A stretch of 64,000 nucleotides of DNA, taken from contig CAVPPK010000002.1 in the NCBI GenBank assembly GCA_963707385.1, positions 354,673-418,672 on the forward strand, in the 5' to 3' direction. Each line of letters begins with the position of its first letter. Within the stretch, counting starts at the first letter, position 1. This DNA comes from an uncultured bacterium. Lineage in GTDB: Bacteria > Actinomycetota > Actinomycetes > S36-B12. The notes beneath the pieces are model-generated. The model was not told the DNA's origin. It saw only the letters and a program-made list of their open reading frames with translations, and did no database searches. Of the stretch, positions 1 to 64,000 are shown in pieces. The translations under genes were made by a program, and so were the position numbers.

Positions 1-571
1 GGCATCCTCGGTGAACACCTGGCGAGCAGGTCGAGGTCGGGAGTGTCGACGGCGGTCGCGTAGCGCCACGACGCCTCGCGCGCCCGCTCGGCGGTCTCGA
101 GCTGCTCGAGCCGGTCCGCCGACGCGCGGCCACGCTGCCCGGCAGGTGCTGCGCAGGAGTGAAGACCTTGCGCACGATGACGCCGACTCCGTCCGTCACG
201 ACGACATCGTCGACGTAGTCGCCCCAGCCCGTCGCCTCGTAGCCGCTGCCCTCGTGGAGGTAGTAGACCGTCGCCCGCACGGTCGCGCGCCCCGGGCCGT
301 CGATCGCCACCTGCGGGTTGACGAGGAGGTGCCGCGTGACGAACGGGTCCGGGAGCATGTCGCGCAGGGACGTGACGATCGCCTCGCGACCGTGCACCTG
401 CGTTCCGGGCATCTCGAGGACGGCGTCGTCGGCGAACGCCGAGCCCAGCAGCGCCCAGTCGCGGGTGTCGGCGCCCTCGGCGTAGCGGTAGAGAGCTGCG
501 CGGGCGGCCTCGCTGGTCTCCAGGCGCTCGAGTCGCACCGCCAGTGCGTGGACGTCCGTCGGTTCGGTCAT
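1..571 (-). CDS. NTF2/SnoaL-like protein; a second tandem NTF2 repeat continues past the window edge; frame interrupted
   Basis: ATG at 571, 4 nt after the ferredoxin stop. Reads MTEPTDVHALAVRLERLETSEAARAALYRYAEGADTRDWALLGSAFADDAVLEMPG. Below ~150 a second copy of the same helix (ADRLEQLETAERAREASWRYATAVDTPDLDLL) is readable only after a frame change. No stop before position 1. Confidence 0.6.
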   Translation of the reverse strand, partial: MTEPTDVHALAVRLERLETSEAARAALYRYAEGADTRDWALLGSAFADDAVLEMPGTQVHGREAIVTSLRDMLPDPFVTRHLLVNPQVAIDGPGRATVRATVYYLHEGSGYEATGWGDYVDDVVVTDGVGVIVRKVFTPAQHLPGSVAARRRTGSSSSRPPSGRARRRGATRPPSTLPTSTCSPGVHRGC

Positions 572-574
572 CGG

Positions 575-886
575 TCAGGCCTCCTCGCGGGGGTGCACCC
601 CGCGCTTGGTGAGGGTCACCGGCCCGGTGACGGTGAGGCGGCAGGCCAGGCGCCGGGACGGATCGACCATCCCCATGGTGCGCTCGAGCGTCTCCCGCTC
701 CTCGTCGGGCATGGGGCCGCAGTGCTCGGCCCCCTCGCGGACGATGCTCACGCACAGGCCGCAGGAGGCGGCCATCTCGCACTCGGTGGGCCACACGTAG
801 CCCGCGTCGTGGGCGGCCGACATGACCGTCTGCCCTTCGGTCACCTCGAGCTCGAGGCCCAGGGGGAGCACGGTGACCTGGCTCAT
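575..886 (-). CDS. [2Fe-2S] ferredoxin (adrenodoxin/putidaredoxin-like), intact
   Basis: 103-aa ORF. Ligand pattern C-x5-C-x2-C (CEMAASCGLC) plus a distal Cys in RLACRL. Typical electron carrier for Rieske or P450 systems. Confidence 0.9.
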   Translation of the reverse strand: MSQVTVLPLGLELEVTEGQTVMSAAHDAGYVWPTECEMAASCGLCVSIVREGAEHCGPMPDEERETLERTMGMVDPSRRLACRLTVTGPVTLTKRGVHPREEA

Positions 887-1001
887 GCACGCCTCCGTGA
901 AGAGTTTGGGAAGGGGCTACTTACCGTAGTCCGAATGCAGTAACATGCCAACCCTGACTTCGGCACGAGTCGTGCCCGACACCTCACGAGATGGGAACAC
1001 C
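887..1001. promoter_or_regulatory. Divergent promoter region (ferredoxin operon / SDR) carrying the island-wide AT-rich box
   Basis: AT-enriched spacer in a ~70% GC context. ttaccgtagtcc (921-932) is the reverse complement of GGACTACGGTAA. cagtaac lies at 938-944. Confidence 0.45.
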
Positions 1002-1766
1002 ATGGATCTTGGTCTCTCGGGCAAGCGCGCCCTCGTTACCGGCGGCACCCGCGGCATCGGCCGCGCGACCGTCGAGCTGCTGGCCGCCGAGGGGGCGTCC
1101 GTCGCCTTCTGCGCCCGCAACGCCGAGGCCGTCGAGGCCTTCGCCGAGGAGCTGCGCGGCCAGGGCGTCACGGTGTTCGCCCGCGCCATCGACGTGAGCA
1201 AGGAGGACGAGCTCAAGGGCTTCATCCGCGACGCGGCCGAGGCGCTCGGTGGCCTGGACATCCTCGTGAACAACGTCACGGGCGGCTCGCTCAAGGGCCC
1301 GGAGCAGTGGCAGCAGAGCCTGGAGCTCGACCTGCTGCCGCTCGTGCACCTCATCGACGAGGGCACCCCGATCCTCGAGGCGGCCGGCGGCGGATCGATC
1401 ATCGCGCTGTCGTCGACCTTCGGCTTCGACAACGTGTGGCCGAGCTCGCCCAACTCCTACGGCGCCTTCAAGGCGGCCATCGTCCGGCACGCGTCCGCGG
1501 CCGCCCAGGCGCTCGCGCCGAAGGGCATCCGCGTCAACACCGTCTCGCCCGGTCCCGTCTACTTCGAGGACGGCGACTGGGGCAAGATCAAGGCCGGTCG
1601 CCCCGAGGTCTACGAGAAGGTCCTCGGCTCGATCAAGCTGGGCCGCATGGGCAAGCCGGAGGAGGTGGCCGCGGTCATCGTCAGCCTCGCCAGCCCCGCG
1701 TTCGGCTACTGCGTCGGCACCAACGTGGTGTGCGACGGCGGCATGACGGTCCGCACCCAGTACTGA
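1002..1766 (+). CDS. SDR family oxidoreductase, intact
   Basis: MDLGLSGKRALVTGGTRGIGRA (TGxxxGIG Rossmann motif), NNV, SSxxxx..YxxxK (YGAFKAA). Single frame. The upstream part of ORF 945-1766 is unlikely to be coding. Confidence 0.9.
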   Translation: MDLGLSGKRALVTGGTRGIGRATVELLAAEGASVAFCARNAEAVEAFAEELRGQGVTVFARAIDVSKEDELKGFIRDAAEALGGLDILVNNVTGGSLKGPEQWQQSLELDLLPLVHLIDEGTPILEAAGGGSIIALSSTFGFDNVWPSSPNSYGAFKAAIVRHASAAAQALAPKGIRVNTVSPGPVYFEDGDWGKIKAGRPEVYEKVLGSIKLGRMGKPEEVAAVIVSLASPAFGYCVGTNVVCDGGMTVRTQY

Positions 1767-1784
1767 TCCGCACCCGATCCTGCC

Positions 1785-2619
1785 GTGACCGAGGAGGCGC
1801 AGCGCATGCCACGTCCGGCGCGCTGCGCCTCCTCGCGCATCGACGTCGCCCTCGTCGTCGGAGGGCGCTGGCACGACGTGGACTTCGCCCGGCTCGAGCT
1901 GCTCGACCTGCTCGCCGAGCACGACGCCGTGCGGTGCACGGTGCACTCGGACTTCTCCGAGATCGACGTGCTGGCCGCCGCCGACGCCGTCATCGCGTAC
2001 ACGTGCGACGTCCGACCGTCCGCCGAGGAGGCGGTCGTCGCTCGCCGAACGCCGTCCGCAGCGGCACGCGACTGCTGGCGCTGCACGCGACCAACTCGGC
2101 GATCGACCCGCCCGCCGACGGGCGGACCGCGACTCTTCCGCACCCCGGACGCGATGCCGGAGTTCACCGCGCTGCTCGGCAATCGCTTCCTCGCGCACCC
2201 GAAGATCGCGCCGGCGCGCATCGACGTCGTGCGTCCCAAGCATCCGCTCGTCGCCGGCGTGCCGCCGTTCGTCACGACGGACGAGGTGTACGTCCTGGCG
2301 CTTCGCGACGATCTCGACGTCCTCCTCGACACCGAGTTCGCCGGGGAGTGCCCCGGGTTCGAGGTCTCCCACAGCGGGCCCCGCACCCGGCATCCCGTCC
2401 TCTACACGCGCGACGAGGGCGCCGGGCGGGTCGTGTACTTCACGCTCGGCCACTGCCGGGGACGGTTCGACGTCGTCCGACCTCGGGGTCGCGGACCTCG
2501 GTGTCGTGGACCGCGTGGCGTGGGAGTCGCCGGAGTACCGCGAGGTCCTGCGGCGGTGCATGGCGTGGGCAGTGCACGGTGAGAGGTGGCAGGAATGCCC
2601 GGTGGAGGAGAGCGCATGA
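1785..2619 (+). CDS. ThuA-domain (trehalose-utilisation-like) protein; frame interrupted about 3 times
   Basis: IDVALVVGGRWHDVDFARLELLDLLAEHD..., LLALHATNSAIDPP (other frame), FLAHPKIAPARIDVV...VYFTLGHCRG, then DLGVADLGVVDRVAWESPEYREVLRRCMAWAVHG (third frame). The stop overlaps the next ATG (ATGA at 2616-2619). Confidence 0.7.
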
Positions 2620-3376
2620 GCAGCAGGGGAACCGCAGTCGTCACGGGAGCGGGGCAGGGCATCGGTCGGGCGATCGCGGAACGGCTGGTGGCGGACGGGT
2701 ACGACGTGCTCGCCCTCGACGTCGACGCCGGGACCCTCGCCGACGTGGGTGCGGCCCTCGGCTGCCGGACGGCCGTCGTCGACGTCACCGACGATGCGCG
2801 CCGTGGCGGCAGTGGCCGGCCAGGCACCGGAGTGCCGCGTGCTGGTCAACAATGCCGCGATCCAGCGCTACCAGGACCTCCTGCACACCACGCACGACGA
2901 GATGCGCACCGTGCTCGACGTCAACGTCATCGGCCCCGTGCTGATGGCGCAGGCGCTGGTGCCCGTGATGGCGGCCAACGGTGGCGGCGTCGTCGATCAA
3001 CCTGTCGTCCATCACGTCACGCGCGCACGCGGCGGCGACCTCGCTGTACCCGGCATCGAAGGCGGCGGTGAACCAGCTCACCGAGGCGATGGCGGTGGAG
3101 TTCGCGCCGATGGGCGTGCGCTGCAACGCGGTCGGGCCGGGCACCGTCATCACGGAGGGCACGGCCGGGCACTACGGCGACGAGGGCACGCGCGCCGCCA
3201 TCGCCGGTGTCCTGCCCGTCAACCGCATGGGCCAGCCCGAGGACATCGCGAACGCCGTCAGCTTCCTGTGCTCCGACGAGGCGTCGTGGATCACCGGTCA
3301 GACGCTCTTCGTCGACGGCGGCTACACCGCCGCGCACGGCTCGTTCTTCCGCTCGGCACGAAAGGCACCTCGATGA
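2616..3376 (+). CDS. SDR family oxidoreductase; frame interrupted near 2800 and 2990
   Basis: MSSRGTAVVTGAGQGIGRAIA, LVNNAAI, INLSSITS...YPASKAAV, RCNAVGPG, WITGQTLFVDGG. Pieces lie in ORFs 2586-3071, 2749-4512 and 2981-3376. Confidence 0.8.
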
Positions 3377-4349
3377 CCCGTCCGTTCCGCTTCGCCATCC
3401 AGGCCTTCAGCGCCACGTCGCGGGCCGAGTGGGTCGACCTCGTCCGCAAGGTGGAGGACAGCGGGTTCTCGACCCTCTTCGTGGCCGACCATCTGCTGGG
3501 CCCGGGCAGCCGCATCGAGGGCACGGGGCACCGCGTGCAGACGCTCGCGCTCATCCCCGCCCTCACGTCGGCCGCGATGGCCACGTCGACGTTGCGCATC
3601 GGCTCGCGCATGGCGTGCGTCAGCTACCACCTGCCGACGGTGCTCACCAAGGAGATGGCCTCCATCGACGTGCTGTCCGAGGGCCGGCTCGAGATCGGGC
3701 TCGGCGCGGGCTGGCTCGTCAACGAGTACGAGGGCATGGGCATCCCCTTCGAGTCCGCGGGCCGGCGCATCCAGCTGCTGCGCGAGACGGCGGAGTTCAT
3801 GCGCATGGCCTACGCGGGCGAGGGCGAGGTCGACTACCAGGGCGAGTTCATCCAGTCCTCCGGCTACGTCGCTGTCCCGCAGCCGCTGCAGCGTCCGCGT
3901 CCCCCGCTCATGATCGGCGGCGGCGCGCCGAAGGTGCTGGGCCTGGCGGGCGAGCTCGCCGACATCGTCAGCGTCAACTTCAACAACAGCAGCGGCGTCG
4001 TCGGAGCGGGCAGCATCTCGTCGTCGACCGAGGACGAGACGCACAAGAAGATCGAGTGGATCAGGGCAGGCGCCGGCGACCGGTTCGATCGAGCTGGAGC
4101 TGGAGACCGCCACCTACTTCATCTCGATCGAGGGCCGGTCCGAGATCACGCCGGAGGCCGTCTCCGCACGCACGGGGATGGCGATCGCCGACCTCAAGCG
4201 CTTCCCGCACGCGGCGGTCGGCAGCGTCGACGAGGTCTGCGAGGAGCTGGTGAGGCGTCGCGAGGAGTACGGCTTCTCGTACATCACCGTCGGCGACGCG
4301 CACCTGGACGCGTACCTGCCCATCGTCGAGAGGCTGTCCGGGCACATGA
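3373..4349 (+). CDS. LLM-class (luciferase-like) flavin/F420-dependent oxidoreductase; frame interrupted near 4090 and near the 3' end
   Basis: MTRPFRFAIQAFSA...STLFVADHLLGP...EIGLGAGWLVNEYEGMGIPF...PPLMIGGGAPKVLGLAGELADIV. C-terminus IELELETATYF...VDEVCEELVRRREEYGFSYITV is in the frame of ORF 4178. ATGA overlaps at both ends. Confidence 0.75.
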
Positions 4350-5168
4350 CGCACGAGTACGAGCTCGCCCATCTGTCGATGATCGCCGTGCCACCGGCAC
4401 GCCTCGCGGGGGTCGCGCGCGACGCGGGCTACCAGTACACGGGGTTCCGGCTGACCCCGAGTCCGTCGACGGGCATCGACCACCGGGTGCTCGGCAACGA
4501 TCGCGCGCTTGAGGCGCTGCGTCGCGCCGTCGACGACGCCGGCATCGCCATCCTCGACGTCGAGGTGATCCGGATGAAGGACCCCTCCGCCGTCGAGGCG
4601 GCACGGCCCCTGCTCGAGGCCGCCCAGGCGCTGGGCGCGCGGTACGTGATCGCGACCGTCGAGGACGACGACCCGGTGCGCCGCGTCGAGACCCTGGCGC
4701 GCATGGCCGAGCTGGCCGCCGAGCACGGCACGGGCATCGCGGTGGAGTTCATGCTGTTCTCGGCCGCGCGTGACCTCGGCACCTGCGTCGGGATCGTGCA
4801 GGAGGCAGGCGCCGCCGAACGTGGTCGGTCCTGGCCGACTCCCTCCACCTCGAGCGGTCGGGCGGCCACCCCGACGACCTGCGCCGGTACCCGGCGACCC
4901 TGTTCCCCTACGCGCAGATCTGCGGTGCCACGGGCGCTGGCCCGGCCGCCGACCCCGACGCCGCTCGGGCCGAGGGGGTCAGGGCGCGGCTCATGCCGGA
5001 CGAGGGCGACCTGCCGGTGAGCGCAGTTCATCGCCGCCCTGCCGCCCGACGACGATCCTGAGCGTCGAGGCACCGCTGGCCGGCCAGGCGGATCCGGCCG
5101 ATCCGCTCGCGCTGGCCGTCGCGATGCTCGCCTCGGCGCGTCGCGCGGCCGGGGAGCCCGCGGCGTGA
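4346..5168 (+). CDS. Sugar phosphate isomerase/epimerase (xylose-isomerase-like TIM barrel); several frame interruptions between 4800 and 5050
   Basis: MTHEYELAHLSMIAVPPARLAGVARDAGYQYTGFRLTPS...GIAILDVEVIRM...ARYVIATVEDDD...GIAVEFMLFSA. C-terminal piece LSVEAPLAGQADPADPLALAVAMLASARRAA ends at 5168 (GTGA overlap with the next gene). Confidence 0.7.
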
Positions 5169-5918
5169 CCGATTCCCGCGCCGAGGAGTTGCAGATCGAC
5201 GGCCTGGTCAACGCCCGCGACCTCGGCGGCCTGCGCACCCGCGACGGTCGCACGATCCTGTCGCGCCAGGTGATCCGCAGCGACAACCCCAAGGGCATGA
5301 CGGACCAGGGCCAGGTCGACCTCTCCGAGGTCGGTGGCTCCCGCGCTCGATCGTCGACCTGCGCATGGTGTTGGAGGTCGCGCGCGAGGGCTACACGATC
5401 GGACACGACCCTGCGCGCGTCGTCAACCTCCCGATGCTCCCGCAGTCGGGCGTGAACCAGGAGCAGATCGACGCCGGCGCCGCCGACAACCTCGTCGAGG
5501 ACTACCTGCGGCAGATCGACGTCAACGCCGGATCGATCGTCGAGGCGCTCCGCCTCGTCGCGGACCCGGCGAACCGGCCGGTCGTCGTCCACTGCACGGC
5601 GGGCAAGGACCGCACCGGGATCGTGGTGGCGATGCTGCTCGACATCCTCGGGCGTCGATCACGAGGTGATCGTGGCCGACTATCACGTCACGTCGGGCAA
5701 CATGGCGCCGATCCTGGAACGCATCCGCAGCGCGCAGGTGTTCCAGGACAACGGTCTGGCGGCCGCACCGATGTGGATCTTCGAGTCGCACCCGGAGACG
5801 ATGCGCGACTTCCTCGCGCGTATGACCGAGCGCTACGGCAGCGCCGAGCAGTGGGCGCTCGCAGAATGGCCTGAGCCCCGACGACATCGCCCGCCTGCGC
5901 GACACCCTCCTCGCCTGA
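5165..5918 (+). CDS. Tyrosine/serine phosphatase-like protein (CX5R, Y_phosphatase3-type); frame interrupted about 3 times
   Basis: GLVNARDLGGLRTRDGRTI, catalytic loop VVVHCTAGKDRTGIVVAML, then VIVADYHVTSGNMAPILERI... and C-terminal LSPDDIARLRDTLLA with TGA at 5916-5918. Confidence 0.8.
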
Positions 5919-5940
5919 TCTCCCGCGCTGCCACCTTGGC

Positions 5941-5996
5941 GAGTGCGTAGTTGTGGCCCGTTTCGGGCCGGCCACAGCGGCCACAACTACGCACTC
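5941..5996. terminator. Bidirectional stem-loop between convergent genes
   Basis: Perfect 18-bp inverted repeat GAGTGCGTAGTTGTGGCC (5941-5958) / GGCCACAACTACGCACTC (5979-5996). It lies between the phosphatase (+) and SDR (-) stops. Confidence 0.7.
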
Positions 5997-6030
5997 GGAG
6001 CAGCATGCGGCTACGCCAGGGCGACTGCAG

Positions 6031-6784
6031 CTAGGAGATCGTCTCCCCGCCGTCGACGAGGAGGGTCTGGCCGGTGATGAACGAGGCGTCGTCGCTGAGG
6101 AAGAAGCAGATGGCGGCGGCGAGCTCCTCGAGCGGTGCCCATCCGCTTCATGGGGATGGCCTGCCCGAAGATCTCCTCCCCCTTCTCCATGTCGCCACCC
6201 CGGGCGAGCATGAGGGGGGTCGTCATACCCGTGATGGTGCGGCCCGGGGCGACGCAGTTGATCCGCACCTCCGGCAGGGCCTCGAGCGCGAACTGCCGGG
6301 TGATGCCGGTGATGGCCGCCTTCGCGGCGCCGTACGGCACGTTGTTGTTGTTCGCCATGAAGGCCGCGGTCGACGCGATCGTGACGATCGAGCCCTTGCC
6401 ACGAGCCTTCATCACGGGGGTGGCGTACTTGCAGACGTTGAACGTCCCGCCGACGTGGACCTCCATCATCTTGTTGAAGCGGGCCGAGTCCCACTCCGCC
6501 AGGGGGCCGAACTCCGCATGGCCCGCCGCAGCCAGCACGAGGTCGATGCCGCCGAGCTGCTCGACGGTGGCGTCGACGGCCGCCTTGACCTGCGCCTCGT
6601 CCGCGACGTTGGCGCCCAGGCCGATGCAGCCGCCACCGATCTCCGCCGCGACGTCCTGTGCCTTGGACAGGTCCAGGTCGACGAGCGCAGCGCGCCCACC
6701 CTCAGCGACGACCCTCTCGGCGGTGGCACGACCGATGCCGCTGGCGCCGCCGGTGACGAACAGGACGGTGTTGTCGAAGCGCAT
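6031..6784 (-). CDS. SDR family oxidoreductase; one frame interruption near 6140
   Basis: MRFDNTVLFVTGGASGIGRATA, IASTAAF...YGAAKAAI, INCVAPG. The C-terminus reads ...ICFFLSDDASFITGQTLLVDGGETIS after a frame change, with a stop at 6031-6033. Confidence 0.8.
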
Positions 6785-6832
6785 GGGTTTCCTATCGATG
6801 GTGGGGACGGAGTGGGGAGAGTCCAGGCCGGG

Positions 6833-7358
6833 TCAGTGGCCCGCGGAGGGGGAGTCGCTCGGGCGTGCGCCCTCCGACGCCTTCCACATCTTGGCGCTGT
6901 CGAAGCCGATGCGGGTGACGGGGACCAGCTCCAGGACGACCCGGTCCGGGGAGTCGAGCATCGTGCGGAACGCCTCGGCCTTCTCGGGCTCGCCGGGGCG
7001 CATGGCGTTGGCGAACTCCGGGAGCACCCAGTCGAGCGTCTCCCGATCACGGTGGACGACCGCGGTGCACTTGTAGGTGATGGAGCGGCGCTCCTTCACG
7101 GACGAGCCCTTCGACGTGACCGCGATGCTCACGCGCGGGTCCTTGCGGATCGACGCGATCCGGGGGCGCTCCTCGCTGGCGGTCAGCCAGAAGCGACCGT
7201 CGCGGTAGATGAAGTTGACGATCACGCCCATCGGCCAGCCCTCCTTGCCGGCCCAGATGAGGGTGCACTCGGTCTGGGCGTCCAGGAGCTCCAGCTCGTC
7301 CTGCGGAATCGAGGGTGTAGGACGTCACGTCCTCCCAGTTCTTCGCCTGATCGGCCAT
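6833..7358 (-). CDS. Pyridoxamine 5'-phosphate oxidase-family (FMN/F420-binding split barrel) protein; one frame interruption near 7300
   Basis: N-terminus MADQAKNWEDVTSYTLDS (AAGGAG RBS upstream of ATG 7358) joins MGVIVNFIYRDGRFWLTASEERPRIASIRKDPRVSIAVTS... (ORF 6833-7231). Confidence 0.7.
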
Positions 7359-7442
7359 GGGGCTCCTTCGGGAGGTGGATCGTGGGCATCGGATTGTAGG
7401 AAATCCTTGCAATAACTGTAGTGACTGTCTAGTTTCTCTGTC
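7359..7442. promoter_or_regulatory. Divergent promoter region with composite box; candidate leaderless start for 7443
   Basis: TAGGAAATCCTTGCAA (7397-7412), CTGTAGTGAC (7416-7425), TGTCTAG (7426-7432). The -10-like TAGTTT (7430-7435) ends 7 nt before ATG 7443 and there is no SD sequence. Confidence 0.5.
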
Positions 7443-7895
7443 ATGCCTTTGACACTCGAGCAGATCACGGACCGGATCGAGATCGACGAGCTCCTCGCCC
7501 GCTACTCGCGGGCCCTGGACTTCCGGCACTTCGACGAGCTGGAAGGGATCTTCACTCCCGACGCCGAGTTCGACGCAGGAGGTCTCGGCCATCCGCACGG
7601 TCCGGCCGCCATCCGGGCGATGATCGAGGGGACGATCGGCGGCCTCGACGCCACCCAGCACCTCGTGGGCAAGAGCATCATCGAGTTCGGCGAGGACGGG
7701 AACTCGGCCGAGGTGCGCACCTACCTGATCTCCCAGCACATCCGGGAGTCGGCGCCCGGGCCCGTCAAGCACTACTTCCTCGGCGGGGAGTACTTCGATC
7801 GCGTCGTCCGGACCGCCGACGGCTGGCGGATCGCCTTCCGTCGCCTCGACCGGATGTGGAAGCAGGGCGACCGGGCCGTCATCTCGGCCACCTAG
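7443..7895 (+). CDS. NTF2/SnoaL-like (SnoaL_4) protein, intact
   Basis: 150-aa single-frame ORF. ITDRIEIDELLARYSRALDFRHFDELEGIFTPDAEFD...HLVGKSIIEF... is typical of the NTF2-like family. Confidence 0.85.
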   Translation: MPLTLEQITDRIEIDELLARYSRALDFRHFDELEGIFTPDAEFDAGGLGHPHGPAAIRAMIEGTIGGLDATQHLVGKSIIEFGEDGNSAEVRTYLISQHIRESAPGPVKHYFLGGEYFDRVVRTADGWRIAFRRLDRMWKQGDRAVISAT

Positions 7896-7942
7896 GCGCT
7901 ACCGTCCTCCCGCACCCCACCGAACTACTGCAGCACGCCCAG

Positions 7943-9711
7943 ATGAGGAGCACCATGGACACCTGGATCGCCGACACCGAGCCGAGCGAGCGCTTCCCGA
8001 TCTACACCCGCGCCAACGCCGACGAGGTCGGCCCCGACCCGTTCACGCCGCTGAACTGGACCCTCACCTGGGAGCAGGGGATCGTGCCCGGGAACGGCCG
8101 ACGCGTGGATCGCGCTCGGGACGTTCGAGCCGGACGAGTTCCTCTGGACCAAGCCGGAGACCTACGGCTCCTGGGGCGGCTACTTCTACAACCAGGTGTC
8201 CCTCGGCCGGGTGTTCGGCTACCGCATGCCGGGGGCGACGCCCGACGCCATCGACATCTCGTTCTTCGGCCAGAACCCCACGGTGCCCGCCGTACGTCCA
8301 CGATCCGCGCGACGACAACGAGGCGTGCTCGGCGAAGCTGGGCGAGTCCTTCGGCGCGATCCTCGGCGGGCGCTCAGGAGGCGCTCTCCGCCGACTACCT
8401 GGCGCAGGCAGCCGCAGTGGCGGGCCAGCCGGCCGGACCTCGCGGCCGATCACCGACGCCGAGCTCGTCGAGTACGGCCGCACCTCGGCGCGGTGGCAGC
8501 GCCCGGGCTGGGACGCCTACGCCCAGGTCGTCATCGGCGCCACCGTCGGTCCGCAGATCGTGCAGGGGATCGCCGAGGCCGTCGGCAAGCCGGAGCTGGC
8601 CATCCAGATCTTCGGGGCACTCGGCGACGTCGCCTCGGCGGGCATGTCCGGAGCGGGTCTGGGACCTGTCGCGCCTGGTCCGCGACTCGCGCGGAGCTGA
8701 CCGCGGCCTTCGATGCCGGCGTCGAGGGTCTCGGCCGACCGGCTCGCGCGCCGAGCCCGGCAGCGGCGGAGTTCAACGCCGCGTTCGCCGACCTGCTCGA
8801 GACGTTCGGGCATCGCGGCGTCAACGAGTGGGAGATCAGCGCCGACACCTGGCTGATCAACCCCACGCTGGCGTACCAGATGATCGACCGCGTGCGCCGG
8901 CAGGACGACGCGAACGTCGCCGACGCTGCGTGCCGCCGAGTCGGCCACAGCGCCGGGAGGCCGCCGTGGCGGAGCTCACCGCCGCGGTCGCGGGCGACGA
9001 GGCCACCGCCGGCCTGCTGGCCGCCGGCATCGCCGTCCGGCCAGTCGTCCTACCGGCTGCGCGAGGCGGGCAAGAACGCCACGGTCATGCTCATGCAGGA
9101 GCCCAAGCTCGCGTTCCGCGAGCTCGGCCGCCGGATGCACGAGCGCGGCCACCTCGTCGACCCGATGCACGTGTTCCAGCTGCTCGAGAGCGAGCTGGAC
9201 GGCGTTCCTCGCGGATCCGGCGTCCTTCACCGACACCCTCGCCTCGCGGCACGCCGCAGTGGCTCACCCTCGCCGAGCTCGAGCCGCCGTACCTCGTCAT
9301 CCGCGACCGGCCGATCCCGCCGATCAGCGAGTGGCCGAAGCGCCGCCGGTACGTCCGAGGGCGAGGCGGCCGCCGTCGGGCACCGAGATGAAGGGCATCC
9401 CCGGCTCGCAGGGCACCGTCACCGCTCGCACCCGGGTCATCCTCGACCTGGCCGACGCCGACTCCCTCGAGCCCGGCGAGATCCTCGTCTGCACCACGAC
9501 GGACCCGTCGTGGGTGCCGCTGTTCATGATCGCCAGCGCGGTCATCTGCGAGATCGGCGCGCAGGCAAGCCACGCGGTGATCGTCAGCCGCGAGCTCGGC
9601 GTCCCGTGCGTCGTCTCGCTGGCCGGCGCGAGCAGCATCGCTGCCCGACCGGGCACCCTGGTCGAGCTCGACGGATCGACGGGCGCCGTCACGGGTCGTC
9701 GAGACGGCGTG
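7943..9711 (+). CDS. PEP-utilizer 'mobile domain' (swivelling phospho-His) protein, paralogue 1, no ATP-grasp; at least 8 frame interruptions
   Basis: N-terminus MDTWIADTEPSERFPIYTRANADEVGPDPFTPLNW matches paralogues 2 and 3. C-terminus GIPGSQGTVTARTRVILD...EPGEILVCTTTDPSWVPLFMIASAVICEIGAQASHAVIVSRELGVPCVV. Probable end ...VVETA with TGA at 9709-9711. Confidence 0.75.
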
Positions 9712-10427
9712 ACGGTCAAGCCACCGCCCACGCCGCCCGAGCCGCCCTTCTCCGTCCGGTACCCCTTCCTCCTCCTCGAGGAGGAAGGGGTCACCCGGCT
9801 GACGATCGTGCGGCACGCGCAGCAGGACTATCCGACGGACGACGAGTTCGACCACGCGGCCTGGGCCGACCCGCCGCTGAGCGGCCTGGGTCGCACCCAG
9901 GCGATGGCGCTGTCGGCCGTGCTCGGCGAGCAGGACGTCGACGTCGTCGCCTGCAGCACGATGCGCCGCGCCATCGAGACGGCGGAGATCGTCGCCTCGC
10001 CGCATGGCGCTGACGCCCGTCGTCCGGCCCGAGCTGGTGGAGATCCAGTCCTACCGCGACCTCGAGGAGGGCGTCGATCCGCAGACCCTCGTCGACCCGG
10101 CGGAGTGGGCCGCGCGCGAGCAGGCGTTCTACCGGCAGGCTGATGTGGGACCACATGTTCTTCAGCGAGGGCTCTGCCGAGTTCCGTGCGCGTGCCGTCG
10201 GCGCTGTCGACCGCCTCGTGGCCGACTACTCCGGGCAGCACATCGTGCTGGTGAGCCACGGTGGCGTGATCAACGCGGTCATCGGCGCCATCCTCGGGAT
10301 CGAGGAGGACATGTTCTTCCTGCCGAACCACTGCTCGATCAGCTCGGTGTGGATCAAGGGCGACGTGCGCCGGGTGCACTCCGTCAACGAGCGCCAGCAC
10401 CTGCACGTCGGCATCCTCACGAACTGA
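9708..10427 (+). CDS. Histidine phosphatase family protein (1 of 3); frame interrupted near 10000 and 10140
   Basis: GTG overlaps the upstream stop (GTGA). RLTIVRHAQQDYP (RHA variant of the RHG motif), PPLSGLGRTQA, LVSHGGVINAVIG. Pieces lie in ORFs 9259-10143, 10004-10495 and 10143-10427. Confidence 0.7.
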
Positions 10428-10433
10428 CCACGA

Positions 10434-11213
10434 TCAGGGGAGCAGGCCGATCTCGCGGGCGCGAACGACCGCCGCCTCGCGGTCGCGCACGTTGAGGAAG
10501 CTCATCAGGCGCATGAGGTCCTTCTTGACGGTGGACTCGGAGTACTGCAGCGCCTCCCCGATCTCGCGCGCCGAGCGGCCCTGGGCCACCAGCTCGAGGA
10601 TGCGGACCTGACGATCGGTGATGCGCACGTGCGGGCTCGGCTCGGGCAGCGGATGCCGGGCGCGGGAGTGCTCCGAGACCTGATGCATGTAGAGCCAGAG
10701 CGCAAGCGCCGCCGCGGTGCCCCGCAGCTGCCGGTCCTCGGCAGTCGTCAGCTCGGCGCGGGGAGGGGTGTGCACGCACAGCACCCCGATGGGCAGCCCC
10801 TTGACCGCCAGCGGCACGGTGATGATGAACGGCGGCTCGCCGGCCGGGGTGCGGATGGCCTCCTGGAGGATGCGACGCTCCTCGTCGGCGAACCAGCCGC
10901 CGGAGGTCGCGCCGGACCGCATGATGATCCGGTTCTCCCGGAAGGTGCGGCACGTGGTGAGCGGCGCCGCGACGGAGATCGAGCTGTACTTCTGCCACGT
11001 GACGTCGGGCATGCCGAAGGCGCCGATCAGGGCCAGCTCCTCCGGAACGGGTGCCTGGTAGACGGCGGATGCGGTGGCCGCCAGCGCGCGTAGCGGCCCG
11101 TGCACGACGGCCAGCGCGACGTCGTCGCCGCTCGGGTTGGCGCACAGGAACGACAGGAACGCGGCGGCGCCGTCGGAGAACTGGCCCTCGACCCCTGGCT
11201 GCTCGTCCGGCAC
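10434..11213 (-). CDS. LuxR-family transcriptional regulator with an N-terminal GAF-like sensor domain, intact
   Basis: 259-aa ORF. C-terminal HTH ITDRQVRILELVAQGRSAREIGEALQYSESTVKKDLMRLMSFLNVRDREAAV. Confidence 0.85.
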   Translation of the reverse strand: MPDEQPGVEGQFSDGAAAFLSFLCANPSGDDVALAVVHGPLRALAATASAVYQAPVPEELALIGAFGMPDVTWQKYSSISVAAPLTTCRTFRENRIIMRSGATSGGWFADEERRILQEAIRTPAGEPPFIITVPLAVKGLPIGVLCVHTPPRAELTTAEDRQLRGTAAALALWLYMHQVSEHSRARHPLPEPSPHVRITDRQVRILELVAQGRSAREIGEALQYSESTVKKDLMRLMSFLNVRDREAAVVRAREIGLLP

Positions 11214-11302
11214 GCCACGAACCTAGCCGAACGCCGGGTATGACCGTTCATGAACTGCGCGGGCCGTGGCGACGGACCGTCCAACCTCCCTACCGTTGGG
11301 GC
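11214..11302. promoter_or_regulatory. Divergent LuxR / Rieske-1 control region
   Basis: Perfect 10-bp palindrome GTTCATGAAC (11246-11255) and GGACCGTCC (11274-11282), the latter related to the island-wide GGACGTCC core. Confidence 0.4.
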
Positions 11303-12511
11303 ATGACCGACACCGTTCCCCAGTACCGCGCCGGCGCGCACACCGCGATGAGCCGCGAGGAGGCCCTCTCGATCCTCGACCGACTGGTGGGCCATCTGCG
11401 CAACGGCACGACCGACATGGCGCCCGAGCAGATGGAGATCCCGATCTCCTACTACCTCGACCAGGAGCTGTGGGAGCGCGAGATCAAGGAGATCTTCCAC
11501 GCCATCCCGCTGCCGGTCGGCACGTCGGCGGAGCTCGCCGGCGTCGGCGACTACAAGACGATGCGGGTGGTGGGCAAGGAGATCATCCTCGTGCGCGGCA
11601 AGGACGGGCGCATGAACGCGATGCTCAACGTCTGTCGTCACCGGGCGATGAAGCTGCTTCCCGACGGCTGCGGGAGCTCGCGCCGCTTCACCTGCTCGTA
11701 CCACGCCTGGACGTACGACACCGATGGCAGGCTGACCGGCGTCCCCGGCGAGGACACCTTCGGCGACGTCGACAAGGACGACTACAGCCTCGTTCGGCTG
11801 CCGTGCGAGGAGCGCGCCGGCTTCATCTTCGTCGGACTGACCCCCGGGATGGACCTCGGGATCGACGCCTGGCTCGGCGACGTGGCGCCGTACCTCGAGG
11901 CCCTCGAGCTCGACAAGTGCACGCACTTCACGACGAAGACGCTGCCCGGGCCCAACTGGAAGGTCACGCTCGACGGCTACCTCGAGGGCTACCACTTCAG
12001 CGCGCTGCACCCGAACACGGTGGCGCTGACCAACCACACCAACCGCATGACCTTCGACCGCTTCGGCCCGCACGTCCGCAACGTGTTCGCCCTGAAGACC
12101 CTCGACGCGATGATGGAGACGCCCCGCGAGGAGTGGGATCCGGCTGCGGCCATGGGGCTCGTGTACTGGATCTTCCCGGGCATGTCGATCGCCGGCGGCT
12201 GGCGCGAGCGCACGGTCGTCTCGATCATCCTGCCGGGCGACTCGTGGGGGGAGTCGATGACGTGGCAGACGACGCTTCTGCGCACGCCGCCGCAGACCCC
12301 GGAGGAGCTGCTCGAGGCGGAGAAGACGGCCGAGTGGTTCTTCGCGGCCTTCCGCGACGAGGACTACACGGCCCAGGCCGACGTCCAGAACGGGCTCGCC
12401 TCGCTGGCGGACAAGCACATGATCATCGGACGCAACGAGATCGCCGTCCAGCACGCCCACGAGACGGCGCGGCGGCTGCTGGCGGGGGAGCCCGTCCACG
12501 GCCCTCGGTAG
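11303..12511 (+). CDS. Rieske [2Fe-2S] non-heme-iron oxygenase alpha subunit (alpha-only type), paralogue 1, intact
   Basis: CRHRAMKLLPDGCGSSRRFTCSYHAW (CxH...CxxH), iron site NWKVTLDGYLEGYHFSALHPNT. 402 aa in one frame from ATG 11303. No beta-subunit gene follows. Confidence 0.9.
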   Translation: MTDTVPQYRAGAHTAMSREEALSILDRLVGHLRNGTTDMAPEQMEIPISYYLDQELWEREIKEIFHAIPLPVGTSAELAGVGDYKTMRVVGKEIILVRGKDGRMNAMLNVCRHRAMKLLPDGCGSSRRFTCSYHAWTYDTDGRLTGVPGEDTFGDVDKDDYSLVRLPCEERAGFIFVGLTPGMDLGIDAWLGDVAPYLEALELDKCTHFTTKTLPGPNWKVTLDGYLEGYHFSALHPNTVALTNHTNRMTFDRFGPHVRNVFALKTLDAMMETPREEWDPAAAMGLVYWIFPGMSIAGGWRERTVVSIILPGDSWGESMTWQTTLLRTPPQTPEELLEAEKTAEWFFAAFRDEDYTAQADVQNGLASLADKHMIIGRNEIAVQHAHETARRLLAGEPVHGPR

Positions 12512-12611
12512 GCGTTAGTGGTGGCCATCTCCACAAACTGAGTGGTCATCCCCCCGACGGGGATGGCAGACTCTCGGGCGTCCTGCCCCCCATCACTGAA
12601 TGGACGTCCAC

Positions 12612-14329
12612 ATGTCAGAGAAGGCCTGGCTCACCGACACCGAGCCCAGCGCGAAGTTCCCCGTCTTCACCCGGCTCAACGCCGCAGACGTCATGGCCGA
12701 CCCGATCACGCCGCTGGGCGCATCCATGTGCTGGATCCCCAACGTGCTGCCCGGCTGGGCCTCCGGCTACGTCGAGGACGTCTGCTTCACGGCCGACGAG
12801 CTCACCGACGAGTCCGCGGTGGCCGGGTTCTTCTACGGCTACCTGTACGTCAACCAGAGCTCGGTGCGCGTCCTGGGCATCCGCAAGGGCATGACCGCGG
12901 AGATCATCGACTCCATCTTCTTCAACTCCCCGGGTGCGCCGCCGCACGTCGCGTCCCCGAGCGACCAGAACGAGGCGCTGTCGGCGCTCGGCGCCGCGCG
13001 CGCCGGCTGGGTGCTGAGCACCTCGAAGTTCGAGGGCGCCGACGAGGACGCGGCCATCGCGGACGACCTGCGCCGCAACCGTCCCAACCTGAGGGCCATG
13101 AGCAACCGCGCCCTCGTCGCGCGCGCTCGCTCCGTGATGCCCTACGAGCGGCTCGCCTGGCGCTCGGAGCAGATCGGCTCCTCGAACGCCGCCGTCGGCC
13201 CGGCCGTCGCCGGCCAGATGCTCGGCGCCGAGAAGGCGCACCTGCTCGTGACGATCCTCGGCTACGCGGGCGACGTCGAGTCCGCCGCACCGACCTATGC
13301 GCTGTGGTCGCTGTCCCGCACGGTCAAGGGCAGCCCGGAGATGACGGCGCTGTTCGACAGCGGCGTCGACAACGTCGTCGCGCAGCTGCCCACCGCGACC
13401 GGCGGCTTCTGGAGCGAGTTCGCCGCGTTCATCGCGGAGTTCGGCTACCGCGGCCCGTCGGAGTGGGACCTCGGCACCGAGTCCTGGGAGTCCAAGCCGT
13501 CGCTCGCGCTGGCGCTCATCGACAAGATGCGCCAGCTCGACGACTCCGAGTCGCCGTCGGCCAAGCAGGCCTCGCACGCGGCGGCCACCGACAAGGCGAT
13601 GCTCGAGGCGACCGAGGGCATGGACGCGGCCACCGAGGCCATGTTCCGTGGCGCCATCGGCTCGGCCCGTCGCTTCGCCGGCTGGCGCGAGAGCGGCAAG
13701 TCGTCGTGCATCAAGGTCATGAACGAGGCCCGCATGGCGCTGATCGAGCTGGGCAGCCGGCTCGAGGCCCAGGGCGTGCTGGACCACTCGCGACAGATCT
13801 TCATCGCGCTCGACAGCGAGCTGGACGCCCTCGCCCTCGGCGAGACCACGCTGCTGCCGACGATCCGCCAGCGCGAGACGGACTGGAACGCCCTGAAGGA
13901 CCTCGAGGTCCCGACCTTCCTCGACGGCTCCAAGCCGATCCCGCCGATCTCCGACGTGCCCCGCAAGGGCGCGTCCAGCGCGGAGCGGGCGACGGTGGGT
14001 GCCGTGTTCAACGGTGCCGCTGCCTCGCAGGGCGTCGTCGAGGGTCGCGCGCGCGTCGTGCTCGGCACCGACGCGATCGGCGAGTTCGAGCCGGGCGAGA
14101 TCCTCGTCGCCCCGCAGACCGACCCGTCCTGGACGCCGCTGTTCATGGTCGCCGTCGGCGGTCGTCGTCAACACCGGCTCGATGGGCTCGCACGCGATGA
14201 TCGTCGCCCGCGAGCTCGGCATCCCGTGCGTCGCCGGCCTGCCCGGCGCGACGCACGATGTTCAAGTCCGGCGACCTGCTCCGGGTCGACGGCGCCAAGG
14301 GCACCATCGAGGTGCTCGAGACCGTCTAG
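12612..14329 (+). CDS. PEP-utilizer mobile-domain (swivelling phospho-His) protein, paralogue 2, no ATP-grasp; frame interrupted near 14160 and 14260
   Basis: MSEKAWLTDTEPSAKFPVFTRLNAADV... runs in one frame for ~1550 nt. C-terminus EPGEILVAPQTDPSWTPLFMVA..GSMGSHAMIVARELGIPCVAG...LLRVDGAKGTIEVLETV with TAG at 14327-14329. Confidence 0.85.
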
Positions 14330-14340
14330 CGCACAGCAAC

Positions 14341-14397
14341 GGCCCCGGTCCGTCGATGCGGATGCTCTCGAGCACTCGCATCGATCGGTCCGGGGCC
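14341..14397 (+). terminator. Long imperfect hairpin followed by TTT
   Basis: ggccccggtccgtcgatgcg (14341-14360) pairs with cgcatcgatcggtccggggcc (14377-14397), followed by tttgc. It starts 12 nt after the paralogue-2 stop. Confidence 0.65.
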
Positions 14398-14469
14398 TTT
14401 GCACGCCTGCCGTCCCGTGGAAGGCTCGCGTCATGATCGACACAGGCGGACGAGCGGGAGTGGTGCGGC

Positions 14470-14643
14470 GTGCGGATCGGGGCTCCGGCCGTCCGGGCGC
14501 TGGCGCAGGCGGGCATCGGCTCCCTGCCCGAGCTCGCCGCGCGGCCGCGTGCCGAGGTCGCCACGCTGCACGGCATGGGACCGAAGGGCCTGCGCATGCT
14601 GGACGAGGCCCTGGAGATCGCGGGCCTGAGCTGGACGGCGTGA
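14470..14643 (+). CDS. Small helix-hairpin-helix-type DNA-binding protein (tentative)
   Basis: VRIGAPAVRALAQAGIGSLPELAARPRAEVATLHGMGPKGLRMLDEALEIAGLSWTA. The GIGxxxA...LHGxGPK pattern is HhH-like. The start is uncertain (GTG 14470, or ATG 14433 with a frame change). Confidence 0.4.
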   Translation: MRIGAPAVRALAQAGIGSLPELAARPRAEVATLHGMGPKGLRMLDEALEIAGLSWTA

Positions 14644-14659
14644 CGCCCCGGCGCTGTCG

Positions 14660-16638
14660 CTAGAGCAGCTGCGCCAGTTCGAACGCCTGCTTCGTCGCGA
14701 AGGTCATGCGCCGTGGCGCCCAGGCGTCGCCCAGCAGGTGCGTGCGCGGATGGTGGAACGACACGGCCCGGTAGAGGGCGTCGTTGCCGATGCCCCCGGT
14801 GACGAGCACGACGGAGTCGATGCCGCCGACCGTGAAGCGACGGCGACTGTAGGCGTGGGCGAACTCCACCTCGGTCGGGCGGATCTCCGTCGCGACGGCC
14901 ATCTGCATGATCTCGACGCCGGCCTCGTCGAGGCTCTCGAACATCGCGCCCGGCCGAGTACTTGCCCACCAGCGGCGACGGCCCCGGCGTCTCGAACGCG
15001 AGCACGACCTCGTGGCCCAGGTGGGCGAGGTGGTCGGAGACGGTCAGCGGGGCCGGTCCGTCGTCGGCCGCGATGACGAGCACCCGGCGGCCCAGCGGGC
15101 GCGCGGTGCCGAGGATCACGGCGTCGGCCCCGGTGACGTGGGGCAGGTACTCGCCGGGGATGCCGGGACGGCGACCTCGCGCCCCGGTCGCGAAGGCGAC
15201 CACGTCGAAGCCGCCGTCGAGCACGGCACGTACCTCGGCCCGCCGGCCCAGGTAGGTGTCGACGCCCAGCCTCGGCAGGCGTGCCGCCGACCAGTCGATC
15301 CAGTCGCGGTACGTGGGGTTGGCGCGCAGCTGGGCGGCGATGGCGAAGCGTCCGCCGAGCTCCGGCTTCGCCTCCCACAGCTCGACCTGGTGGCCGCGCT
15401 CGGCGGCGTTGGCGGCCAGCTCCATCCCGGCCGGGCCGCCGCCGACGACCAGGAGCCGCACGGGCCGGTCGGCCGTCGCCACGGGCGGGAGGGACTCGCG
15501 CCCGGCGTGCGGGTTGACGCCGCACCCGAACGACAGGCCCTCGAGCGTGTAGCGGTGGATGCAGTCGTTGAGGGCGATGCACGGGCCGCACCTCGTCGGG
15601 GCGGCCGTCGAGGGTCTTGCGCAGCCACTCGCGGTCGGCGATGAGGGCGCGCACCATCCCCACCATGTCGGCGTTCGCCGTCGGCGATGACCTTCTCGGC
15701 GGTCTCGGCGTGCACGACGCGGCCCACGTAGAGGACGGGCAGGCTCGTGGCGGCCTTGGCCTCGCCGCACATCTGCGCCCAGGCGGCCTCCGGGTACATG
15801 CCGTGCTGCAGGTAGGTGATGGCGCCCCAGTTGCCGCCCATGTCGAGGTTGAAGTAGTCGACGGTGCCGTCGGCCTCGAAGCTCTGCATGAATCGCATGC
15901 ACTCGTCGAGGCCGTAGCCGCCGTCCATGTCCTGGTCGAGGGCCAGCCGAAGGCCGAAGGTGATCGGCCGGTCGACGCGGGCGCGGATGCCGTCGGTGAT
16001 CTCCCGCAGGAAGCGTCGACGGTTCTCGTACGAGCCGCCGTACTCGTCCGTCCGCGTGTTCGTGAGCGGGGACAGGAACCACTCGATGATGTCGTCGTGG
16101 TTGGAGTGCAGCTCGATCGAGTCGAGGCCCGTGCGGGCGGCGATCACCGCCGACTCGATGTACTCGTTGATGACCCACTGCACCTCGTCGTGGCTCATGA
16201 CGTGGACGCCGCGATGGTCGAGGAAGCCGGAGAAGGTGGGGGAGGGCGCGCTGGGCATGCCGCCCTGCTGCAGCAGCTGGATCCCCATGTAGCCGCCGGC
16301 GTCGTGCACGCGCTCGACGAAGTGCGACATGCGGTCGTGGAAGAGCGGGTGCCGGAAGTTGCCGTCGCCCTTGCCCATGGCGCCGATGCCGGTGGGCTCG
16401 AAGCCGGGGACGTGCGAGGTGCCTGCACGTGGCAGGGCGGTCCGCCGATCCACTGGAAGCCGTCCTCGACGCGCGACAGCCAGTAGTCGACCATCGCCTC
16501 GAACCGGGCGTCGTCGCCCGACAGCGAGCCCGCCCCGCCGCCGTGCGTCGGCACGAACAGCCGGTGGTCCAGGCTCATGGTGCCGACGGTGATCGGCTCG
16601 AGGGCGGCGCGTAGCGGGGTGGCGGGGGCGATGGTCAC
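14660..16638 (-). CDS. NADH:flavin oxidoreductase, OYE-like TIM barrel fused to an FAD/NAD(P) domain (2,4-dienoyl-CoA-reductase architecture); about 5 frame interruptions
   Basis: MTIAPATPLRAALEPITVGTMSLDHRLFVPTHGG, GGYMGIQLLQQG, IELHSNHDDIIEWFLSPLTNTRTDEYGGS, RLLVVGGGPAGMELAANAAERGHQVELWE, C-terminus ...AWAPRRMTFATKQAFELAQLL. Confidence 0.75.
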
Positions 16639-16678
16639 GGGAAACTATGGCACGGGGTTACTGGAGCGGGACAAAAGA

Positions 16679-16710
16679 AACGGGGAATTCGTCTAGACGA
16701 ATTCCCCGTT
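16679..16710 (-). terminator. Intrinsic terminator: perfect 32-bp palindrome with a T-tract on the minus strand
   Basis: AACGGGGAATTCGTCTAGACGAATTCCCCGTT equals its own reverse complement. On the minus strand it is followed by tttcttttgt. It sits 22 nt after the ADH stop. Confidence 0.8.
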
Positions 16711-16731
16711 CCTGCGTGCTGCCGATGCGCG

Positions 16732-17783
16732 CTACGGGGTGATGACGGCGCGGCCGGTGAGGCGCCCGGCGTCCATGTCGGCGTAGGCGTCGAGTGCCTG
16801 GTCGAGCGCGTACGTCGTGTACTCCGGCGTGATCAGTCCCCTGGCGGCGAGGGCCAGCACCTCGCCCAGCTCGGACCGGGTGCCCCAGTAGATGGAGCGC
16901 ATCGCCGTCTCGTACGGCGGGGCGTAGAGGTTGAACGCGAAGCTGCCGCCGGCGACGCCCACGAGGGTGAGGTCGCTCTGGTACTTGCAGGAGCCGACGG
17001 CCGTGGCGAGCGTGGCGTCGGTGCCGACGAAGTCGATCACCACCTCGGCGCCGCCCTGAGTGGCCTCCTTGATCTGGGCGACGATGTCCTCGGCGCTGCC
17101 GTCGAGGACCACGTCGGCACCGGACTTGGCGGCGAGCTCGCGCGCCGCGGGCTTCACGTCGACGGCCACCACGTCGGCGGCCGTCATCGCCTTGATGATC
17201 TGGATGCCCATGTGGCCGAGGCCGCCCGCGCCGATGACGACGACGCGGGAGCCCGGGCACCATCTTCGCGACGGACAGCTTCACCGCGTGGTACGGCGTC
17301 AGGCCCGCGTCGGTGAGCGGAGCCGCGGCGACGGGGTCGAGCGCGTCGGGGATGGGCACGAGGAAGCGTGCGTCCGGGACGAGCATGTACTCGGCCTGGC
17401 CGCCGTTCGGTGCCGAGGCCGCCGCCGAACGCGCTGTCGTAGCCGTCGAGCGGGGCGACGCAGTAGGTGTCCTGGCCGCGCCCGCAGGCGGCGCACCTGC
17501 CGCAGCCCCAGGGGCCGAAGACCGCCACGGCCTGGCCCGAGGGCGACGGTGTCGACGCCCGTCGCCGACCGCGTGCACGTGAGCCGGAGTTCTCGTGGCC
17601 GAGGATGAACGGCACCTTCCAGGGCAGCATGCCCTCCTCGAAGTCGTGGAGCAGGTGCAGGTCGCTGTGGCACAGGCCCGCGCCCGCGATCTTCAGGACG
17701 ACCTGGCCGGGGCCGGGCGTCGGGACGTCGACCTCGACGAGCTGCGGATCGGACTTCCAGCTGGGCAGCAGTACGGCCTTCAT
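16732..17783 (-). CDS. Zinc-dependent alcohol dehydrogenase (MDR family); about 4 frame interruptions
   Basis: MKAVLLPSW..VVLKIAGAGLCHSDLHLLH..ILGHENSG, structural Zn site GPWGCGRCAACGRGQDTYC, VVVIGAGGLGHMGIQI, C-terminus RLTGRAVITP. Confidence 0.8.
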
Positions 17784-17991
17784 GCGGTCCCCTCGAGCGG
17801 ACGGGCGCCTCGGCGCCGGGTGTCGGATCGCCGCAGGAAGGCGGCGATTCCGGATGCTAGCGGCGGAGATGGGGCCGGGGGTCGGGTTTCTTTAGCCTTC
17901 CTCTATAAATAGGTCCCGAGTTCTGCGATAGTAGGACTTCCTAGTGACTGGCCTGCCGCTCCGGCGGCGGCCCCGGGGTGCGGAGGATCGG
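17784..17991. promoter_or_regulatory. Divergent AT-rich control region (ADH operon / PPDK-like operon)
   Basis: TATAAAT (17904-17910). Box TAGTAGGACTTCCTAGTGAC (17929-17948) has inverted arms TAGGA..TCCTA. GGAGGA RBS precedes ATG 17992. Confidence 0.5.
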
Positions 17992-18607
17992 ATGACGGAC
18001 GTGGTCTTGGCGGACGGGGAGCGCGACGCCCTCGTGACCATGGTGGTGCGCGGCATGGCCCGCGGCGAGGTCTCGCCCGAGCAGCAGGCTCTTGCCGACG
18101 CCGGCCTGATCCTGATCAAGGGCCCGATGATGATGCCCACGCCGGCCGGCACCGCGCTGGTGGCCGAGCAGCTGCGACTGCCCGACGACGCGCCGGAGCG
18201 CGAGCGCATCATGGCCACGTTCCACCGCTTCCTCCCGGTCAACCGTCAGCTGCGCGACCTGTGCACCGCGTGGCAGGTGCGCCCCGACGGCAGCGTGAAC
18301 GATCACGCGGACGAGAACTACGACGCCGACATCCGCGACCGGCTCGACGACATCGACGACTCGGTCGCGCCGCTGCTCAAGCGGTTCGCGGAGGACATCC
18401 CGCGGATGGCCGGCTATCGCGCGAAGCTCACCGAGGCGCTGGCGAAGCTCGACGACGGTGACGACGCGTGGCTGGCGTCGCCCGCTGATCGACTCGTACC
18501 ACACGGTGTGGATGCACCTGCACCAGGAACTGCTCCTCACCATCGGCATGTCCCGCAAGGAGGACGAGGAGCTCGAGGAGCGCCTCGTGTCGGGTGGGGC
18601 CGCGTGA
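17992..18607 (+). CDS. Hypothetical protein (about 200 aa) immediately upstream of the PPDK-like gene; one frame interruption near 18480
   Basis: MTDVVLADGERDALVTMVVRGMARGEVSPEQQALADAGLILIKG...RFLPVNRQLRDLCTAWQVRPDG..., then LIDSYHTVWMHLHQELLLTIGMSRKEDEELEERLVSGGAA with TGA at 18605-18607. I recognise no family. Confidence 0.5.
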
Positions 18608-18659
18608 GGACGCGAGGAGTGAGCGGAGCGAGCCCCGGAGCGGCCCAGCAGGTGAACGC

Positions 18660-21238
18660 GTGAGCCCTGCGTCCTGGACGCAGCCGGTCGACGACGTCGG
18701 CCTCGTCCCGTTCGGCAGCGGCATCGAGCGAGGGCTCGACGAGCGGTCGCTGTGCACGCGCGGCATCCAGCTGGAGACCCTCGCGGGCCTCGGGCTGCCG
18801 GTCGGTGCCGGCCTGACGATCCCGGTGCCCAACGTGCCCGGGCTTCACCTCGCCCGACCGGGCCAAGGCCGCGATGAACCTGCTGGAGAGCATCTCCGGG
18901 CGGCAGATCAGCGGCACCACCGAGAACGGCGGCCTGGTCCTGCTGCGGCTGAGCGCGAGCGCACCCGTCGATGCCGCCGGGCCTCCCGCCGGACCTCGTC
19001 TGCCTCGGCCTCAAGCGCAGCGTCATCCCGGAGGGCCTGGGCGCCAAGGCGCGCGGCGACCTGGGCAACGCGTGGTGGAAGACGGCGGCCTTCATCGCCG
19101 AGCATGCCCTGGGCGTGCCGGTCGAGGACCTCGGCTCCCTCGACATCGACTACCCGGATCCGGTCGAGCGGGTCGAGCCCTTCAAGCTGCTGTGCGCGGA
19201 GAAGGGCACCGCGCCGTTCCCCACCAAGCGGTCGGAGCAGGTCGCAGCCGGCGCCAAGGCCATGATCGAGCGCTGGAACTCGCCCCGTGCCGCTCGGGCC
19301 CGCCGGAAGCAGAACCTGCCGCCCGACCTCCCGCTGGCCCTGCACCTCGAGACGGTCGTCGTCACCGAGCACGACGACGAGGGTCACGGCTTCGCGGTGT
19401 CGCGCGACATGGAGTCGGGCCAGTTCGCGCCCAACGGCGCGTTCCGGCACGGCTTCCGCTGGAGCGGTGAACGCCAGCAGACCGGCCATCCGCTCGGCGA
19501 GCTGCCGGACGGCGTCGAGATGCTCACCGGTGTCCTCGCCGAGCTCGAGGGCCGGCTGCGCAGCGCGGTGATCGTCGACTTCGAGTACGGCCCGGACGGC
19601 CTCGCGCTGGTGGGGCTCGAGCAGATGCGCCGGCCCAACGCCCGCGTCGCCACCAGCCTGGCCGTCGACCTCGCCATCCGCGGCATCACCGACGAGGCCG
19701 AGGCCGTGCGCCGCACGGCCCCCACTCATGTGCTCGAGCTGCTGCACCCGCAGCCGAAGCTGACCGGCGCCGAGGTGCCGCTGGTCGCCGGGCCTCGGCG
19801 CGTCGCCCGGCGCCGCCGTCGGCCGCATCGCGCTGACCAGCGAGACCGCCGTCGAGATGACCGAGGCGGGCGAGTCGGTCCTGCTCGTCATGAGCGAGAC
19901 GACCCCCGGCGACCTGCCCGGCATGATGGCCGCGACGGGCATCCTCACGGTCAACGGCGGCTCCGCGTCGCACGCCGCGGTGGTGGCGCGCGGCATGGGA
20001 CGGCCGGCGATCTGCGGAGCCGGCGGCCTGCGCATCGACCACGAGGCCGGCACGATCACCGCGGGGGAGCACGTCCTGCACGGCGGGGACGTCATCTCGA
20101 TCGACGGGGCCACCGGGATCGCCTACGTGGGCGAGCTCGACGATCGAGCGTCCCAGCCCCTCGCCGAGCCTGACGACGCTGCTCGGCTGGGCGGACGACT
20201 CCCGTCGCCTGGGCGTGCGCGCGAACGCCGACAACGGTGCCGACGCGGCCGCCGCGATGGACAACGGCGCCGAGGGAATCGGCCTGTGCCGCACCGAGCA
20301 CCAGTTCATGGGCGACCGGCTGCCGCTGGTGCGCCGGGTGATCCTGTCGCACGACTTCGACGCGGAGGAGGCGGCGCTCGCCGCGCTCGCCGACGCCCAG
20401 CGCGAGGACTTCCGCGACCTGCTGCGTGCGGTCGGCGACCGGCCCGTGACGGTGCGGCTGCTCGATGCGCCGATGCACGAGTTCCTGCCGGCGAGCGAGG
20501 CCGATGCCGAGGACGAGCACCAGGCGCGGATGCTCGAGCACCTGCACGAGGAGAACCCCATGCTCGGCGTGCGCGGAGTGCGCCTCGCGCTCATGCACGA
20601 GGGCCTCTACCCCGCTCAGGTCGAGGGACTGTTCAACGCGTGGGTCGACGTCGTCTCGGCCGACGAGGCCCGGCCCGAGCTCGAGGTGATGGTCCCGCTG
20701 GTGTCCATCCCCGAGGAGCTCGTGATGATGCTCCGGCTCATCCGCCGCGTGAACCAGGAGGTCTCGTCGCGGACCGGGATGATCATCCCCTTCAAGATCG
20801 GCACGATGGTCGAGACGCCGCGCGCGGCTCTGCTCGCTGACCGGCTGGCGCAGTGGGCGGAGTTCCTGTCGTTCGGCACGAACGACCTCACCCAGCTGAC
20901 CTACGGCTTCTCCCGCGACGACGTCGAGCGCCGCATGCTGGGCACCTACCTGGAGAAGGGGCTCATGACGGCGAGCCCGTTCGCCGAGCTCGACGACGAC
21001 GGCGTCGCGACGCTGATGGCGTACGCGGTGGACAAGGCGCGCGAGGTGCGGCCGGACATCAAGCTCGGCATCTGCGGCGAGCACGGCGGGGATCCGTCGT
21101 CCATCGCCATCTGCGAGCGGCTCGGCCTCGACTACGTGTCCTGCTCGCCGACCCGCGATCCCGGTCGCCCGACTGGCGGCCGCGCACGCCGTCGTCGGCT
21201 CGCCTGCGTCACCGGCCTTGGCTGGTACCGGATCGTGA
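18660..21238 (+). CDS. Pyruvate,phosphate dikinase-like enzyme (ATP-grasp-like N-domain, swivel His domain, PEP/pyruvate TIM barrel); about 5 frame interruptions; start uncertain (18594 or 18660)
   Basis: GLGASPGAAVGRIALTSE...TPGDLPGMMAATGILTVNGGSASHAAVVARGMGRPAICG; NADNGADAAAAMDNGAEGIGLCRTEHQF; MVETPRAAL...FLSFGTNDLTQLTYGFSRDD; KLGICGEHGGDPSSI. The N-terminal region is divergent (see findings). Confidence 0.8.
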
Positions 21239-21311
21239 CCGGAAAATACTTGGAAGACCTTGCATCTCGGGTTTTCGCCTGTAGTGTTCGAGCGATCGTG
21301 AGGGAGGCCCG
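21239..21311. promoter_or_regulatory. Internal promoter/operator upstream of the ABC transporter genes
   Basis: ACTTGGAAGACCTTGCAT (21248-21265) and CTGTAGTG (21279-21286). Both sub-motifs recur at 7397-7425. GGGAGG RBS precedes ATG 21312. Confidence 0.45.
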
Positions 21312-22849
21312 ATGACGACCGCGCTGAGTGTGCGCAATGCCACGAAGATCTTCGGGGCGCAGGTCGCGCTCGACAACGTCAGCATCGACGTCGAGCCGGG
21401 CGAGGTCCGTGCGCTCGTGGGCCAGAACGGCTGCGGCAAGTCCACCCTGATCAAGATCCTCGCAGGATTCCACGAGCCGGAGCCCGGCACCGAGGCCATC
21501 GGTCGGCGGCGAGACCCTGCCGTTCGCGAATCCGGTCGCCAGCGAGGCCGTCGGCCTGCGCTTCGTGCACCAGGACCTCGGCCTGGTCGGCAACCTCGAC
21601 GCCGTCGACAACCTGGCCATGGGCCAGGGCTACATCACCAACGCCGACCAAGACGATCCGTGGCGCAAGGAGCGCGCGCACGGCCCGCGAGGCGCTGGCG
21701 GCACTCGGCTACGACATCGACGTGAAGGTGCCGGTCGCTGGCCTGCAGATGTCGGAGCGCACGGCTGTCGCCATCGCTCGCGCGATGTCCGAGCGCGGCA
21801 GCCGCCGCAAGATGCTGATCCTCGACGAGCCGACGGCCAACCTCCCCGGCGCCGAGGCGCAGCGCCTCTACCAGCTCGTCCGTCGCGTGGCCGACTCCGG
21901 CGTCGCCGTGCTGTTCGTCTCGCATCACTTCGACGAGGTCTTCGAGATGGCCGAGTCCGTGACGGTGCTGCGCGACGGCAAGCTGATCACCGACGCGGCC
22001 CGGTCGCGGGACTCACCGAGGAGGAGCTGATCGAGCTCGTCGTCGGCCGCAAGCTCGAGGAGCACGACAAGCGCGACGCCGAGGCCCGCGAGCACGGGTG
22101 GAGATCCTCACGCTCAGCGAACGTGTGGGGCTCGCAACGTGCGGGCATGGACCTCACCGTGCATCGCGGCGAGGTCGTCGGGCGTGGCCGGCATCACCGG
22201 CTCCGGACGCGAGGAGGTGGCATCGCTGGTCTTCGGCGGCCACGAGCGCGGTCCGGCGAGATCACCGTCGACGGCAAGGTCCTGCCGCAGAACCGGCCCG
22301 ACATCTCCATCGAGCGGGGCGTCGCCCTGGTGCCGGCCGAGCGCCACGCGAACGCGTCGCTGCTCGACCAGACCCTGCGCGAGAACATCACCCTCGTCGA
22401 TCCGGGTCGGCACATGACGATGGGGATCCTGCGCCGCCGCCCGGAGACGCGCCGACGTGCGCGTGTGGCTCGACCGGCTGACGGTCAAGCCCGGTGGGCA
22501 GACCGAGTACACGATGACGCAGCTGTCCGGCGGCAACCAGCAGAAGGTCATCCTCGCCCGCTGGCTGCGTCAGGAGCCGGAGGTGCTCATCCTCGACGAG
22601 CCGACGCAGGGCGTCGACGTCGGCGCCAAGGCGGACATCCACACGCTCGTCGACGAGGCCGCCGCCCAGGGCGCCGCGGTGCTCGTCTGCTCGACCGACC
22701 ACGAGGAGCTGGTCCGCGTCTGCGACCGCGTGGTGATCATGCGACGAGGTCGCGCGGTCGAGATCCTGCGCGGCGACGAGATCACCGCCGACAACATCAC
22801 CGCCGCCACGATCGGCCGCGAGCACGGGTCGGCCGAACCCGCGGCCTGA
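21312..22849 (+). CDS. Sugar-type ABC transporter ATP-binding protein with two NBDs (RbsA/XylG-like); about 6 frame interruptions
   Basis: Walker [10 protein letters not shown], Walker [12 protein letters not shown], second [12 protein letters not shown], signature [24 protein letters not shown]. Ends at 22849. Confidence 0.85.
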
Positions 22850-22902
22850 CCGCCCACTGACCACCACTGCCCAGCGCCTCGACGAGAACCGGAGCACACC
22901 CG

Positions 22903-23959
22903 ATGACCCGGAGCCGAACCCTGTCTGAAGTGCAAGCAGCGACGCCCACGCGCCGGATCAACCTCGGCTTCGACAAGTACAGCGGCCTGTACGTCTGGGC
23001 GCTGCTCGTCATCGTCTTCTCGCTGTGGATTCCGGACCTGTTCCTGCAGGTGAGCAACTTCAAGCACGATGCTGCTCCTTCCAGGCCATCAGCACGATCG
23101 TGGCCCTCGGCCTGATCCTCCCCGTGGCCGCCGGCGCCTTCGACCTGACGATCGCCGGCACCCTCACGGTGTCGGCGTGCTTCACGGCGTGGGCGCTGAC
23201 CAACCACAACGGCGTGATCGTCGCGGCCGGTGCGCTCCTGCTGATCGGCGTCGTCATCGGCCTGGCGAACTCGATGGTCGTGGTCAAGTTCAAGGTCGAC
23301 TCGTTCATCGGCACCCTGGGCATGAGCTCGCATCCTCGTCGCGGTGGCCTACATGATCACCGACAGCGCGCAGATCGTGCTCAGCACGGAGGCGGGCTAC
23401 GCACCCGTTCTTCGAGTTCGCACGCGAGGAGTCGTTCGGCACTGCCGCGGTCCGTGTACTACGCGGCGGTGATCGCGGCCATCGTGATCTGGTGGATCCT
23501 CGAGTACACCCCGGGTGGCCGCTACCTCTACGCCGTCGGCGGCAACCCGGTGGCCTCGCGCCTCGCGGGCGTGCAGGTCGGGCGCGATCATCACGCTCGT
23601 CCTTCATCTCCTCGGCGGTGACGTCGGCCTTCGCCGGCATCGTGTACCTGTCCACGATCGCCAACGGCGACCCCCGACATCGGCAGCGGACTACCTGCTG
23701 CCGGCCTTCTCGGCGGTGTTCCTCGGCGCCACGCAGATCCGGCCGGGTCGCGTCAACGTCCTCGGCACGCTCGTCGCGATCTTCCTGCTCGCCACCGGCG
23801 TCACGGGCCTGCAGCTGGCCGGTGCGCCCTCGTACGTGACCGAGCTGTTCAACGGCGTCGGCGCTGATCGTCGCGGTGGCGCTGGCCGCGCGCACGGCAC
23901 GCGCCGCGCCGCCGCGGCTGACGCGCAGCGCACCGCGCGCACTCGGCGTCGGTGTCTAG
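22903..23959 (+). CDS. Sugar-type ABC transporter permease (ribose/xylose family); about 6 frame interruptions
   Basis: Hydrophobic segments YVWALLVIVFSLWIP, STIVALGLILPVAAGAFDLTIAGTLTVSA, LLPAFSAVFLGATQIRPGRVNVLGTLVAIFLLATGVTGLQLAG. The end is approximate. Confidence 0.7.
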
Positions 23960-24809
23960 GGCAGCGGGATCGGGAACGGGTCCGCCTGCGCGGCCGCGTG
24001 CGCCTCATCGCTGCTCGCCCACTCGAGGGCGTTGCCGAGCAGCCGCCGGAACATCGGGTTCGCGAAGGTCGCCGGCCCGTCGCCCATGAGGAGCGTGGCG
24101 ACGGGACTGCTGCCCGCCGTCGTCGTCCAGCCCATGAGCCTGCTGCCGCCGTGCAGGCCGCCGTCCTGCCCGCGTCCGGCGCACGTCACCCCGGTCGACG
24201 TGCCGTTGCTGACCTCGTCGAACGTGTCCTGGAAGAGCGCGCCGTCCATGTCCGCGTCGTTGTCGAGGAACGGGCGTGAGCCGGTCGGTGAGGAAGGGCG
24301 CGAAGTAGAGCTCGTCGTCGACCGCGAAGTCGCTGACTCCCTGCGCGATCGGGTGGCCCGGGTCGGTGACCCGGACCGTGTAGCGGGCCGACGCGGTAGC
24401 CGGAGGACGGGAGGTCCTCGCCGCGCAGGCGTCCGGGACGGTAGAGGAAGCGCGCACCGGTGACCTCGGCCCAGCCCTCCCAGCCCGGCCACGCCGAGAT
24501 GGCGTGGTGGAGGACCACGAGCCCCTGGCCCGGCGTCGAGGAGGTTGACGACGTCCTGGGCCGTCTGGGCGTCCGGGCCCACGACCTCCGGCTCGCTGCC
24601 GCGCTTGAGCCGTCAGTCCGGGGATGTCGTGCAGCAGGATCGCGTCCCACTGGCCGGCGAGCTCGTCGGTCAGCCAGCGCTGGGCGCTGGGCTGCGTGGC
24701 AGTGCGCCCACACCCAGCCGCGCTCGGTGCAGATGTCGGCGATCGCGCCGAGGAACTCGTCCATCGCGACCCGGTGGCCACCGGTCACGACGAGGATGCG
24801 ACGGATCAT
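23956..24809 (-). CDS. ThuA-domain protein (second copy); about 5 frame interruptions
   Basis: MIRRILVVTGGHRVAMDEFLGAIADI, WDAILLHDIPG, GLVVLHHAISAWPGWEGWAEVTGARFLY, VRVTDPGHPIAQGVSDFAVDDELY, C-terminus MFRRLLGNALEWAS. Confidence 0.7.
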
Positions 24810-24901
24810 GGAGTCTCCCGATGCGATTTACTTGGACGTCCTAGTTACTATAGTCTGCGTTCGATAAGTGCAGGTGCATTCCACCGATCCGGGAGACCCT
24901 G
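24810..24901. promoter_or_regulatory. Divergent control region (ThuA-2 / E1alpha operon) with the best copy of the island box
   Basis: TTTACTTGGACGTCCTAGTTACTATAGT (24827-24854). It contains the perfect palindromes GGACGTCC and ACTATAGT. The region is bracketed by gtctcccgat / atccgggagac. Confidence 0.55.
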
Positions 24902-25908
24902 ATGGCCACACCCACGGAAGCCCTCGACGAGGTCATGCCCGTCACGCGCGAGCTGGTCCTCGACCTGCATCGCCGCATGGTGCGCATCCGGCGCTTCGAG
25001 GAGCGGGCCGGCAAGCTCGTCGAGTCGGGGGACATGCCCGGCTTCCTGCACCTGTACGTCGGCCAGGAGGCGGTCGCCGCCGGCGTCGTGCTCGGCGCTG
25101 ACCGATGCCGACCAGATCACGTCGACGCACCGCGGGCCACGGCCACGCGATCGCCAAGGGCGCCGAGTTCCGGCCGATGTTCGCCGAGCTGTACGGCAAG
25201 ACCACCGGCTACTGCAAGGGCCGCGGCGGCTCGATGCACATCGTCGACATGAACCGCGGGATGCTCGGCGCCAACGCCATCGTCGGCGGCGGCATCCCGA
25301 TCGCCGTCGGCGCGGCCTTCGCCTCGCAGTACCGCAACGACGGCACGGTCGCCGTGTCCTTCTTCGGCGACGGCGCCACCAACATCGGCGCCTTCCACGA
25401 GGCGGTGAACATGGCCGCGGTCTGGGACCTGCCCGTCGTCTTCGTCTGCGAGAACAACGGCTACGCCGAGTTCACCTCGCAGTCGAACGCACATGCGCTG
25501 ACCGACATCGCCGAGCGGGCCGCCTCCTACGGCATGCCCGGCGTCATCGTCGACGGCATGGACGCGCTCGCCGTGCGCGAGGCGACGCATCGAGGCCGTC
25601 GACCGCGCCAAGCGCGGCGAGGGCCCGACCTTCATCGAGGCCAAGACCTACCGCTACTTCGACCACCAGGGCATCAAGGGCATGCGCATCCCCTACCGCG
25701 ATCCCGCCGAGGTCGAGGCGTGGAAGACGCGTGACGCCATCACGCTCGATCGAGGCCATCGGCGTCGAGCGCGGCCTGGCCACGGCCGAGGAGTTCGCCG
25801 CCATCTGGGCGGAGACGGAGGCCGAGATCGAGGACGGCATCGAGTTCGCCCGGAACGAGCCCCGATCCCGACCCGGCCGACATCCTCGACGACGTCTACA
25901 CCGTCTGA
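24902..25908 (+). CDS. Thiamine-diphosphate-dependent 2-oxoacid (acetoin/pyruvate-type) dehydrogenase E1 alpha; about 3 frame interruptions
   Basis: FLHLYVGQEAVAAG, ITSTHRGHGHAIAKG, GRGGSMH, TPP motif GDGATNIGAFHEAVNMAAVWDLPVVFVCENNGYA. Confidence 0.85.
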
Positions 25909-25926
25909 CCCCGAAGGGACTCCCTG

Positions 25927-26931
25927 ATGACCACTCCTGCGACGTCCACGCGCGAGCTGACCTACGTCAAGGCCTTCAACGAGGGCATGCACCAGATCAT
26001 GGCCGAGGATCCCGACGTCTTCCTCATCGGCGAGGACGTCGCCGGCTACGGCGGCGTCTTCCACATGTTCGACGGGCTCCTCACCGAGTTCGGCGACCGC
26101 GCGCGTGAAGGACACGCCCGATCGCCGAGCAGGCCATCATCGGCCTCGGCGTGGGCGCCGCGGCTCGCGGCCTGCGCCCCGTGTGCGACCTCATGTTCAT
26201 GGACTTCATCGGCGTCGCGATGGACCAGATCTTCAACCAGGCCGCGAAGATGAAGTACATGTTCGGCGGCAACGTGTCCGTCCCGCTGACGATCACCACC
26301 GCCGGCGGCGCGGGGATGTCCGCCGCCGCGCAGCACAGCCAGAGCCTGGAGGCGTGGCTGGCGCACGTGCCCGGCCTGAAGGTCGCGATGCCCGCGAGCG
26401 CCTACGACGCCAAGGGCCTGATCGTCGGAGCCATCCGCGACGACAACCCGACCATCGTGGTGCTGAACAAGCGCATGCTCGGCGTCAAGGGCCAGGTGCC
26501 CGAGGAGCTGTACGCGATCCCGTTCGGCGTGGCCAACGTCGTCCGCGAGGGCACGCGACGTCACGATCGTCGCGATCGGCCGCATGGTCCCGGAGGCCAG
26601 CAAGGCGGCCGCCAAGCTCGAGGAGTCGGGCATCTCGGTGGAGATCATCGATCCGCGCACCGTGCAGCCGCTCGACACCGCGACCATCGTCGCGTCCGTC
26701 AAGAAGACCAACCGCGTCCTGATCGTGCACGAGGCGGTCGAGTTCGGCGGCATCGGCGCGGAGATCTCCTCGCAGATCCAGGAGGCCGCATTCGACTACC
26801 TCGATGCACCCGTCGCGCGGCTCGCCGCCCCGTTCGCGCCGGTGCCCTACGCTCCGATCCTGGAGAACGCGTACGTTCCGGACGCCCCGCGCATCGAGGC
26901 CGCCGTCCGCCGACTGCTCGAGCGGAGGTAG
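25927..26931 (+). CDS. 2-oxoacid dehydrogenase E1 beta; 2 frame interruptions
   Basis: LTYVKAFNEGMHQIMAEDPDVFLIGEDVAGYGGVF, DTPIAEQAIIGLGVGAAARGLRPV, AAQHSQSLEAWLAHVPGLKV, RVLIVHEAVEFGGIGAEI. Confidence 0.85.
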
Positions 26932-26934
26932 TTC

Positions 26935-28330
26935 GTGGCCATCGAGATCCTGCTGCCCAAGCTCGGCCTCACCATGGAGGAGGGCACGGTCGACGAGTGG
27001 CTCGTCGCCGACGGCTCGGCCGTCACCATGGGCATGCCGCTGCTGCGCCTGGCCACGGACAAGATCGATGTCGATGTCGAGGCGGAGGGCGAGGGCATCC
27101 TGGCCCGCGCCGTGCCGGACGGCACCACCCTCGCACCGGGCTCCGTGCTCGGCTGGCTGCTCGTCGCCGGCGAGGCGGCTCCCGCGGGTGCGTCACCGGC
27201 GGCGGCTCCGACTGCCGCGGCCGCCGACGAGGTCGTCGTCATCACGACGATGCAGGGGACCGACGATCTCGAGGTCGCGTCAGCCGGCGGACGGGTGTTC
27301 ATCAGCCCCAATGCCCGCCGGGTGGCGCACGAGCTGAATGTGGACCTGGCCTCGGTCACGGGCACCGGCCCGGGTGGCCGGATCGTCTCCGAGGACGTCG
27401 AGGAGGCGGCGGCGCGAGGCGCGCAGGCAGCCGGCCCGGGCCAGCCCGGCGAGGGTCGTCTCGCCGCTCGCCCGTCGTGACGCCCGCGATGCCGGCATCG
27501 ACCCGTCCACCATCACCACCGGCGACGGTGTCGTCCGGCGTAGTGACGTGCGGGCAGCGGCGGCATCGACGCCGCAGACGAGCGCCGCAGCAGCGGTCGC
27601 GCCCACCGCAGCGCCGGTCGTCCTGCCTGTCGGCCAGGAGACGGCATCGATCATCGCGATGAAGGGCATGCGCGGCACGATCGCCGCCCGCATGCAGCAG
27701 AGCCTCACCGAGATGGCCCAGCTGACGCACGGGTTCGAGGTGTGCATGGACGCCGTCGTCGCCCTGCGCGCGGAGATGAAGGAGCAGTACGCCGCCCTCG
27801 GCGTCGCCGTCCCGAGCCTCAACGACTTCATCGTCCGCGCCGCTTCGCTGGCCCTGCGCCAGCACCCGATCCTCAACGCGACCATCATCGACAAGGAGAT
27901 CCACCTCCTCAGCCGCATCCACATGGGCCTGGCAGTCGCCGTGCCGGGCGGGCTCATGGTGCCCGTCATCCGCGACGCCGACCGGCTCTCGCTCCCCGAG
28001 CTCGCCCGCACCACGCGCGACCTGGCCGAGCGGTGCCGCGACGGGGCGATCGGGCTCGACGAGCTCGAGGGAGCCTCGTTCGCCGTCACCTCGCTGGGCA
28101 CGTACGGCGTCGACTTCTTCACGCCCGTGATCAACCCCGGCAACGTCGGCATCCTCGGCGTCGGGCGGCTGCGCGACTCGGGTCGGTGGGAGGGCGACGC
28201 CTTCGTCCGCACTCAGGTGCTGACGCTCAGCCTGACGTTCGACCATCGCGCGGTCGACGGTGCTCCCGCGGCGGAGTACCTCCAGACGATCGCTGAGCTG
28301 CTCGCGCGGCCCCTCGTCCTGGTCTCGTAG
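26935..28330 (+). CDS. Dihydrolipoamide acyltransferase E2 (lipoyl domain, two peripheral-subunit-binding motifs, catalytic domain); one frame interruption near 27450
   Basis: GTG start. Lipoyl-Lys context LATDKIDVDVEAE. PSBD-like ISPNARRVAHELNVDLASVTGTGPGGRIV and VSPLARRDARDAGIDPSTI. Catalytic SLTFDHRAVDGAPAAEYL. Confidence 0.85.
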
Positions 28331-28335
28331 CGCCG

Positions 28336-28981
28336 ATGCCGGCCATCTACCTGCTGAGGCATGGCCAGGCGAGCTTCGGTACGGACGACTACGACGTCCT
28401 GTCCGACCTCGGCCGGCGCCAGGCAGCGGTCGCGGGCGCGGCGCTCGCACGACGTGGCCTGCGGCGGCCCGTGGTTGTCAGCGGAGGGCTGAGGCGGCAG
28501 CGGGACACGGCCGCGATAGCGGCTGAAGCGCTGGGCGTGCAGCCCTCCGGTGTGGACGCGCGTTTCGACGAGTTCGACGCACATGCCGCGGTCGACGCCC
28601 ACCTTGGTGGTCCTGGCGCCACGGACGGGATGTCGTCGACCGACTTCCAGCGTGCACCTCGACGTCGTGATGGCGACGTGGATGGACTCGGGCGAGGAGC
28701 GGTGGCGGGCCTTCACTGACGGCGCCGTGGCCGCCCTGGCCGATCTCGCCGCGTCGCTGCCGTCAGGGTCGGATGCGGTGGTGGCCACATCGGCGGGCGT
28801 CACGGCGGTGATCGCCGGACGGCTGCTGGGAGCCGACTCCGCGGGCGTCATCGCGATGAACCGGGTGAGCGTCAATGCGTCGATCACGACGGTGGTGGCC
28901 GGGGCACGGGGGCTGTCGCTGGTGTCCTTCAACGACCACGCCCACCTGCTGGACGACCGGTCGCTGCTCACCAACCGCTGA
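28336..28981 (+). CDS. Histidine phosphatase family protein (2 of 3); one frame interruption near 28650
   Basis: MPAIYLLRHGQASFGTDDYDVLSDLGRRQA (RHG motif). The C-terminal half VVATSAGVTAVIAGRLLG...SFNDHAHL lies in ORF 28550-28981. Confidence 0.8.
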
Positions 28982-29085
28982 CCCGCGCCTGTTGGTGCCG
29001 GTCGTGCGGCGCCGAGCGGGCTGCGCCGAGGTCTTGACGATCGCCCCAGGCGGTATCACCATGGGCTCGAGCGAGGAGGTTAGGC

Positions 29086-29460
29086 ATGCCTAAGTCATCT
29101 AAGGCCACCGCGAGCGAAGCCGTCGTCGTGGAGGGCTACGAGGGGCATCTGGAGAACCTGGACGGTGGCTACACCGTCGCATTCGAGGAGTACACCGCGG
29201 ACGTCGACCTGGCGCCGCTCCTGGTGGGCCTGCCCGACGACCGGTGCCAGGCCGCGCACTGGGGGTACGTCATCCGTGGCAGGGTGACGTTCCGCACGGC
29301 ATCCGGCGAGGAGACCTTCGAGCAGGGCGACGCGTACTACGTCGGCCCGGGGCACACGCCATTCCTCTACGCCGGCTCCGAGATCGTCGAGTTCAGTCCG
29401 ACCGACGACTTGGCGCGCACCATGGAGGTCGCCCAGCGCAACATGGCCGCGGCGGGCTGA
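29086..29460 (+). CDS. Cupin-domain protein, intact
   Basis: 124-aa ORF with a strong SD (gaggagg). HWGYVIRGRVTFRTASGEETFEQGDAYYVGPGHTP is a cupin-like beta-barrel pattern. Confidence 0.75.
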   Translation: MPKSSKATASEAVVVEGYEGHLENLDGGYTVAFEEYTADVDLAPLLVGLPDDRCQAAHWGYVIRGRVTFRTASGEETFEQGDAYYVGPGHTPFLYAGSEIVEFSPTDDLARTMEVAQRNMAAAG

Positions 29461-30475
29461 GCCACGCCCAACGCCTGGCGGCTACCACCCGAAGTGACCT
29501 CCGTCGACCGTCAAGGGTCCGCTCGGTCGTCTCCACCCACCAGTCGAAGGTGGCGCTGTAGTCCGAGGGATCCGACGCGTCCGGAGCCTTCCAGCAGGCG
29601 TACTCGGCGAAGGCGGCCAGGAGGGCGAGCCGGACCGTGCGGTCGTCGGCCGTACGGCCGGCCAGTTCCGCCCAGTCGCTGACGATCTCGTCGTTCGTCG
29701 CCCCGATGAGCCAGTCGTTCTGGATCAGGTAGATGGCGAAGTCGAAGTCACCGGGCGCTTCGCAAGCCATGGCGAAGTCGAGCATGATGACGCGACCGTC
29801 GGCGAGTCCGAGGTTGGCGAGGGACAGATCGGCGTGCGTCATGGTGCGCTCGCGTTGCGTGAGATCCGCGGCGAGGTGTGCGGGCGCGGTGTGGATGGAC
29901 TGCACGGCCTCGCGAACCCGGGGCGGTGCGGCCTCGTCGAAACGTGGCCACGCCTCGACGGCGTAGGACGGAAGCGGGTTCGCGCCGCCGATGAAGGGTT
30001 CCATCGAGGCAGTCGAGAACAGCGCCAGGTGCGTCTCCAGCGGGCACAGCTCGCCTGGCAGGGAGTCGACGAAAGCCGAGTGCAGATCGCGCATCGCCGC
30101 GAGCACGCGGCGGCTGTCGTCCCTCGAGATCCGTTGCCCCTCCGGGACCAGGTGACCGGCGACGTCGGCCATGACCATGCGCCAGGCGGCCCCGTCCCTG
30201 TCCACGGCGATGACAGTGGGATCGATGCTCGCCGGAAGACGGTCGTAGACGCCGTCGAGGGCGAAGAGGAAGGCGCGTCCCGGGTCCGCCGTCGCGGCCA
30301 TGGCCAGGTCGTTGGCAGGGGTGCTCGACTTGAGGATGACGGTGCTGCCGTCGGCGAGCTGAAGTCGCTCCAGCACCGCACCCGAGTAGCCGGGGGCTAC
30401 CGGGTCAGTGAGCGGCTCGCGCCGGACGGCCGAGTCGATGATGTCGGCGACCGATGGCCCTGCATTCCCCGCCAT
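29393..30475 (-). CDS. Aminoglycoside-phosphotransferase-fold (APH/ChoK-like) kinase 1; 3' end uncertain
   Basis: Brenner motif HADLSLANLG and DFAMACEAPGDFD. The ORF end overlaps the cupin gene by 68 nt, so the true stop may be earlier (cta at 29482-29484 after a frame change). Confidence 0.75.
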   Translation of the reverse strand: MAGNAGPSVADIIDSAVRREPLTDPVAPGYSGAVLERLQLADGSTVILKSSTPANDLAMAATADPGRAFLFALDGVYDRLPASIDPTVIAVDRDGAAWRMVMADVAGHLVPEGQRISRDDSRRVLAAMRDLHSAFVDSLPGELCPLETHLALFSTASMEPFIGGANPLPSYAVEAWPRFDEAAPPRVREAVQSIHTAPAHLAADLTQRERTMTHADLSLANLGLADGRVIMLDFAMACEAPGDFDFAIYLIQNDWLIGATNDEIVSDWAELAGRTADDRTVRLALLAAFAEYACWKAPDASDPSDYSATFDWWVETTERTLDGRRRSLRVVAARRWAWLSPPRPCCAGRPPWCAPSRRSD

Positions 30476-30526
30476 GGCAGCAGGATCGACCGGATGACCG
30501 GCCCGGTCAAGGCCTCGGGGTCGTCG

Positions 30527-31081
30527 TCAGGACTGGTCGATGTAGCGGACGACGTCGGATCCGTCCCAGCCGTCGGCCAGGGCGGCCACCTTGTCGTAGA
30601 ACCCGCGCAGGTGCTCGCTGCCGACGTAGAGCTCGAGGATCCCACCGACGACGTGGCGGGCGTCGTGGAAGTGCACCTCCATGCCCGAGGACGACGTGAG
30701 CGACATCGTCAGCGGCATGCCCTGCTCGACGAGCGCGGCGCTGGCGGCCTCGAGGTCGTCGACGAAGCACGCGAAGTGGTTGACCTGGCCAGGCTGCTCG
30801 TGCTCGAGCACCTCCCGCATGCTGGCCGGCTCGCACTCGTGCAGCTGGATGATCTCGAGCATCACCGGGCCCCACTGGCCGAAGGCGGCGCTGTGGTCGT
30901 AGATCGCAGGCTCGCCGTTGTGGGTGGCGACCACCGCAAGGTGACGACGGACGAGGAAGGGACCGGCCCCGACGCGCTGGGCCCACTCGTGGCAGGCAGC
31001 CTCGAGATCGTCGACGCGATAGGCGATCTGGACGAGCCGCGCGGGCAGCGCGGACTGCCCAGGGTTGGCCGGATTCGGCAT
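30527..31081 (-). CDS. VOC (glyoxalase/bleomycin-resistance/extradiol dioxygenase) family protein, intact
   Basis: MPNPANPGQSALPARLVQIAYRVDDLEAACHEWAQRVGAGPF...VNHFACFVDDLEAASAALVEQG...HFHD. I prefer ATG 31081 over the ORF start at 31132. Confidence 0.8.
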   Translation of the reverse strand: MPNPANPGQSALPARLVQIAYRVDDLEAACHEWAQRVGAGPFLVRRHLAVVATHNGEPAIYDHSAAFGQWGPVMLEIIQLHECEPASMREVLEHEQPGQVNHFACFVDDLEAASAALVEQGMPLTMSLTSSSGMEVHFHDARHVVGGILELYVGSEHLRGFYDKVAALADGWDGSDVVRYIDQS

Positions 31082-31185
31082 GCGATCTCCCTCAGACGAG
31101 GTGGGCGGGAAAGTTACTGTACTCCGATGCAAGTTGTGTAGTCTTTGGTTCTCACCCGATGTGTGCGCGTGTCCAAGGAGTCGTC
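31082..31185. promoter_or_regulatory. Divergent control region (VOC operon / 31186 operon)
   Basis: GTTACTGTACTCC (31113-31125) is the reverse complement of GGAGTACAGTAAC, a variant of the island box. AAGGAG RBS precedes ATG 31186. Confidence 0.45.
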
Positions 31186-31401
31186 ATGGCCAAGGTGTAC
31201 AAGCACCCCATCTCCGGGTTCACCTACTCGGTCAACGAGGTCGGCCTCGTCCGGGTGGACGATCCCGCCACCGGTCGCTACGGGATCTTCGACGACAACG
31301 GCATCTGGTCCGAGGGCGAGATCGTCGACGTCGACCTGCAGGCGGCGGGCTGGGTCGGACGCACGCCCGAGGCCCGCGCCCTGCGCGAGGCCAACTCGTG
31401 A
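31186..31401 (+). CDS. Small hypothetical protein (71 aa)
   Basis: MAKVYKHPISGFTYSVNEVGLVRVDDPATGRYGIFDDNGIWSEGEIVDVDLQAAGW. Good RBS. The stop overlaps the next GTG (GTGA at 31398-31401). Confidence 0.45.
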   Translation: MAKVYKHPISGFTYSVNEVGLVRVDDPATGRYGIFDDNGIWSEGEIVDVDLQAAGWVGRTPEARALREANS

Positions 31402-32405
31402 CGCAGACGACCGCCGTCCTCCTCGACCGCCGACCCGTGGGCACCGCGGTCGCGGCGGCGCTGACGCTCGGGACGATCGACCTGCCCGCGCTCGCGCCGG
31501 GGCAGGCCCTCGTCCGCAACCAGTACATGAGCGTGGACCCGTCAACGCGCGGCCGCATGGATCCGGGTGAGAAGCAGTACACGACCAACTTCGAGATCGG
31601 CGGCCCCCTCGACGGGTCCGCGATCGGCGTCGTCGTCGAGTCCGCCTCCGACAGGCTTCCGGTCGGTGCGACGGTGCGGCACCGACTCGGCTGGCGCGAG
31701 CTCGCCGTCGTCGACGACGCGACCGCCACCGTCTGCGACCTCGCGAAGGCGCCGGCCGTCTCCTGGCTGAGCTCGATGGGCCAGACGGGTTTCACTGCCT
31801 ACGCAGGCCTGCTGCCCGTGGGACGGATCGCGAAGGGCGAGACCGTGTTCGTCACCGGCGCGGGCGGTGCCGTGGGCAGCATGGCCGGCCAGTTCGCGCG
31901 CCTGCTCGGTGCGGGTCGCGTCATCGGCAGCGCGGGCGGTGCGGAGAAGTGCGCGTGGCTGCTGGACGAGTGCGGCTTCGACCACGTCATCGACTACCGC
32001 AACGGCGACGTTCGCGCGGAGCTCCCGGTCGCGGCGCCCGACGGCATCGACCTGTTCTTCGACAACGTGGGCGGCTGGCAGATGGTGGCCGCGTTCCACA
32101 ACATGAAGATCCACGGACGCATCAGCATGTGCGGCGCTGTGTCGAACTTCGGCACCGCCGATCAGCCCTCGCTCAATGAGCTGATCGAGGTCGTGCTGCG
32201 GCGCATCACCATCCAGGGCTTCATCGTGCGCGACTACGAGGCGTTGCGCCCGGAGTTCGAGGAGCGCGTGAGCGGCTGGCTGGCGAGTGGTGAGCTGGTC
32301 GACCGCGCGACGATCTACGAGGGCATCGAGAACGCGGGGGCGGGGCTCGAGGGCCTGCTGAACGGCGCGAACCTCGGCAAGGCCCTGATCCGGCTGTCGG
32401 ACTGA
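31398..32405 (+). CDS. NADP-dependent oxidoreductase (MDR superfamily, leukotriene-B4-dehydrogenase/YncB-like), intact
   Basis: ALVRNQYMSVDPSTRGRM, TVFVTGAGGAVGSMAGQFARLLGA, GIDLFFDNVGG, C-terminus LNGANLGKALIRLS. Confidence 0.85.
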   Translation: MTQTTAVLLDRRPVGTAVAAALTLGTIDLPALAPGQALVRNQYMSVDPSTRGRMDPGEKQYTTNFEIGGPLDGSAIGVVVESASDRLPVGATVRHRLGWRELAVVDDATATVCDLAKAPAVSWLSSMGQTGFTAYAGLLPVGRIAKGETVFVTGAGGAVGSMAGQFARLLGAGRVIGSAGGAEKCAWLLDECGFDHVIDYRNGDVRAELPVAAPDGIDLFFDNVGGWQMVAAFHNMKIHGRISMCGAVSNFGTADQPSLNELIEVVLRRITIQGFIVRDYEALRPEFEERVSGWLASGELVDRATIYEGIENAGAGLEGLLNGANLGKALIRLSD

Positions 32406-32415
32406 GGGAGACCGC

Positions 32416-32809
32416 ATGGCCATCGACGTCGTCGACGCGACACTGTTCGCATCGCTGGAACCCGTCGCGCTGCGCGGGTCCTCATGCGGCAGATGCGGCG
32501 CGCACGTGTTCCCGGCGATGGGCTCATGCCCGATGTGCTCCGGGACCGATGTGACTGACGTGGCCCTGCCCACCGCGGGCACGGTCTGGTCATGGACGAC
32601 GCAGCACTTCGCGCCCAAGCCGCCCTTCCGCACCGACGAGTTCGCGCCGTTCAGCATCGGCTACGTCGATCTGGGTCCGGTGATCGTCGAGGGCTGGCTG
32701 GTGGGCCGCACCCACTGGACCATCGGCGAGCCGGTCCGTCTGGTGCTCACCAAGGCGTGGACCGACGGTGACACAGGTCGTGCACACCTTCGGCTTCGAG
32801 GCGGCGTCA
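32416..32809 (+). CDS. DUF35 OB-fold/zinc-ribbon protein (thiolase partner); one frame interruption near 32775
   Basis: Zn ribbon CGRCGAHVFPAMGSCPMCSG, then GTVWSWTTQHF...SIGYVDLGPVIVEGWL. The restored C-terminus VVHTFGFEAAS stops at 32807-32809, overlapping the next ATG. Confidence 0.75.
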
Positions 32810-33980
32810 TGAGCGCGGGCACGGACGCGATCTACATCGTGGGCGCAGCCCGCACCGAGTTCGGGCGGTACGACGGCGAGGACAACGAGCTCGCCGAGCA
32901 GGCAGTGCGAGGCGCCCTTGCCGACTGCGGCCTGTCGTGGACCGACGTCCAGTTCGCCGTGGGCGGCACCAACGGCGAGACCAAGCCCGACAATCTGGTC
33001 TCGCGGCTGGGCCTCACCGGGCTGCCCTTCGTCACCGTGAAGAACGGCTGCGCGACGGGTGGGGTGGCCCTCATGACCGCGCGCAACGGCCTCATCGCGG
33101 AGGATCTCGACGTCGCCTGCGTCGTCGGGTACGACAACCACGCGCGCGGCGCGTTCAACGCCTCGCCGGCCCGCTACGGGATCGGCGAGTGGTACGGCGC
33201 CACGGGCATGATGGTGACGACGTCGTACTTCGCGCTGAAGATCCAGCGGTACCTGCACGAGCACGGGATCAGCGAGCGCACCCTCGGGTATGCGTCCGAG
33301 AAGGCCTTCGACTACGCCACCGCGCACCCGTACGCCTGGCGCCGCAAGCCGGTGTCGGTGGACGACGCGATGGACGCCGACATGATCAACGACCCGCTGA
33401 CGCGCTTCATGTTCTGCTCGCCCGACGCCGGTGCGGTCTCGCTCGTCCTCGCCCGCGGGCGCTCGCGCCTTCGACCTGTGCGACACACCGATCCGGCTGG
33501 CCTCGGTGGCGCTGCGCGGCCGCCGACCCGGCTCCTTCGAGGTCTTCTCGCCCTGGCTGGCGCCCGGCGAGCGCACCAGCCCGTCCATCGACGCGGCGGC
33601 GGCGGCCTTCGCGGCGGCGGGCATCGCGCCCGCGCGACGTCCAGGTGGCGCAGCTGCAGGACACCGACAGCGGCGCGGAGGTGATCCACCTCGGCGAGAC
33701 CGGCCTGGTCGCGCACGGCGAGCAGGAGGCCGCGTACCGCAACGGCGACTTCGCGATCGACGGCCGGCTTCCGGTCAACACCGACGGCGGGCTGCTCGCC
33801 AACGGCGAGCCGGTCGGCGCCTCGGGGCTGCGCCAGGTGCACGAGGTCGTCCGCCAGCTCCAGGGGCGTGCCGACGGCAAGCAGGTGCCGGGCGGCCCGC
33901 GCATCGGATTCACCCATGTCTACGGAGCCCCGGGCATCAGCGCCTGCACGGTTCTCATGAACGAAGGAGCGACCCCGTGA
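32806..33980 (+). CDS. Thiolase-fold lipid-transfer (SCP-x/Ltp-type) protein; 2 frame interruptions
   Basis: MSAGTDAIYIVGAARTEFGRY, FVTVKNGCATGGVAL, INDPLTRFMFCSPDAGAVSLVL, LPVNTDGGLLANGEPVGASGLRQVHEVVRQLQGRA. Confidence 0.8.
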
Positions 33981-35232
33981 GCGATCTCGATCACGAGCAC
34001 CTCGAGGCGTGGCGCGGCGAGGTCCGCGCGTGGCTGGCCTCGATCGCGCCCGCCGCGCGCGGAGGAGGTCTTCGTCTGGGGCGAGGGCGATCCGCGGCTG
34101 CAGATCTTCCTGTCGATGAGCCACGACGAGGAGGTCGCCTACCTCGACCGGGTGCGCGAGTACCGCCGCCAGCGCTTCGACGCGGGCTACGGCGCGATCT
34201 CGCTGCCCGAGGAGTTCGGCGGAGCCGGGCTGCCGAGCGTCTACTCGGTGGCGTTCGCCGACGAGGAGCGCGAGTTCGCCGTCCCGCCGTCGTCCGAGAT
34301 CATCTCGGTCACGACCGGCCTCGTCGGCGCGGCGGTGAGCGTGTTCGGCACCGACGAGCAGCGCGAGAAGTACGCCAAGGCGTTCCTGCGCACGGACCTG
34401 CTGTGCTGCCAGCTCTTCAGCGAGCCGGGTGCCGGCTCGGACCTCGCGGGCCTGTCGACCAAGGCCGTCCGCGACGGCGACGACTGGCTGCTCACCGGCC
34501 AGAAGATCTGGAGCTCGAACGCCCAGTTCTCCGAGTACGGCTTCGTGCTGGCCCGCACCAACCCCGACGTCGTCAAGCAGGCGGGCATCACCGCCTTCCT
34601 CGTGCCGATGGACGCCCCGGGCGTCGAGATCCGTCCGATCCGCCAGATGAGCGGCCCGGCCTCGTTCAACGAGGTGTGGTTCGACGGCGCCCGCGATCCC
34701 GGACTCCATGCGGATCGGTGACGTCGACGCCGGCTGGAAGGTCGCGCAGGCGACGCTCGGCTTCGAGCGGACGTCGTCCGGCTCCGGTCACCGGCGCAAG
34801 GGCGGCACCGCCGCCGACCTCGTCGCGCTCGCCCAGCACCTCGGCCTGAGCTCGGACCCGGTGACCCGTCAGGAGCTGGCCGACGTCTACATCCGCACCC
34901 GCCTGCACGCGGCGATGGTCGCCAAGGTCGCGCGCGCCACCGCGTCCGGCGACAAGCCCGGACCGGCGGGCTCGCTCGGCAAGCTGCTCGCGTCCGACAA
35001 CCTCGTGCGCATCGGCAACGCGGCGTCGCACATGCTCGGGTCGGCGCTGGTGGCGGACACGGGGGAGTGGGGTCAGTTCGCCTGGGGCGAGCACGTGCTC
35101 GGCGCCCCCGGCTACCGGCTCGCGGGTGGCACCGACGAGATCCAGCGCAACATCATCGCCGAGCGGGTGCTCGGCCTGCCGGCGGAGCATCGCGCCGACA
35201 AGGCGCCGTTCTCGCAGCTCGCCAAGTCCTAG
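33977..35232 (+). CDS. Acyl-CoA dehydrogenase; 2 frame interruptions
   Basis: GTGA overlap start. CCQLFSEPGAGSDLAGLSTKAVRDGDDWLLTGQKIWSSNAQ, ITAFLVPMDAPGVEIRPI, GYRLAGGTDEIQRNIIAERVLGLP. Confidence 0.8.
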
Positions 35233-35239
35233 CCGTGCC

Positions 35240-35328
35240 GAGTTGACCCAGATGCTGGGCCAAATCGCCGGAATTCCGGGGGTTCTGGGTCAGTTCGGCG
35301 GAACTCGCCCAGATGCTGGGTCAAATCG
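35240..35328. repeat. Intergenic inverted-repeat element, GAGTTGACCC family, copy 1
   Basis: gagttgacccagatgctgggcc...ccggaattccgg...gcccagatgctgggtcaaatcgg. It fills the gap between two convergent ACAD genes. Related copies are at 60967-61168 and 63664-63772. Confidence 0.7.
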
Positions 35329-35335
35329 GTGGGGG

Positions 35336-36432
35336 CTACCAGGCGAGGAGGGTGGCGATGCGCTCGCGATGGAAGGCGCTGTCGCCGAGGAAGGCCGCGT
35401 CGTAGCGCGCTCGCCGGAAGTACAGGTGCGCGTCGTGCTCCCACGTGAAGCCGATGCCGCCGTGCAGCTGGATCGCCTCGGCCGTCATCGCGATGTAGGA
35501 GTCGGACCCCCAGGCCTTGAGGAGGGCAGCCTCGGCTGCGAGGTTCTCCGTCTCGCCCCAGGTCACCTTCTCGAGCCCTGAACGCGCCATCTCGACGAGC
35601 ATGAGGGCGTCGGCCATGCGGTGCTTGATGGCCTGGAAGCTGCCGATCTCGCGGTTGAACTGACGGCGCACCTTCACGTAGTCGAGGGTCATGTCGAAGC
35701 AGGCCTGGGTGCCGCCGAGCTGCTCAGCCGCGACCGCGAGCAGTGCGACATCGACTCCCCGGTCGATGGCCGACGCTCCTCCGCCTCCGGCAGTGAGCCG
35801 CACGGCCGGGGCATTGTCGAAGGTCACGGTGGCCGATGGGCGGGAGAAGTCCAGCGAGACGAGCGACGTCACCTGGGCATCAGCCGCCTCGACGACGAAG
35901 ACATCGATCCCGTCATCGGTGCGGGCCGCGACGACGAAGAGGGCCGCAGAGGCACCGAAGGGCACGAACCGCACGGTGCCCGTGACCGACGAGCCGTCGC
36001 TCGTGCACGCGACGCGCCTCGGCCGACCACAGGCCCCGGGCCTCGGTGATGGCTGGCGCGGCGATCTCACCGGCAGCGATCCGCTCGAGCACGGGCGCGG
36101 CCGCGTCGTCACAGCCCGCGAGCACCTGACCGCAGAGCACCGTGCTCGACACGAAGGGCACCGGGGCGAGCGTCGCTCCGAGCTCCTCCGCCACGGCCAG
36201 CAGCTCGGCCAGGCCGCCGAGGCCGCCCACGTCCTCGGGCAGGCCGACCGCGGCGAGGCCGATGTCCTGGGAGAGCAGGGTCCACAGGCCGGGGTCGATG
36301 CCGGTGTCGGAGCCCTCGAGCTCGCGGACCGCCAGCCGGGTAGCCGGCCGCCGAGGCCGCCTCACGAACCGTCTGCCGCAGCTCGAGCTGCTCGTCGCGG
36401 TCGAGCGTGCTCAACGGCAACTCGTGGCTCAT
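35336..36432 (-). CDS. Acyl-CoA dehydrogenase (second, convergent); 2-3 frame interruptions
   Basis: MSHELPLSTLDRDEQLELRQTVRE, LPEDVGGLGGLAELLAVAEELG, LDYVKVRRQFNREIGSFQAIKHRMADA, QLHGGIGFTWEHDAHLYFRRA. Confidence 0.75.
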
Positions 36433-36594
36433 GGCGCTCCGGGGGTGGTTTCCTTAGTGGACGAACAGTAAGTGTAGTCCGTGGGGGCGGCTTCGGCGGA
36501 AGAGTCGTGACCGAAGAGAGATCTTCCAACGAAGCAATAAAGTTGGACGTTCATGTAGATTGCGGGCATTGACCCCTGCTCGGAAGGCGGATCC
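36433..36594. promoter_or_regulatory. Divergent control region (ACAD / SBP-1) with two box copies
   Basis: GGACGAACAGTAAGTGTAGTCC (36459-36480) and TTGGACGTTCATGTAG (36543-36558). The segment gaccgaagagagatc is shared with the SBP-2 leader. Confidence 0.5.
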
Positions 36595-37902
36595 ATGCGC
36601 AAGTCCCTTGTCGCCGCGGTGCTCACGGCTTCGACCCTCCTGCTCGCGTCCTGCGCCATGCCGGCGGACGACCCGAACTTCGACCCCAACGCGGGTGTCA
36701 ACAACGAGGAGAACGCCGCCCTGGCATCGGCAGCGGCCGCCGACGTGGTCGCCATGGAGGACGGCCATGCTCGCGCCCGACCACGCTCGGCGTGGACTCC
36801 CCGTTGCCGGCCGCTCCCGCCGAGGGCGCGCGTCATCGTGAGCCTGACCGACGGCACCGAGTACGAGGCCGTCTTCGAGACGGCGCTCGCCGAGGCGGCG
36901 GGCGTCCTCGGCTGGACGGTCGAGAGCGTGGTCGTCGATTCAGCCGATCCGACCGCTGCCGCCACCGCGTTCGACGCGGCCCTCGCGGCTGGAGCCGGCC
37001 GGCATCCACTTCACGGGCGGCTTCTACGACGTCGCTGTCGGCGAGCCTGCCCGCTGCCGAGACGGCCGGCATCCCGGTCATCTGCACCGGCTGCTCGGGC
37101 GAGCCCGGCGGCGGCATCTCCGACACCAGCATCAACGGCACCGAGCAGAACATCGCCTGGGGGGCCGTCCTCGGGTCCTACGTGCTCGCCAACCAGTACG
37201 AGGGCGAGGACGCAGGCGCCCAGGTGTTCGCGCTTCCCGGCGGCGCCATGACCGACTTCAACCTGCAGTTGAGCACGACGATCATCGACCAGTGCCGGAA
37301 CTGCTCGGCCACCGAGTCCTTCGTCGACCCGACGTTCCTCGACCTGACCGATCCGGCGTCGGTGTCGTCCTTCGTCGTGGGCGAGATGTCCACGGCGCTG
37401 GGCTCATGGGCCGTCCTCGACAGCGGTGCGCTCTCCAGCGGGGTGGCCGACGCGCTGGCGACTGACCCCACGCTGCTGGCGCCGGTCGTCCTCACCGGTC
37501 GCGGGGCCTCCGCTGCCGACATCGCTGTCGCTCCAGTCGCTCGGGGGCGCCGCAGCCCCGGCGGGGGAGACGTCCGCCGAGGCGTCTGCCGAGGCGTCCC
37601 CGAGCCGTCGGCCGAGGGCGACGTCGCTGCCGAGGGTGAGGAGGCCGCCCCGGTCGGACGCACCGCCGAGGAGGCGGCCGCCCTGCAGGCCTGGATCGCG
37701 ATCCCGCAGCCAGTCATGGCCTGGCGGGTCGTCGACCAGTTCGCCCGGCATCATCGGCGGTGGCGAGCCGGTGGTGGCCCCGCTGCCCAGCCAGCTGCTG
37801 ACGGGGGCCAATGCGGCGGATGCCGTCGTGGACGAGAACGGCAACTTCATCGGCATCGCCGACTACAAGGAGCAGTTCACGGCGCTGTGGGGCGTCCAGT
37901 AG
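36595..37902 (+). CDS. ABC transporter solute-binding lipoprotein (sugar/PBP1-type), paralogue 1; about 5 frame interruptions
   Basis: Signal peptide with lipobox MRKSLVAAVLTASTLLLASC. GIPVICTGCSGEPGGG, NIAWGAVLGSYVLANQYEGEDAGAQVFALPG, and C-terminus GIADYKEQFTALWGVQ parallels the SBP-2 ending GVKDFQAQFKRVWGIK. Confidence 0.7.
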
Positions 37903-37914
37903 TCCGAGCGCATC

Positions 37915-37952
37915 GACGAGGGGTCCCGGCCAGACGGCCGGGACCCCTCGTC
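37915..37952 (+). terminator. Intrinsic terminator after SBP-1
   Basis: Perfect 17-bp stem GACGAGGGGTCCCGGCC / GGCCGGGACCCCTCGTC with a 4-nt loop, followed by catttgg. Confidence 0.8.
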
Positions 37953-37959
37953 CATTTGG

Positions 37960-38141
37960 CGCCGAACTAAAGCCGGACTCCAGTTTCTCCGTGAGGGGAC
38001 ATCCGCCTGTCCCCCGACCTACCCCGGCATTCGTGACAGGAAAGTGACCAGAAAGTGACCAGAAACCCTTCCCATTCCTAGGACGTGCATGTACTTTCAG
38101 GGGGCTCGGGTTCAACTGACCCTCGACCGGAAGAGAGATCC
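37960..38141. promoter_or_regulatory. Structured control region upstream of SBP-2
   Basis: GGACTCCAGTTTC (37975-37987). Hairpin GGGGACA/TGTCCCC (37995-38014). Tandem 11-mer aaagtgaccag x2 (38041-38062). TAGGACGTGCATGTAC (38079-38094). Confidence 0.5.
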
Positions 38142-39236
38142 ATGCGCAAGTCCATCTCCGCTGTCGCCCTTGTGGCGGCCGCCTCCATGACCGTGGTCGG
38201 CCTGGCGCCGGCAGCTTCGGCCGCCGACGGCGTCGAGGTCGCCAAGGCGGTCGTCGCCAAGTACTCGAAGGCCCCCACCTCGATCGGCAACCTCCCGATC
38301 ATCACGAACACGATCCCCAAGGGCAAGTACGTCATCACCATCACGAACGCGACTGACGCGGCCGTGACGCTGAACAAGTACACCGTCGAGGGCGGCAAGC
38401 TGCTCGGCTGGAAGATGGAGGCCCTTCAGGCCGAGAGCACCCTCGAGGGCCAGCGCAAGACGCTGCAGCAGGCAATCGCGAAGAAGCCGGACGGCATCGC
38501 CGTCTCGGGCATGGAGACCGATTCCTACGGCGACCTGTACAAGCAGGCTGCGTCCAAGGGCATCGCCATCATCTGCTCCGCGTGCATGAGCCGTCCGGGC
38601 AGTGGCCTCCTCGACTCGCACATCGCGGGCCCGAAGATGCTGGACCTGTGGGGCCAGATGATCGCCGCCTACGCGGTGGCCAACGTCAAGGGCACCCCGA
38701 ACGTGCAGATGTTCGGCATCTCGGTCTACCCGATCCTCCGTCGCTTCGACACCGCATTCGCGGCGTACATCAAGAAGCTGAACCCCGCCTCGAAGACCAA
38801 GTTCAACGAGCTTGACTTCGCCACGGGCGTGCCGCAGCAGGTCGGCAACGTCTACAAGGCCAACCCGGGCACGAACTTCGTGACCTCGGACCTCGGTGAC
38901 TTCTTCATCGGCGTTCCGCAGGGCCTGTTCAACGTCGGCGCCAAGCCCGGCTCGGCTCCGCAGATCGGCGGCCTCACGGCCGGCAAGGACGCCATCCAGA
39001 CGCTGAAGAACAAGACCACCAACGCCTGGACTGCGTACTCGCTGCCGATCGTCGGCTACAGCGTGATCGACAGCTTCGCCCGCTACTTCTCGAAGACCCC
39101 CTTCGCGAAGGCGGACCTGCCCACGCAGATCCTGACCCAGAAGAACATCGGCACCGCGGTGCTCACCTCCAAGGGTGACTACCTGGGCGTCAAGGACTTC
39201 CAGGCTCAGTTCAAGCGCGTGTGGGGCATCAAGTAG
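38142..39236 (+). CDS. ABC transporter solute-binding protein (sugar/PBP1-type), paralogue 2, intact; Sec signal without lipobox
   Basis: MRKSISAVALVAAASMTVVGLAPAASA-ADGV (AxA cleavage site, no Cys). 364 aa in a single frame and Lys-rich. Alignable with SBP-1 along its length. Confidence 0.85.
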   Translation: MRKSISAVALVAAASMTVVGLAPAASAADGVEVAKAVVAKYSKAPTSIGNLPIITNTIPKGKYVITITNATDAAVTLNKYTVEGGKLLGWKMEALQAESTLEGQRKTLQQAIAKKPDGIAVSGMETDSYGDLYKQAASKGIAIICSACMSRPGSGLLDSHIAGPKMLDLWGQMIAAYAVANVKGTPNVQMFGISVYPILRRFDTAFAAYIKKLNPASKTKFNELDFATGVPQQVGNVYKANPGTNFVTSDLGDFFIGVPQGLFNVGAKPGSAPQIGGLTAGKDAIQTLKNKTTNAWTAYSLPIVGYSVIDSFARYFSKTPFAKADLPTQILTQKNIGTAVLTSKGDYLGVKDFQAQFKRVWGIK

Positions 39237-39256
39237 GTCCCGAGCAGCACTGACGA

Positions 39257-39288
39257 CGAGGGCCCGGTCCACACGGACCGGGCCCTCG
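39257..39288 (+). terminator. Intrinsic terminator after SBP-2
   Basis: Stem cgagggcccggtcc / ggaccgggccctcg (14 bp), loop acac, followed by cgtttgcc. Confidence 0.8.
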
Positions 39289-39294
39289 CGTTTG

Positions 39295-39370
39295 CCTTAG
39301 TATCTTTACTTGACGTTCAGTAACATCCGGGGCAGAATCATCGCACCCCGTCAAGAGGAGTACGTCACCC
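39295..39370 (+). promoter_or_regulatory. Promoter/operator of Rieske-2
   Basis: Box TTTACTTGACGTTCAGTAAC (39305-39324). It embeds the -35-like TTGACG (39310-39315), then 17 nt, then the -10-like CAGAAT (39333-39338). GAGGAG RBS precedes ATG 39371. Confidence 0.5.
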
Positions 39371-40798
39371 ATGACCGAGCTCGCCTCCCCCCAGCGCCCG
39401 TCCACCGAGCCGCCGTCGCCGCGCTCGCCCGGGACGAGCGTCCAGGAGTACCTCGACAACGACGCCCGGCCGGTGCCCGCGGTGCTGCGCTACGACATCA
39501 ACGAGAGCCTCGGCACCGCAGCCGCTCGACGTGGAGCGGTACATCTCCCGGGAGTTCCACGACCGCGAGGTCGAGAAGGTCTGGCGCAAGGTCTGGCAGT
39601 TCGCCTGCCGCGAGGACCACATCCCCAACCCCGGCGACCACGTCACCTACGACATCGCCGACGACAAGCTGATCATCATGCGCCAGCCCGACGGCAGCAT
39701 CAAGGCGCTCTACAACGTCTGCCTGCACCGCGGCCGCGCCCTTCGCCAGGAGGGCGGCCGGGTGAGCGAGCTGCGCTGCCCGTTCCACGGCTTCTCCTGG
39801 AACATCGACGGCACCTCGAAGAACCGTTCCCTGCGCCTGGGACTTCCCGGAGATCGACCCTGACAACTTCCCGCTCCCCGAGGCCAAGGTCGCCACCTGG
39901 AACGGGTTCGTCTTCATCAACCAGGATCCCGACGCGGGGCCGCTCGAGGACTTCCTCGGCTCGATGCTCAACGACTGGGAGCGCTGGAACTACGACGACC
40001 GGGTCGTGTACTCGCACTTCGGCGGCGTCGTGAACTGCAACTGGAAGGTGGCCGGAGAGGCCTTCATCGAGGGGTTCCACTCGCTGGCGACCCATCCGCA
40101 GATGATGGAGTGGCTCGGCGACGAGAACACCCAGTACGACGTGATCAAGGGCGAGAACTGGAGCCGCCAGATCGTGCCGCAGGGCGTGCCCAGCCCGACG
40201 ATCGCCAACCACATCAGCGAGCAGGAGGTGCTCGACTCGTACTACGAGACGCGCGCCTTCTACACGCAGGGCAAGGGCCGCGACCTGGCCGTGGGCGACG
40301 ACGGCACGCCGCGCGTCCCGTCGGACTCGACGGCGCGACGCGAGCTCGCCGCTGCCATGCGGTCGGCGCTCGCGGAGCAGTTCGGCAACGACCAGGACCA
40401 CTGGACGGACTCCGAGCTCCTCGACGGCATCCAGTACTTCGTGTTCCCGAACTTCTACGTGTTCGCCGGGCCGCGCACGAACGCCATCTACCGCTTCCGT
40501 CCGCTGGGCAACGATCCGGACAAGTGCATCGCCGAGGTGTTCCTCCTCGCGCAGCAGCCCGCCGACGGCACGCCACCCGAAGCCGCCGGCGCCGCGCTGG
40601 CTGCAGCCGGGGGAGACGTTCTCCGACATCAAGGAGATCGGCCTCCTCGGCCCGGTCTTCGACCAGGACATGGCGAACATGCCGTTCATCCAGGAGGGGC
40701 TGAAGTCGATGCGGACCCCGGGCGTGCAGCTGGCCCGGTACCAGGAGAACCGGATCCGGCACTACCACCAGATCCTGGACGAGTGGCTGGCGAGGTAG
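39371..40798 (+). CDS. Rieske [2Fe-2S] oxygenase alpha subunit, paralogue 2 (distinct subfamily); about 3 frame interruptions
   Basis: CLHRGRALRQEGGRVSELRCPFHGFSW, NWKVAGEAFIEGFHSLATHPQ, C-terminus RYQENRIRHYHQILDEWLAR with TAG at 40796-40798. Confidence 0.8.
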
Positions 40799-40807
40799 AG
40801 CTGGACC

Positions 40808-41536
40808 TCAGTCCTGGTCGTAGCGCAGGACGTAGCTGACGCGGTCCATCCGGGCGCGCCGGCACACCCGCAGCACCGGCTCGCCGGTGGCACCGGCGGT
40901 CAGTCCGTCGCGGACCAGGATGGGCGATCCGGCCCGGATGCCGAGGATCTCGGCATCGTCGAGGGTGGCCGCGTCGGCCGAGATGGTGCGCCAGACGGGC
41001 CGCGGCTCACCGAGCACCACGTTCAGCTGGCCGTACAGGCCGGTCACGTTGTCCCAGTCGCCGGCCGGGTCCGCCAGCAGCGTGCGCGGGAACCAGGAGC
41101 TCGACCACATCCACGCGGCCCCGTTGACCATGAGGGCGTTGTCGATCCGCCACAGTGGGCCCGGGGGCAGCTCGAGCGTGTCGTTGAGTCCGTTCGAGCT
41201 CACCTTGGCCGCCCGGAGCAGGACGTCCTCGTAGGTGAGGCCGTGCTCGGCGATCTGCCCGGTCAGCCCCGCGACGAGAGAGTCGGTGGACAGCCGCTGC
41301 GAGAGCGGCAGCCGGACGATGGGGGCGCTCACGTAGGTGCCGGAGCCCTGCCGCGACTCGACCGCACCGGCGCGCGCGAGCTCCTCGATCGCCCGCCGCA
41401 CGGTCAGGCGGTTGACGCCGAGGTCCTCGGCGAGCCGGGACTCGCTGGGCAGCTTGTCCCCGGCCGCGTAGGTGCCGTCCGTGATCGACGCCGCGATCGC
41501 CAGACGCACGCGCTCGTACAGCGGCACTCCACCCAT
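40808..41536 (-). CDS. GntR-family transcriptional regulator, HutC subfamily (wHTH plus UTRA effector domain), intact
   Basis: PLYERVRLAIAASITDGTYAAGDKLPSESRLAEDLGVNRLTVRRAIEELARAGAVESRQGSGTYV. The C-terminal ~150 aa are UTRA-like. I prefer ATG 41536. Confidence 0.85.
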   Translation of the reverse strand: MGGVPLYERVRLAIAASITDGTYAAGDKLPSESRLAEDLGVNRLTVRRAIEELARAGAVESRQGSGTYVSAPIVRLPLSQRLSTDSLVAGLTGQIAEHGLTYEDVLLRAAKVSSNGLNDTLELPPGPLWRIDNALMVNGAAWMWSSSWFPRTLLADPAGDWDNVTGLYGQLNVVLGEPRPVWRTISADAATLDDAEILGIRAGSPILVRDGLTAGATGEPVLRVCRRARMDRVSYVLRYDQD

Positions 41537-41671
41537 GGCGGGACCGTATCGGGGCGCCGTGGCCGATGCATGCACAGGGAGCACTACGGCTCGGCGCGCC
41601 GCGGGCGCCCGGTCGCGCGCCGGGAGGCCAGCGCGATAGTTTCTTTAGACGGACTACAGTACGATCCCCCG
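41537..41671. promoter_or_regulatory. Divergent control region (GntR / NTF2-phosphatase-ALDH operon); candidate leaderless start
   Basis: TTTAGACGGACTACAGTACGAT (41644-41665). The -10-like TACGAT (41660-41665) ends 6 nt before GTG 41672 and there is no SD. Confidence 0.5.
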
Positions 41672-42212
41672 GTGACCGAATCCCTCGAACGACGTGTCCG
41701 CCGGCTGGAGGACCGCTTCGCCATCAACGACCTGGTGGTCGCCTACGCCACCCTCCTCGACGACGCCCAGTGGGACGCGCTGGGGGAGCTGTTCACGACC
41801 GACGGCGTCTTCGCGTCGCCGAACAGCACGACGAGCGGCCGCGCCGCGATCATCGAGAACTTCAAGGTCAAGCACGCGCCCTTCCCTGCCACGTGGCACG
41901 ACCCGCACGGCATCGCGGTGGAGTTCGACGATGACGACCACGCCCGTGGCACGGTGATCGGCTACGCCGAGCTGGGTCAGCCGGGGGTGACCATCACCAC
42001 GTCGATCCGGTACCAGGACGACTATCGCCGCGAGGACGGTCGCATGGCGATTCGCCAAGCGCCACGTCCTCAGCCTCTACGGCATGCCGTCGTCGGTGCT
42101 GGCTGCCGGCGGCCTGGGCGTGCGGGACCGCAAGCGCTGGCCCGGCCGCCCCGCCGGGCCGGCCGAGCTGCCGGACTTCGACGCGTCGCTACCCGGGGTA
42201 CCCCGGATGAGC
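41672..42212 (+). CDS. NTF2/SnoaL-like protein; frame interrupted near 42045; 3' end uncertain
   Basis: VTESLERRVRRLEDRFAINDLVVAYATLLDDAQWDALGELFTTDGVFASP...TTSIRYQDDYRREDGRW, then ...RHVLSLYGMPSSVLAAGG...RKRWPGRPAGPAELPDF in the next frame. Confidence 0.65.
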
Positions 42213-42953
42213 GGTGCAACTCTCGACCGCTCCGTCGAGCTCGGCGGTGTCTACAACGTCCGTGACCTCGGCGGCGTGCGCACGCAGGACGGGCACGTCG
42301 TCCGGCCGGGCATGCTCTTCCGTGCCTCGAGCCTGCATCGCCTGACGGACGAGGAGGCGTGGCGTGAGTTCGGCGCGGCCACGGTCATCGACCTGCGCTA
42401 CCAGAAGGAGATCGACGCCTTCCCGCTGCCCGACTTCATCGAGGATCCGACGCACGCGCCGGTGCTGCTGGAGGGCTGGCAGCGCGGACGCGAGGACCTG
42501 CGCCGCGATGACGACGCCGCGGAGCACCTGGCCTGGGTGTACGAGGTCATGCTCGAGCTCGGTCAGGACACCATCCGCCGCATCCTCGGCCAGCTCGCCG
42601 AGACCGAGTCGACGCCGGCGATCTTCTTCTGCATGGCCGGCAAGGACCGCACCGGCTTCGTCGCGGCCGTGCTGCTCTCGCTCCTGGGCGTCAGCGACGA
42701 GGACATCGCCGACGACTTCGCGCTCAGCGGCGACGAGGTGGTCGCCCTCGTGCGCTGGCTGAAGACCCGCGAGGACTTCGAGCAGCACCCGATGATGAAC
42801 CAGTCCGAGGACCTGCTGCGGGCGCCGCGTGGCGCGATGGAGCTGTTCCTCGCCCGCGTCACGGCGGAGCACGGCAGCCTGCGTGACTGGGTACTCACCC
42901 TCGACGTCCCGGCCGAGACCATCGACACACTGCGGGCCCGGCTCCTCGCCTAG
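42207..42953 (+). CDS. Tyrosine/serine phosphatase-like protein (CX5R), second copy, intact
   Basis: MSGATLDRSVELGGVYNVRDLGGVRTQDGHVV..., catalytic loop IFFCMAGKDRTGFVAAVLL, DIADDFALSGDEV. Single frame. Confidence 0.85.
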   Translation: MSGATLDRSVELGGVYNVRDLGGVRTQDGHVVRPGMLFRASSLHRLTDEEAWREFGAATVIDLRYQKEIDAFPLPDFIEDPTHAPVLLEGWQRGREDLRRDDDAAEHLAWVYEVMLELGQDTIRRILGQLAETESTPAIFFCMAGKDRTGFVAAVLLSLLGVSDEDIADDFALSGDEVVALVRWLKTREDFEQHPMMNQSEDLLRAPRGAMELFLARVTAEHGSLRDWVLTLDVPAETIDTLRARLLA

Positions 42954-42983
42954 CCCGCGTCACCACCCCGCCCTGGAGGAATC

Positions 42984-44444
42984 GTGATCGAGCGCAACGA
43001 CCTGTACATCGACGGCCAGTGGGTGACGCCCGCCGGCGGTGACGTCATCACCGTCGACGAGGCCGCCACCGGCGAGATCATCGGGACGGTGCCGGCAGGC
43101 GATGTCGTCGACGGCGAGCGCGCCATCGTCGCGGCCCGGCGTTCCTTCGACGAGTGGGCGCAGGTGCCGATCGCCGAGCGCGCCGACGTCGTGACGGCGA
43201 TCGCGACGGGCCTGCGCGAGCGCGAGGACGAGCTGGCGCGGATCATGGCGCAGGAGGTCGGCACGCCGCTGGCGACGTCGGTGCGCGTGCAGGTGGGTCT
43301 GGCCGCCTCGGTGTTCGAGACGATCGCGGAGGCCGCGCGCGAGCTGCCCGCGGAGGAGCGCATCGGCAACTCGATGGTCCTCCGCGTGCCGGCGGGCGTG
43401 GTCGGCGCCATCACGCCGTGGAACTACCCGCTGTACCAGCTCGCCGCCAAGGTCGGCCCGGCGCTGGCGGCCGGCTGCACCGTCGTCGTGAAGCCGAGCA
43501 GCGTCGCGCCGCTCGCGACGTTCGTGCTGGCGGACATCGTGGACGGGCTCGGCCTGCCGGCCGGCGCGTTCAACCTCGTCTCCGGGCGCGGCGCACTCGT
43601 CGGCGACCTGCTGTCGTCGCATCCCGAGGTCGACATGGTCAGCCTCACCGGCTCCACGGGGGCGGGCGTGCAGGTGGCCCGCTCCGCGGCGGGCACCATC
43701 AAGAAGGTGGCCCTCGAGCTCGGCGGCAAGTCCGCCTTCCTGCTCGCCGAGGGCGCCGACATGGACGCGGCGATGTCCGCCGCGGTGCGCGGCTGCTTCG
43801 TCAACAACGGCCAGACCTGCTCGGCGACCACGCGCCTCATCGTGCCGCGCTCGCTGCTGGCCGAGGTCGAGGAGCGCGTGGCCGCGGCGGTGAACGCCTA
43901 CGTCGTCGGCGATCCGCTCGACGCCGGCCACGGAGATCGGACCGGTGGCGTCGGCGGGCCAGTTCCGCACGGTGTCCAAGTACATCGAGATCGGCATGAG
44001 CGAGGGCACCCTCATCGCCGGCGGGCCCGGGCCGGTGGACGGCCTCGATCGCGGCTACTTCGTCAAGCCGACGGTGTTCAGCCGACTCGACCCCGGCGGC
44101 GAAGGTCGTGCAGGAGGAGATCTTCGGGCCGGTGCTCGCGATCGTCGCCTACGACGAGGGCATCGAGCAGGGCATCGCGATCGCCAACGACAGCGAGTTC
44201 GGGCTGTCGGGCGCCGTGTTCGCCGCCGACATCCCCGAGGCCGTCGCCATCGCCCGGCGCCTGCGCACCGGGCCAGGTGGCCGTCAACGGCGGTCGGTTC
44301 AATGCCAAGGCGCCGTTCGGCGGCTTCAAGACGTCGGGCGTCGGGCGCGAGCTCGGTCACCACGGCCTGATGGAGTACTTCGAGCTGCTGAGCCTGCAGT
44401 TCCCGTCGGCCGACGACCTGGGCTCGTTCGGGCAGACCGTCTAG
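42984..44444 (+). CDS. NAD(P)-dependent aldehyde dehydrogenase; about 3 frame interruptions
   Basis: [24 protein letters not shown], catalytic Glu ALELGGKSA, catalytic Cys [42 protein letters not shown]. Confidence 0.85.
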
Positions 44445-45089
44445 ATGGCGACGGCAGAGGAGCTCGGCATCGCGGAGCCGTGCGAGATCCTGCTCGTCCG
44501 GCACGCCGTGCCCGCAGCCGGACGGCACGCTGGATCCGGGTCTGGGCGACGAGGGCCTCGCCCAGTCGGCGTCGCTCGTCGACTACCTGGGCCCCGAGCG
44601 CATCGACGCCCTCTACTCCAGCCACCTGAAGCGCGCCGTGCAGACAGTCGAGCCGCTGGCGCGCCGAGCGCGGGCTGGACATCGTCGTCGACGAGGGCCT
44701 GCGCGAGTGGGTCTCCAACGCCAAGGCCTACATGGGCACCGAGGGCATGGTCGACACCGCTCGGACGAAGGCCTTCCTCGAGGGCCGGTACGAGGACGAG
44801 TTCATGCCGCCGCACAACGCCGACGAGCTGCGGGCCACGCATGCTGGCGACCATGCGTCGCATCGGACTCGCCCACCAGGGGCAGAAGGTCGTCGCGGCG
44901 AGCCACGGCGGCGCCTCGAACACCTTCCTGGCCGCCGTCCTCGACAGCCCGCGACGGTTCTTCTTCAACCCCGGCTACGCGTCGATCTCGCGGGTGCAGG
45001 TCTGGCCGGACGGCCGGTTCGTCCTGCTCTGCATCAACGAGCTGACCCATCCGCGCGACCGGGGCACCGACCTGCTGCCGATCGGCTGA
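44445..45089 (+). CDS. Histidine phosphatase family protein (3 of 3); about 3 frame interruptions
   Basis: ATG abuts the ALDH stop. [10 protein letters not shown] (RHA variant), [35 protein letters not shown]. Ends at 45089. Confidence 0.7.
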
Positions 45090-45170
45090 CGCCCCGCGCC
45101 CTTCCGCTCGGCAAGGGCAGATCGGGACCAAAGGCCCCACCGCGCGGCGACCGCGACGTCGTAGCCTCCT

Positions 45171-45206
45171 CTCAAGTCATCTACACAACTTGAGCGGAGT
45201 GCGTCC
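45171..45206 (+). promoter_or_regulatory. Operator-like inverted repeat upstream of Rieske-3
   Basis: CTCAAGT-N10-ACTTGAG (45171-45194) encloses AGTCATCTACACAACT (45175-45190), a degenerate copy of the dre-like palindrome. GGAG RBS precedes ATG 45207. Confidence 0.45.
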
Positions 45207-46476
45207 ATGACCGAGCTGATCGCCGAGGAGCAGAACCTCCAGCTCGAGGAGGAGGTCCCGCAGTGGCTGCGCAGCGACGTCCTCGACGGCGAGGCACGCG
45301 AGCAGGCCATGGCCATGATGCGCCGCCTGACGGTGCACCTGCGCGACAGGACGACCGACAGGCCGACTCCACGATGGAGGAGCCCATCGACAACTACCTC
45401 GACCCCGAGGTGTTCAAGGCCGAGGTCGACCTCATCTTCAAGCGCATCCCGCTGCCGCTCGCGCTCTCGGCCGAGCTGCCGCACAAGAACTCGTACAAGG
45501 CGATCGAGGCGGTCGGCGTACCCGGTGGTCATGACACGCGACGCCAAGGGCGAGGTGCACGCCATGCTCAACGTGTGCCGCCACCGCGGCGCGCTGCTGT
45601 GCGAGGGCCGCGGGCAGGCGCGGGCGCTGACCTGCCCGTACCACGCCTGGTCGTTCAGCATGGACGGCGGCGAGCTCAAGGGCGTGTACGGGGAGTCGAC
45701 GTTCGGCGAGTTCGACAAGAAGGACCGCGGCCTGATCGAGCTGCCGTGCGTGGAGCGGCACGGCGTCGTGTTCGTGTGCCTGACGCCCGGCCTGGAGATG
45801 GACATCGACTCGTGGCTGGGCGAGTGGGGTCCGCAGCTCGCCTCGCTCAAGCTCGACGAGTGCCACGTGTTCTCGTCGCGGATGATGCCCGGGCCCGAAC
45901 TGGAAGGCCACGATCGAGGGATACCTCGAGGCGTACCACTTCGCGGCCACGCATCCGAACACCGTGTTCAAGGTCAACCACGGCAACACGATGGTGTTCG
46001 ACGGGTTCGGCCCGCACGAGCGGCTGGGCTTCGCGCTCCGCACGATCGACGACGTGGTCGACGGGCCCGAGGAGGCGTGGGACCCGTCGCACCACGTGGG
46101 CCCGATCTTCTGGACGTTCCCGGGCTTCTCGATCGCCGGCGGCTGGCGGCAGCGGATGACGGTGGCCCTGTGCCTGCCGACGACGAAGGTGGACGAGTCG
46201 ATGACCGAGCATCGCATCGTGGTGCGGCACGCCATCGACGACACCGTCCAGCACGACCTCGAGGTCATGCGCGACTGGTTCTACGACGTCGTCTACAACG
46301 AGGACTACCTGACCCAGTACGGCGTGCAGACGGGCGTGCGGCGCCACCGGCGGGCACACGCAGGTCTTCGGCCGCAACGAGATCGGCGTGCAGTACCTCC
46401 ACCGGACGATCAACCGGCTCATCGACGAGAACCACGAGGAGGGCTACGCCCGGCCCCGGACGATCGACGCGGGCTA
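45207..46476 (+). CDS. Rieske [2Fe-2S] oxygenase alpha subunit, paralogue 3; about 4 frame interruptions
   Basis: CRHRGALLCEGRGQARALTCPYHAW, NWKATIEGYLEAYHFAATHPNT, C-terminus NEIGVQYLHRTINRLIDENHEEGYARPRTIDAG with TAG at 46474-46476. Confidence 0.8.
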
Positions 46477-46490
46477 GTCCCAGAGGTGCA

Positions 46491-46532
46491 TTGACATCCG
46501 ATAGTCGGCGCTCCATAGTTATCTAGACAACT
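46491..46532 (+). promoter_or_regulatory. Promoter with overlapping dre-like palindrome upstream of Rieske-4
   Basis: TTGACA (46491-46496), then 17 nt, then CATAGT (46514-46519). AGTTATCTAGACAACT (46517-46532) is palindromic in 14 of 16 positions. Confidence 0.55.
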
Positions 46533-46580
46533 TGGGTCGCCGGCTATCGGCGTGCCCTGCCTAGCGTGAGGAGTGCCCCC

Positions 46581-47841
46581 GTGGCCGACGTCGCCGAGAA
46601 GCTCGATCCCGAGGTCCTGCCGGAGTACGTCCCGAGCGACGGTGCTCGTCGGCGAGGCCCGCGAGGAGGCCGTCCGCATGATGCTGCGGCTCGCCGACCA
46701 CGTGCGGAACAAGACGACCGACCAGGCCGAGGGCAACTGGCAGGAGCCGGTCGAGAACTACGCCGACGAGGAGCTCTTCCGGGCCGAGGTCGAGACGATG
46801 TTCAAGCGGATCCCGCTGCCGCTGGCGCTGTCCTGCGAGCTCCCGGAGAAGAACTCCTACAAGGCCATCGAGGCCGTCGGGCTGCCCGTCGTCATCACGC
46901 GCGACGCCAAGGGCGAGGTGCACGCGATGCTGAACGTGTGCCGCCACCGCGGTGCGCTGATCTGCGCCGAGGGCACCGGCACCTCGCGGGCGCTGACCTG
47001 CCCGTACCACGCGTGGTCGTACGGCATGGACGGCGAGCTGCGCGGCATCTACGGCGAGTCGACCTTCGGCGACTTCGACAAGTCCGAGCGCAACCTGGTC
47101 CAGCTGCCCGTCGTCGAGGTCGCCGGGCTCATCTTCGTCTGCCTCACCCCGGGCCTGGAGATGGACATCGACGGCTGGCTCGGCGACTTCAAGCCGGTCC
47201 TCGAGGGCCTCAAGCTCGACGAGCTGCACCTGTTCTCGTCGCGGATGATGCCCGGCCCGAACTGGAAGGTCGTGATCGAGGGCTACCTCGAGGGCTACCA
47301 CTTCGCCTCGCTGCACCCGAACACCGTCTTCAAGACGAACCTGTCGCAACACCGGCGATCTTCGACGGCTACGGCGCCGCACGAGCGCGTCGGCTTCGCC
47401 CTGCGCAACCTCGAGAACAACATCAACGCCGGGGCGGACGTCGAGTCCCTGGACCCGTCGGCCAACGTCGGCGCGATCATCTGGCTGTTCCCGGGCATGT
47501 CCTTCGCCGGCGCGTTCCGCGAGCGCATGACCTGCTCGCTCGTCCTGCCGACCACCAGCGTCGACGCGTCCATGACCGAGCAGCGGGTGTTCACCCGCAC
47601 GCCCGTCACCGACGAGAACCGCGCACGACCTCGAGGTCTTCCGGGACTTCTTCTACGACGTCACCTACGGCGAGGACTACATCACCGGCTACGGCGTGCA
47701 GAAGGGCGTCAAGGCCGTGCCGGGCACCACCCAGCTCTACGGCCGCAACGAGCCGGGCGTGCAGTACGTCCACCAGACGATCAACCGGATCATGAAGGAG
47801 AACCACGCAGGACGGGCTACGCCCTGCCGCGCGAGGCCTGA
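46581..47841 (+). CDS. Rieske [2Fe-2S] oxygenase alpha subunit, paralogue 4 (tandem duplicate of 3); about 4 frame interruptions
   Basis: GTG start VADVAEKLDPEVLPEYVPSD. CRHRGALICAEGTGTSRALTCPYHAW. NWKVVIEGYLEGYHFASLHPNT. C-terminus ...GYALPREA ends at 47841. Confidence 0.8.
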
Positions 47842-47890
47842 CCGTCACCGCTCGACAGCGTCGCAGAAGCATGGACGACCAATTTTCTGG

Positions 47891-47930
47891 TTTCCATTGA
47901 CGGACTCCAGTAACTGGTGTGAGATGACCC
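47891..47930 (+). promoter_or_regulatory. Box upstream of the SDR / paralogue-3 / reductase operon
   Basis: TTGACGGACTCCAGTAAC (47897-47914). It combines a -35-like TTGACG with the GGAC..CAGTAAC box. Confidence 0.45.
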
Positions 47931-47978
47931 CACGGCGGTGACCGCTCTCGGGTCGCCCATGAGTCGCAGGAGTCCTTC

Positions 47979-48764
47979 ATGGCAGGTTCGCTCGACGGCA
48001 AGGTCGCCGTCATCACCGCAGGCAGCACCGGCATCGGCTTCGGCATCGCCCAGGCGTTCGTCGCCGAGGGTGCCTCCGTGGTGCTGGGCAACCGCTCCGA
48101 GGAGAAGGGCGCCCACGCCCTCGAGCGCCTCAACGTCGGCGACCGCGCCGTCTTCAAGAAGACCGACGCGCTGGTCCGCGCCGAGGTCGACGCGCTCATC
48201 GACTACGCCGTGGAGCACTACGGCACCATCGACATCCTCGTGAACTGCGCCGGTGGCTCCGACGGCTGGGCGATGATCGACTCGCTCAGTGACGAGGCCT
48301 GGCAGAAGGCCTTCGACTGGAACTGCAGCTCGGCGTTCTGGGCCACCCGTCGCGCGCTCGCGACCATGCTGCCCAAGGGCTACGGCCGCATCATCAACAT
48401 CTCCTCCATCGAGGGCAAGCACGCCTCGAAGATGGCCGTCAGCCACTACATCATGGGCAAGCACGCCATGAACGGCCTCACGAAGGCGACGGCCGCCGAG
48501 TACGCCACCCAGGGCATCCGCTGCAACGCGATCTGCCCCGGCCCCATCGAGACCGAGCTGATGCAGGAGGCCGGCGCCCAGGTCGCGCAGGCCGCCGGCA
48601 TCACCTACGAGCAGTTCCTCGACGAGTTCGCGCAGGACACCATGACCAAGGAGCTCAACACCGTCGAGCAGGTCGCCGGCATGGCCCTCCTGCTCGCCGG
48701 CCCGCTGGGCAACGGCATGACGGGCACGCTGTACAACGTCGACGCGGGCACCGTCCCCTACTAG
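47979..48764 (+). CDS. SDR family oxidoreductase, intact
   Basis: GKVAVITAGSTGIGFGIA, NCAG, ISSIEG...YIMGKHAM, RCNAICPGPIET. 261 aa in a single frame. Confidence 0.9.
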   Translation: MAGSLDGKVAVITAGSTGIGFGIAQAFVAEGASVVLGNRSEEKGAHALERLNVGDRAVFKKTDALVRAEVDALIDYAVEHYGTIDILVNCAGGSDGWAMIDSLSDEAWQKAFDWNCSSAFWATRRALATMLPKGYGRIINISSIEGKHASKMAVSHYIMGKHAMNGLTKATAAEYATQGIRCNAICPGPIETELMQEAGAQVAQAAGITYEQFLDEFAQDTMTKELNTVEQVAGMALLLAGPLGNGMTGTLYNVDAGTVPY

Positions 48765-48847
48765 GCCGAACCCTCCTGCGCCGCCGGTCACCCTCGGGTG
48801 CCGGCGGCGCACGGATGTCCGCACCCGAATCGAGAGAGGACCGAACC

Positions 48848-50601
48848 ATGGTGGACTCCTGGATCGTCGACTGGACCCGCAACGAGCGGCTGCCGTACTA
48901 CACGCGCGCCAACGCGGGCGAGGTGCTGCCCGATCCGGCCAGCCCGCTCGGGTGGAGCCTGGTGTTCGAGGAGGGCCTGCTGCCGGGCTGGTACCGCGGC
49001 TTCGTCGAGTTCGGCATCTACGGGCCGGACGAGTTCAACACCCCGCCGAAGATCCCGATGGTCGGCATCTTCGGCGGCTACTTCTACCTCAACCTCTCGC
49101 ACATGCGCCTGCTCGGCCTCCGGCTCGGAGCCGACCTCGACGAGTTCGACGCGGGCCTGCTCGGCTCGCACCCCGACACCCCGCCCTACGAGCCGCATCC
49201 GGACGACGTCAACCCGGAGCTGTCGGCCAAGGCGGCGGCGACGATCGGGGAGATCCTCGGATCGACGTCGTACCCGCTGATCGACGAGGACCGCCGTCGC
49301 ACCGCACGGTTCGCCGCCGAGCGACCCGACCTCACGACCCTGACGGACGCCGAGCTCGTCGCCCGCGCTCGCTGGTTCGCGCCCGAGCTCGACAACGGGT
49401 TCGCGCGCCACGACTACTCGAGCCTCGCCTCGACCATCGGCCCGAGCATCCTCGCGGGGCTGTGCGCGTCGATCGGCGAGCCCGACCTCCAGCTCGAGCT
49501 GATCTCCGGGCTCGGCGACGTCGACTCGGCCTCGCCGTCGTGGGGCCTGTGGGCGCTGTCGCGGGAGGCGAACGCGTCGCCGGAGATCACGGCGCTCTTC
49601 GACGAGGGCCCCGACGCGGTGCTCGCGGCGATCACCGACCCGCAGACGGACGCCACCCGGCGCTATGCCGAGTCGTTCGCCGCGTTCATGCGCGAGTCCG
49701 GCTCGCGCGGTCCCAACGAGTGGGACATCCACGCACTGTCGTGGGAGGCCGACCCGCTGGCCCCGCTCAAGCTCGTGAACGGGATCCGCAAGGCGTCCGA
49801 CGCCGACTCCCCGCAGGCGCGGCACGAGCGACTCGCGGCCCGTCGGGCCGCTGCTGCCGACCGCCTGCGTGCCGGCCTCGCAGGCAACGAGGAGGCGCTC
49901 GGCACCCTCGAGATGGCGCTCGCGTCGACGTCGCTGTCGGTGCCGGCGCGCGAGCGCACCAAGGCGACCTGCGTGGCCGTGGTCAACGAGGTGCGCATGG
50001 CCGATCCGCGAGCTCGGCCGCCGCGGCGTCGAGCAGGGCCTGTTCGCCAGGCCCGAGGACGTCATGATGCTGATGAACGACGAGCTCGACGCGTACGTGG
50101 CCGATCCGGCGCTCGTTCCGCGACGTCATCGCCGCGCGGCTCGCCGACTACGAGGAGCTGTTCGAGCTCGATCCGCCGTTCATCATCGCCGCGGATCCGG
50201 CACCGCTGTCGCAGTGGCCGCGCCGCACCGAGCGCCGCATGCCGCTGCTCAAGGACGGCGACGTCCTCACCGGACTCGGCGGCGGCGCGGGCCGCGTCAC
50301 CGGCCGGGTCTGCGTCCTCACCGATCCGTCCGACATGGCCCGGCTCGAGCCCGGCGACGTCCTCGTGGCGCCGTTCACGGATGCCGCCTGGACGCCCCTG
50401 TTCCTCATCGCCGGGGCGGTCGTCGTCGACGTCGGGGCCATGAACAGCCACGCCGTCGTGGTCAGCCGGGAGCTGGGCATCCCGAGCGTCCTGTCGGTGC
50501 AGACCGCCACCAGCCAGCTGGCCGACGGCATGGAGGTCACGGTCGACGGCACCGCGGGGACGGTCACTGTCGAGTCCACGGTCGCTGCGACTACCGTCTA
50601 G
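48848..50601 (+). CDS. PEP-utilizer mobile-domain (swivelling phospho-His) protein, paralogue 3, no ATP-grasp; 2 frame interruptions (near 50000 and 50115)
   Basis: MVDSWIVDWTRNERLPYYTRANAGEVLPDPASPLGW. C-terminus EPGDVLVAPFTDAAWTPLFLIAGAVVVDVGAMNSHAVVVSRELGIPSVL...MEVTVDGTAGTVTVE. TAG at 50599-50601. Confidence 0.8.
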
Positions 50602-50603
50602 CC

Positions 50604-51563
50604 ATGTCGTACGTCTACGAGGAGTACCGGGACCTGGTCGTCATCGAGCGCGTCGAGGAGGCCGAGGGCGTCGTCACGATCCGGCTCGGCGCCCCGACGG
50701 GGGAGAAGCTGCCCGGCTGGGAGCCGGGCGCCCACATCGACGTCGAGCTGGGCAACGGCATCGAGCGCCAGTACTCGCTGTGCAGCCACTTCCACGCCGA
50801 CACCTGGCGCATCGCCGTCCTCCGCGAGCCCGAACAGCCGTGGCGGGCTCGTCGTACATCCACGAGAACATCCAGGTCGGCGACGCCGTGCGCACGCGCG
50901 GGCCGCGCAACCACTTCCCGCTCGTGGACGCACCGTCGTACCTGTTCATCGGCGGCGGCATCGGCGTGACGCCCATGGTGCCGATGCTCGGCGAGGTCAT
51001 CTTCGACAAGAACGTGCCGTGGACGTTCTACTACGGCGGGCGCACCCGCGCGTCGATGGCGTTCCGCGACCGGCTCGAGGCCCTCGGCGTCGTGCTGTGG
51101 CCGCAGGACGAGAAGGGCCTGCTGCCCCTCGACGAGATCCTGGGCAACGCCGACCCCGACACGGCGGTCTACTGCTGCGGTCCCGAGCCGCTGATCGCGG
51201 CGGTGGAGGAGACCTGCGAGCGGCTGGGCCGGTCCGGCCCCGCATGTCGAGCGCTTCGCCGCGAAGGCCGTGGACACCACGGGCGATCCCGGCGACCACG
51301 AGTTCACCGTCGTCCTCAACAGCTCGGGCGCAGAGTACGTCGTGCCCCGTGACAAGAGCATCGTCCAGGTCCTGCTCGACAACGACGTGCGCGTCATGAC
51401 CTCGTGCGCCGAGGGCGTCTGCGGCACCTGCGAGACCAAGGTGATCTCCGGCGAGATCGTCCACCGCGACTCGCTCCTGTCCGAGGAGGACCGCGAGGAG
51501 GGCGTCTACATGATGCCCTGCGTCTCGCGCTGCAAGGGCGATCGGCTCGTGCTGGACATGTAG
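50604..51563 (+). CDS. Oxygenase reductase, phthalate-dioxygenase-reductase type (flavin/NAD domain plus C-terminal plant-type 2Fe-2S); 2 frame interruptions
   Basis: RQYSLCS (RxYS flavin motif), YLFIGGGIGVTPMVPML, C-terminal CAEGVCGTCETKV...MMPCVSR (C-x4-C-x2-C...C). Confidence 0.8.
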
Positions 51564-51606
51564 GGCTTCCCTCGAGACCCCGAGCGGGGGAGGATGACGG
51601 AAACTG

Positions 51607-51646
51607 CTGGGAAGTCCTTGCAAAAGTCGTCTAGACAACTGTACGG
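51607..51646 (+). promoter_or_regulatory. Composite box upstream of Rieske-5
   Basis: CTGGGAAGTCCTTGCAA (51607-51623), followed immediately by AGTCGTCTAGACAACT (51625-51640), which is palindromic in 14 of 16 positions. Confidence 0.55.
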
Positions 51647-51673
51647 TTGCGTCACCCCGCCGAGAGGATCCCC

Positions 51674-52819
51674 ATGACCACCACGCCCTTCGTGCCGCCC
51701 ACCCGCGGTGACGGCCCGCTGCGCTTCTCACCGGAGATCCCGAACACGCCCGGGCCAGTCCGAGACGATCCCGTCGAGCTGGTACACCGATCCCGAGCGC
51801 TTCGAGCTCGAGCGCAAGTACGTGCTCAACCCCAGCTGGCAGATCATGTGCCGCTCGGAGCAGCTGGAGAACGTCGGCGACCACGTCGTCTGGGAGGGCC
51901 ATGGCGAGACCATCGTCATCACCCGCAAGAAGGACGGCTCCCTCGGCGGCTTCCACAACGTGTGCCTGCACCGCGGCGCCCGCATCGTGCGCGACTCCGG
52001 CGAGTGCGCCCGGCGCTTCAAGTGCCCCTGGCACGACTGGGTCTACGACTTCGACGGCCAGGTCGTCGGCGTGCCGGACCGCGAGGACTTCGACCAGGAC
52101 ATCCTCAAGGGCCTCAAGGCGCACCAGGTCGAGCTCGACGAGTGGGGCGGCTGGGTGTGGGGAGTGCTCGACGGCCCCGGCGTCGCCCCGTCGCTGCAGG
52201 ACTGGCTCGGCGACGACATCCTCAAGGACCTCGGCGCCTACCGCATGGAGGACATGTTCCTCAAGGAGAAGCTGACCTGGTACGTCGACGTCAACTGGAA
52301 GGTCGTCGTCGACGCGTTCAACGAGTTCTACCACGCGCCGGCGCTGCACCACATCCCGCCGCAGGACGTCAAGGACGGCCGCGAGATGCGCATCTTCGAG
52401 TTCGACCGCCACTCGATGATGGTCGTCCCGCTCAAGGGCGCGCTGCCCAAGCTGCAGGAGAACCCCGACCACCAGTCGGTGGCGATCTGCCACTACACGA
52501 TCTTCCCGACGAGCGTGTTCAACAACAACCCCGAGCACCTGCAGCTGTTCCGGTCGGTGCCGGTCGCGCACAACAAGACGCGGTTCGAGACCTGGGAACT
52601 CTGGTACAAGACCGACGATCCCGACTACATCGCGCGCACGCAGCGGCACTGGGACCACCTGAAGATCGTCGTGGGCGAGGACGTGTGGACCTGGGAGGAC
52701 GTGGCTGCGGCATCGCGGTCGTCGTACTACAAGGAGAACTTCTTCAACGACCGGGAGTGCAAGATCCCGTTCTTCCACAACCAGGTCAACCGCATCATCG
52801 AGGAGGGTGTCGCGCGTGA
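51674..52819 (+). CDS. Rieske [2Fe-2S] oxygenase alpha subunit, paralogue 5 (third subfamily); leaves frame near 51750 and returns near 52790
   Basis: CLHRGARIVRDSGECARRFKCPWHDW, NWKVVVDAFNEFYHAPALH. The N-terminus and the stop are in the frame of ORF 51647-52819, and the body is in the frame of ORF 51708-53651. Confidence 0.8.
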   Translation: MTTTPFVPPTRGDGPLRFSPEIPNTPGPVRDDPVELVHRSRALRARAQVRAQPQLADHVPLGAAGERRRPRRLGGPWRDHRHHPQEGRLPRRLPQRVPAPRRPHRARLRRVRPALQVPLARLGLRLRRPGRRRAGPRGLRPGHPQGPQGAPGRARRVGRLGVGSARRPRRRPVAAGLARRRHPQGPRRLPHGGHVPQGEADLVRRRQLEGRRRRVQRVLPRAGAAPHPAAGRQGRPRDAHLRVRPPLDDGRPAQGRAAQAAGEPRPPVGGDLPLHDLPDERVQQQPRAPAAVPVGAGRAQQDAVRDLGTLVQDRRSRLHRAHAAALGPPEDRRGRGRVDLGGRGCGIAVVVLQGELLQRPGVQDPVLPQPGQPHHRGGCRA

Positions 52820-53651
52820 CCAGCCGGCAACTGACGTGGCGCCCGACGGTCTCCGACTTCACCTTCTCGTTCAACTGCATCGGCGAGGTCCCCCTCGCCG
52901 AGCGGTTCGCCGCGGCACGTGCCGCCGGGTTCACCGACGTCGGCATCAGCGTGCGCTGGACGAAGGCATGGCTGGAGGAGGGGCACACCCTCGACGAGCT
53001 CGACTCGCTCATCGCGGACGCGGGCATCCGAATCACCGAGCTCGAGGCGATCCGCGTGATGCGCGAGGACCAGGATCCGCTCGAGGACCTGGCCGCGGCA
53101 TTGGCCGAACGTCTGCGGCCCGCGCGACTGCAGGCGATCGGCCCGTACGACGGCACGCTCGACGACGCGGCGGCTCGCGCGGGCCGGGTCGCCGACCGCT
53201 TCGCCCCCTGGGGCGTCGACGTCGTGCTCGAGCCGCTGCCGTTCACCAACATGCAGACCCCGGCCGACGCAGCGGCCATCATCATGCGCGCCGATCGGCC
53301 GAACCTGTCGATGTGCATGGACGTGTGGCACCTGTACCGCATGGGGCTGCCGCTGTCGCACCTGGACGGCCTGTGGCCGTACATCTCGACCGTGCAGTTC
53401 AACGACGGTGCCGTCGAGAGCGAGTTCCCCGACGACCTACGCGAGGACTGCCTGCTGAACCGGCGGGTCCCCGGCGAGGGGCGAGTTCGACCTCGTCGGA
53501 CTCGTGCGAGCTCGCAACGCCCACCGCCCCGACTCGACGTTCTCGATCGAGGTCATCAACCCCACGCTGCGTGCAGCAGGACGCCGGACTCTCCGCGCGC
53601 CAGATCGCCACCGGGCTGGACGCGGTGCTCGCGGCCAGTCGGGCCGCCTAG
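52816..53651 (+). CDS. Sugar phosphate isomerase/epimerase (xylose-isomerase-like TIM barrel), second copy; 2 frame interruptions
   Basis: GTGA overlap start. FTFSFNCIGEVPLAERFAAARAAGFTDVGIS, VDVVLEPLPFTN, MCMDVWHLYRMG, STVQFNDG, C-terminus ATGLDAVLAASRAA. Confidence 0.7.
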
Positions 53652-53683
53652 ACCCCGACGGACCACACAGGAGAGAAGGAACC

Positions 53684-54160
53684 ATGACCAGCTACCGCGT
53701 CGACGGGCTTCGCTTCCCGGATCGCTTCGACATCGAGCAGTTGATGTACCGGTACGCCAAGGCCGCCGACATGGCCGACATCGAGACCCAGCTGACGGTC
53801 TTCCACGACGACTGCCGCGTGAACTTCAGCGGCGACACCTGGCTGGAGGGCCACGACGACCTCCGCGCCGCCTGGCAGAGCGCCTACACCCGCTACCTGC
53901 AGACCTCGCACGCGGTCACGAACATCTCCATCACCTTCACGGGCACCGACGACGCCGAGGCGGAGAGCCTCATCACGGCGTGGCATCGCGATGCCCAGGG
54001 CAAGGAGTGGACGCTGCACGGCCGCTACGTCGACACCTGGTACAAGGGCGTCGAGGGCTGGAAGATGAAGACCCGTCAGATCGTCGCGGCGGGTGCCGTG
54101 GGCCGTGACGAGTCGACGCTCACGATGATGCAGCGCCTGACCATGAGCGACGGACACTGA
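53684..54160 (+). CDS. NTF2/SnoaL-like protein, intact
   Basis: MTSYRVDGLRFPDRFDIEQLMYRYAKAADMADIETQLTVFHDDCRVNFSG...HAVTNISITF...WKMKTRQIV. The stop overlaps the next ATG (TGATG). Confidence 0.85.
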   Translation: MTSYRVDGLRFPDRFDIEQLMYRYAKAADMADIETQLTVFHDDCRVNFSGDTWLEGHDDLRAAWQSAYTRYLQTSHAVTNISITFTGTDDAEAESLITAWHRDAQGKEWTLHGRYVDTWYKGVEGWKMKTRQIVAAGAVGRDESTLTMMQRLTMSDGH

Positions 54161-54957
54161 TGGAGCGGATGCTCGGCCTGGCTGCCGTCGTCACCGGCGG
54201 CGCGCGCGGCATCGGCGAGGGCATCGTCCGTCGGTACGTGTCGGAGGGCGCGCGCTGCGTGATCGCCGACATCGACGTCGAGGCCGGTGAGAGCCTGGCC
54301 GCCGAGCTCGGCGACGACGTCGCCTTCATCCGCTGCGATGTGACGAGCGAGGACGACATCGTCGCCGCGATCGACCTGTGCGTCGAGCGGTTCGGCGCGC
54401 TCGACATCATGATCAACAACGCCGGCGTCTCGGGCGTCACAGGGCCGATCCAGGACACCGAGCTCGCGGACTTCGATCGCACCATGGCGATCCTGACGAC
54501 CAGCGTCTTCCTCGGCACCAAGCACGCGATGCGCGTCATGAAGGAGCAGGGGCACGGCTCGATCATCAACACGTCCAGCACGGCCGGCGTCCAGGGCGGC
54601 CTCGGCCCGCACGTCTACACGATGGCCAAGCACGCAGTGGTCGGGCTGTCGAAGTCGGTGGCGGTGGAGGCCGCTCCGCGGGGCATCCGCGTCAACGTCC
54701 TGTGCCCGGGAGCGACCCTGTCGTCGCTCACGGCCGCTGTGGTCACGGGCGACAAGGACAACCTCGACGCCGCCTACGAGCGGCTGTCGTCGAAGTACCC
54801 GGGCGGCAAGGCGCCGCGCCCGGAGGACATGGCCAATGCGGCCGTCTGGCTGGGCAGCGACGAGGGCAAGTTCATGAACGGCGCCGTGATCATCATGGAC
54901 GCCGGCAAGGAGGTCCTGTCCGACCGGGCCGCCAAGTTCTACCCGATCGAGTCCTGA
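54160..54957 (+). CDS. SDR family oxidoreductase, intact
   Basis: LAAVVTGGARGIGEGIV, INNAG, NTSSTAG...YTMAKHAV, RVNVLCPG. 265 aa in a single frame. Confidence 0.9.
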   Translation: MERMLGLAAVVTGGARGIGEGIVRRYVSEGARCVIADIDVEAGESLAAELGDDVAFIRCDVTSEDDIVAAIDLCVERFGALDIMINNAGVSGVTGPIQDTELADFDRTMAILTTSVFLGTKHAMRVMKEQGHGSIINTSSTAGVQGGLGPHVYTMAKHAVVGLSKSVAVEAAPRGIRVNVLCPGATLSSLTAAVVTGDKDNLDAAYERLSSKYPGGKAPRPEDMANAAVWLGSDEGKFMNGAVIIMDAGKEVLSDRAAKFYPIES

Positions 54958-54967
54958 CTCGGATTTC

Positions 54968-55029
54968 GTTGAGTGTGCAGTTGTTGGGGGCTCGACATCG
55001 TCGACGACCCCAACAACTGCACACTCAAC
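54968..55029. terminator. Bidirectional stem-loop between convergent operons
   Basis: Perfect 22-bp inverted repeat GTTGAGTGTGCAGTTGTTGGGG (54968-54989) / CCCCAACAACTGCACACTCAAC (55008-55029). The arm sequence resembles the 5941 hairpin. Confidence 0.75.
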
Positions 55030-55495
55030 GGGTCAACTTGCGGAGCGGCCGATCGTCGAGCTGCCGCTGAGGATCAGCCGCTCGTTGGCCAGCCGCACGC
55101 TGCAGCAGCGCCTCGCCCTTCTCGATGAGGGCGGCGTTCCGCTGGTCCATGACCAGGTCCATGGCGGCCGTGAAGGCGTAGCCCGCGCGGGCGTACTCGG
55201 CTGCCACGTCGGCCAGCAGGAGCGACTCGGTCGGCTGCAGGGCGTCGAGCCTCGCCTGCACGGTGGCGTCGCCGGTCGCCGTCGCGACCTCCTGCGCGAA
55301 CTCCCCGTAGAGCGCGATCTCCTGCTTCATCAGGGAGATCTCCGCCGCGCTGGCGTTCGCGGCGCTGTTGAGCGTCGCGATGAGCATGTGCAGGCGGATC
55401 TGGGCGGCGGGGTCGGTGATCCCGGGCATGACGTCGCGCATGAGCTGCTCGCAGACGTCCTCGAGGATGCGCGGGGTCGACGGTCGCGTGATCAC
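55025..55495 (-). CDS. Hypothetical helical protein translationally coupled to APH-type kinase 2
   Basis: GTG 55495 overlaps the kinase stop (GTGA). VITRPSTPRILEDVCEQLMRDVMPGITDPAAQIRLHMLIATLNSAANASAAEISLMKQEIALYGEF. Single frame. I recognise no family. Confidence 0.5.
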   Translation of the reverse strand: MITRPSTPRILEDVCEQLMRDVMPGITDPAAQIRLHMLIATLNSAANASAAEISLMKQEIALYGEFAQEVATATGDATVQARLDALQPTESLLLADVAAEYARAGYAFTAAMDLVMDQRNAALIEKGEALLQRAAGQRAADPQRQLDDRPLRKLTR

Positions 55496-56500
55496 TGGGA
55501 CGCCTCCGGTGCGTAGGGGAGCTTCAGGGCGATGTTCAGGTACAGGTCGTGGAAGTGCGCGGCGGCCGGGAGCAGGAACGGGCCCATCACGCCGCGGTGC
55601 TGGCCCTCGGCGACGTCCTCGAAGCCGCGCAGGATGTCCTCCACGAGGTGGATCGTGCCCAGTAGGAGGAAGTACTCGGTGATGGCGGGATTGACCTGCT
55701 CCTCGGTGAGGCCCGGTCTTCTCCCGGTAGAGGGCCAGGAAGGCCTCCGGATCCGGGTAGTACAGGTGAGGCGGCATGGGGATCTGCAGGTAGTAGCCGA
55801 GGTCGAGGCGAGGATCGCCGATCTTGGCGAACTCCCAGTCGATGATGTGCGGTTCGACACCCTCGGACAGCAGGAAGTTGCCCGGCTGGAGGTCCCCGTG
55901 GACGAGGGCAAGCGGTACCTCGGGCGGGATGTTCATGCGGATCTTCTTGACCGTGTAGGCGAGGATCGGATCCGGCTCGCCGAGGTTCTCCAGGATCCGG
56001 TCGTAGATCGCGATCACGCTGTCGATGTGCGCCCGCCAGCTCGCCGGCCGCTCGATCCCAGGATCGATCTTGTCGAGGGGAGTCGTGTGGGCCGACGCGA
56101 TGATGCTGACGAAGTCCTCGCGGGACTGGTCGAAGTCCGGGCCGCCGTCCAGGTACTTCTGCATCGACGTCGACTCGATGGCCTCCGACACGATGCACTT
56201 GCTGCCGAGGTACTCGCCCGTGGCGTCGTACCACCGCGGCCGGGGGATGCGGAAGTCGTCGAGGTCCTTGATCGCCTGCAGCAGCGCCCACTCCTGATCG
56301 CGATCGCTCCGGAAGACGCTCATGTCCTCGGGCGGGTCGCCACGCAGGACGAAGGCCTCCCGCGTCCCGTCGGCCCACTGGACCTCGGCGCGCACGGTGT
56401 CACGGCTGTAGCCGCCGGGGATCGGATCGGCGCTGAGGACGGTGGCGCCACGCTCGGGCTCGACGACGTCGAGGAACGACTGGAAGCGATCGATGTCCAC
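55492..56500 (-). CDS. APH/ChoK-fold kinase 2; one frame interruption near 55700
   Basis: GTG start with GGGAGA RBS. Brenner motif LVHGDLQPGNFLL, IIDWEFAKIGDPRLDLG. The C-terminus (LTEEQVNPAITEYFLLLGTIHLVEDILRG...) lies in ORF 55492-55911. Confidence 0.8.
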
Positions 56501-56536
56501 GGATCTCCCTATGCCTCGTGCGGGCGGTAGCTCAGG

Positions 56537-57013
56537 TCAGTAATGGTCGCGCGTGCCGCGCACGGTGTGCGGGCGCTTGGCGAAGTACTCCTCGGCGGTC
56601 GGCTCGGTGCGCGTCCAGTCGACGACCTCGGTCCGATGCGTGATGAGCCAGCGACCACCGCGGCGAGCGTAGCGATCGATGTACCGCCCGCAGATGAAGC
56701 GGTCGAATCCCTCGGTGGCGTGCTGGTGGAAGGCCTGGAAGTACACCTCGCCGGTGGCGGTGTCGCCGTCGATGGCGAGGTTGATCTGGCCGAGGAAGTG
56801 CTGGGTCGCCTGGTATGCGCCGAGCGCCCGCATGGCCATGTCCGGCATCTCGTCGGCGCCGCCGCGGAACGAGCCGTAGTGCGTCGTGGCGTCCTCGGAG
56901 AAGACGGAGCGGACGAGGGCGGGATCCAGCCGGTCGAGTCCGCGCATGTAGGTCGCCGCGAGGCCACGCAGCTCGTTCTCGTCGAGGAGGAGTCGCAGCG
57001 CAGGATCGGTCAT
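56537..57013 (-). CDS. NTF2/SnoaL-like protein, intact
   Basis: MTDPALRLLLDENELRGLAATYMRGLDRLDPALVRSVFSEDATTHYGSF...HFLGQINLAI...RWLITHRTEVVDW. The ATG overlaps the upstream stop (ATGA). Confidence 0.85.
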   Translation of the reverse strand: MTDPALRLLLDENELRGLAATYMRGLDRLDPALVRSVFSEDATTHYGSFRGGADEMPDMAMRALGAYQATQHFLGQINLAIDGDTATGEVYFQAFHQHATEGFDRFICGRYIDRYARRGGRWLITHRTEVVDWTRTEPTAEEYFAKRPHTVRGTRDHY

Positions 57014-58138
57014 GGTGCCAGCACGCATTCGAGGTGGCCGAAGCCGCGGTCCGACGGATCGTCGAGGTTCACGCAGATGGCGAAGTTCTCGGCCCAGGCG
57101 TCGGGCCGCTGCTGGAACCAGCCGGCCGGATCGCCGACGTCGACCGGATGGGACACGTCCCACACCTCTCCTTCGTGGTGGTCGTCGCCGCGGTAGACCC
57201 CGCGGCCCTGCCGGTCGGTGAACCCGTCGTGGTAGCCGCCGCCCTGGAGGTAGACGGGGGAGCCGACGGGCGTCAGCTCGTACCGGTCGACGGTGCCGTC
57301 CGGGCGGGTGAAGGTGACGCGGGTGCTGGTGGCGCGGGGGAGGCCGTCGACCCGGGTGGCGTCAGCGCTGACATCGACGTACGACCAACGCGGCTGTGTC
57401 GGGTCGAGCGGGATGACGATCGACTCGGGGGCGTCGAACGAGCCGTCCCCCTGCTGGTGGAACTGCCAGAACATCACGCGATCGGGCATCCGGATCATCG
57501 TCCACTGGCGCATGGCGAATCCCCGGCGCGGGTCGCGCGTCGTGTCCGGGGCGATCGCAGCCGAGGGCCCGCCTCCGGTGCGACCCATGCCCCACGAGTG
57601 ATCGCGCACGCCGACCCACGAGTCGGGAGTGACGGTGAGCGTGCGGCCGTCCACCGTGATCGACCCGGTGACGGCGCAGCACTGGTCGAAGTTGGTCCTG
57701 TCGTAGACCTTCCGGCCAGCGGAGAACCGGACGATGCGGTCCTCGAGGTAGGGCTCGTGCAGCCCGACCCAGTCGAGGTCGAAGCTGATGCCGTAGGGGT
57801 TGTCGCCGCAGGTCAGGCGCAGTCGGGTGAGCGGCTCGACGATGTCCAGGCGCAGCGGCCCGACCTCGATGTCGTCGATGCGCGGACGCAGCCGCCGGGA
57901 CCAGCCGCAGGTTGTGCTGCCGGCCGTCGACCGTGACGCACGCGAAGCCGTCGATGACGTCGGTGTTGGGGTACAGCCGGATGGCGGCGAAGAGGGTGGC
58001 CCCGGTGGCCTCGTCTCCGAGAGTGAAGTAGAAGCCGTCGTTCCAGTGCACCGAATCGCTGACGACGGAGTCGAAGGTGCCCCCGACCTGGTGCCGCGGG
58101 TACTCGTCCATGCGCGTCAGGCGTCCGGGGTCGGTCAT
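57010..58138 (-). CDS. Conserved hypothetical protein (about 375 aa, beta-rich); about 2 frame interruptions
   Basis: MTDPGRLTRMDEYPRHQVGGTFDSVVSDSVHWNDGFYFTLGDE..., DDIEVGPLRLDIVEPLTRLRLTCGDNPYGISFDLDW, C-terminal ORF 57010-57654. No family assignment from memory. Confidence 0.5.
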
Positions 58139-58199
58139 GGCAGGAGCCTACCGCCATTGCGGCTAGTTATGAGACAAAATGTCCTATAGAGTTCGGCTC
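58139..58199. promoter_or_regulatory. Divergent control region (57010 operon / epimerase-kinase-TetR operon)
   Basis: AT-rich. AGTTATGAGACAAAAT (58165-58180) is related to AGTTATCTAGACAACT at 46517. Confidence 0.4.
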
Positions 58200-59202
58200 A
58201 TGAAGACCCTCATCCTCGGTGGCAGCACGTTCGTCGGTCGGCGCATGGTCGACCTCCTCGCCCGGGAGGGCCACGACGTCAGCGTGCTCAACCGCGGGAA
58301 GACGGCGTCCAGCCTGCCGCCGGGCGTGAGCCGCATCGTGGGCGACCGCACCAGCACGGAGTCGATGCGGGCCGCCCTCGCCGGCACGGAGTGGGACGCG
58401 GTCATCGACGTCTCCGGGTTCGTGATGGCGGCCGGCGGCGGCGAGTTCGAGGAGCTGCTCGGGCTGCTCGACGGCCGGGTCGGCGCCTACGTCTTCGTCT
58501 CGTCGATCATGGCCTTCGAGCCCAGCGGCATCATGCCCTGGCGGGAGGACGCGCCGACGACGTCGGACCCGGTCACCACCTACGGCGGCTTCAAGGCCCA
58601 TGCCGAGCGGGCGATCCTCGACCTGCACGCTGCCACCGGATTCCCCGGCTCGGTGGCTCGCCCGGCGGCCATCTACGGGCCCGAGAACAACATCCACGAC
58701 ATGGAGACGGCGATGTTCCTGCGGCTGCGCCGCGGGCTGCCGATCCTGCTCCCGCACGAGGGCCTCGTGACCACCAGCTACGGCCACGTCGACGACCTGT
58801 GCCGCAACCTCCTCGAGATGGCGTCGCTGTCCGGCGGCCGCGGGCGAGGTCGTCAACGTCACGGGCGAGGGTGCGTCGTCCCGGGCCTTCACCGAGCTGC
58901 TCGCCGACATCGCCGGTGTCGAGCCCGACATCCGCGTGCTGCCGACCGGCTTCACGGACGCCAAGCCGGTCTACGGCCATCTGTTCGGAGTGAAGCACCA
59001 CGGCATCCTGTCCGTCGCCAAGGCCGCGGACCTGGGCCTGACGGTCGAGCGCGGCATCCGTCGCGGCTACGAGGAGACCTACGCGTGGTTCTGCGAGAGC
59101 CCGCTCGTCGACGCCCCTGACGCGATGTCGGATCCGATGTGGGGAGCCGGCTACGACTTCGCCCTCGAGGCCGAGGTGGCCGCCGCCCTGCGGGCCGGGT
59201 GA
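58200..59202 (+). CDS. NAD-dependent epimerase/dehydratase family protein; one frame interruption near 58845
   Basis: MKTLILGGSTFVGRRMVDLL (GxxGxxG), VFVSSIMAF, YGGFKAHAE (YxxxK), C-terminus YEETYAWFCESP... Confidence 0.8.
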
Positions 59203-60395
59203 TGGAGGCCCGCGTCCCCGAGACGGTGATCCGCGAGGCGATCGCTGCCGGGCTGGCCGACCCGTCGCTCGGCTCGGCTGAGCAGTGGGCGGCGGTCGAG
59301 GCGTACCTGCGACGGGCGCGGCCCGGATCCCTGGCCCGCTCGGCGGTCCCGCCTCGGCGCGGGGAGCGTGCCCGTGGCCGAGCTGCTCGGCTGGCTCTCC
59401 GACGACGTCGCCACCGCGGCGCCGCTGATGGGAGCGTTCACCAGCCATGACACGAGCATCGACCACGCCGTGGTCCTCGTCCCGGCCGCCGAGCAGGAGG
59501 TGCTCGCTCGGTGGCTCAGCGAGCGGGCGGGGGAGCCGGTCGAGGTCGTCAGCGCCAGCGTGATCGGTGGCGGGTTCTCACGACGGATGTGGCGGGCCAC
59601 TCTCCGCGAGGCCGGGGTCGAGCGCCGGGTGATCGTCCGCATCGAGCAGGGCGGCATGTTCGGGACGGACACGATCACGGAGGTGCGCACGATGCGCGCC
59701 CTGCACGCGGCCGGCTTCTCCGTGCCGGCGGTCGAGTCGGTGGAGGAGTCCGGGTCGGTGCTGGGCGAGCCCTTCTTCGTCATGGAGGAGGTGCCCGGCG
59801 TCGTGCGCCTGGACGACCAGGGACTCGACGACATCATCCGGTCCGTCGCCGACCTGCATCGGGTGCCGGTCACGGTGCTGGACGCCAGCGGGCGCACGTC
59901 GGAGCAGGTGGTGTCGGACAACATCGAGGGCTGGCGACGGATGTACCGCGCTCACTCGCCCGAGCAGCCACTGATCGAGCAGGGCGCGGACTGGCTGCAG
60001 GAGCACCTCGTGCCGACCGGCGCCGTCGGTGATCGTGCACGGCGACGCCGGACCGGGCAACGCGCTGTTCGATCCGGAGCGCGGCCTGACGACGATCGAC
60101 TGGGAGTTCGCGCACGTCGGCGATGCCGCCGAGGACTGGGCCTACCTCGCGCTCATCCGGGGACGGCGGATCATGGACGGCGACGCCTGGAAGGCCCGGC
60201 TGACGGCCGTCGCGGGCATCGACTACGCGCCGGAGCAGTGGCGCACGTGGCTGGCGTTCATGCACCTGCGCGGTGCGTGCGTGAACCTCAGCGCGCGCTC
60301 GGTCTTCGAGCGCGGACCCGCGCCGCACGGCGGACCAGCTCGCGATCGGTGTGGCCGTGCACCTGCGGTCCCTGTCGCAGCTGTCGGAGATCACC
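59202..60395 (+). CDS. APH/ChoK-fold kinase 3; about 3 frame interruptions
   Basis: The ATG overlaps the epimerase stop. GGGFSRRMWRATL, FFVMEEVPG, Brenner motif VIVHGDAGPGNALF, TIDWEFAHVGDAAEDWAY. The stop overlaps the TetR ATG (ATGA at 60392-60395). Confidence 0.7.
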
Positions 60396-60973
60396 TGCGC
60401 ATGACGGACGCACGGTACGAGCGCTCCCGTGCGGCGGTGCACGAGGCGGTCCGGTCCGTGCTCGTCGCCGACGGCATCGGCGGCCTGGCGCGTCGACCGG
60501 CTCGCAGCCGAGTCCGGAGTGTCACGCAGCACCATCTACCGCAACTGGCCGGACATGGCGGCCCTGGCCTGCGAGGTGTTCGAGGAGCTGATCGACCGCG
60601 ACGGCGATCGACCTCGGGCGGCGAGCCTCGCGCTGCCCTGCACCGACTACCTCGCGGACTACGCGAGGCGGTTGAACGACCCGACCTACACGGCGGTCCT
60701 CGTGGCGCTGATCGAGGGCTCGGCCCGCGACGAGGCGTTCGCGCGAGGTGCATCGGCCGCGCGTTCTCGCAGACCCGGTCGCGGGCCGGCGCGATCGTCC
60801 GCCGGGCGCAGGCGGACGGCGTGATCGACGAGGCGCTCGACGTGCAGCAGTGCGTCGAGGACCTGGTGGCGCCGTTCCTCTACCGCCGGCTCGTCACGCA
60901 GTCGCGCATCACGTCGCGCCAGGTCGACGACCTGCACGCCGCCCTCCTCCACCGCTGGTCCCCGACGAGTTGA
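60392..60973 (+). CDS. TetR-family transcriptional regulator; leaves frame near 60485 and returns near 60755
   Basis: HTH VDRLAAESGVSRSTIYRNWPDMAALA (frame of ORF 60429-60824). N- and C-termini lie in the frame of ORF 60029-60973. The stop TGA (60971-60973) lies inside the first GAGTTGACCC repeat. Confidence 0.7.
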   Translation, partial: HLRMTDARYERSRAAVHEAVRSVLVADGIGGLARRPARSRVRSVTQHHLPQLAGHGGPGLRGVRGADRPRRRSTSGGEPRAALHRLPRGLREAVERPDLHGGPRGADRGLGPRRGVRARCIGRAFSQTRSRAGAIVRRAQADGVIDEALDVQQCVEDLVAPFLYRRLVTQSRITSRQVDDLHAALLHRWSPTS

Positions 60974-61168
60974 CCCAGCATCTGGGCGAACTCTGCAGAA
61001 GTGGCCCAGCATCGCCCGGATTCTGTTGAGTTGACCCAGCCCCGTCGGGCGCAGGATCGTCGGCGGGGTCCGTGCGACCCGAGCGGGGTGGAATCCGCAG
61101 ATGGGCGGGGATGCTGGGCCACATCTGCAGATCTCGCCCAGCATCTGGGTCAACTCTGCGAAGCGGGG
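60967..61168. repeat. About 200-bp non-coding element with ~47-bp terminal inverted repeats (GAGTTGACCC family, largest copy); MITE/REP-like
   Basis: Left end gagttgacccagcatctgggcgaactctgcagaagtggcccagcatc. The reverse complement of the right end is gagttgacccagatgctgggcgagatctgcagatgtggcccagcatc. An internal third GAGTTGACCC lies at 61028. Confidence 0.7.
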
Positions 61169-61592
61169 CTAGGGCTCGAGGGAGCGCTGGCGGGCACCCT
61201 TGTCGTGGTAGTCGTACTCGGCCGCGACCTTGAGGCCGTCGAAGACCAGGAACGACAGGCCCGGCACGCTCCACTTCCTCCCCAGGTGGCCCGCGACCCA
61301 TGGAGTCGTCGATGACGGTGGCGCTCATCTCCCACTGCAGGGCCAGGCCGTCCGGGCGCGCCCAGAACTCGCCGGTCGGGGCCAGGACGAGGTCGGGGTA
61401 GCGCTCGAGCCCGTGGCCGAAGTACTCGCGGATCGCCGGCCAGCCCTCCTTGAGGCCGCCGACGCTGTCCCACAGCACCGGCTCGTCGGTCAGGTGCTGA
61501 CGCGGTGCGTCGACGTCGCCGCTCGACCAGGCGGCGAACAGCGCCGTGGCCACCTCGATGCGGGCCAGGTCGGTCTCGTCGAACGTGCTCAT
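61169..61592 (-). CDS. NTF2/SnoaL-like protein; one frame interruption near 61300
   Basis: MSTFDETDLARIEVATALFAAWSSGDVDAPRQHLTDEPVLWDSVGG...LALQWEMSATVIDDS, then ...GLSFLVFDGLKVAAEYDYHDKGARQRSLEP with the stop at 61169-61171. Confidence 0.65.
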
Positions 61593-61627
61593 GGGACTCC
61601 TCGGGTCGGTGGGTCGGGCGACGGGGA

Positions 61628-62384
61628 TCAGCCGGACAGGTAGGTGCCGCCGTTGGCCGTGACGACCTGGCCGTTGACGAAGCCCGCGGCCGGCGACGCG
61701 AGGTAGGCGACCAGGCTCGCGATCTCGTCCGGGGTGCCGGGCCGTCGGGCGGAGATGCCGGCCAGCAGCCGCTCGCGCCGCTCGGGCGTGATGCGACCGG
61801 CCGAGCAGCTCGGTGCCGTCGGTGAATCCCGGAGAGACGACGTTGCTGGTGATGCCGTCGGCGCCGAGCTCGCGCATCAGGGTGATCGCGTAGGTCTCGA
61901 GCGCGCCCTTGGCGGCGGCGTAGGCGGGGCTGCCGGTGCCGAGCTGCGCGGCGAACGAGCCGATCATGATGACGCGGCCACCGGGGCGCGCGAGCAGGTC
62001 CTTCAGGCCCTCGGTGACGAGGACGGCGCTGAGGGTGTTCGCCCGCCAGGTGCTCTCCCACGCCGACGCCACCGACGCCAGCCCGCCCTCGATGCGCGGC
62101 TGCGGCGAGCCGGCGTTGTTCACGATCACGTCGACCTGGGGGAGCGCCTCGTGCGCCCACCCGACGAACTCGCTCACGGCCGTCACGTCGGTGAGGTCGA
62201 CCGATCGGCAGTCGACGACAGCGCCGGGGTGGGAGAGCGCCAGCGAGGCGGCCACCGCCTCGAGGCGGTCGGGGCGACGGCCCACCAGGACCAGTCGCGT
62301 GCAGGAGTCGGCCAGGGCCGCGGCCACCGCGGCGCCGATGCCCGTGCCGCCCCCCGAGACCACGGCGATGCGGGTAGCGGTCAC
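61628..62384 (-). CDS. SDR family oxidoreductase; one frame interruption near 61800
   Basis: RIAVVSGGGTGIGAAVA, VNNAG, IGSFAA...YAAAKGAL, C-terminus IASLVAYLASPAAGFVNGQVVTANGGTYLSG. Confidence 0.8.
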
Positions 62385-62477
62385 GCGGGCCTCCGTGCGC
62401 TCGATTTACTAGGACGTCCGTATACATGACGACCAACGACACGTTACTCTGACACCACCCACTTCGGAGGAGTTCTC
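62385..62477. promoter_or_regulatory. Divergent control region (SDR operon / thiolase)
   Basis: TTTACTAGGACGTCCGTATACATGAC (62405-62430), nearly identical in its first 15 nt to the box at 24827. GGAGG RBS precedes GTG 62478. Confidence 0.5.
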
Positions 62478-63666
62478 GTGACCACATCTGTCGTCATCGA
62501 CGGTGCCCGCACGCCCATCGGCAAGCTGCTCGGCGCATTCGCCTCGCTGTCGGCCGTCGATCTCGGCGCCGTGGCGATCCGCGCGGCCCTCGAGCGCTCG
62601 GGCGTCTCGCCGGACCAGGTCGATGCCGTCGTCTTCGGCCAGGTGCTGCAGGCGGGTGCCGGTCCCGAACCCGGCGCGCCAGGCGGCCGCGGCGGCGGGA
62701 CTGCCGATGTCGGTGCCCGCGGTGACGATCAACAAGCTCTGCCTGTCCGGCCTGGTGTCCGTCGCGATGGCCGACCAGATGATCCGCAGCGGCCAGCATC
62801 AGGTGGTCGTCGCCGGCGGCATGGAGTCGATGACCTCGGCTCCGCACGTGCTGATGGGTGCGCGTCAGGGCTACAAGTACGGACACGTGCAGGCGGCCGA
62901 CATCCTCGACCAGGACGCGCTCGTCTGCGCGTTCGACGAGATGTCGATGGGTGAGGCGACCGAGAAGTACGGCGCGCCCATGGGACTGACCCGCGAGGAC
63001 CAGGACGCCTTCGCCGCGCGGTCGCACCGGCTCGCCGCCGAGGCCACCGCGTCGGGCCGGTTCGCCGAGGAGATCGTCCCGGTCGAGGTCAAGGGCCGCA
63101 AGGGCTCCGTCACGGTCACGGAGGACGAGGGCATCCGACCGCAGACCACCGCAGAGTCGCTCGGTGCGCTCCGCGCGGCGTTCGCCAAGGACGGCATGAT
63201 CACGGCGGGCAACGCGTCGCAGCTCTCCGACGGCGCCGCCGCGCTCGTCATCACCAGCAAGGAGTGGGCGCAGGAGCACGGACTGACCTGGATCGCGGAG
63301 ATCCGCGCGCATGGCGAGGTCGCCGGCCCCGACCCGTCGCTGCTGCTCCAGCCGGCCAACGCCATCAAGGACGCCCTGCGCCGCGACGGCGAGGCCACGG
63401 TCGCCGACCTCGACATCGTCGAGATCAACGAGGCCTTCGCCAGCGTCGGGCTCGCGTCGATGCGCGACCTCGGCGTCGACCCGGAGATCGTCAACGTCCA
63501 CGGCGGCGCCATCGCGCTCGGTCATCCGGTCGGGATGAGCGGCGCGCGCGTGCTGCTCACCGCGGCCTACGAGCTGAAGAACCGCGGTGGCGGGCTCGGT
63601 GCGGTCGCCCTGTGCGGCGGCGGCGGCCAGGGCGAGGCGATCCTGTTCAGCACGCCTGCTCCCTGA
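62478..63666 (+). CDS. Acetyl-CoA C-acetyltransferase (degradative thiolase II-type); one frame interruption near 62660
   Basis: VVIDGARTPIGKLLGAF, active-site Cys INKLCLSGL, NVHGGAIALGHPVGMSGAR, ALCGGGGQGEAILF. Confidence 0.85.
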
Positions 63667-63772
63667 GCGCCGACACGCGCGAGGCCCCCGGCGGGGATCA
63701 ACTCTGCGATGCGTAAACGGAGAGCACGCAGAGTTGACCCCGTCGGGGGCCTCGCGCGTGTCTGAGCGGCGC
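63664..63772. repeat. Long imperfect inverted repeat (about 40-bp arms) of the GAGTTGACCC family; bidirectional terminator
   Basis: gcgccgacacgcgcgaggcccccggcggggatcaactctgcg pairs with cgcagagttgaccccgtcgggggcctcgcgcgtgtctgagcggc. It lies between the thiolase (+) and hydratase (-) stops. Confidence 0.7.
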
Positions 63773-63773
63773 T

Positions 63774-64000
63774 CTACCAGGGGTAGAAGGGCGGCATGTC
63801 GGTCGATGCGTGGGCGCCGAACTCGGCCGGCCGCTTCTCCAGGAAGGCGGCGACGCCCTCCTTGCCGTCGCCGATGCTCGCGTAGAACATCGCCAGCGAC
63901 TCGATCTGGTGCGCGACGACGGGATCGGGCTGCGCGGCGTTGCGGTACATCATCTGGCGCATGAGGGCGGTCGCCACCTGCGACCGGCCCTCGACGAATC
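63774..64000 (-). CDS. Enoyl-CoA hydratase/isomerase (crotonase) family protein, C-terminal part only (gene continues beyond the window)
   Basis: ...VATALMRQMMYRNAAQPDPVVAHQIESLAMFYASIGDGKEGVAAFLEKRPAEF... has the typical crotonase C-terminal EGxxAFxEKR motif. The stop is at 63774-63776. Confidence 0.7.
   Translation of the reverse strand, partial: FVEGRSQVATALMRQMMYRNAAQPDPVVAHQIESLAMFYASIGDGKEGVAAFLEKRPAEFGAHASTDMPPFYPW

Follow-up and report, generated by a model that had tools for sequence, protein, structure and literature searches.

LuxR and TraR recruit RNA polymerase at lux-type boxes, GerE-type dimers typically bind palindromes of 18 to 20 bp, and the −35 element of SigF/SigB-type promoters resembles GGTTTC. 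For one of the palindromes described below, the DasR dre consensus as quoted in PMC4398421 was used as the reference. The window, i.e., the whole 64-kb stretch of uncultured-actinomycete DNA analyzed here, is a catabolic gene island with at least three kinds of short putative protein-binding site at its promoters, among them an 18-bp near-palindrome (primary box), a bipartite element (second family), and a palindrome preceding Rieske oxygenase genes (palindrome B).

An 18-bp near-palindrome in promoter spacers

De novo motif analysis (ZOOPS-EM) of 19 promoter-bearing spacers revealed the near-palindrome T-R-C-W-W-G-G-A-C-G-T-C-C-W-W-G-Y-A, centered between C and G, with an LLR of 101.4 versus 61.6±4.0 (maximum, 70.6) in 22 dinucleotide shuffles, making the shared motif proposed by the initial annotation statistically significant. 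The top 18 matches in a PWM scan of the window were all non-coding (18/18), and leave-one-out analysis, with paralogous spacers held out jointly, gave p≤0.01 for 9 of the 19 spacers and p≤0.05 for 12. Nine sites were robust, being supported by leave-one-out analysis and kept in relatives. In the following descriptions, promoter hexamers are predictions, with the −35/−10 pairs at 7407, 21260, and 51618 assigned by eye below the tool threshold, and L numbers denote related loci.

7397–7414, minus strand: primary box TATTGCAAGGATTTCCTA (p=0.0025), covering the TTGCAA −35 that serves the SnoaL/Rph-kinase operon (rightward) and the start site for the PNPOx/SDR operon (leftward); TAGGAAATCCTTGCAAT invariant across four genomes
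17926–17943, plus strand: primary box CGATAGTAGGACTTCCTA (p=0.0025), preceding the unknown 204-aa gene and the PPDK-like operon; 18/18 identity in L007 and L020, a single change in L019
21250–21267, minus strand: primary box AGATGCAAGGTCTTCCAA (p=0.0025), on the TTGCAT −35 that precedes the ABC transporter operon; kept together with a TANNGT −10 in L007, L019, and L020
24826–24843, plus strand: primary box ATTTACTTGGACGTCCTA (p=0.0025), the strongest and most palindromic (23.4 bits on one strand, 19.9 on the other), located between −35 and −10 in the spacer that separates the divergent ThuA and E1-E2 dehydrogenase genes and overlapping the predicted promoter TTTACT-16-TATAGT; kept in L007
36543–36560, minus strand: primary box ATCTACATGAACGTCCAA (p=0.0025, paralogous spacer held out), upstream of solute-binding protein gene 1; kept in nine loci
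38079–38096, minus strand: primary box AAGTACATGCACGTCCTA (p=0.005), upstream of solute-binding protein gene 2, spanning the promoter spacer and TAMTTT −10; GGACGT.CATGTA.TTT invariant across nine genomes
46484–46501, plus strand: primary box AGGTGCATTGACATCCGA (p=0.015), at the second Rieske oxygenase promoter (predicted as TTGACA-17-CATAGT), on its −35; TGCATTGACWTCC kept in L004, L013, and L014
51608–51625, minus strand: primary box TTTTGCAAGGACTTCCCA (p=0.0025), on the TTGCAA −35 ahead of the Rieske/TIM-barrel/SnoaL/SDR operon, adjoining a TCTAGAC palindrome; identical in L015, TTGGACGTCCATATAGTG in L017, lost in L002
62404–62421, plus strand: primary box ATTTACTAGGACGTCCGT (p=0.0025), in the divergent SDR / thiolase spacer; kept in L015, L017, and L016, the last with a rearranged spacer and retained core

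Thus the box-bearing units comprise the ABC transporter operon, the two solute-binding protein genes, the 2-oxoacid dehydrogenase/ThuA pair, the PPDK-like operon, the SnoaL/Rph-kinase and PNPOx/SDR pair, two Rieske oxygenase operons, and the SDR/thiolase pair. Because the genes downstream of the boxes are mostly non-homologous to one another, the similarity of the boxes does not stem from gene duplication. The verified boxes lie 16 to 97 bp from the nearest start codon and can face either way with respect to the gene behind them. Self-complementarity extended to 6.1 of 13 positions (3.3±1.6 in shuffles), with a correlation of 0.65 between the half-site matrices. The core WWGNACGTNCWW was found three times versus 0.11 expected; the core GGACGTCC alone showed no enrichment (5 observed versus 4.5 expected). 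Since several boxes contain a −35-like hexamer (TTGCAA or TTGACA), promoter sequence could account for some of the arm signal.

Three further sites are variant or lineage specific.

47865–47882, plus strand: weak lineage-specific match AGAAGCATGGACGACCAA (p=0.0125), with a second-family element about 35 bp downstream; orthologue identity 0.37 versus 0.58 in the remaining spacer, and lost in most loci
39301–39322: 8+8 compressed variant TATCTTTACTTGACGTTCAGTA (halves TACTTGAC and GTTCAGTA), on the −35 of a Rieske oxygenase promoter predicted as TTGACG-17-CAGAAT; 22 bp invariant in 10 genomes
11239–11255: palindrome with halves TATGACC and GTTCATGAAC, between the divergent LuxR and Rieske genes; kept in L019, L020, and L021

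As a member of the primary family, the site at 39301 was not significant in leave-one-out analysis (p=0.12), and it also fits GTTTC-N13-CAGTA with one mismatch. The palindrome at 11239 matches the solute-binding-protein boxes in half-site type and 9+9 geometry, and its L019 orthologue is a perfect 18-mer (halves TTCATGAAC and GTTCATGAA).

The identity of orthologous sequences to the window was 0.82 within the primary box and 0.55 elsewhere in the spacer, with the box better conserved than its surroundings in eight of nine spacers (p about 0.01) and kept at orthologous promoters of genomes whose proteins are only 55 to 90% identical. Orthologous clusters carried a box at ≥12 bits in 1 to 3 of 6 to 11 spacers, an occupancy lower than that of the window, in part a consequence of training the PWM on window sequences. 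No primary boxes were detected in the 9 kb to the left of the cluster in the two genomes scanned.

All 17 strings quoted in the initial annotation were recovered at their coordinates, all in non-coding spacers with GC contents of 0.51 to 0.69 against a 70% GC background. Its concern that the box might be a general promoter feature was dispelled, since in related genomes a box was carried by none of 12 promoter-type spacers from outside the cluster, whereas 13 of 17 window spacers had one (Fisher p=6e-5). The single box family it described holds for TTTACTwGGACGTCC and GGAAnnCCTTGCA/TnGGAAnnCCTTGCA, which are the same near-palindrome on opposite strands, but not for its GGAC-N3-6-CAGTAAC sites (47902, 41651, 36459/36480, 37975, 932, and 31125), which form a separate element with the core GTTTC-N13-CAGTA. 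The copy placed at 11274 (GGACCGTCC) was rejected, having no statistical support and being absent from the closest relative; the EM sites 22924 and 992 were dropped as false positives. A box before nearly every transcription unit was an overstatement, as the 9 robust and 3 variant or lineage-specific sites are spread across about 20 promoter spacers. From the view of the 64 kb as one regulon, what remains supported is a shared cis-element, compatible with a single regulon, at about half of the promoter spacers; at least two elements had been lumped together and the TCTAGAC palindrome had been missed.

A bipartite element and a dre-like palindrome

The second family, with the core GTTTC-N13-CAGTA / AGTTACTGKAGTCCG, is distinct from the primary box. 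Five matches were found versus 0.37 expected, and the pattern recurs at orthologous positions, where the GGAC between its two parts is not conserved. The first four sites below match the pattern exactly, while the last three are of the AGTTACTG type.

36448–36470, plus strand: adjoins the acyl-CoA dehydrogenase start; GTTTC and CAGTAA kept in 10 genomes, the intervening GGAC not
41639–41661, plus strand: GntR / SnoaL divergent spacer; TAGTTWCTTTAG and CTMCAGTA kept in eight genomes
47890–47912, plus strand: ahead of the SDR / Rph-kinase / reductase operon; kept in L002, L013, and L014
16659–16681, minus strand: short ADH–OYE-type intergenic spacer; same pattern in the orthologous spacer at L020:4774-4796
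919–934, plus strand: ACTTACCGTAGTCCGA, without the GTTTC part, 22 bits; kept in L022 and L023
31112–31127, plus strand: AGTTACTGTACTCCGA, 23.4 bits, adjoining a dre-like half-palindrome at 31130-31143; AAAGTTACTGTA and CAAGTTGTGTAGTC kept in six genomes
37973–37988, minus strand: AGAAACTGGAGTCCGG, 20.1 bits; only a weak orthologous match (L002:10319, 11.5 bits)

Between the −35 hexamer and CAGTAAC the spacing varies (3, 5, or 7 nt), whereas GTTTC and CAGTA are always 13 nt apart, which fits a protein-binding site and not a −35/−10 pair. The primary box, the 39301 variant, and the second family (same words, 2 bp closer) could be the sites of one protein or of several.

The third element, palindrome B (AGTTGTCTAGACAACT; TCTAGAC, dre-like), has three sites in the window versus 0.02 expected and is kept before Rieske orthologues in seven loci.

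45175–45190: AGTCATCTACACAACT, preceding Rieske oxygenase gene 45206; kept in the S45 alignment
46517–46532: AGTTATCTAGACAACT, at the −10/start site of the promoter that serves Rieske oxygenase gene 46577
51625–51640: AGTCGTCTAGACAACT, between −35 and −10 of the promoter that serves Rieske oxygenase gene 51749

Candidate regulators and modes of control

Three regulator genes and one further palindrome bear on the question of which protein binds these sites.

10434–11213, minus strand: LuxR-family (GerE HTH) gene, identified by Pfam and NCBIfam
40808–41527, minus strand: HutC/PhnF-type GntR gene (GntR and UTRA domains), conserved in 7/7 syntenic loci
60401–60964, plus strand: TetR-family gene (TetR_N and TetR_C_11), the last gene of the epimerase-APH-TetR operon; syntenic orthologues in L015-L018
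58168–58188: palindrome TATGAGAC-AAAAT-GTCCTATA in the promoter of that operon; kept in L016, L017, and L018

The TetR, GntR, and LuxR proteins had each been put forward as the common regulator, and none can be linked to the primary box, because GntR and TetR each have a better-fitting palindrome and the boxes persist in one genome that lacks LuxR. Palindrome B fits the HutC-type GntR as a candidate site, for which reason GntR was set aside as the primary-box binder; TetR was set aside because its own operon promoter bears the different conserved palindrome at 58168, which, with its 5-bp gap, is probably its own operator. No regulator gene adjoins the strong primary boxes. Tentatively, the binder may be encoded outside the window, e.g., by a conserved TetR gene 7 to 9 kb to the left, while LuxR is a less likely candidate, the window's TetR a rather doubtful one, and GntR an improbable one.

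Promoter-tool calls were obtained at 24827-24854, 46491-46519, 39310-39338, and 7444-7415 (leftward, near box 7397). Depending on the promoter, the primary box overlaps the predicted −35, spacer, −10, or start site, which makes the operator of one homodimeric repressor its most likely function; binding, repression, and ligand release are what we infer from this arrangement. The best overall explanation, a primary-box repressor regulon with a GntR layer and a bipartite-element layer, is on balance probable.

Alternatively, the boxes could be activator sites at or just upstream of weak −35s, where the LuxR/GerE-type dimer encoded at 10434-11213 would recruit RNA polymerase and regulate its own divergent promoter, a reading that we consider unlikely. 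The conserved palindrome in the LuxR/Rieske spacer, of the same half-site and geometry and perfect in L019, agrees with it, as does the palindrome length, which matches typical GerE-type dimer sites; LuxR has only 16 close orthologues in the database, as narrowly spread as the cluster and syntenic in L019 and L020, and three boxes, as judged by eye, have their centers near −37 on imperfect TTGCAA/TTGCAT hexamers, a position usable by a LuxR-type activator. However, LuxR is absent from the syntenic slot examined in L007/L023 (chromosome OZ245718.1), where four near-identical boxes are kept, and the orthologue search returned none from OZ245718.1, although this chromosome is in the database. Moreover, other boxes lie on the spacer/−10 (38079 and 36543), between −35 and −10 (24826), or on the start site (7397, leftward), positions from which an activator could not work.

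It is very improbable that the boxes are promoter elements of a dedicated alternative sigma factor, as had also been suggested. TTGAC or GGAA words do occur inside some boxes, the GGTTTC word of the second family resembles a SigF/SigB-type −35, and GTTTC and CAGTA are constantly spaced, but the primary box is two-fold symmetric and used in both orientations, ordinary −35/−10 pairs are separately identifiable at variable offsets from it, the −35-CAGTAAC distance varies, and a Pfam search of the window revealed no sigma-factor domain. The absence of any common regulator, with the likeness arising from duplicated promoters (the two solute-binding-protein spacers are paralogous, as are Rieske spacers 45206/46577), AT-rich composition, or post hoc picking (the earlier variable-gap consensus was permissive, GGACGTCC alone is not enriched, and two EM sites were false positives), is largely refuted and scarcely credible, given that the motif passes the shuffle nulls and leave-one-out analysis with paralogues held out, most boxed operons start with unrelated genes, the likeness is limited to about 18 bp, non-cluster promoters of similar composition lack the box, and orthologous boxes are more conserved than their flanking spacers.

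In the repressor regulon, one homodimeric transcription factor would bind the primary boxes and block transcription by occupying the −35, spacer, −10, or start site; a pathway substrate or intermediate would release it, and the boxed operons would then be induced jointly. The HutC-type GntR, acting on the dre-like TCTAGAC palindromes, would add a second layer at Rieske oxygenase promoters, and the bipartite GTTTC-N13-CAGTA element may provide a third at about six promoters. As a kind, such a regulon is solid but ordinary. Palindrome B agrees with the DasR dre consensus (PMC4398421) at 14 of 16 positions.

Gene content and assembly state of the island

Gene models of the window (64 kb, ~70% GC) were obtained from a seven-state GC-frame HMM, which left 24 non-coding spacers between long same-strand coding blocks, and Pfam scans were run on frame-corrected translations. 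Judged by this Pfam content, the window is a catabolic island.

Genes and gene families of the window (Pfam, frame-corrected translations)
Rieske oxygenases, five
SDRs, many
SnoaL_4 proteins, six or more
PEP-utilizer/Rph-type (rifampicin-phosphotransferase-like; PEP-utilizer + Rph_4th) kinases, three
APH kinases, two
His-phosphatases, two, and Tyr-phosphatase-family proteins, two
2-oxoacid dehydrogenase E1/E2 set; PPDK-like enzyme
ThuA; xylose-isomerase-like TIM-barrel proteins
ABC transporter with two Peripla_BP_4 solute-binding proteins
ChsH2-type OB-fold protein; thiolases; acyl-CoA dehydrogenases; aldehyde dehydrogenase
10434-11213, minus strand, LuxR/GerE regulator
40808-41527, minus strand, HutC/PhnF-type GntR regulator (Pfam GntR + UTRA, NCBIfam)
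About 60401-60964, plus strand, TetR regulator

Kinase and phosphatase genes are interleaved with those for Rieske oxygenases and SnoaL_4 proteins at 7455-14160, 41696-45086, 47990-50443, and 55099-60392, a mix that suggests a catabolic route via phosphorylated intermediates. The closest relatives of the window were uncultured actinomycete MAGs, in which the island is syntenic over 66 kb or more. On the complete chromosome OZ257127.1, the island (66 to 75 kb) lies at about 2,634,000-2,701,000. A single search of species-representative genomes, queried with the intact solute-binding protein, supplied fourteen loci of related genomes (L numbers below), and nine further loci were added by protein look-ups. 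On chromosome OZ245718.1 (L007 and L023), the island has gained two genes by insertion, one for a different TetR and one for an additional solute-binding protein (L007:9139-11140), and the LuxR gene is missing. A phage or plasmid origin was rejected, since no phage match was found in the window and its matches to plasmid records were weak and confined to metabolic genes.

The coding frame shifts every few hundred bases while the strand stays constant (for instance at 7895-10010, 24886-25860, and 60393-60964); full-length Pfam matches were nonetheless obtained from frame-corrected translations. Compared with its intact L020 orthologue, the gene at 7895-10010 carries 21 single-base insertions and 0 deletions in 1,737 columns, many of the insertions falling outside homopolymers. 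Given this comparison and the full-length Pfam matches, the window is best read as an unpolished assembly rich in insertions (or as a group of pseudogenes). Single-base insertions at ~1% account for the broken state of most ORFs and for the empty exact-protein look-ups, in which two window proteins gave no match.

A symmetric box in the promoter spacers

The initial annotation had described one box family in front of nearly every transcription unit, and every string that it quoted was recovered at its position, in a non-coding spacer. An all-against-all comparison of the spacers yielded 19 pairs with at least 15/18 matches (about 5 expected), which fell into separate groups. A ZOOPS-EM motif search of 2.7 kb of sequence, made up of 19 promoter-bearing spacers, settled on one 18-bp motif, A(G/T)TT(A/G)C(A/T)(A/T)GGAC(G/T)TCC(N)A, hereafter the primary box, with a log-likelihood ratio of 101.4 compared with 61.6±4.0 (maximum, 70.6) in 22 dinucleotide-shuffled sets. 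When the whole window was scanned with the resulting PWM, the 18 top matches (11.2 to 23.4 bits) were all non-coding, and the top coding match reached 10.1 bits. Because this PWM was trained on the window itself, a leave-one-out retest was performed, with the two paralogous solute-binding-protein spacers left out jointly; the same sites were recovered, with p<=0.01 in 9 and p<=0.05 in 12 of the 19 spacers. Three sites were set aside. Two came from the EM search, 22924, which is part of the coding sequence of the permease, and 992, which runs into the start codon of the SDR gene, neither being conserved as a box; the third, 11274, listed in the initial annotation, lacked statistical support in the leave-one-out retest and was missing from the closest relative.

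The primary box is two-fold symmetric, with 6.1 of 13 positions self-complementary on average (3.3±1.6 in shuffles) and a correlation of 0.65 between the left and right half-site matrices. The pooled half-site, T-R-C-W-W-G-G-A-C, adjoins the dyad, so that the boxes read WWGGAC-GTCCWW without two central bases. Given this symmetry, the groups 'TTTACTwGGACGTCC' and 'TnGGAAnnCCTTGCA', which had been listed separately, are both real and represent one box on opposite strands. The symmetric core WWGNACGTNCWW occurs 3 times in the window (0.11 expected) and the exact GGAANNCCTTGCA trio is far above chance, while GGACGTCC by itself was rejected as a signal (5 occurrences versus 4.5 expected). The perfect palindrome form of the box matches none of the real sites.

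Both solute-binding-protein boxes are kept in nine loci, with GGACGT.CATGTA.TTT invariant, and the boxes at 7397, 17926, 21250, and 24826 are nearly unchanged in L007, L019, and L020. The box at 46484 was found again in three loci, that at 62404 in L015, L016, and L017, and that at 51608 in L015 and L017 and not in L002. Across nine spacers, identity to the window was 0.82 within the box versus 0.55 in the remaining spacer, and in eight of these spacers conservation was higher in the box than around it (one-sided Wilcoxon p about 0.01), 47865 alone departing from this. Could the box be a general promoter feature? The comparison with related genomes argues against this: boxes of at least 12 bits were present in 13/17 promoter-type spacers of the window and in 0/12 of the relatives' non-syntenic DNA, taken from L003 (same chromosome as L002) and L010 (Fisher p=6e-5). 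On two complete chromosomes, no primary box was found in the 9 kb left of the island; rightward, boxes continue beyond the window (L015:14856 and L017:16519), and none was found upstream of the extra solute-binding protein gene of L007. A literature search for a GGACGTCC operator returned nothing relevant, the sole match being an unrelated, retracted LacI-family paper. As read from these sequences, the primary box is a new and conserved predicted operator motif, familiar in kind, from uncultured actinomycetes, and two more predicted operator types are layered on top.

Other conserved features were observed in the spacers. The 5' leader of the solute-binding protein gene (38104-38144, and paralogous 36582-36597; GCTCGGGTTC...CCTCGACYGGAAGAGAGATCC-ATG) shows hardly any variation among nine genomes and is better conserved than the coding sequence; a hairpin is possible (CTCGGGT / ACCCTCGA), its loop differing among genomes. 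The leader had no Rfam match, and 0 Rfam covariance models matched the window at gathering score; it may act in translation or in RNA stability. Several boxes have GTGACC-N-GAAA words upstream (38031-38065, 21234, and 36500), including a tandem direct repeat of AGTGACCAGAA (x2) at 38044-38065, and the CGTGAC word ~45 bp upstream of the solute-binding-protein box is conserved in nine genomes, though not at 21234. The convergent spacers (35240-35331, 60965-61156, 5944-5996, 54968-55030, and 63700-63760) hold repeated words (GAGTTGACCCAG...CTGGGC at 35240, 60967, and 61028, and in reverse at 61145) and long, nearly perfect inverted repeats with the common word GAGTG(C/T)G(T/C)AGTTGT; they look like a REP-like or terminator repeat family distinct from the promoter boxes.

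Further elements layered on the primary box

The 'GGAC-N3-6-CAGTAAC' sites, which the initial annotation had merged with the box, turned out to be a separate second family, GTTTC-N13-CAGTA. With the primary sites masked, this family was not significant as a global ZOOPS motif (z=1.5), and it was accepted on the basis of a direct bipartite pattern test (5 occurrences versus 0.37 expected; 0/100 shuffles reached five) together with its presence at orthologous positions in 11 loci, where GTTTC and CAGTAA are conserved and the intervening GGAC is not. Since its internal spacing is fixed while its distance to the -35 hexamer varies, the second family is more in keeping with a site for protein binding than with a -35/-10 pair. 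It reaches beyond the region of the primary box, because a conserved GGTTTC-TTGACTCACACTC-TAGTAAC element is found left of the island in the acyl-CoA dehydrogenase/CoA-ligase divergent spacer (L022:1700-1760 and L023:4490-4530), adjoining a conserved TetR gene. A G(G)TTTCYTTAG word, conserved in orthologues, was also observed at 17886-17910, 36447-36457, 41638-41649, and 47889-47899, the 17886 copy having TATAAAT 13 nt on in place of CAGTAA; the word may belong to the second element or mark a site of its own.

The 22 bp at 39301-39322, invariant in ten genomes, differ from the second family by one mismatch and from the primary box by two single-base deletions, and these matches make the site a bridge between both families. 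More broadly, the words TAGGAC/GTCCTA and GTTAC/AGTAAC are reused in the primary box, the 39301 variant, the second family, and the palindrome of the TetR operon, at spacings that differ by -2, 0, and +5 bp. A single regulator, or a few paralogous ones, might read one half-site at several spacings and, together with the HutC-type GntR, form a combinatorial operator code coordinating at least 15 operons of a 70-kb island that would serve to degrade a substrate in widespread uncultured actinomycetes, a scheme that we consider improbable.

Another element, palindrome B (AGTTGTCTAGACAACT), lies ahead of three Rieske oxygenase genes (3 sites versus 0.02 expected) and is conserved in seven loci; AGTTATCTAGACAACT and AGTCGTCTAGACAACT are each one position off this sequence. 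It resembles dre, the 16-bp consensus A(G/C)TGGTCTAGACCA(G/C)T recognized by DasR/NagR of the GntR/HutC family (PMC4398421, PMC4333415), in 14 of the 16 consensus positions (PMC4398421), sharing the GT-N-TA-N-AC core, whereas its flanks are TTGT/ACAA rather than TGGT/ACCA. The likeness extends to the type of regulator and to site placement: a HutC/PhnF-type GntR with a UTRA domain is encoded 3.5 to 10 kb off in every syntenic locus, and the palindrome B sites are placed over the -10/start site or in the promoter spacer, as for repressor sites. Unlike dre, palindrome B is found at Rieske oxygenase genes instead of amino-sugar genes, and the likeness to dre holds for palindrome B only, not for the box of the initial annotation.

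Core promoters and candidate regulators

A promoter scanner placed the box between both hexamers of TTTACT-16-TATAGT (24827-24854), over the -35 of TTGACA-17-CATAGT (46491-46519), and, as the 39301 variant, over the -35 of TTGACG-17-CAGAAT (39310-39338), while a predicted leftward promoter (7444-7415) has its start site within the box at 7397. In the promoters of the solute-binding protein genes, the box lies over the spacer and an invariant TAMTTT -10; by eye, the boxes at 7397, 21250, and 51608 cover TTGCAA/TTGCAT hexamers with a TANNNT 16 to 18 nt further on, these -10s being conserved. For the predicted promoters only, box centers range from about +5 to -58 relative to the start; a LuxR-type class II activator would have its box centered at about -42. 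A symmetric sequence placed variously over core promoter elements has the look of a dimeric repressor operator, which is the predicted role of the box. The sigma-factor alternative of the initial annotation was not supported, and an orientation-dependent sigma element was excluded, as the motif is symmetric, occurs in both orientations, and has variable offsets from the -35/-10 hexamers, with no sigma-factor domain in the window by Pfam.

Four regulators are candidates for the primary-box binder: the LuxR, the GntR, the window TetR, and a further TetR whose gene is conserved 7 to 9 kb left of the window on both complete chromosomes, OZ257127.1 and OZ245718.1 (at L023:2614-3282 in the latter). 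No regulator gene has the primary box in its own promoter. The initial annotation had named the first three. The window TetR is a conserved island member; it matches only uncharacterised TetR structures (E about 1e-10), and the promoter of its operon (epimerase-APH-TetR) carries its own conserved palindrome, TATGAGAC-AAAAT-GTCCTATA, in which the half-sites stand 5 bp apart, unlike the zero gap of the primary box. The GntR (wHTH and UTRA domains; top NCBIfam matches, PhnF and HutC) is syntenic in 7/7 loci holding palindrome B and would be a better fit as the putative binder of that palindrome than of the primary box. The primary box, at 18 bp and two-fold symmetric, resembles a LuxR-type box (an 18- to 20-bp palindrome), and the LuxR/Rieske spacer has a conserved 9+9-type palindrome, perfect in L019, which hints at LuxR autoregulation. 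The box and the LuxR gene do not always occur together across genomes, though: on OZ245718.1 (L007/L023), four boxes are retained while the syntenic slot has no LuxR gene, and the database search returned no LuxR orthologue from this chromosome, although it is in the database. Two other proteins were discarded, namely, the 204-aa protein at 17952-18680, without Pfam, NCBIfam, or PDB support as a hidden regulator, and the extra TetR of L007, which has no homologue in the window.

The initial observation was thus confirmed in part, and the idea of one regulon was partly supported. The output, for uncultured actinomycetes represented solely by metagenome-assembled genomes, is a testable regulon map of their large, conserved catabolic island, comprising nine conserved predicted operator sites, two more operator types, and four candidate regulators. 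The primary box is a useful handle on this unusual, unstudied island: it could help to define the island's borders and to search metagenomes for more members, could lead to the regulator and its inducer and so point to the substrate, and could supply a ligand-responsive switch. By analogy with the KstR, PaaR, and DasR regulons, the predicted design, a pathway-specific palindromic operator over promoters, is conventional and overturns nothing.

Among known systems, KstR, DosR, and Rfam memberships were all negative. The mycobacterial DosR (DevR) box is a NarL/LuxR-family palindrome around GGGACTTTAGTCCC, roughly 20 bp long with GGAC/GTCC half-sites, bound by a GerE-type HTH dimer. The primary box likewise has GGAC/GTCC half-sites in a palindrome, and the second-family word GGACT-NN-AGTAAC has a DosR-like half-site and spacing on one side; unlike the DosR box, the primary box is gapless between GGAC and GTCC, and the genes are catabolic rather than dormancy genes. 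The DosR pattern GGGACTNNAGTCCC matched the window once (2 mismatches; 3.8 matches expected), in a box-free spacer.

KstR, the TetR-family repressor Rv3574, governs a mycobacterial steroid/lipid catabolism regulon (Kendall et al. 2007, PMC1995591), with 16 further motif instances in M. tuberculosis and 31 in M. smegmatis and extended sites of the form ACTAGAAC-GT-GTTCTAGTT (PMC1995591). The half-sites here, ACTTGGAC and GTCCTAGTT, are one base off those of the extended sites, and the primary box lacks the two central bases. The KstR core TnnAACnnGTTnnA has 1 match in the 64 kb, coding, at 52317, and none in any spacer; the window TetR is not a KstR relative, with no KstR chain among its structure matches, and, unlike in KstR, no regulator promoter has the box. 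As in the KstR regulon, where a dimer is bound, one palindrome, here a predicted operator, recurs in intergenic DNA at many operons of a large catabolic cluster in an actinobacterium, and the gene content is steroid-like (ChsH2-type OB fold, thiolases, acyl-CoA dehydrogenases, and Rieske oxygenases). With the core absent from the spacers and the regulator not KstR-like, the island is not a member of the KstR regulon; its own regulon, with the primary box as the predicted operator, is closest to it in design.

Follow-up and report, generated by a model that had tools for sequence, protein, structure and literature searches.

Phosphoryl-transfer genes in an actinobacterial catabolic island and their possible role in phosphate tagging of substrates

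Why does an island of oxygenase genes hold so many enzymes that transfer phosphate? The window, a 64-kb stretch of DNA, comes from an uncultured bacterium of the Actinomycetota with a high GC content; it is a conserved catabolic island, represented by a noisy long-read assembly. The earlier note on this DNA had listed twelve predicted phosphoryl-transfer genes, all of which we found among the oxygenase genes of the ∼60-kb island (Table 1).

Phosphoryl-transfer genes and their density

Each family count in the earlier note was borne out. PF00391 is present in the three swivel-His proteins (here S1–S3) and in the one dikinase-like enzyme, a PPDK-like protein; PF00300 matched all three histidine phosphatases; and both CX5R phosphatases are Y_phosphatase3 proteins, with the motifs HCTAGKDRTG (5590-5619) and FCMAGKDRTG. 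Two of the three APH/ChoK-fold kinases were recognized by sequence profile and the third by the fold of its AF2 model together with invariant K49, HxDxxxxN and D233. To judge density, we used as background 1.26 Mb around homologous (S-anchored) genes of other genomes, which is conservative. Specifically, the window holds 3 His_Phos genes against 0.36 expected (P = 0.006), 4 swivel domains against 0.56 (P = 0.003), 2 to 3 APH genes against 0.46, and 2 Y_phosphatase3 genes against 0 in the background. The proposed unusual density is therefore above chance relative to this background.

Although the genes lie where the earlier note had placed them, most are not uninterrupted ORFs: 10 of the 12 are broken by 1-nt indels, and their orthologues in relatives are unbroken. 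Examples are three switches in the phosphatase at 5165-5918, ∼12 in S1 and one just 5′ of the catalytic histidine of S2, which loses frame at ∼14157 ahead of its motif at 14176-14220. Taken as sequenced, these breaks, together with those in many neighboring genes, would describe a decaying pseudogene island that is non-functional in its host, a reading to which we give almost no credence. Indels occur about once per 100 nt (compared with relatives at 90% identity), each shifted frame keeps its codon bias, the corrected path contains no in-frame stop, sister assemblies of the same type break at other positions, and the same genes are whole in a circular 3.46-Mb contig. The indels are of the assembly type. 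Moreover, the whole gene arrangement is syntenic in relatives at 71-82% amino acid identity.

Table 1. Positions of features in the 64-kb window, with the support for each
Feature	Position	Strand	Support
Operon A: SDR, ThuA-like, SDR, F420-type LLM, xylose-isomerase-like TIM barrel	1002..5168	+	Pfam
Y_phosphatase3, PtpB-like CX5R phosphatase, closes operon A	5165..5918	+	PF13350 175 bits, frame-corrected; 3 frame breaks
SnoaL_4 (NTF2-like), opens S1 operon	7443..7895	+	PF13577 102 bits; same place in L088
S1, RPH-like substrate-binding + swivel-His, HpeH/CreH-type dikinase component	7943-~9711	+	PF00391, C-terminal; ~12 frame breaks
His_Phos_1 phosphatase, translationally coupled to S1	9708..10427	+	PF00300 110 bits; RHA + SHG motifs
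Rieske oxygenase alpha subunit, between S1 and S2	11303..12511	+	Rieske + Ring_hydroxyl_A
S2, second RPH-like substrate-binding + swivel-His	12600-~14340	+	PF00391 85 bits, C-terminal
204-aa protein (unk204), fixed partner of PPDK-like gene	17992..18663	+	profile + neighborhood
Non-canonical PPDK paralogue	~18660..21315	+	PF00391 + PF02896 (PEP-utilizers + PEP-utilizers_C)
His_Phos_1 protein, 3′ of E1a/E1b/E2 2-oxoacid dehydrogenase genes	28336..28981	+	PF00300 65.5 bits, one frame fix
Orphan APH/ChoK-fold kinase, unrecognized family	29393..30475	-	AF2 model + Foldseek
SnoaL_4, first array gene	41704..42100	+	PF13577; L001 synteny
Y_phosphatase3 (FCMAGKDRTG), 2nd array gene, unbroken ORF	42207..42953	+	PF13350 167 bits
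Aldehyde dehydrogenase, CreC analogue	42984..44444	+	PF00171 431 bits
His_Phos_1 phosphatase, 4th array gene, RHA + SHG motifs	44445..45089	+	PF00300 98 bits; TAG-ATG abutment
Two tandem Rieske oxygenase alpha subunits	45205..47841	+	Rieske + Ring_hydroxyl_A
SDR immediately 5′ of S3, CreG analogue	47979..48764	+	adh_short; 1-nt overlap with S in L001
S3, third RPH-like substrate-binding + swivel-His, CreH/HpeH analogue	48848-~50597	+	PF00391, C-terminal
FNR-type reductase with 2Fe-2S domain, then Rieske alpha (CreEF/CreJ analogues)	50584..53000	+	NAD_binding_1 + Fer2; Rieske + Ring_hydroxyl_A
Xylose-isomerase-like TIM barrel, SnoaL_4, SDR (array end)	53000..54957	+	Pfam; terminator-like site 54947
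Rv3168-like APH kinase	55492-56500	-	APH 59 bits (cutoff 23)
SnoaL_4 in Rv3168/Rv3169-like group	56537-57013	-	–
Rv3169-family protein	57017-58140	-	orthologue 243.6 bits vs NF053593 Rv3169_fam, above cutoff
NAD-epimerase/dehydratase-fold protein + APH kinase (59202-60400) pair	58200..60400	+	Epimerase; APH 98 bits (cutoff 23)

The S proteins and their operons

The S proteins have the architecture of HpeH, CreH and PpsA, the substrate/swivel components of two-component small-molecule dikinases that start catabolism. All S orthologues carry PF27448 (Rph_4th) and PF00391, and S1–S3 contain no ATP-grasp domain. The S1 orthologues are 578 aa long and separate from the phosphatase; the S2 orthologue in the relative locus L088 has 575 aa. 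The catalytic motif lies at 9556-9600 in S1 (GAQASHAVIV) and at 50434-50478 in S3, and His533 and its G-A-x-x-S-H loop are invariant among 24 S-family sequences. Against PDB sequences, S3 matched residues 572-864 of RPH. Indeed, RPH was the only PDB structure that aligned over the whole length of the AF2 model of the S3 orthologue P0058 (pLDDT 87.8; TM 0.67-0.70), the others covering the swivel domain only. RPH, with PigC and RedH, gives the best sequence and structure matches to the substrate-binding and swivel domains of S, but joins an ATP-grasp domain to them at the N-terminus of the one polypeptide. Similar to S, HpeH of Rhodococcus rhodochrous GD02 combines rifampin-binding-like and swivel domains and has RPH as its sole full-length structural match; its catalytic histidine, invariant in S, is essential. 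Nevertheless, the S proteins form a separate clade, shorter than HpeH (∼580 aa versus ∼640 aa) and with G-A in place of G-G in the catalytic loop, and they score far below the cutoffs of the NCBIfam RPH, PigC and RedH equivalog models. PpsA, which bears the histidine and binds the substrate, belongs to the split dikinase PpsABC of Thauera aromatica; phenylphosphate synthase transfers the β-phosphoryl group through a pyrophospho-His. PpsABC differs from the window in being anaerobic, in feeding a carboxylase and in having PpsB and PpsC adjoin PpsA.

Source annotations label S homologues "rifampicin phosphotransferase." This label, the match of the S fold to RPH and that of the APH folds to resistance kinases would suit a role in resistance, in which RPH-like and APH-fold proteins phosphorylate toxic rifamycin- or aminoglycoside-like compounds. 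We regard this as highly improbable: the RPH equivalog score is 122 against a cutoff of 999, the S proteins have no ATP-grasp domain, and their operons hold oxygenases, dehydrogenases, importers and phosphatases, the last of which would reverse a resistance modification.

To our knowledge, every characterized two-component dikinase requires an ATP-grasp component, and the two components are encoded side by side. We found no PPDK_N or ATP-grasp-only gene anywhere in the 64 kb of the window, nor up to 10 kb from the S genes in eight relatives' loci, and a sensitive nucleotide-binding-domain profile placed an ATP-grasp gene near just 5 of 87 S loci. Natural fusions of canonical PPDK_N to S do exist (P0391, P0293, P0316 and P0395), as does an SDR–S fusion (P0288). 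Family-wide, the usual partners of S genes are SDR (41/49), F420-LLM (26/49) and Rieske genes; APH kinases (10/49), His_Phos (8/49) and Y_phosphatase3 (2/49) are merely occasional neighbors.

The S genes of the window are tightly and conservedly linked to Rieske, FNR-type reductase, SDR, ALDH and small-molecule-type phosphatase genes. The central array (41.7-55 kb) consists of 13 co-directional genes in the order SnoaL_4, Y_phosphatase3, ALDH, His_Phos_1, Rieske, Rieske, SDR, S3, reductase, Rieske, TIM, SnoaL_4, SDR, and a terminator scan returned the site at 54947 as the sole terminator-like one. The array is syntenic in the 3.46-Mb MAG contig, and in L001 the reductase gene begins 3 nt past S. 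At ∼60% identity, a 44445-type His_Phos_1 stays beside Rieske–SDR–S (L002, L003, L009 and L051), in Geodermatophilus, Frankiales and other MAGs. The Rieske gene between S1 and S2 has no beta-subunit gene; its orthologue best matches GbcA-type enzymes, yet below threshold. In operon A, TIGR03621 (F420-dependent class) matches the LLM orthologue at 267 bits, and in L088 the stops and starts of the operon overlap.

The start/stop coupling proposed for three phosphatase genes holds, with GTGA overlaps at 5165, with the upstream gene, and at 9708 (4 nt in the clean L088 orthologue) and a TAG-ATG abutment at 44445. The coupling partner at 9708 is the dikinase component S1, not an oxidoreductase as the earlier note had it. 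Its placement of every phosphatase last or next to last in an operon holds for 5165, 28336 and, as seen in the window, 9708, but the genes at 42207 and 44445 are second and fourth of 13. The window phosphatases look like small-molecule or lipid phosphatases rather than SixA: the solved structures nearest to the 9708 protein are the small-molecule phosphatases PhoE, CobC and GpgP, and the PDB entries nearest to the 42207 protein are 8dhi and MptpB (1ywf). The window CX5R phosphatases share the AGKDRTG P-loop of MptpB, but that enzyme is a secreted virulence phosphatase and they are cytoplasmic operon members.

Separately conserved modules

The treatment of the twelve genes as one system could not be upheld: at least four modules, each conserved separately, can be told apart among them. 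Such modules are the PPDK paralogue and its partner, the Rv3168/Rv3169-like pair, the epimerase–APH pair and the orphan kinase. The PPDK paralogue combines a divergent N-terminal ∼170 aa with a swivel histidine and a PEP/pyruvate-binding domain; it scores 610-627 bits against TIGR01828 (cutoff 843) in an alignment that begins at model position ∼175, and PPDK_N was undetected in its clean orthologue. Its 204-aa partner has no Pfam or NCBIfam match, but the partner's profile matched at least 582 stretches of metagenome DNA, and 37 of 80 loci had a PPDK-like ORF next to it or joined to it. The two-gene arrangement is that of VadK (Rv1127c) and Rv1126c in Mycobacterium tuberculosis, and the partner, likened by gene arrangement, is probably Rv1126c-like. 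VadK is PPDK-derived and autophosphorylates on its swivel histidine with ATP/Mg; the window paralogue differs in keeping the PEP/pyruvate-binding domain (845 aa versus 490 aa).

The Rv3168-like kinase has Rv3168 (3ATS) as its top PDB match and, with its Rv3169-family neighbor, resembles the Rv3168/Rv3169 pair. The PDB neighbors of the 59202 kinase include 3dxp, a structure labeled putative acyl-CoA dehydrogenase, and the kinase domain of ACAD11. ACAD10 and ACAD11, with which bacterial LvaA is grouped by kinase domain, use APH-fold kinases that place a phosphate on a hydroxyl of a CoA-bound catabolic intermediate, from which it can then leave; in the window, however, the partner is an epimerase-fold protein, and no ACAD is fused or adjacent. 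This epimerase–APH pair is kept in Geodermatophilus and Ilumatobacteraceae and is present in L001, L002 and L049. Searches of Pfam, NCBIfam and PDB sequences gave no match for the orphan kinase, which has just 6 homologues, all unlabeled in Pfam, but the Foldseek top 50 for its model (pLDDT 81.6) are all APH-fold (APH/ChoK/fructosamine-kinase).

Such modularity raises the possibility that the density is genuine, yet reflects unrelated small modules co-resident in a paralogue-rich catabolic island, with no common phospho-intermediate pathway. The modules would be S and the oxygenases beside it, a regulatory His-kinase of the VadK type and its partner, the Rv3168/Rv3169 pair, the epimerase–APH pair and stray phosphatases, and some members would serve protein regulation or housekeeping metabolism. 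Consistent with this, hundreds of contigs keep the unk204–PPDK-like module by itself, most of them lacking S genes, and its M. tuberculosis counterpart VadK has been described as an autophosphorylating kinase with a regulatory role in the methylcitrate cycle. The Rv3168/Rv3169-like genes are conserved as a stand-alone pair, the orphan kinase occurs in unrelated contexts in relatives at 60% and 39% identity, the 28336 His_Phos protein has its second catalytic histidine replaced (..ATSAGV..), and kinases and phosphatases are infrequent beside S genes family-wide. We nevertheless consider this explanation rather unlikely: the full gene set stays together at 71-82% identity, S, His_Phos, APH and epimerase–APH genes recur jointly in Geodermatophilus, Frankiales, Gordonia and Ilumatobacteraceae, translational coupling ties the phosphatases into the oxygenase/dikinase operons, and the counts exceed even the S-anchored background.

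The PPDK paralogue also bears on whether the S proteins act without a classical ATP-grasp partner. The paralogue and its 204-aa partner might charge S with ATP or PEP, either by transfer between histidines or at a common nucleotide site; alternatively, S might shuttle phosphate from phosphorylated product to incoming substrate, with the APH kinases priming the pool. In keeping with such a relay, no ATP-grasp gene was found nearby in the window or in the eight relatives' loci, HpeH alone moves phosphate from 4-phosphoacetophenone to acetovanillone, VadK autophosphorylates on histidine with ATP, the PPDK paralogue and partner lie 4 kb from S2 in synteny, and S, unk204 and a PpdK-like gene occur together in Gordonia, Amycolatopsis, Kribbia and one other locus. 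But this co-occurrence amounts to only ∼7 of 80 loci in each direction, swivel-to-swivel His-to-His transfer is unprecedented in the superfamily, and the fused relatives bear canonical PPDK_N rather than PPDK-paralogue domains. Thus, we judge a relay improbable.

A putative phosphate-tagging pathway

Most plausibly, the density of phospho-enzymes would reflect temporary phosphate tagging of substrates, as in the cresol and acetovanillone pathways. The cre operon of Corynebacterium glutamicum encodes the kinase CreHI, the P450 CreJEF, the alcohol dehydrogenase CreG, the aldehyde dehydrogenase CreC and the phosphohydrolase CreD, and this aerobic actinobacterial system has the parts list of the window at 41.7-55 kb. 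The window differs from it in having Rieske alpha subunits rather than a P450, a pair of phosphatases from other families (PtpB-like and His_Phos_1) and no CreI-like ATP-grasp gene; the island further contains a sugar-type ABC importer and additional genes of the SnoaL_4, TIM-barrel and ThuA types. The central array mirrors the cre operon, and a "phosphorylate, oxidize, dephosphorylate" logic is therefore plausible. In the Hpe pathway, HpeHI puts a phosphate on acetovanillone, carboxylation acts on the phospho-form only, and HpeD removes afterward the tag that the next enzyme had needed. Unlike the window, the Hpe system has HpeI adjoining HpeH, a biotin carboxylase as its next enzyme and a NagD/HAD-type phosphatase.

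We tentatively propose, with a probability of roughly 0.45, that the core of the island follows this Cre/Hpe-like logic around S1–S3. An ATP-grasp partner encoded elsewhere, perhaps common to S1–S3, would present ATP; the swivel histidine would be (pyro)phosphorylated and then deliver the phosphoryl group to the bound substrate, at one of its hydroxyls. The tagged intermediate would be oxidized by the Rieske monooxygenases, SDR and ALDH, and the tag would be taken off by the His_Phos_1 and/or PtpB-like phosphatase. The sugar-type ABC importer, ThuA and xylose-isomerase-like TIM barrels suggest that the substrate is polar and hydroxyl-rich, not a simple phenol. The rationale offered for HpeHI, trapping a passively diffusing phenol, is weakened here by the dedicated ABC importer.

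The transient phosphorylation and later dephosphorylation put forward in the earlier note thus fit the best-characterized swivel-His relatives (Hpe and Cre); against the proposal stand the missing local ATP-grasp gene, the only occasional presence of phosphatases and APH kinases beside S, and the division of the genes into more than one system. The earlier note took such logic to be unreported for an aerobic Rieske-based pathway; for aerobic catabolism in general it is not new, as Cre and Hpe are both aerobic and actinobacterial, and ACAD10/11 use kinase-then-elimination chemistry in β-oxidation. Because Cre and Hpe are already known in aerobic actinobacteria, the putative logic of the island is not new, and Rieske oxygenases replacing a P450 would make it an interesting variant rather than a new principle.

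Frame correction and the phosphoryl-transfer genes

The window is ~70% G+C throughout, and neither tRNAs nor Rfam families were found in it. Derivation from a plasmid and kinship with an annotated close relative were both considered and rejected, as matches were only short fragments at 75-83%. Translation of the genes as delimited in the earlier note showed that most switch frame internally, and 10 of the 12 phosphoryl-transfer genes are not intact ORFs in the window sequence as given. Plain GC3 filters and gene calls by longest ORF were dropped because of the frameshifts, and we followed a 7-state frame path whose training set was codon usage in the window itself. The path contains dozens of same-strand frame switches within genes, ~80 in all, and following it yielded coherent full-length proteins. 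Compared with relatives that are ~90% identical in nucleotide sequence, the window shows a 1-nt indel roughly every 100 nt. In sister contigs, which come from long-read metagenome assemblies of the same type, genes are broken at other positions, and all these genes are intact in a circular 3.46-Mb MAG contig (ENA ERZ25074234, ctg13286_56x_c). On these grounds we regard the frameshifts as errors of assembly and not as signs of decaying genes. Indels of this density would wreck automatic gene calls, and the source's own call for S3, one of three swivel-His proteins (S1-S3), is a truncated 531-aa product (P0081).

The corrected translations bore out the count of 12 phosphoryl-transfer genes in the earlier note: 3 swivel-His proteins, 1 PPDK-like enzyme, 3 APH-type kinases, 3 His phosphatases and 2 C-x5-R phosphatases. 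Assignments were made by Pfam on these translations, with the 29393 kinase placed by an AF2 model and invariant motifs and the 28336 phosphatase recovered after one frame fix. The His_Phos_1 (PF00300) genes at 9708 and 44445 scored 110 and 98 bits, and both carry RHA and SHG motifs. The third (28336-28981) scored 65.5 bits in Pfam once its frame break was mended; its RHG nucleophile is kept and its second catalytic His is replaced by Ser (..VVATSAGV..), and the protein may be inactive or specialised. The two Y_phosphatase3 (PF13350) genes scored 175 and 167 bits, and their products have C-x5-R P-loops (HCTAGKDRTG and FCMAGKDRTG) and match MptpB. Overall, the window's phosphatases resemble the small-molecule or lipid phosphatases PhoE, CobC, GpgP and MptpB.

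Two of the kinases, APH_55099 (55492-56500, minus strand) and APH_59202 (59202-60400), scored 59.4 and 98.1 bits against APH (PF01636; cutoff 23.2), with the HxDxxxxN and D motifs present. APH_55099 is closest to Rv3168, and its adjoining gene encodes an Rv3169-family protein. Specifically, an Rv3169-family protein, a SnoaL_4 protein and the Rv3168-like kinase are encoded in one unit (55492-58140, minus strand), the mycobacterial Rv3168/Rv3169 pair here lying within a catabolic island. APH_59202 resembles ACAD11-type kinase domains and is paired with an epimerase-fold protein, a pair also found in Geodermatophilus and Ilumatobacteraceae. For the third kinase (29393-30475, minus strand), profile and PDB sequence searches gave no match; it has no Pfam model, and a collection of 5.8 billion proteins yielded just six homologues. 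Its AF2 model matched only APH/ChoK/fructosamine-kinase structures, and K49, HxDxxxxN and D233 are invariant in its family. Placed by structure prediction where sequence-based placement failed, it is a predicted APH-fold member outside PF01636 as now modelled. In relatives sharing 60% and 39% identity, its genomic surroundings are entirely different.

Operon arrangement, enrichment and conservation

According to the earlier note, each phosphatase gene is the last or next-to-last gene of an oxidoreductase operon. This is only partly right. The 5165 gene closes a six-gene oxidoreductase operon with a GTGA overlap, and the 28336 gene comes last in the operon of the E1a/E1b/E2 2-oxoacid dehydrogenase genes. 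The 9708 gene overlaps the dikinase component S1 and not an oxidoreductase. The 42207 and 44445 genes are genes 2 and 4 of a 13-gene array, which has its sole plus-strand terminator-like site at 54947. The central array encodes, in order, SnoaL_4, Y_phosphatase3, ALDH, His_Phos_1, two Rieske proteins, SDR, S3, an FNR/2Fe-2S reductase, a further Rieske protein, a TIM barrel, SnoaL_4 and SDR. A second unit encodes SnoaL_4, S1, His_Phos_1, Rieske and S2. In the window S1 reads through into the His phosphatase in one frame; a fusion was rejected as an indel artefact because all orthologues are stand-alone proteins of 578 aa and a relative's locus (L088) shows a 4-nt overlap.

Enrichment was assessed against 1.26 Mb around homologous swivel-His genes in other genomes, a conservative proxy for the source genome. 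Against this proxy background, His_Phos genes (3 observed, 0.36 expected; P=0.006) and swivel domains (4 observed, 0.56 expected; P=0.003) are overrepresented, the APH count is 2-3 against 0.46 expected, and the two Y_phosphatase3 genes compare with none in the 1.26 Mb. Conservation is stronger evidence than these counts that the island exceeds chance. Synteny, at 71-82% amino acid identity, extends over the entire island, starting with the first SDR operon and ending with the TetR gene past the last APH gene; the matching genes lie in two loci on a single circular contig, separated by 17 kb. In addition, a His_Phos_1 gene stays close to the Rieske-SDR-S module in Geodermatophilus and in MAGs, one of them from Frankiales, where identity is ~60%. 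The earlier note's observation is real, and it is conserved.

Coordinates of features in the window and, where marked with an L-handle, in loci of relatives
Feature	Coordinates	Remarks
Frame-break examples	5165-5918; 7943-9711; 14157; 44445-45089	
Swivel-His proteins S1, S2, S3	7943-~9711; 12600-~14340; 48848-~50597	
Sugar-type ABC transporter	21304-23940; 36595-39231	double ABC_tran ATPase, BPD_transp_2 permease, two Peripla_BP_4 binding proteins (36595-39231)
Rieske alpha subunits, five	11303; 39370; 45205; 46573; 51751	no canonical beta subunit
SnoaL_4 (NTF2-fold) genes, ~seven	~1-570 (-); 7443; 41704; 53684; 56537 (-); ~62000 (-)	
F420-class LLM + PNPOx-like gene	3352-4180; 6833-7356; L088 5485-6459	
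204-aa + PPDK-like loci	17992-21315; L088 20670-21737; L092 3174-6355; L089-L168	

Swivel-His proteins and their possible phosphoryl source

S1, S2 and S3 are paralogues, ~36% identical, with a single architecture; their orthologues contain PF27448 ('Rph_4th') and PF00391 only, with no ATP-grasp domain in the chain. Sequence matches to solved structures covered only the C-terminal ~300 residues, which aligned with RPH residues 572-864, and the best NCBIfam matches (RedH, PigC, 'PEP synthase PRK06241' and RPH) were all far below threshold. Against the RPH equivalog NF041857, an S protein scored 122.5 bits (cutoff 999) over model positions 559-862 only. The AF2 model of an S orthologue, P0058 (pLDDT 87.8), aligned full-length in Foldseek only with Listeria RPH (TM 0.67-0.70, ~590 columns), all other structural matches spanning the swivel domain alone. 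The S proteins share the rifampin-binding-like plus C-terminal swivel architecture of the HpeH/CreH/PpsA-type components of two-component dikinases. Dexter et al. found that HpeH consists of rifampin-binding and swivel domains, with RPH as its only full-length structural match; its ATP-grasp domain comes from a separate protein, HpeI, and CreHI and PpsAB have the same design. The catalytic His (H533) is invariant in 24 diverse S sequences. It lies in a G-A-x-x-S-H loop, compared with the T/S-x-x-G-G-x-x-x-H pattern that known dikinase components have no more than ~50 residues from the C-terminus, and position -8 from this His is V or I in place of T/S.

The family is large, with 783 clusters at 50% identity (E<=1e-30), almost all of ~575-590 aa. 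Members are present in no fewer than 597 species-representative genomes; Acidimicrobiia predominate among these, and Streptomyces, Gordonia, Williamsia and Amycolatopsis are included. Culturable carriers are a Geodermatophilus sp., Gordonia polyisoprenivorans and Williamsia limnetica. Rare natural fusions (P0288, P0391, P0293, P0316 and P0395) carry either an N-terminal SDR (one) or a canonical PPDK_N domain (several), and some have two swivel units in 1300-1490-aa proteins. Among 49 full-size loci, the usual neighbors of S genes are SDR (41), F420-type LLM (26) and Rieske (19) genes, with APH (10), His_Phos (8) and Y_phosphatase3 (2) as occasional neighbors. Two Gordonia loci (L066 in G. defluvii and L085 in G. 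polyisoprenivorans) encode a 204-aa protein, S, APH, LLM, APH, His_Phos_1 and SDR, with a PpdK-like gene and an ALDH gene upstream.

These proteins pose a puzzle, namely the ATP source for a dikinase component whose gene has no ATP-grasp subunit beside it. No separate ATP-grasp component is encoded adjacent to the window's S genes. Pfam searches of all coding segments of the window, with relaxed thresholds for unknowns, gave no PPDK_N domain, nor was one found up to 10 kb away from the S genes at eight loci of relatives (L001-L007 and L088). An iterated nucleotide-binding-domain profile placed an ORF near only 5 of 87 S loci, and those ORFs were PpdK-like.

The window also encodes a PPDK-like protein next to a 204-aa protein, and the two genes overlap by 4 nt in two relatives' loci (L088 and L092). 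The 204-aa protein has no family assignment and contains the motifs FLPVN, WQ, NDHxDxxYD and DSYHxxWxELH; its profile matches no fewer than 582 metagenome stretches. In 37 of 80 loci its gene lies next to, or is fused with, a PPDK-like or PpdK-like ORF, with downstream room in only 43 of the 80. A clean orthologue of the PPDK-like protein scored 626.9 bits against PPDK (TIGR01828), under the 843 cutoff, with the alignment beginning at model position 179, and PPDK_N (PF01326) was undetected on it at E<=0.1. In Mycobacterium tuberculosis, the PPDK-derived VadK (Rv1127c) autophosphorylates on His and copurifies with its operonic partner, Rv1126c. Likewise, the window's His protein derives from PPDK and shares its operon with a small partner, the 204-aa protein, which is likened to Rv1126c by its gene arrangement; unlike the truncated VadK, the window's protein retains PEP-utilizers_C. 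In the window's clade, as well as at a few loci of Gordonia, Amycolatopsis and Kribbia, S genes and this module are found together, which makes a role as phosphoryl donor to the S proteins conceivable, if speculative.

The ~580-aa RPH-like substrate/swivel proteins form a large, previously unrecognised clade, concentrated in Acidimicrobiia and other Actinomycetota. On the boldest reading, these proteins need no dedicated ATP-grasp subunit encoded alongside and would receive their phosphoryl group in trans from a donor that they share, for example a VadK/PPDK-like His protein with an Rv1126c-like partner. Such a phosphorelay would feed phospho-tagged polar substrates to Rieske and F420-dependent oxygenases. 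We give this boldest reading a probability of roughly one in eight.

Proposed phosphate tagging in the island and its implications

Phosphate tagging of substrates has precedents in aerobic actinobacteria. In the Hpe pathway, a kinase phosphorylates the substrate, a carboxylase takes the phospho-form only, and HpeD then removes the phosphate. The cre operon, as a secondary source describes it, comprises creC (aldehyde dehydrogenase), creD (phosphohydrolase), creEF (P450 redox partners), creG (alcohol dehydrogenase), creHI (kinase) and creJ (P450). The window array at 41704-54957 shares this parts list, with Rieske monooxygenases replacing the P450. Indeed, a dikinase component, oxygenases, dehydrogenases and phosphohydrolases all lie in this one operon. 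Given the cre and Hpe parallels, the His_Phos_1 gene kept by the Rieske-SDR-S module and the small-molecule type of the phosphatases, the earlier note's interpretation is supported in part: transient phosphorylation is, on comparative grounds, the likeliest way for the S-centred operons to work. The substrate would be phosphorylated, oxidised by Rieske, SDR and ALDH enzymes, and then relieved of its tag by a phosphatase. The proposal does not extend to all 12 genes as one system, as the PPDK-like pair, the Rv3168/Rv3169-like pair, the epimerase-APH pair and the orphan kinase are separate modules.

Several features bear on the substrate. The sugar-type ABC importer, together with ThuA and xylose-isomerase-like TIM barrels also encoded in the island, suggests a polar, sugar- or cyclitol-like compound, not a simple aromatic. 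The importer also weakens the rationale that tagging serves to trap a diffusing phenol. A GntR/UTRA regulator is encoded as well. Matches of the Rieske orthologues, to GbcA-like and ring-hydroxylating families, all stayed below threshold and point to no particular substrate. One SnoaL_4 orthologue has a weak Ring_hydroxyl_B match, and the SnoaL_4 proteins may act as beta-like partners of the Rieske alphas. The LLM belongs to the F420-dependent class (TIGR03621, above cutoff) and has a PNPOx-like (F420/FMN-binding split-barrel) gene nearby; the island, judged from these families, probably depends on coenzyme F420.

The earlier note held that phospho-intermediate logic is not known for an aerobic Rieske-based pathway. 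The principle is already established in aerobic actinobacteria by Cre and Hpe, and in CoA-linked catabolism by ACAD10/11, which phosphorylate 4-hydroxyacyl-CoAs as a step toward beta-oxidation. The new elements here are the Rieske/F420-oxygenase setting, phosphatases of the PtpB-like and His_Phos_1 types, the presence in one island of three paralogous dikinase components and, across a very large clade, the systematic lack of an ATP-grasp subunit encoded alongside.

Labels such as 'rifampicin phosphotransferase' and 'pyruvate, water dikinase' on such genes mislead resistome and metabolic surveys. If the phosphate-tagging reading is right, PF27448 proteins, the Rv1126c-like partner, Rv3168/Rv3169 and the orphan APH-fold kinase would gain testable functions. 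Tagging by split RPH-type dikinases, linked to Rieske and F420-dependent oxygenases and to two further phosphatase families, would then be a widespread strategy of environmental Actinomycetota, among them the Acidimicrobiia that abound in water and soil, and no mere oddity confined to a few organisms that degrade phenol, cresol and acetovanillone.

Follow-up and report, generated by a model that had tools for sequence, protein, structure and literature searches.

The gene pair and its surroundings

Between positions 17992 and 21238 of the window (the whole 64-kb stretch of DNA analysed here) lie, once six +1 insertions are repaired, the genes for a 204-aa protein and an 857-aa paralogue of pyruvate, phosphate dikinase (PPDK), which together form a conserved actinobacterial gene pair. 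The PPDK-like gene is split across three frames in the window. Alignment to L004, the intact orthologue that served as reference for the repair (91% DNA identity to the window), places the single-base insertions at approximately 18484, 18836, 18974, 19793, 20138, and 21157. The repaired frames, 17992-18607 and 18660-21238, agree with the coordinates given in the initial annotation, and every peptide quoted there was recovered: CTRG at 18753-18764, GGSASHAAVVARGMG at 19956-20000, GIGLCRTEHQF at 20275-20307, FGTNDLTQ at 20872-20895, and ICGEHGG at 21070-21090. The pair and the related features of the window are as follows.

7955..9693, + strand: Rph-like His-carrier paralogue A (Rph_4th plus swivel-His, no ATP-grasp; frameshifted; placed by tblastn with the L004 orthologue)
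9709..10424, + strand: His_Phos_1 gene (histidine-phosphatase superfamily), directly 3' of paralogue A
12600..14326, + strand: Rph-like His-carrier paralogue B, 96% identical to the L004 orthologue
17887..17909, + strand: conserved promoter-like motif TTTCTTTAG-N5-CTCTATAAA upstream of the small gene (phylogenetic footprint of 18 orthologous upstream regions)
17928..17943, + strand: palindromic operator-like box ATAGTAGGACTTCCTA, conserved in close orthologues
17992..18607, + strand: small partner protein gene, 204 aa after repair of the +1 insertion near 18484
18660..21238, + strand: PPDK-like ORF, whole, 857 aa after repair
18660..19756, + strand: remodelled ATP-grasp N-domain of the PPDK-like gene (+1 insertions near 18836 and 18974)
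19784..20147, + strand: phosphohistidine swivel domain of the PPDK-like gene (PF00391, E = 2.8e-19; +1 insertions near 19793 and 20138)
20161..21238, + strand: PEP/pyruvate-binding TIM-barrel domain of the PPDK-like gene (PF02896, E = 2.5e-68; +1 insertion near 21157)
28336..28978, + strand: second His_Phos_1 gene, at the end of an E1/E2 operon
48851..50583, + strand: Rph-like His-carrier paralogue C, 38-44% identical to A

Intact orthologues exist for both the small protein and the PPDK paralogue; the PPDK-like gene lies directly 3' of the small gene in approximately 58 of 76 genome loci, and a 4-bp overlap of the two is common among orthologous loci. Six +1 insertions within 3.2 kb, in a region where all neighboring genes are likewise split over frames, might suggest real frameshifts in a locus decaying in its source organism. 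However, indel density is equal in every gene of the window, which argues for sequence quality rather than selective decay, and outside the indels protein identity to intact orthologues is 84-99% with no in-frame stops. Further, the closest relatives (P0001 and P0003) come from long-read assemblies with frameshifts of their own elsewhere in the sequence. A pseudogene is consequently highly improbable.

The "island box" that had been proposed before the small gene is probably the palindrome at 17928-17943. Boxes of the ATAGTAGGACTTCCTA type occur five times in the window against 0.25 expected by chance, with related copies at 24828-24847, 36539-36554, and 51019-51034. No exact 20-mer of the upstream region is repeated; only the 16-nt palindrome recurs. 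The TTTCTTTAG-N5-CTCTATAAA motif is present in one exact copy in the window and was not called by a sigma-70 consensus scan. Swivel-His domains occur at four sites in the window, in the PPDK-like gene and in the three Rph-like genes (9445-9690 in A, 14155-14238 in B, and 50359-50565 in C). In orthologues of the Rph-like paralogues PF27448 and PF00391 are both present, with matches to the C-terminal halves of RPH, PigC, and RedH; in orthologues, too, paralogue A overlaps the adjoining His_Phos_1 gene by 4 bp. A tblastn search of the 64-kb window with canonical queries found no canonical ATP-grasp, the matches being confined to 19142-19771, and the earlier claim that the PPDK-like protein is the only source of an ATP-grasp-like or PEP-binding module in the window holds.

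A PPDK scaffold with a remodelled ATP site

Bona fide PPDKs, such as the Clostridium symbiosum enzyme, carry LLGGKG-x-NLAEM...G-x-P-[VI]-P-x-GFT at the N-terminal position. In the window protein CTRG stands in place of GGKG, and GHGFAVSRD (19382-19408) in place of the T-loop. Sequencing error was considered as the source of CTRG and is ruled out because intact orthologues retain the same type of loop, L-C/G-T-R/H-G. The features scored as essential to the ATP site (GGKG Lys22, Asp321, Glu323, Gln335, Arg337, the T-loop, and NAQGEDVV) reportedly go back to Ye et al. in 2001, and are partially corroborated by PMC5507339 (Arg95 and Glu324) and by PMC13400623. Across the 48 members of the family alignment, Lys22 has become R or H without exception (48/48), D321 is missing, Q335 is replaced by G or S, and E, Q, or A predominate at R337; the T-loop reads xH-DDEGHG or GPW-ERSGHG, the acidic pair is lost, and the NAQGEDVV motif is remodelled. 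Only E323 survives among the ATP/Mg/Pi ligands tested, mostly as D or E, and a SPRAxRARR segment is conserved in the family. The degenerate nucleotide loop described in the initial annotation thus holds in intact orthologues and throughout the family, with the other ATP/Mg/Pi ligands lost as well.

The N-domain remains recognizable as a PPDK derivative, matching the C. symbiosum enzyme at E = 3e-11 in phmmer with an Arg aligned to Lys22, and it is still under purifying selection (dN/dS 0.08-0.29). Its identity to canonical PPDK is 22% (50% for the C-domain), and 43-49% within the family. A Pfam search of the PPDK-like protein detected only PF00391 and PF02896, with no PF01326 match even at E<=10, and the TIGR01828 score of 655.6 bits, over residues 165-843 only, falls below the equivalog cut-off of 843.45. 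A homology search with the N-domain alone returned 10 matches, all fragments from frameshifted assemblies, and wrongly implied a tiny family; it was the small protein that led to the full-length orthologues. An AlphaFold2 model of the N-domain with the His domain (P0001, 10-row alignment) was unusable at pLDDT 38.5.

The remainder of the protein is canonical, as had been noted, with its His and six PEP/pyruvate ligands invariant across the family. The swivel motif, of the GGxxSHAA type, is GGSASHAAVVARG at 19956-20000, with the catalytic His codon at 19971-19973; the equivalent of His455 is invariant in 48/48 members, as are the equivalents of R561, R617, E745, N768, D769, and C831. The Thr453 equivalent is Ala, again in 48/48. 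With the whole protein as query, 1kbl/1dik match at E = 1e-147. Judged by these residues, the PEP and histidine machinery of the family is intact and its ATP site is lost.

The small partner protein

The initial annotation recognized no family for the upstream ORF of about 200 aa, and searches of Pfam, NCBIfam, and the PDB likewise returned no relative: no Pfam HTH matched at E<=10, a fold search of the model against the PDB gave nothing below E = 0.1, and the family profile matched no PDB sequence. The window protein is 97% identical to P0012/L004 and belongs to an unannotated family of 1470 representative clusters. In its AlphaFold2 model, which is confident (pLDDT 89.7), a helical bundle follows a truncated winged helix. 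Only one helix lies between strand 1 and the wing in this model, so that the winged helix of the window subfamily is short of one helix, and it is not conserved across the family. The conserved core, defined over 133 representatives, resides instead in the bundle, which bears approximately 20 near-invariant polar or aromatic residues, and the small domain has an invariant cluster of three His, two Asp, Asn, Tyr, and Trp. The invariant motifs NDHxDxxYD and DSYHTVWMHLHQ are encoded at 18295-18327 and 18491-18526. The cluster has more the appearance of a buried site for a metal or ligand than of a carrier histidine at the surface, which weakens the idea of a carrier relative to that of a docking station.

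The M. avium homologue has been named a MarR-family regulator by NCBI, and among distant members with a fuller winged helix P0207 has a weak HTH_27 match (E = 6e-4). The window protein does not show the features of the MarR family, having an incomplete winged helix, no HTH profile match, and an acidic pI (4.6 overall, 4.5 for the winged-helix part).

Fusions and neighborhoods across genomes

Six arrangements join members of the small family to swivel-His enzymes, by fusion or by translational coupling: three are fusions and three are split versions. The fusions, and the gene order in contexts outside the window's own family, are as follows.

Fusion small-His-TIM: P0133, P0134
Fusion ATP-grasp-His-small: P0148, P0207, P0212, P0256
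Fusion Rph-like-His-small: P0156, P0209, P0213, P0267, P0282, P0329
L089: Rph-His, then small-His-TIM
L087: Rph-His, then ATP-grasp-His-small
L084 and L085: Rph-His-small, then ATP-grasp-His
M. avium L090: ATP-grasp-His, then small, with two flanking Rph-His genes
Mycolicibacterium L092: Rph-His, PF23213, small, ATP-grasp-His

The His-TIM part of the small-His-TIM fusions is 48-58% identical to the PPDK-like family (52-58% except for one pair) and 38-43% identical to canonical PPDK; by sequence these fusions derive from the window's PPDK-like family. The N-domain is entirely absent from them, and the small domain accordingly occupies the position of the N-station. Because the small domain is also found with enzymes whose ATP-grasp is fully canonical, it is not there merely to rescue a broken nucleotide site. 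In 7/7 contexts examined outside the window's family, a His-bearing charging enzyme adjoins an Rph/PpsA-like His kinase and all three components are adjacent. The best reading is that the small protein is a conserved third component coupling the charging enzyme to Rph-like kinases, and not incidental. The PF23213/DUF7064-like protein seen beside mycobacterial systems does not occur in the window or in any of the 76 loci.

The association varies with lineage. Approximately 13 long-flank loci, among them Streptomyces plumbiresistens L073 and Frankia L077, have the pair but lack an Rph-like gene within 8-10 kb, and 11 loci have a small homologue without a swivel-His gene within 10 kb, some family members residing in catabolic clusters with no such gene nearby. 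The link to the three paralogues of the window consequently draws on lineage-specific synteny and inference.

A proposed phosphotransfer module and its alternatives

The pattern of residues, the purifying selection, the synteny, and the fusions between domains were observed, and together suggest a direction of transfer, a chemical role for the small protein, and a set of final acceptors. In an evenly balanced proposition, the two genes form a module of a multi-protein phosphotransfer system in which a PEP-charged large protein serves Rph-like kinases through the small protein. The large protein, descended from PPDK, would have its swivelling histidine phosphorylated by PEP at the C-terminal TIM-barrel site, with release of pyruvate, and would no longer run ATP/AMP/PPi chemistry because the equivalents of Lys22, Asp321, Gln335, and Arg337, the T-loop, and the acidic ligands are lost. 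Its phospho-histidine domain would serve the 204-aa partner instead of AMP/PPi, and the partner, probably seated on the vestigial N-domain, would either carry the phosphoryl group itself or act as a docking station. The group would then pass via the small protein to the His domains of nearby Rph/PpsA-like kinases (the three paralogues in the window), which would phosphorylate a catabolic substrate. By analogy, the large protein might correspond to Enzyme I of the PTS and the small protein to HPr, and an ATP-driven counterpart might use VadK-type ATP-grasp-His proteins as charger. In the PTS and DhaM, small carrier proteins do mediate the exchange of phosphate by swivel-type His domains. Phenylphosphate-synthase-type kinases are not known to need such a third protein, which counts against a relay through the small protein. 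The initial annotation had cast the dikinase as the obvious candidate phosphoryl donor for the three His-carrier paralogues; comparative genomics does tie such modules to Rph-like proteins, although for these particular paralogues the tie is synteny and inference. It had also left the ultimate donor as either PEP or ATP/Pi/pyruvate. With the PEP site intact, PEP is the most likely donor on sequence grounds, and ATP/Pi/pyruvate is disfavored because the Lys22, Asp321, Gln335, Arg337, and T-loop equivalents are gone. More broadly, and tentatively, the small-protein family as a whole may mark an unrecognized phosphorelay built from PPDK parts, comprising a charger loaded by PEP (the window's family) or, in the VadK type, by ATP, a dedicated helical carrier domain that the charger phosphorylates or binds, and then substrate-specific Rph/PpsA-like kinases loaded from that domain.

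Two alternatives merit consideration. The phosphate might stop at the small protein, with the PPDK-like protein acting as a PEP-sensing histidine kinase and its partner as a winged-helix, MarR-like regulator or adaptor, perhaps on the model of the PRD-containing regulators set by the PTS or of VadK, which has been proposed to tune the methylcitrate cycle. The winged-helix-like N-terminal subdomain of the model, the weak HTH_27 match of P0207, the NCBI name of the M. avium homologue, and the family members in catabolic clusters lacking a nearby swivel-His gene would accord with such a role, as would the description of VadK as a regulatory kinase in PMC13400623. Nonetheless, this is rather unlikely, given that the small protein and its winged-helix part are both acidic, that the winged helix lacks a helix and is not conserved family-wide while the conserved residues lie in the bundle, and that no Pfam HTH is detected; three different fusions to enzymes, in every case next to an Rph-like kinase, are easier to reconcile with a catalytic partner than with a repressor, and RNA-seq in the VadK study (PMC13400623) reportedly found no transcriptional control of methylcitrate genes. 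Alternatively, the protein might still interconvert pyruvate and PEP using a non-canonical donor (another NTP, PPi, or polyphosphate) at the remodelled N-domain, a site that the small protein would supply or modulate. Purifying selection on the N-domain, the positive charge at position 22 (R/H), the mostly acidic residue at 323, the conserved SPRAxRARR segment, and the whole-protein match to PPDK would all be expected of such an enzyme; but D321, Q335, R337, the T-loop, and NAQGEDVV are all lost together, the related small-His-TIM fusions do without the N-domain, and the small domain partners canonical ATP-grasp enzymes as well. A surviving dikinase is quite unlikely as a result.

Implications

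Enzymes of the PPDK family are classic cases of catalysis by a swivelling domain. A PEP-charged module would represent the re-use of a PPDK scaffold in which the ATP site has been switched off and a new partner domain put in its place. Catabolic kinases that otherwise cleave ATP to AMP + Pi would then draw their phosphoryl group from PEP, and activating the substrate would cost half the energy, a saving plausible for the freshwater and soil Actinomycetota in which the module is abundant. The unannotated small-protein family is in any case now tied to swivel-His partner enzymes. In databases the pair probably goes under the names "pyruvate, phosphate dikinase" and "MarR regulator", both of which are probably wrong. 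Were the relay to operate, it would constitute an actinobacterial PTS-like system for catabolic phosphorylation. In that case, Rv1126c would be the missing acceptor of VadK, a virulence kinase of M. tuberculosis, and the Rph-like His carriers would be downstream targets; the pattern of fusions and synteny suggests this order, the operonic small protein first and then the Rph-like His proteins.

Comparison with known systems

With PPDK (EC 2.7.9.1; Clostridium symbiosum 1KBL/1DIK; TIGR01828) the window family shares three-domain order, common descent, the swivel His, and a complete PEP/pyruvate site. It differs in its replaced ATP/Mg/Pi ligands, in the change of Thr453 to Ala, in falling below the TIGR01828 cut-off, in being invisible to PF01326, and in being paired with a small protein that canonical PPDK lacks. 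A literature search found no directly relevant account of a PEP-dependent variant or a degenerate PPDK paralogue; PMC13400623 contains one related remark, a sentence on full-length PPDKs without critical motifs.

VadK of Mycobacterium tuberculosis (Rv1127c, a truncated PPDK; NF004531/PRK05878) is similarly PPDK-derived and no longer a PPDK, and autophosphorylates its swivel His. It has kept a canonical ATP-grasp and lost the PEP domain, whereas the window protein is the reverse, with its PEP domain kept and its ATP-grasp dead. The window family scores 135.7 bits against the NF004531 cut-off of 456 and has the additional PEP domain, and is therefore not of the VadK type (compare M. avium L090 at 871.7, L085 at 680.3, and P0256 at 679.4). 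The VadK-type genes in M. avium and Mycolicibacterium lie beside Rph-like-His genes and show translational coupling to small-family members. According to PMC13400623, VadK, an ATP-grasp-His protein, is autophosphorylated on His422, and its operonic partner Rv1126c improves its solubility and co-purifies tightly with it, requiring 2 M NaCl for separation.

The window Rph-like paralogues share with PpsABC, CreHI/HpeHI, and rifampin phosphotransferase the PpsA/HpeH architecture of a substrate-binding domain plus swivel His, present here in three paralogues. In those systems an ATP-grasp subunit or domain without its own His domain splits ATP to AMP + Pi. No separate ATP-grasp subunit of the HpeHI type was found in the 64-kb window, whose sole charger candidate carries its own His domain, likely takes PEP as donor, and is joined by an extra coupling protein. 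PpsC, a CBS-domain protein, is unrelated. The Rph-like paralogues reside in catabolic clusters with phosphatases, as HpeHI does with HpeD (PMC9618137).

In function, the proposed module is analogous to the relay of PTS Enzyme I/HPr and DhaM, in which a PEP TIM barrel and swivel His charge a small partner that serves several substrate-specific proteins. The window system differs in having neither the HPr-binding helical subdomain (PF05524; no Pfam match) nor an HPr fold (no PDB match), and where the acceptors of the PTS are EII sugar permeases, those proposed here are Rph/PpsA-like kinases.

The gene pair and its sequence quality

The window has a G+C content of about 70%, and every gene examined in it is split between reading frames. 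Three-frame translation of 17900-21400 recovered all the peptides quoted in the initial annotation, and alignment to L004, the locus of an intact orthologous pair (at 10001-13185; 91% DNA identity), placed six single-base insertions (at ~18484, 18836, 18974, 19793, 20138 and 21157) and a 56-bp spacer between the small gene and the gene for the PPDK-like protein, a relative of pyruvate phosphate dikinase. After frame repair the pair comprises:

17992-18607, small protein, 204 aa
18660-21238, PPDK-like protein, 857 aa

Relative to the intact orthologue, all six indels are +1 insertions that fall outside long homopolymers and follow one another at intervals of roughly 500 bp; neighbouring genes are broken up in the same manner, a pattern that resembles a systematic sequence-quality problem and not biology. 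Given that the two closest database proteins (P0001 and P0003, both from long-read metagenome assemblies) are also frameshifted, directly after AAVVARG and hence elsewhere than in the window, the window frameshifts are treated as sequence-quality artefacts rather than gene decay, and pseudogenisation of the locus is very improbable.

The PPDK-like protein

Between the intact orthologue and Clostridium symbiosum PPDK structures the match has E = 1e-147; for the N-domain alone E is 3e-11, and the CTRG arginine pairs with Lys22 (C. symbiosum numbering throughout). Curated models do not accept the protein as a PPDK: Pfam detects PF00391 and PF02896 only, PF01326 was not found even at E<=10, and the score against the NCBI equivalog TIGR01828 (655.6) lies below the cut-off of 843.45. 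Alignment of 48 family members (orthologues of the window protein, one genome per species) with C. symbiosum PPDK and the canonical actinobacterial PPDK from locus L078 bears out the earlier reading that CTRG replaces the GGKG loop.

Active-site positions in the 48-member family alignment
His455, Arg561, Arg617, Glu745, Asn768, Asp769, Cys831: invariant
Lys22: Arg or His
Gly20-Gly21: mostly lost
T-loop FGNKGETSGTGV: replaced by xH-DDEGHG or GPW-ERSGHG
NAQGEDVV: gone
Asp321: lost
Glu323: retained as Asp or Glu
Gln335: Gly or Ser
Arg337: mostly Glu, Gln or Ala
Thr453: always Ala

Which ATP-site residues count as essential was reportedly established by Ye et al. 2001, with partial corroboration from PMC5507339 (for Arg95 and Glu324) and from PMC13400623. 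Judged by these residues, the large protein reads as a PPDK descendant in which the PEP site is live and the ATP site dead. The N-domain, only 22% identical to canonical PPDK versus 50% for the C-domain, is not decaying, as it is 43-49% identical within the family and has a dN/dS of 0.08-0.29, similar to that of the other domains. The L078 enzyme (3502-6126 (-)) is fully canonical, with GGKG, SMPGMMET, NAQGEDVV, DIEFT...LQTR and GGKTSH, and its gene lies about 4 kb away from that of a small-protein homologue lacking a PPDK-like partner.

The small protein

No relatives of the small protein were found in Pfam, NCBIfam or the PDB, and a Foldseek search of its AlphaFold2 model against the PDB gave no match better than E = 0.12. 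The model itself is confident (pLDDT 89.7) and predicts a winged helix that is truncated (residues 8-61) and, after it, a bundle of five helices; the protein is acidic (pI 4.6). A word-index search retrieved 756 close relatives, and HMMER, run in full on 1.84 billion cluster representatives, extended the family to 1470 matches. Among 133 diverse representatives the near-invariant residues (F80, N84, W94, Q95, N103, D104, H105, D107, Y110, D111, R138, Y142, G156, S168, Y169, H170, W173, H177 and R188) all fall within the helical bundle, and the winged helix is not conserved. Since the cluster formed by the invariant His and Asp residues is more reminiscent of a ligand or metal site than of an exposed carrier histidine, we do not commit to "carrier" over "station" for this protein.

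Fusions and three-component neighbourhoods

Representative matches of the small domain include three types of fusion: (a) small-His-TIM, entirely without the N-domain (P0133, P0134); (b) canonical ATP-grasp-His-small (P0148, P0207, P0212, P0256); and (c) Rph-like-His-small (P0156, P0209, P0213, P0267, P0282, P0329). Charging enzyme, small domain and Rph-like-His protein lie side by side in 7/7 contexts looked up.

Gene arrangement at loci of the three components
L089: Rph-like-His gene and type (a) fusion, 4-bp overlap
L087: Rph-like-His gene 8 bp upstream of type (b) fusion
L084, L085: type (c) fusion, then directly an ATP-grasp-His protein with canonical ligands
L090 (Mycobacterium avium): ATP-grasp-His gene overlapping a free 201-aa small-family member (E = 2.4e-41), flanked by two Rph-like-His genes
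L092 (Mycolicibacterium): Rph-like-His, PF23213, small, ATP-grasp-His, in this order

The ATP-grasp-His partners exceed the cut-off of NF004531, the model of the truncated mycobacterial "PPDK". The His-TIM part of type (a) is 48-58% identical to window-family members (52-58% in all but one pair) and 38-43% identical to canonical PPDK, and type (a) consequently arose via loss of the degenerate N-domain; in these fusions the small domain takes the N-station position. At L089 (5579-9425) the fusion locus runs directly into the IspH (LytB), DXS and IspG (GcpE) genes, an unusual pairing of a kinase system with the MEP pathway, followed by genes for an esterase, a flavin monooxygenase and a SnoaL4 protein. 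A PF23213/DUF7064-like protein (~320-345 aa) recurs beside Rph-like-His genes in mycobacterial and Sporichthya systems:

L090 1383-2381 and 7027-7995, PF23213/DUF7064-like
L092 7042-7989, PF23213/DUF7064-like
L086 10360-11397, PF23213/DUF7064-like

Neither the window nor any of the 76 small-protein loci described below contains this protein, which may represent a fourth component in ATP-driven systems.

Distribution and catabolic setting

A scan of one genome per species yielded 76 small-protein loci, in Actinomycetota only. Many carriers are freshwater and soil MAGs (Nanopelagicales and others); the cultured ones are Actinomadura, Goekera, Nonomuraea, Frankia and Streptomyces plumbiresistens, and the distant ones Acidimicrobiia. 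Actinomadura rudentiformis and S. plumbiresistens, like L004, have the pair intact. The PPDK-like gene follows immediately 3' of the small gene in ~58 of the 76, commonly with a 4-bp overlap, and carries the degenerate loop in every one of these. Close relatives are collinear with the window island, which runs SnoaL4, Rph-like A, His_Phos_1, GerE, Rieske, Rph-like B, OYE-like, Zn-ADH, small protein, PPDK-like, sugar-type ABC transporter, ThuA, E1/E2 and His_Phos_1. More distant loci share acyl-CoA dehydrogenases, an Ltp-type thiolase with DUF35, crotonase, TetR, KstD-like and Rieske genes, which mark a lipid- or steroid-like catabolic cluster. Together with the relatives' KstD-like and Rieske genes, three window genes suggest that the kinase system is set within a pathway degrading side chains of a steroid- or terpenoid-like kind:

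32389-33681, ChsH2-type zinc-ribbon/OB-fold protein with thiolase-like domain
33981-35229, acyl-CoA dehydrogenase
62482-63663, thiolase

A palindromic box (consensus ~ATAGTWGGACKTCCWA) has five matches versus 0.25 expected, occurs between genes of the island (17928-17943, 24828-24847, 36539-36554, 51019-51034) and, in close orthologues, is retained upstream of the small gene. A regulator of the island, for instance that encoded by the GerE/LuxR-type gene (10437-11213) or a TetR, probably uses it as its operator. Several further genes belong to the same region:

9709-10424 and 28336-28978, His_Phos_1 (1828-2544 in L004)
38082-39233, periplasmic sugar-type binding protein (PF13407)
40811-41644 (-), GntR/UTRA regulator
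41991-42950 (+), Y_phosphatase3 family, tyrosine phosphatase-like (E = 7e-53)
42954-44441, aldehyde dehydrogenase

Histidine-phosphatase-superfamily genes show translational coupling to an Rph-like His-carrier gene, which they overlap by 4 bp in orthologues, and the best NCBIfam matches of the His_Phos_1 genes are ribazole-phosphatase and phosphomutase types, not SixA. The Y_phosphatase3 gene, between the regulator and the dehydrogenase, is a further phosphatase within this catabolic region. The binding protein, which presumably serves the ABC transporter at 21312-23900 as its solute-binding component, lies inside a segment (38000-40000) where G+C falls to 0.65, GC skew is strongly negative and AT skew positive.

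Proposed mechanism and alternatives

The recurring unit comprises a charging enzyme that carries a swivel His itself and is loaded by ATP (ATP-grasp) or by PEP (TIM barrel), the small domain, and an Rph/PpsA-like substrate kinase bearing another swivel His. An intermediary is needed between the two His domains, and the small domain, as the only constant candidate, is assigned this place. As the initial annotation held, the PPDK-like protein is the only ATP-grasp or PEP-binding module in the 64-kb window, so the charger here can only be PEP-driven. The accompanying proposal, that the dikinase is the candidate phosphoryl donor to three His-carrier paralogues, is supported by fusions and synteny, and the small protein would be the coupling component missing from it. 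Most likely, phosphate passes from PEP to the His of the PPDK-like protein, then to the small protein, as carrier or docking station and probably on the vestigial N-domain, then to the His of Rph-like A, B or C, and finally to a catabolic substrate; residue pattern, selection, synteny and fusions are observed, and the phosphotransfer steps we infer. Adjacent histidine-phosphatase-family proteins would later remove the phosphate, much as HpeD acts after HpeHI in acetovanillone catabolism (PMC9618137).

Counting against a phosphorelay, at ~13 of the loci with long flanks the 8-10 kb around the pair contain no Rph-like gene, and the small homologue has no swivel-His gene within 10 kb at 11 others (L056-L061, L064, L065, L068-L070). 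A PEP-sensing kinase might instead control the small protein as a winged-helix regulator, and NCBI does name the M. avium homologue a MarR-family regulator; given, however, that the protein is acidic, that its winged helix is degenerate and its helical bundle conserved, and that the domain is fused to enzymes, this is unlikely but not negligible. It is somewhat less probable still that the large protein works as a dikinase using an unusual donor, the type (a) fusions without an N-domain being hard to reconcile with this.

Relation to VadK and other known systems

Beyond the window, the phosphorelay reading bears on mycobacteria. The Rph-like paralogues match the C-terminal part of NF004520 (the PRK05865 "sugar epimerase family protein" model), which we take to correspond to Rv2047c of M. 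tuberculosis; if so, that organism has an Rph-like-His protein without ATP-grasp, which could be a downstream partner of VadK (Rv1127c, its truncated PPDK) and Rv1126c. Known families cover all parts but the small domain. No description was found in the literature searched of the arrangement as such, in which a PPDK scaffold with its ATP site off is combined with a new partner domain that is obligatory and, probably, with the supply of Rph-like kinases from PEP. VadK is an ATP-grasp-His protein that autophosphorylates His422 with ATP and Mg and is required for virulence; its operonic partner Rv1126c raises its solubility, and separating the two takes 2 M NaCl (PMC13400623, EMBO Rep 2026). The M. 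avium and Mycolicibacterium pairs provide a lead that Rv1126c may belong to the small family. The same paper remarks in passing on full-length PPDKs without critical motifs in some mycobacteria, and the window's family may be what it refers to. The main reason for interest is that the acceptor of VadK-type kinases, none having been identified for VadK (PMC13400623), becomes directly testable.

Follow-up and report, generated by a model that had tools for sequence, protein, structure and literature searches.

The question which this locus raises is whether the short palindromes lying upstream of its Rieske oxygenase genes are the operators of a local repressor and, if so, of which protein. The window, that is the whole 64-kb stretch of DNA which was analyzed, also encodes a GntR/HutC-type regulator, and the original prediction had this protein possibly acting at dre-like palindromes upstream of Rieske-3, Rieske-4, Rieske-5 and an epimerase operon. 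All five sequences which it quoted were found where it had placed them. Because of the many frame breaks in the window, gene calling by GC3 and codon usage was unreliable, and genes were assigned by their synteny to those called in related contigs.

Three forward-strand sites carry the palindrome. S1 (AGTCATCTACACAACT, 45175-45190, 24.8 bits) lies 16 nt upstream of the ATG of Rieske-3 (45207), S2 (AGTTATCTAGACAACT, 46517-46532, 31.9 bits) spans the -10/+1 region of the Rieske-4 promoter and S3 (AGTCGTCTAGACAACT, 51625-51640, 29.2 bits) occupies the -35/-10 spacer of the Rieske-5 promoter. The 16-bp consensus common to the three is AGTyrTCTAGAyrACT, and on direct reading S2 and S3 are each self-complementary at 14 of 16 positions, as had been claimed. 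The frame AGTNNTNTANANNACT, allowing at most one mismatch, was matched three times in the window against an expectation of 0.10, a number reached in none of 100 shuffles. A scoring matrix was built from 19 sites (S1-S3 and 16 orthologous sites); on scanning the 64-kb window with this matrix the next-best unrelated position scored 1.4 bits, and the maximum in 200 first-order Markov simulations was 16.1 bits. Occurrence inside coding regions had been raised beforehand as the observation which would speak against these sites, and no matrix match fell within coding sequence. A CCGATAGnCGG "box" flanking S2 was not enriched in the window (8 matches, 8.5 expected).

The genes downstream of the sites are all on the forward strand. 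Rieske-3 (45207-46526, Pfam Rieske) is a tandem paralogue of Rieske-4 with 73-89% nucleotide identity to it and a repeat spacing which drifts from 1363 to 1372; its reading frame breaks after about residue 250, and tblastn alignments to orthologues end at residue 238. Rieske-4 (46581-47841, Pfam Rieske and Ring_hydroxyl_A) is a GbcA/CntA-like alpha-only oxygenase whose GTG start at 46581 is out of frame with the rest of the gene, the start codon having been aligned to orthologues. It is followed by a short-chain dehydrogenase (SDR) gene (47979-48764, Pfam adh_short, 1.6e-50) which is syntenic in all full loci. An FNR-type/2Fe-2S reductase gene (50604-51563, Fer2 domain) is frame-broken in the window, its orthologues being 318-residue proteins with NAD_binding_1 and Fer2 domains, and the matrix scan found no operator in the intergenic region upstream of it. 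The Rieske-5 operon (51674-54957) encodes a Rieske oxygenase, an AP_endonuc_2 TIM barrel, a SnoaL_4 protein and an SDR, as assigned from Pfam and orthologue gene lists. In the PDB, the Rieske-4 orthologue from one related locus (L001) matched phthalate dioxygenase, stachydrine demethylase and CntA, and the Rieske-5 orthologue from the same locus matched CntA and the benzene and naphthalene dioxygenase alpha subunits. A reading of these genes as the steroid hydroxylase KshA/KshB, suggested by the 384-residue Rieske protein, the 318-residue reductase and ChsH2/thiolase neighbours, was rejected: the best PDB and NCBIfam matches were CntA, GbcA and phthalate dioxygenase, and KshA appeared in the PDB search only as a weak match (7e-5) to a 429-residue Rieske protein and not at all for the 384-residue one. 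A megablast search of the 40-60 kb region against plasmids returned short aldehyde-dehydrogenase matches only.

The placement of the sites was then compared with the promoters. The Rieske-4 promoter (46491-46519, forward strand; TTGACA, 17 nt, CATAGT; 10 of 12 consensus matches) was the sole sigma-70-type match of the consensus scan within 45050-46650, and the last three bases of its -10 hexamer are the first three of S2. The same TTGAC(A/T)-17-CATAGT layout was seen in eight other loci. For Rieske-5 a promoter is inferred at 51618-51647 on the forward strand (TTGCAA, 18 nt, TACGGT, the actinobacterial TAnnnT form of the -10), from hexamers which were read by eye at a place where the consensus scanner gives no match. 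These hexamers are kept in orthologues as TTGTGn and TAsrGT, enclosing the operator in the order TTGTGn, operator, G, TAnnnT, and the position of S3 is the same in 15 loci. A convincing -35 was not found for S1 in the window. Across the loci, regulator promoters included, the motif takes three different positions relative to promoter hexamers, and the predicted overlap of S2 and S3 with core promoter elements is classical repressor geometry.

Conservation was examined in 35 orthologous loci (382 kb in total, GC 54-72%) whose regulators are 62-95% identical to that of the window. These loci contained 38 matrix matches of at least 15 bits, all of them intergenic, 32 being at Rieske-gene promoters and 6 at regulator promoters. 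One class of site overlaps the -10/+1 region upstream of a Rieske-3/-4-type gene and the other sits in the -35/-10 spacer of a Rieske-5-type gene. Every orthologous locus which reaches the relevant promoters has sites of 27-32.5 bits, with the exception of one S1-type copy in L083 (19.6 bits); L083 and two further loci have a tandem pair of Rieske genes, with an equivalent of S1 before the first. In the orthologue alignments the S2 block is invariant within intergenic flanks averaging 45% identity, and the S3 block is invariant where mean column identity is 59% overall. As a negative control we scanned 1.68 Mb around unrelated GntR genes, namely the Collinsella matches from a genome-contig search with the regulator which also returned 7 true orthologues; 6 matches of at least 15 bits were observed and none of at least 24 bits. 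The number of sites therefore greatly exceeds chance, their sequence and promoter position are conserved in 35 loci, and they occur together with the regulator although, all of the loci being syntenic, this co-occurrence cannot separate an association with the regulator from one with the Rieske genes. From these comparisons S1, S2 and S3 are most likely conserved repressor-binding sites.

The regulator which had been placed at 40808-41536 is indeed of the HutC/UTRA type. It is encoded on the reverse strand, 4-10 kb from S1-S3, comprises 242 residues starting from MGGVPLYE and contains an N-terminal GntR winged helix-turn-helix (PF00392, E = 1.1e-20, full profile 1-64) and a C-terminal UTRA effector domain of the chorismate-lyase fold (PF07702, E = 1.5e-7, profile positions 19-140 of 141). 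The protein aligned over its full length with PDB entry 2ra5, NagR/YvoA and DasR (E-values 1e-11 to 1e-15), and it has no NCBIfam equivalog, the best profile being PhnF at 109 bits, below the cut-off of 156.8. More than 185 homologues were found at E<=1e-10, with 71-96% identity among the 120 listed. Its neighbourhood contains Rieske, SDR, SnoaL, aldehyde dehydrogenase and phosphatase genes, and in the four loci L001, L082, L083 and L085 no second transcription factor was present among the genes called up to 10 kb on either side of it.

In a sister subclade of eight loci (L007 and L008 among them) with a 62-66% identical regulator, an operator directly adjoins the -10 (TACCCT) of the regulator gene itself, which appears to be leaderless. 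In the subclade of the window the canonical operator is absent from the regulator promoter, so that the argument for self-regulation rests on the sister subclade. The divergent promoter between the regulator and SnoaL1 carries instead an 18-bp look-alike with operator-like ends (block TAGTTTCTTTAGACGGACTACAGTAC, 41637-41662, forward strand), which recurs in most orthologous loci that were inspected. We considered it as an operator of altered spacing and rejected it, since the purine at -4 is missing in both arms and the matrix score is 1.4 bits.

Two further places had been drawn into the same family. Of the two weaker copies in the original prediction, the one at 45175-45190 held as S1, but the one at 58165-58180, upstream of the epimerase-APH-TetR operon, scored -2.4 bits. 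The conserved bases there form a separate element, TGAGACAAAATGTCCT, within a block (TAGTTATGAGACAAAATGTCCTATAGAGT, 58160-58190, forward strand) containing the inverted repeat GACA-N3-TGTC, which is invariant in the three loci (L086-L088) where the TetR operon is syntenic. This block is probably bound by the TetR which the operon itself encodes, and the epimerase operon was accordingly dropped from the targets of the operator family.

The other place is the perfect 32-bp palindrome at 16679-16710, between the stop of a Zn-ADH gene (16732) and the start of an old-yellow-enzyme (OYE) gene (16638). It contains GTCTAGAC, as reported earlier, and its centre ATTCGTCTAGACGAAT fits the operator matrix with 23.4 bits though it was excluded from matrix building. 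On the reverse strand, 21 nt past the ADH stop, it would also fold into a 17-bp hairpin (-32 kcal/mol, z = -5.5) followed by UUUCUUUUGU; a terminator pattern scanner gave no match at this position. A close relative (L169) has the identical palindrome and the surroundings of distant OYE homologues lack it, a comparison which is uninformative because the only carrier is a near-identical relative. A terminator may explain it at least as well as an operator.

Taken together, we give a probability of about 0.78 to S1-S3 being operators of a dimeric GntR/HutC-subfamily repressor, most likely the 40808-41536 product. A repressor dimer would contact the two GTyr half-sites (-7 to -4) on either side of the TCTAGA centre. 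Bound at S2 it would cover the -10 and transcription start of the Rieske-4/SDR promoter, and at S3 the 18-nt spacer of the Rieske-5 operon promoter, in each case excluding RNA polymerase; S1 would be the copy carried along with the tandem duplicate Rieske-3. Binding of a small-molecule effector to the UTRA domain would then release the repressor and switch the oxygenase genes on. The earlier proposal that the nearby HutC regulator gates the oxygenase operons is thus retained for the Rieske operons, where comparative genomics (conserved sites, the sole transcription factor of the neighbourhood, the sister-subclade regulator promoters) speaks for it, and given up for the epimerase operon. Which protein binds, whether it represses or activates, and to what effector it responds are matters of inference.

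The same sites could be operators of another factor, such as the TetR of the epimerase-APH-TetR operon, a LuxR/GerE protein (10434-11213) or an unlinked regulator. The window encodes a TetR and a LuxR protein, families which likewise bind palindromes of 14-20 bp, the TetR operon keeps its synteny in three loci and the HutC gene of the window subclade has no canonical site on its own promoter. However, the different invariant element at the TetR operon promoter is without a matrix match, the LuxR gene is 30 kb distant and outside the conserved neighbourhood of 10 kb on either side, and eight loci do have the operator at the promoter of the HutC gene. Half-site and spacing moreover follow the HutC rule, and the departure from it at -5 pairs with the loss of the arginine which reads that base, so that we regard another factor as unlikely. 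That the HutC protein binds as an activator or dual regulator is less probable still. Some GntR-family proteins are transcription activators, and the conserved look-alike block, which precedes the -10 of SnoaL1, could represent a site of other spacing and other regulatory effect; against this stand the position of the sites over -10/+1 or within a spacer and the fact that characterized HutC relatives with a similar operator shape (NagR, DasR, BguR) are repressors (PMC4333415, PMC3585215).

An explanation at the level of RNA, in which the palindromes act as 5'-UTR hairpins, attenuators or terminators, or as unusual promoter elements with no dedicated protein, draws on S2, which would be partly transcribed, and on the 16679-16710 palindrome, which has the same core and forms a strong hairpin followed by a U-tract. 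S3, however, being placed between -35 and -10, precedes the transcription start of its own promoter, and the 16-mers, which are AT-rich, can form no more than 7 pairs. The 38 sites read G/C/T-T-Y-R TCTAGA Y-R-A-C/G-type with a nearly invariant TCTAGA core, and variation in the arms is non-compensatory (for example AGTTAT...ACAACT, or ends AGT vs ACT); sequence rather than pairing is conserved, a pattern which fits protein-DNA recognition and not an RNA stem. The three positions of the motif relative to promoter hexamers are unlike those of promoter elements. This explanation we consider very improbable.

The repressor reading describes an ordinary local-repressor switch, a standard concept, controlling an uncharacterized pathway in abundant but uncultured freshwater lake actinobacteria. 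What is gained is a usable prediction for a lake-actinobacterial oxygenase island: a candidate repressor, together with a 16-bp matrix and three promoter architectures. The matrix can define the regulon in complete genomes, and in vitro the regulator could serve to screen for the metabolite which induces the genes, offering a practical way to the substrate of the pathway. More tentatively, this may be a previously undescribed compact regulon, widespread in uncultured freshwater Actinomycetota, of GbcA/CntA-like Rieske mono-oxygenases in an island where rifampicin-phosphotransferase-like PEP enzymes, APH-type kinases and phosphatases abound, with the UTRA domain sensing a phosphorylated intermediate of the catabolic pathway and the 16.7-kb palindrome as a dual terminator/operator extending the regulon to the old-yellow-enzyme gene; we think this wider picture possible and rather doubtful.

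Among known systems, NagR (YvoA) and DasR have the same architecture of GntR winged helix-turn-helix and UTRA domain and, like the window, 4-nt half-sites around TCTAGA. The dre consensus of DasR is A(C/G)TGGTCTAGACCA(C/G)T, with which the window operator has 14 of 16 bases in common, and G-7 is often retained in one half-site only, as in native dre sites. In the NagR co-crystal the DNA is GTGGTCTAGACCAC, with G-7 read by wing residue Gly69, G-5 by Arg38 and G-4 by Arg48 (PMC4333415). The window operator equals GTGGTCTAGACCAC except at -5/+5. It retains G-7 and a purine at -4, with T or C at -5 in 19 of 19 matrix sites, and in the regulator alignment the equivalents of Gly69 and Arg48 (Gly64 and Arg43) are invariant; the equivalent of Arg38 is Ser33 in the window regulator and Thr in L007 and L008. 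Operator and protein may thus have changed together within the HutC family, the G at -5 being lost alongside the arginine which reads it. The description of the sites as dre-like was therefore right as to HutC geometry, a dyad with a GT-N-TA-N-AC core whose GT..AC half-sites, occupying -7 to -4 and +4 to +7, stand six nt apart around a TA centre (PMC4333415), but not as to dre in the strict sense, which has GG at -5/-4. Likewise the regulator is not a DasR/NagR orthologue with a GlcNAc/chitin/PTS regulon, being only a distant relative without an equivalog whose predicted targets are Rieske, SDR and SnoaL-like genes.

The operator of the UTRA-containing repressor BguR of Streptococcus pneumoniae, AAAAATGTCTAGACAAATTT, was verified by promoter truncation, and the operators of BguR and of Bacillus GmuR share with the window sites the exact core TGTCTAGACA / TGTaTAGACA and overlap core promoter elements (PMC3585215). 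These serve Firmicute sugar PTS operons (beta-glucoside, glucomannan) and have AT-rich flanks in place of the AGT...ACT of the window. PhnF and HutC proper gave the best full-length NCBIfam matches of the regulator (109 and 75 bits), but these are far under the curated cut-offs (156.8 and 220), and phosphonate or histidine-utilization genes are absent nearby. In Actinomycetota, KstR and KstR2 are TetR-family local repressors whose palindromic operators lie at promoters of catabolic genes, both those for Rieske oxygenases and those of the acyl-CoA type. Although they belong to a different family and bind different motifs, and the Rieske proteins here are not KshA, these systems likewise combine a local repressor with palindromes on oxygenase promoters.

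Direct checking of the sequence confirmed that the palindromes quoted in the original prediction are present at the positions reported for them. At the window's G+C content of 70%, AT-rich 16-mers centred on CTAG are inherently uncommon, and the AGTNNTNTANANNACT frame with at most one mismatch was matched three times against 0.10 expected, a count reached in none of 100 shuffles. A symmetric 16-bp weight matrix was built from 19 sites, namely those before Rieske-3 (S1, 45175-45190), Rieske-4 (S2, 46517-46532) and Rieske-5 (S3, 51625-51640) together with 16 from related genomes. S1, S2 and S3 scored 24.8, 31.9 and 29.2 bits, respectively; the best remaining unrelated position in a scan of the whole window scored 1.4 bits and the maximum in 200 simulated sequences of 64 kb was 16.1 bits. 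Three of the four copies originally proposed were thus retained, while the weak copy at the epimerase operon (58165-58180, -2.4 bits) is not a member of the operator family.

The comparison set consisted of 35 independent orthologous loci (382 kb, G+C 54-72%) whose regulators are 62-95% identical to that of the window. Sites were present in all loci which reach the relevant promoters, at 27-32.5 bits except for the S1-type copy of one locus, L083 (19.6 bits). The 38 matches of at least 15 bits comprised 32 at Rieske-gene promoters and six at regulator promoters; occurrence within coding regions at similar frequency, which had been put forward as evidence against the sites, was not observed (0/38). 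In alignments of both promoter regions the operator block was essentially invariant, against a mean column identity of 45-59% for the intergenic alignments overall. In a control set of 1.68 Mb surrounding unrelated GntR genes, six matches reached 15 bits and none reached 24. We estimate a probability of about 95% that these sites are conserved protein-binding operators.

Many reading frames in the window are broken: translations run out into tails rich in Arg and Pro, and tblastn alignments against orthologues are interrupted and then continue. Breaks relative to orthologues lie for example within 42984-44444, 45207-46526, 46566-47841, 57362-58138, 58200-59120 and 15116-16638, and start codons of such genes are in a different frame than the gene body. 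Related 'contig_' records likewise carry fragmented gene calls. This looks like uncorrected long-read assembly rather than biology, pseudogenisation being the alternative. As the broken frames hamper annotation of the window, gene order was read from synteny with called genes of related contigs, all from freshwater metagenome-assembled Actinomycetota. The order kept among them is as follows: the regulator (GntR and UTRA domains, 40808-41536, minus strand), with SnoaL-like, Y_phosphatase3, aldehyde dehydrogenase and His_Phos_1 genes divergent to it; a Rieske oxygenase of about 420 aa with an SDR, next an FNR/2Fe-2S reductase; and then a 384-aa Rieske oxygenase, an AP_endonuc_2 barrel, a SnoaL_4 protein and an SDR. 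Rieske-3 and Rieske-4 (45207-47841) are a tandem duplication of the first Rieske gene with 73-89% nucleotide identity, and the operator was carried along in it. This gene has one copy in L001, L003, L006 and L085 and two in the window, L082, L083 and L101, relatives in which, as in the window, a PEP-utilising gene of the rifampicin-phosphotransferase-like type is also inserted. The Rieske proteins are similar to phthalate dioxygenase and to the mono-oxygenases of carnitine, glycine betaine and stachydrine, and identification as KshA was rejected.

PEP-utilising/rifampicin-phosphotransferase-like (Rph_4th) genes were located at 9388-10143, 12600-14663, 20215-21315 and 48848-50601, and the window also encodes at least three APH-family kinases, several His_Phos_1 phosphatases and one Y_phosphatase3 phosphatase. 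These are interspersed with Rieske, SDR, SnoaL, acyl-CoA dehydrogenase and ChsH2/thiolase genes, which hints at a catabolic island using phosphorylated intermediates. Between the convergent genes for an SDR (ending at 54957) and an APH-family kinase (ending at 55025), a perfect inverted repeat of 23 bp whose loop is 18 nt long (54967-55030) is probably a bidirectional terminator.

At the first Rieske gene the promoter in G+C-rich genomes reads TTGAC(A/T), 17 nt, CATAGT, and was the sole call of the promoter scanner in that region of the window. The first bases of the operator are the AGT of the -10, so that it covers the -10 and +1; lower-G+C genomes have TAGTAT or TAGCAT at the equivalent overlapping position. 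S1 is the counterpart site before the duplicated Rieske gene, where L082 and L101 have GTTGAC, 17 nt and CAAAGT with the same operator overlap; no convincing -35 was found at S1 in the window. The second Rieske operon has TTGTGn (TTGCAA in the window), 1-2 nt, operator, G and TAsrGT, the operator filling the 18-nt spacer; both hexamers are kept across 15 loci, were not called by the scanner and are assigned by our own reading. In the window only, S2 lies exactly at the centre of an extended dyad (CCGATAGTCGGCG / CGCCGGCTATCGG, 46498-46510 and 46538-46550, 53 bp of symmetry) which is absent from orthologous promoters and whose box shows no enrichment in the rest of the window.

As the loci are all syntenic, co-occurrence alone does not tell whether the sites go with the regulator or with the target genes. 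Among the called genes of four fully annotated loci, no transcription factor other than the HutC-type regulator was found up to 10 kb to each side, and the window's further regulators are a TetR within the epimerase operon and a LuxR/GerE protein encoded 30 kb away. In L007, L008 and L107-L112, the loci whose regulators are 62-66% identical to that of the window, an operator (for example AACCTGTCTAGACAATC or AGTTGTCTAGACAGAC) directly adjoins the -10 (TACCCT) of the regulator gene, and L007 combines this site with both Rieske-promoter sites in one genome. No canonical operator was found at the regulator promoter in the window's own subclade, which has only the 26-bp block described below. The adjacent HutC-type protein is a good candidate, to which the operator's geometry and core (see below) also point, and is quite probably the one which binds the sites and acts as a repressor. 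The regulator gene is apparently leaderless, with no Shine-Dalgarno sequence (41534-41560 and orthologous loci); 6 nt upstream of its start codon a TACGGT is conserved, for which the sister subclade has TACCCT. A 26-bp block, TAGTTTCTTTAGACGGACTACAGTAC (41637-41662), conserved at the divergent regulator/SnoaL1 promoter in most orthologous loci inspected, has operator-like ends but is 18 bp wide and lacks the purine at -4. On an unrelated metagenomic contig (L113, 3525-3541), TAGTCATCTAGATGATC comes after the gene for a HutC paralogue of 35% identity and 13 nt upstream of the ATG of the next gene, which suggests that the half-site preference reaches beyond the orthologous group.

The proposal that the HutC regulator gates the oxygenase operons agrees with the conserved sites at the Rieske promoters but does not extend to the epimerase promoter, which carries a different element. 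There, the inverted repeat GACA-N3-TGTC is part of an invariant block, TGAGACAAAATGTCCTATAG (58160-58190; about 9960-10000 in locus L086 and equivalent positions in L087 and L088), which lies immediately upstream of a -10 of the TAGAGT type and a start that seems to be leaderless. The order epimerase, APH kinase, TetR is found in the window and three genomes; most simply the promoter would be TetR-controlled and a separate regulon, and the block is probably the operator of the operon's own TetR. The link proposed between the 32-bp perfect palindrome at 16679-16710 and the operator family is two-sided. Its centre matches the matrix far above chance (23.4 bits, although it was left out of matrix building), but as RNA it would form a 17-bp hairpin followed by UUUCUUUUGU, the form of a classical terminator. 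Both neighbouring genes are on the minus strand: a Zn-dependent alcohol dehydrogenase gene, which stops 21 nt before the palindrome, and an old-yellow-enzyme gene, which starts about 40 nt after it. Since the only other carrier found is a near-identical relative, comparison does not decide between terminator, operator or both.

In practical terms a usable matrix and a candidate sensor protein are gained for the oxygenase island of these uncultured bacteria, which are abundant in lakes. Domain architecture places the regulator in the GntR/HutC subfamily, and by geometry the sites are predicted HutC-type operators; the 'dre' label is not appropriate in the strict DasR sense, as the GG dinucleotide, DasR orthology and a GlcNAc regulon are all lacking. 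The DNA co-crystallized with NagR, GTGGTCTAGACCAC, has its half-sites at -7 to -4 and six bases between them; the wing residue Gly69 contacts G-7, Arg38 contacts G-5 and Arg48 contacts G-4 (PMC4333415). The present consensus, GTyrTCTAGAyrAC, differs from the NagR site only at -5/+5. In an ungapped alignment with NagR, the counterparts of Arg48 and Gly69 are Arg43 and Gly64 of the regulator, invariant in eight diverse orthologues, and that of Arg38 is Ser33 (Thr in L007 and L008); loss of the arginine thus accompanies loss of its guanine at -5. The predicted operator follows the structural rules known for the subfamily. The core TGTCTAGACA is common to the present operator and those of BguR (AAAAATGTCTAGACAAATTT) and GmuR (TGTaTAGACA), which are experimentally supported operators of UTRA-containing repressors (PMC3585215). 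The mode of action, predicted here from sequence, would resemble local repression of the NagR/DasR/BguR type.
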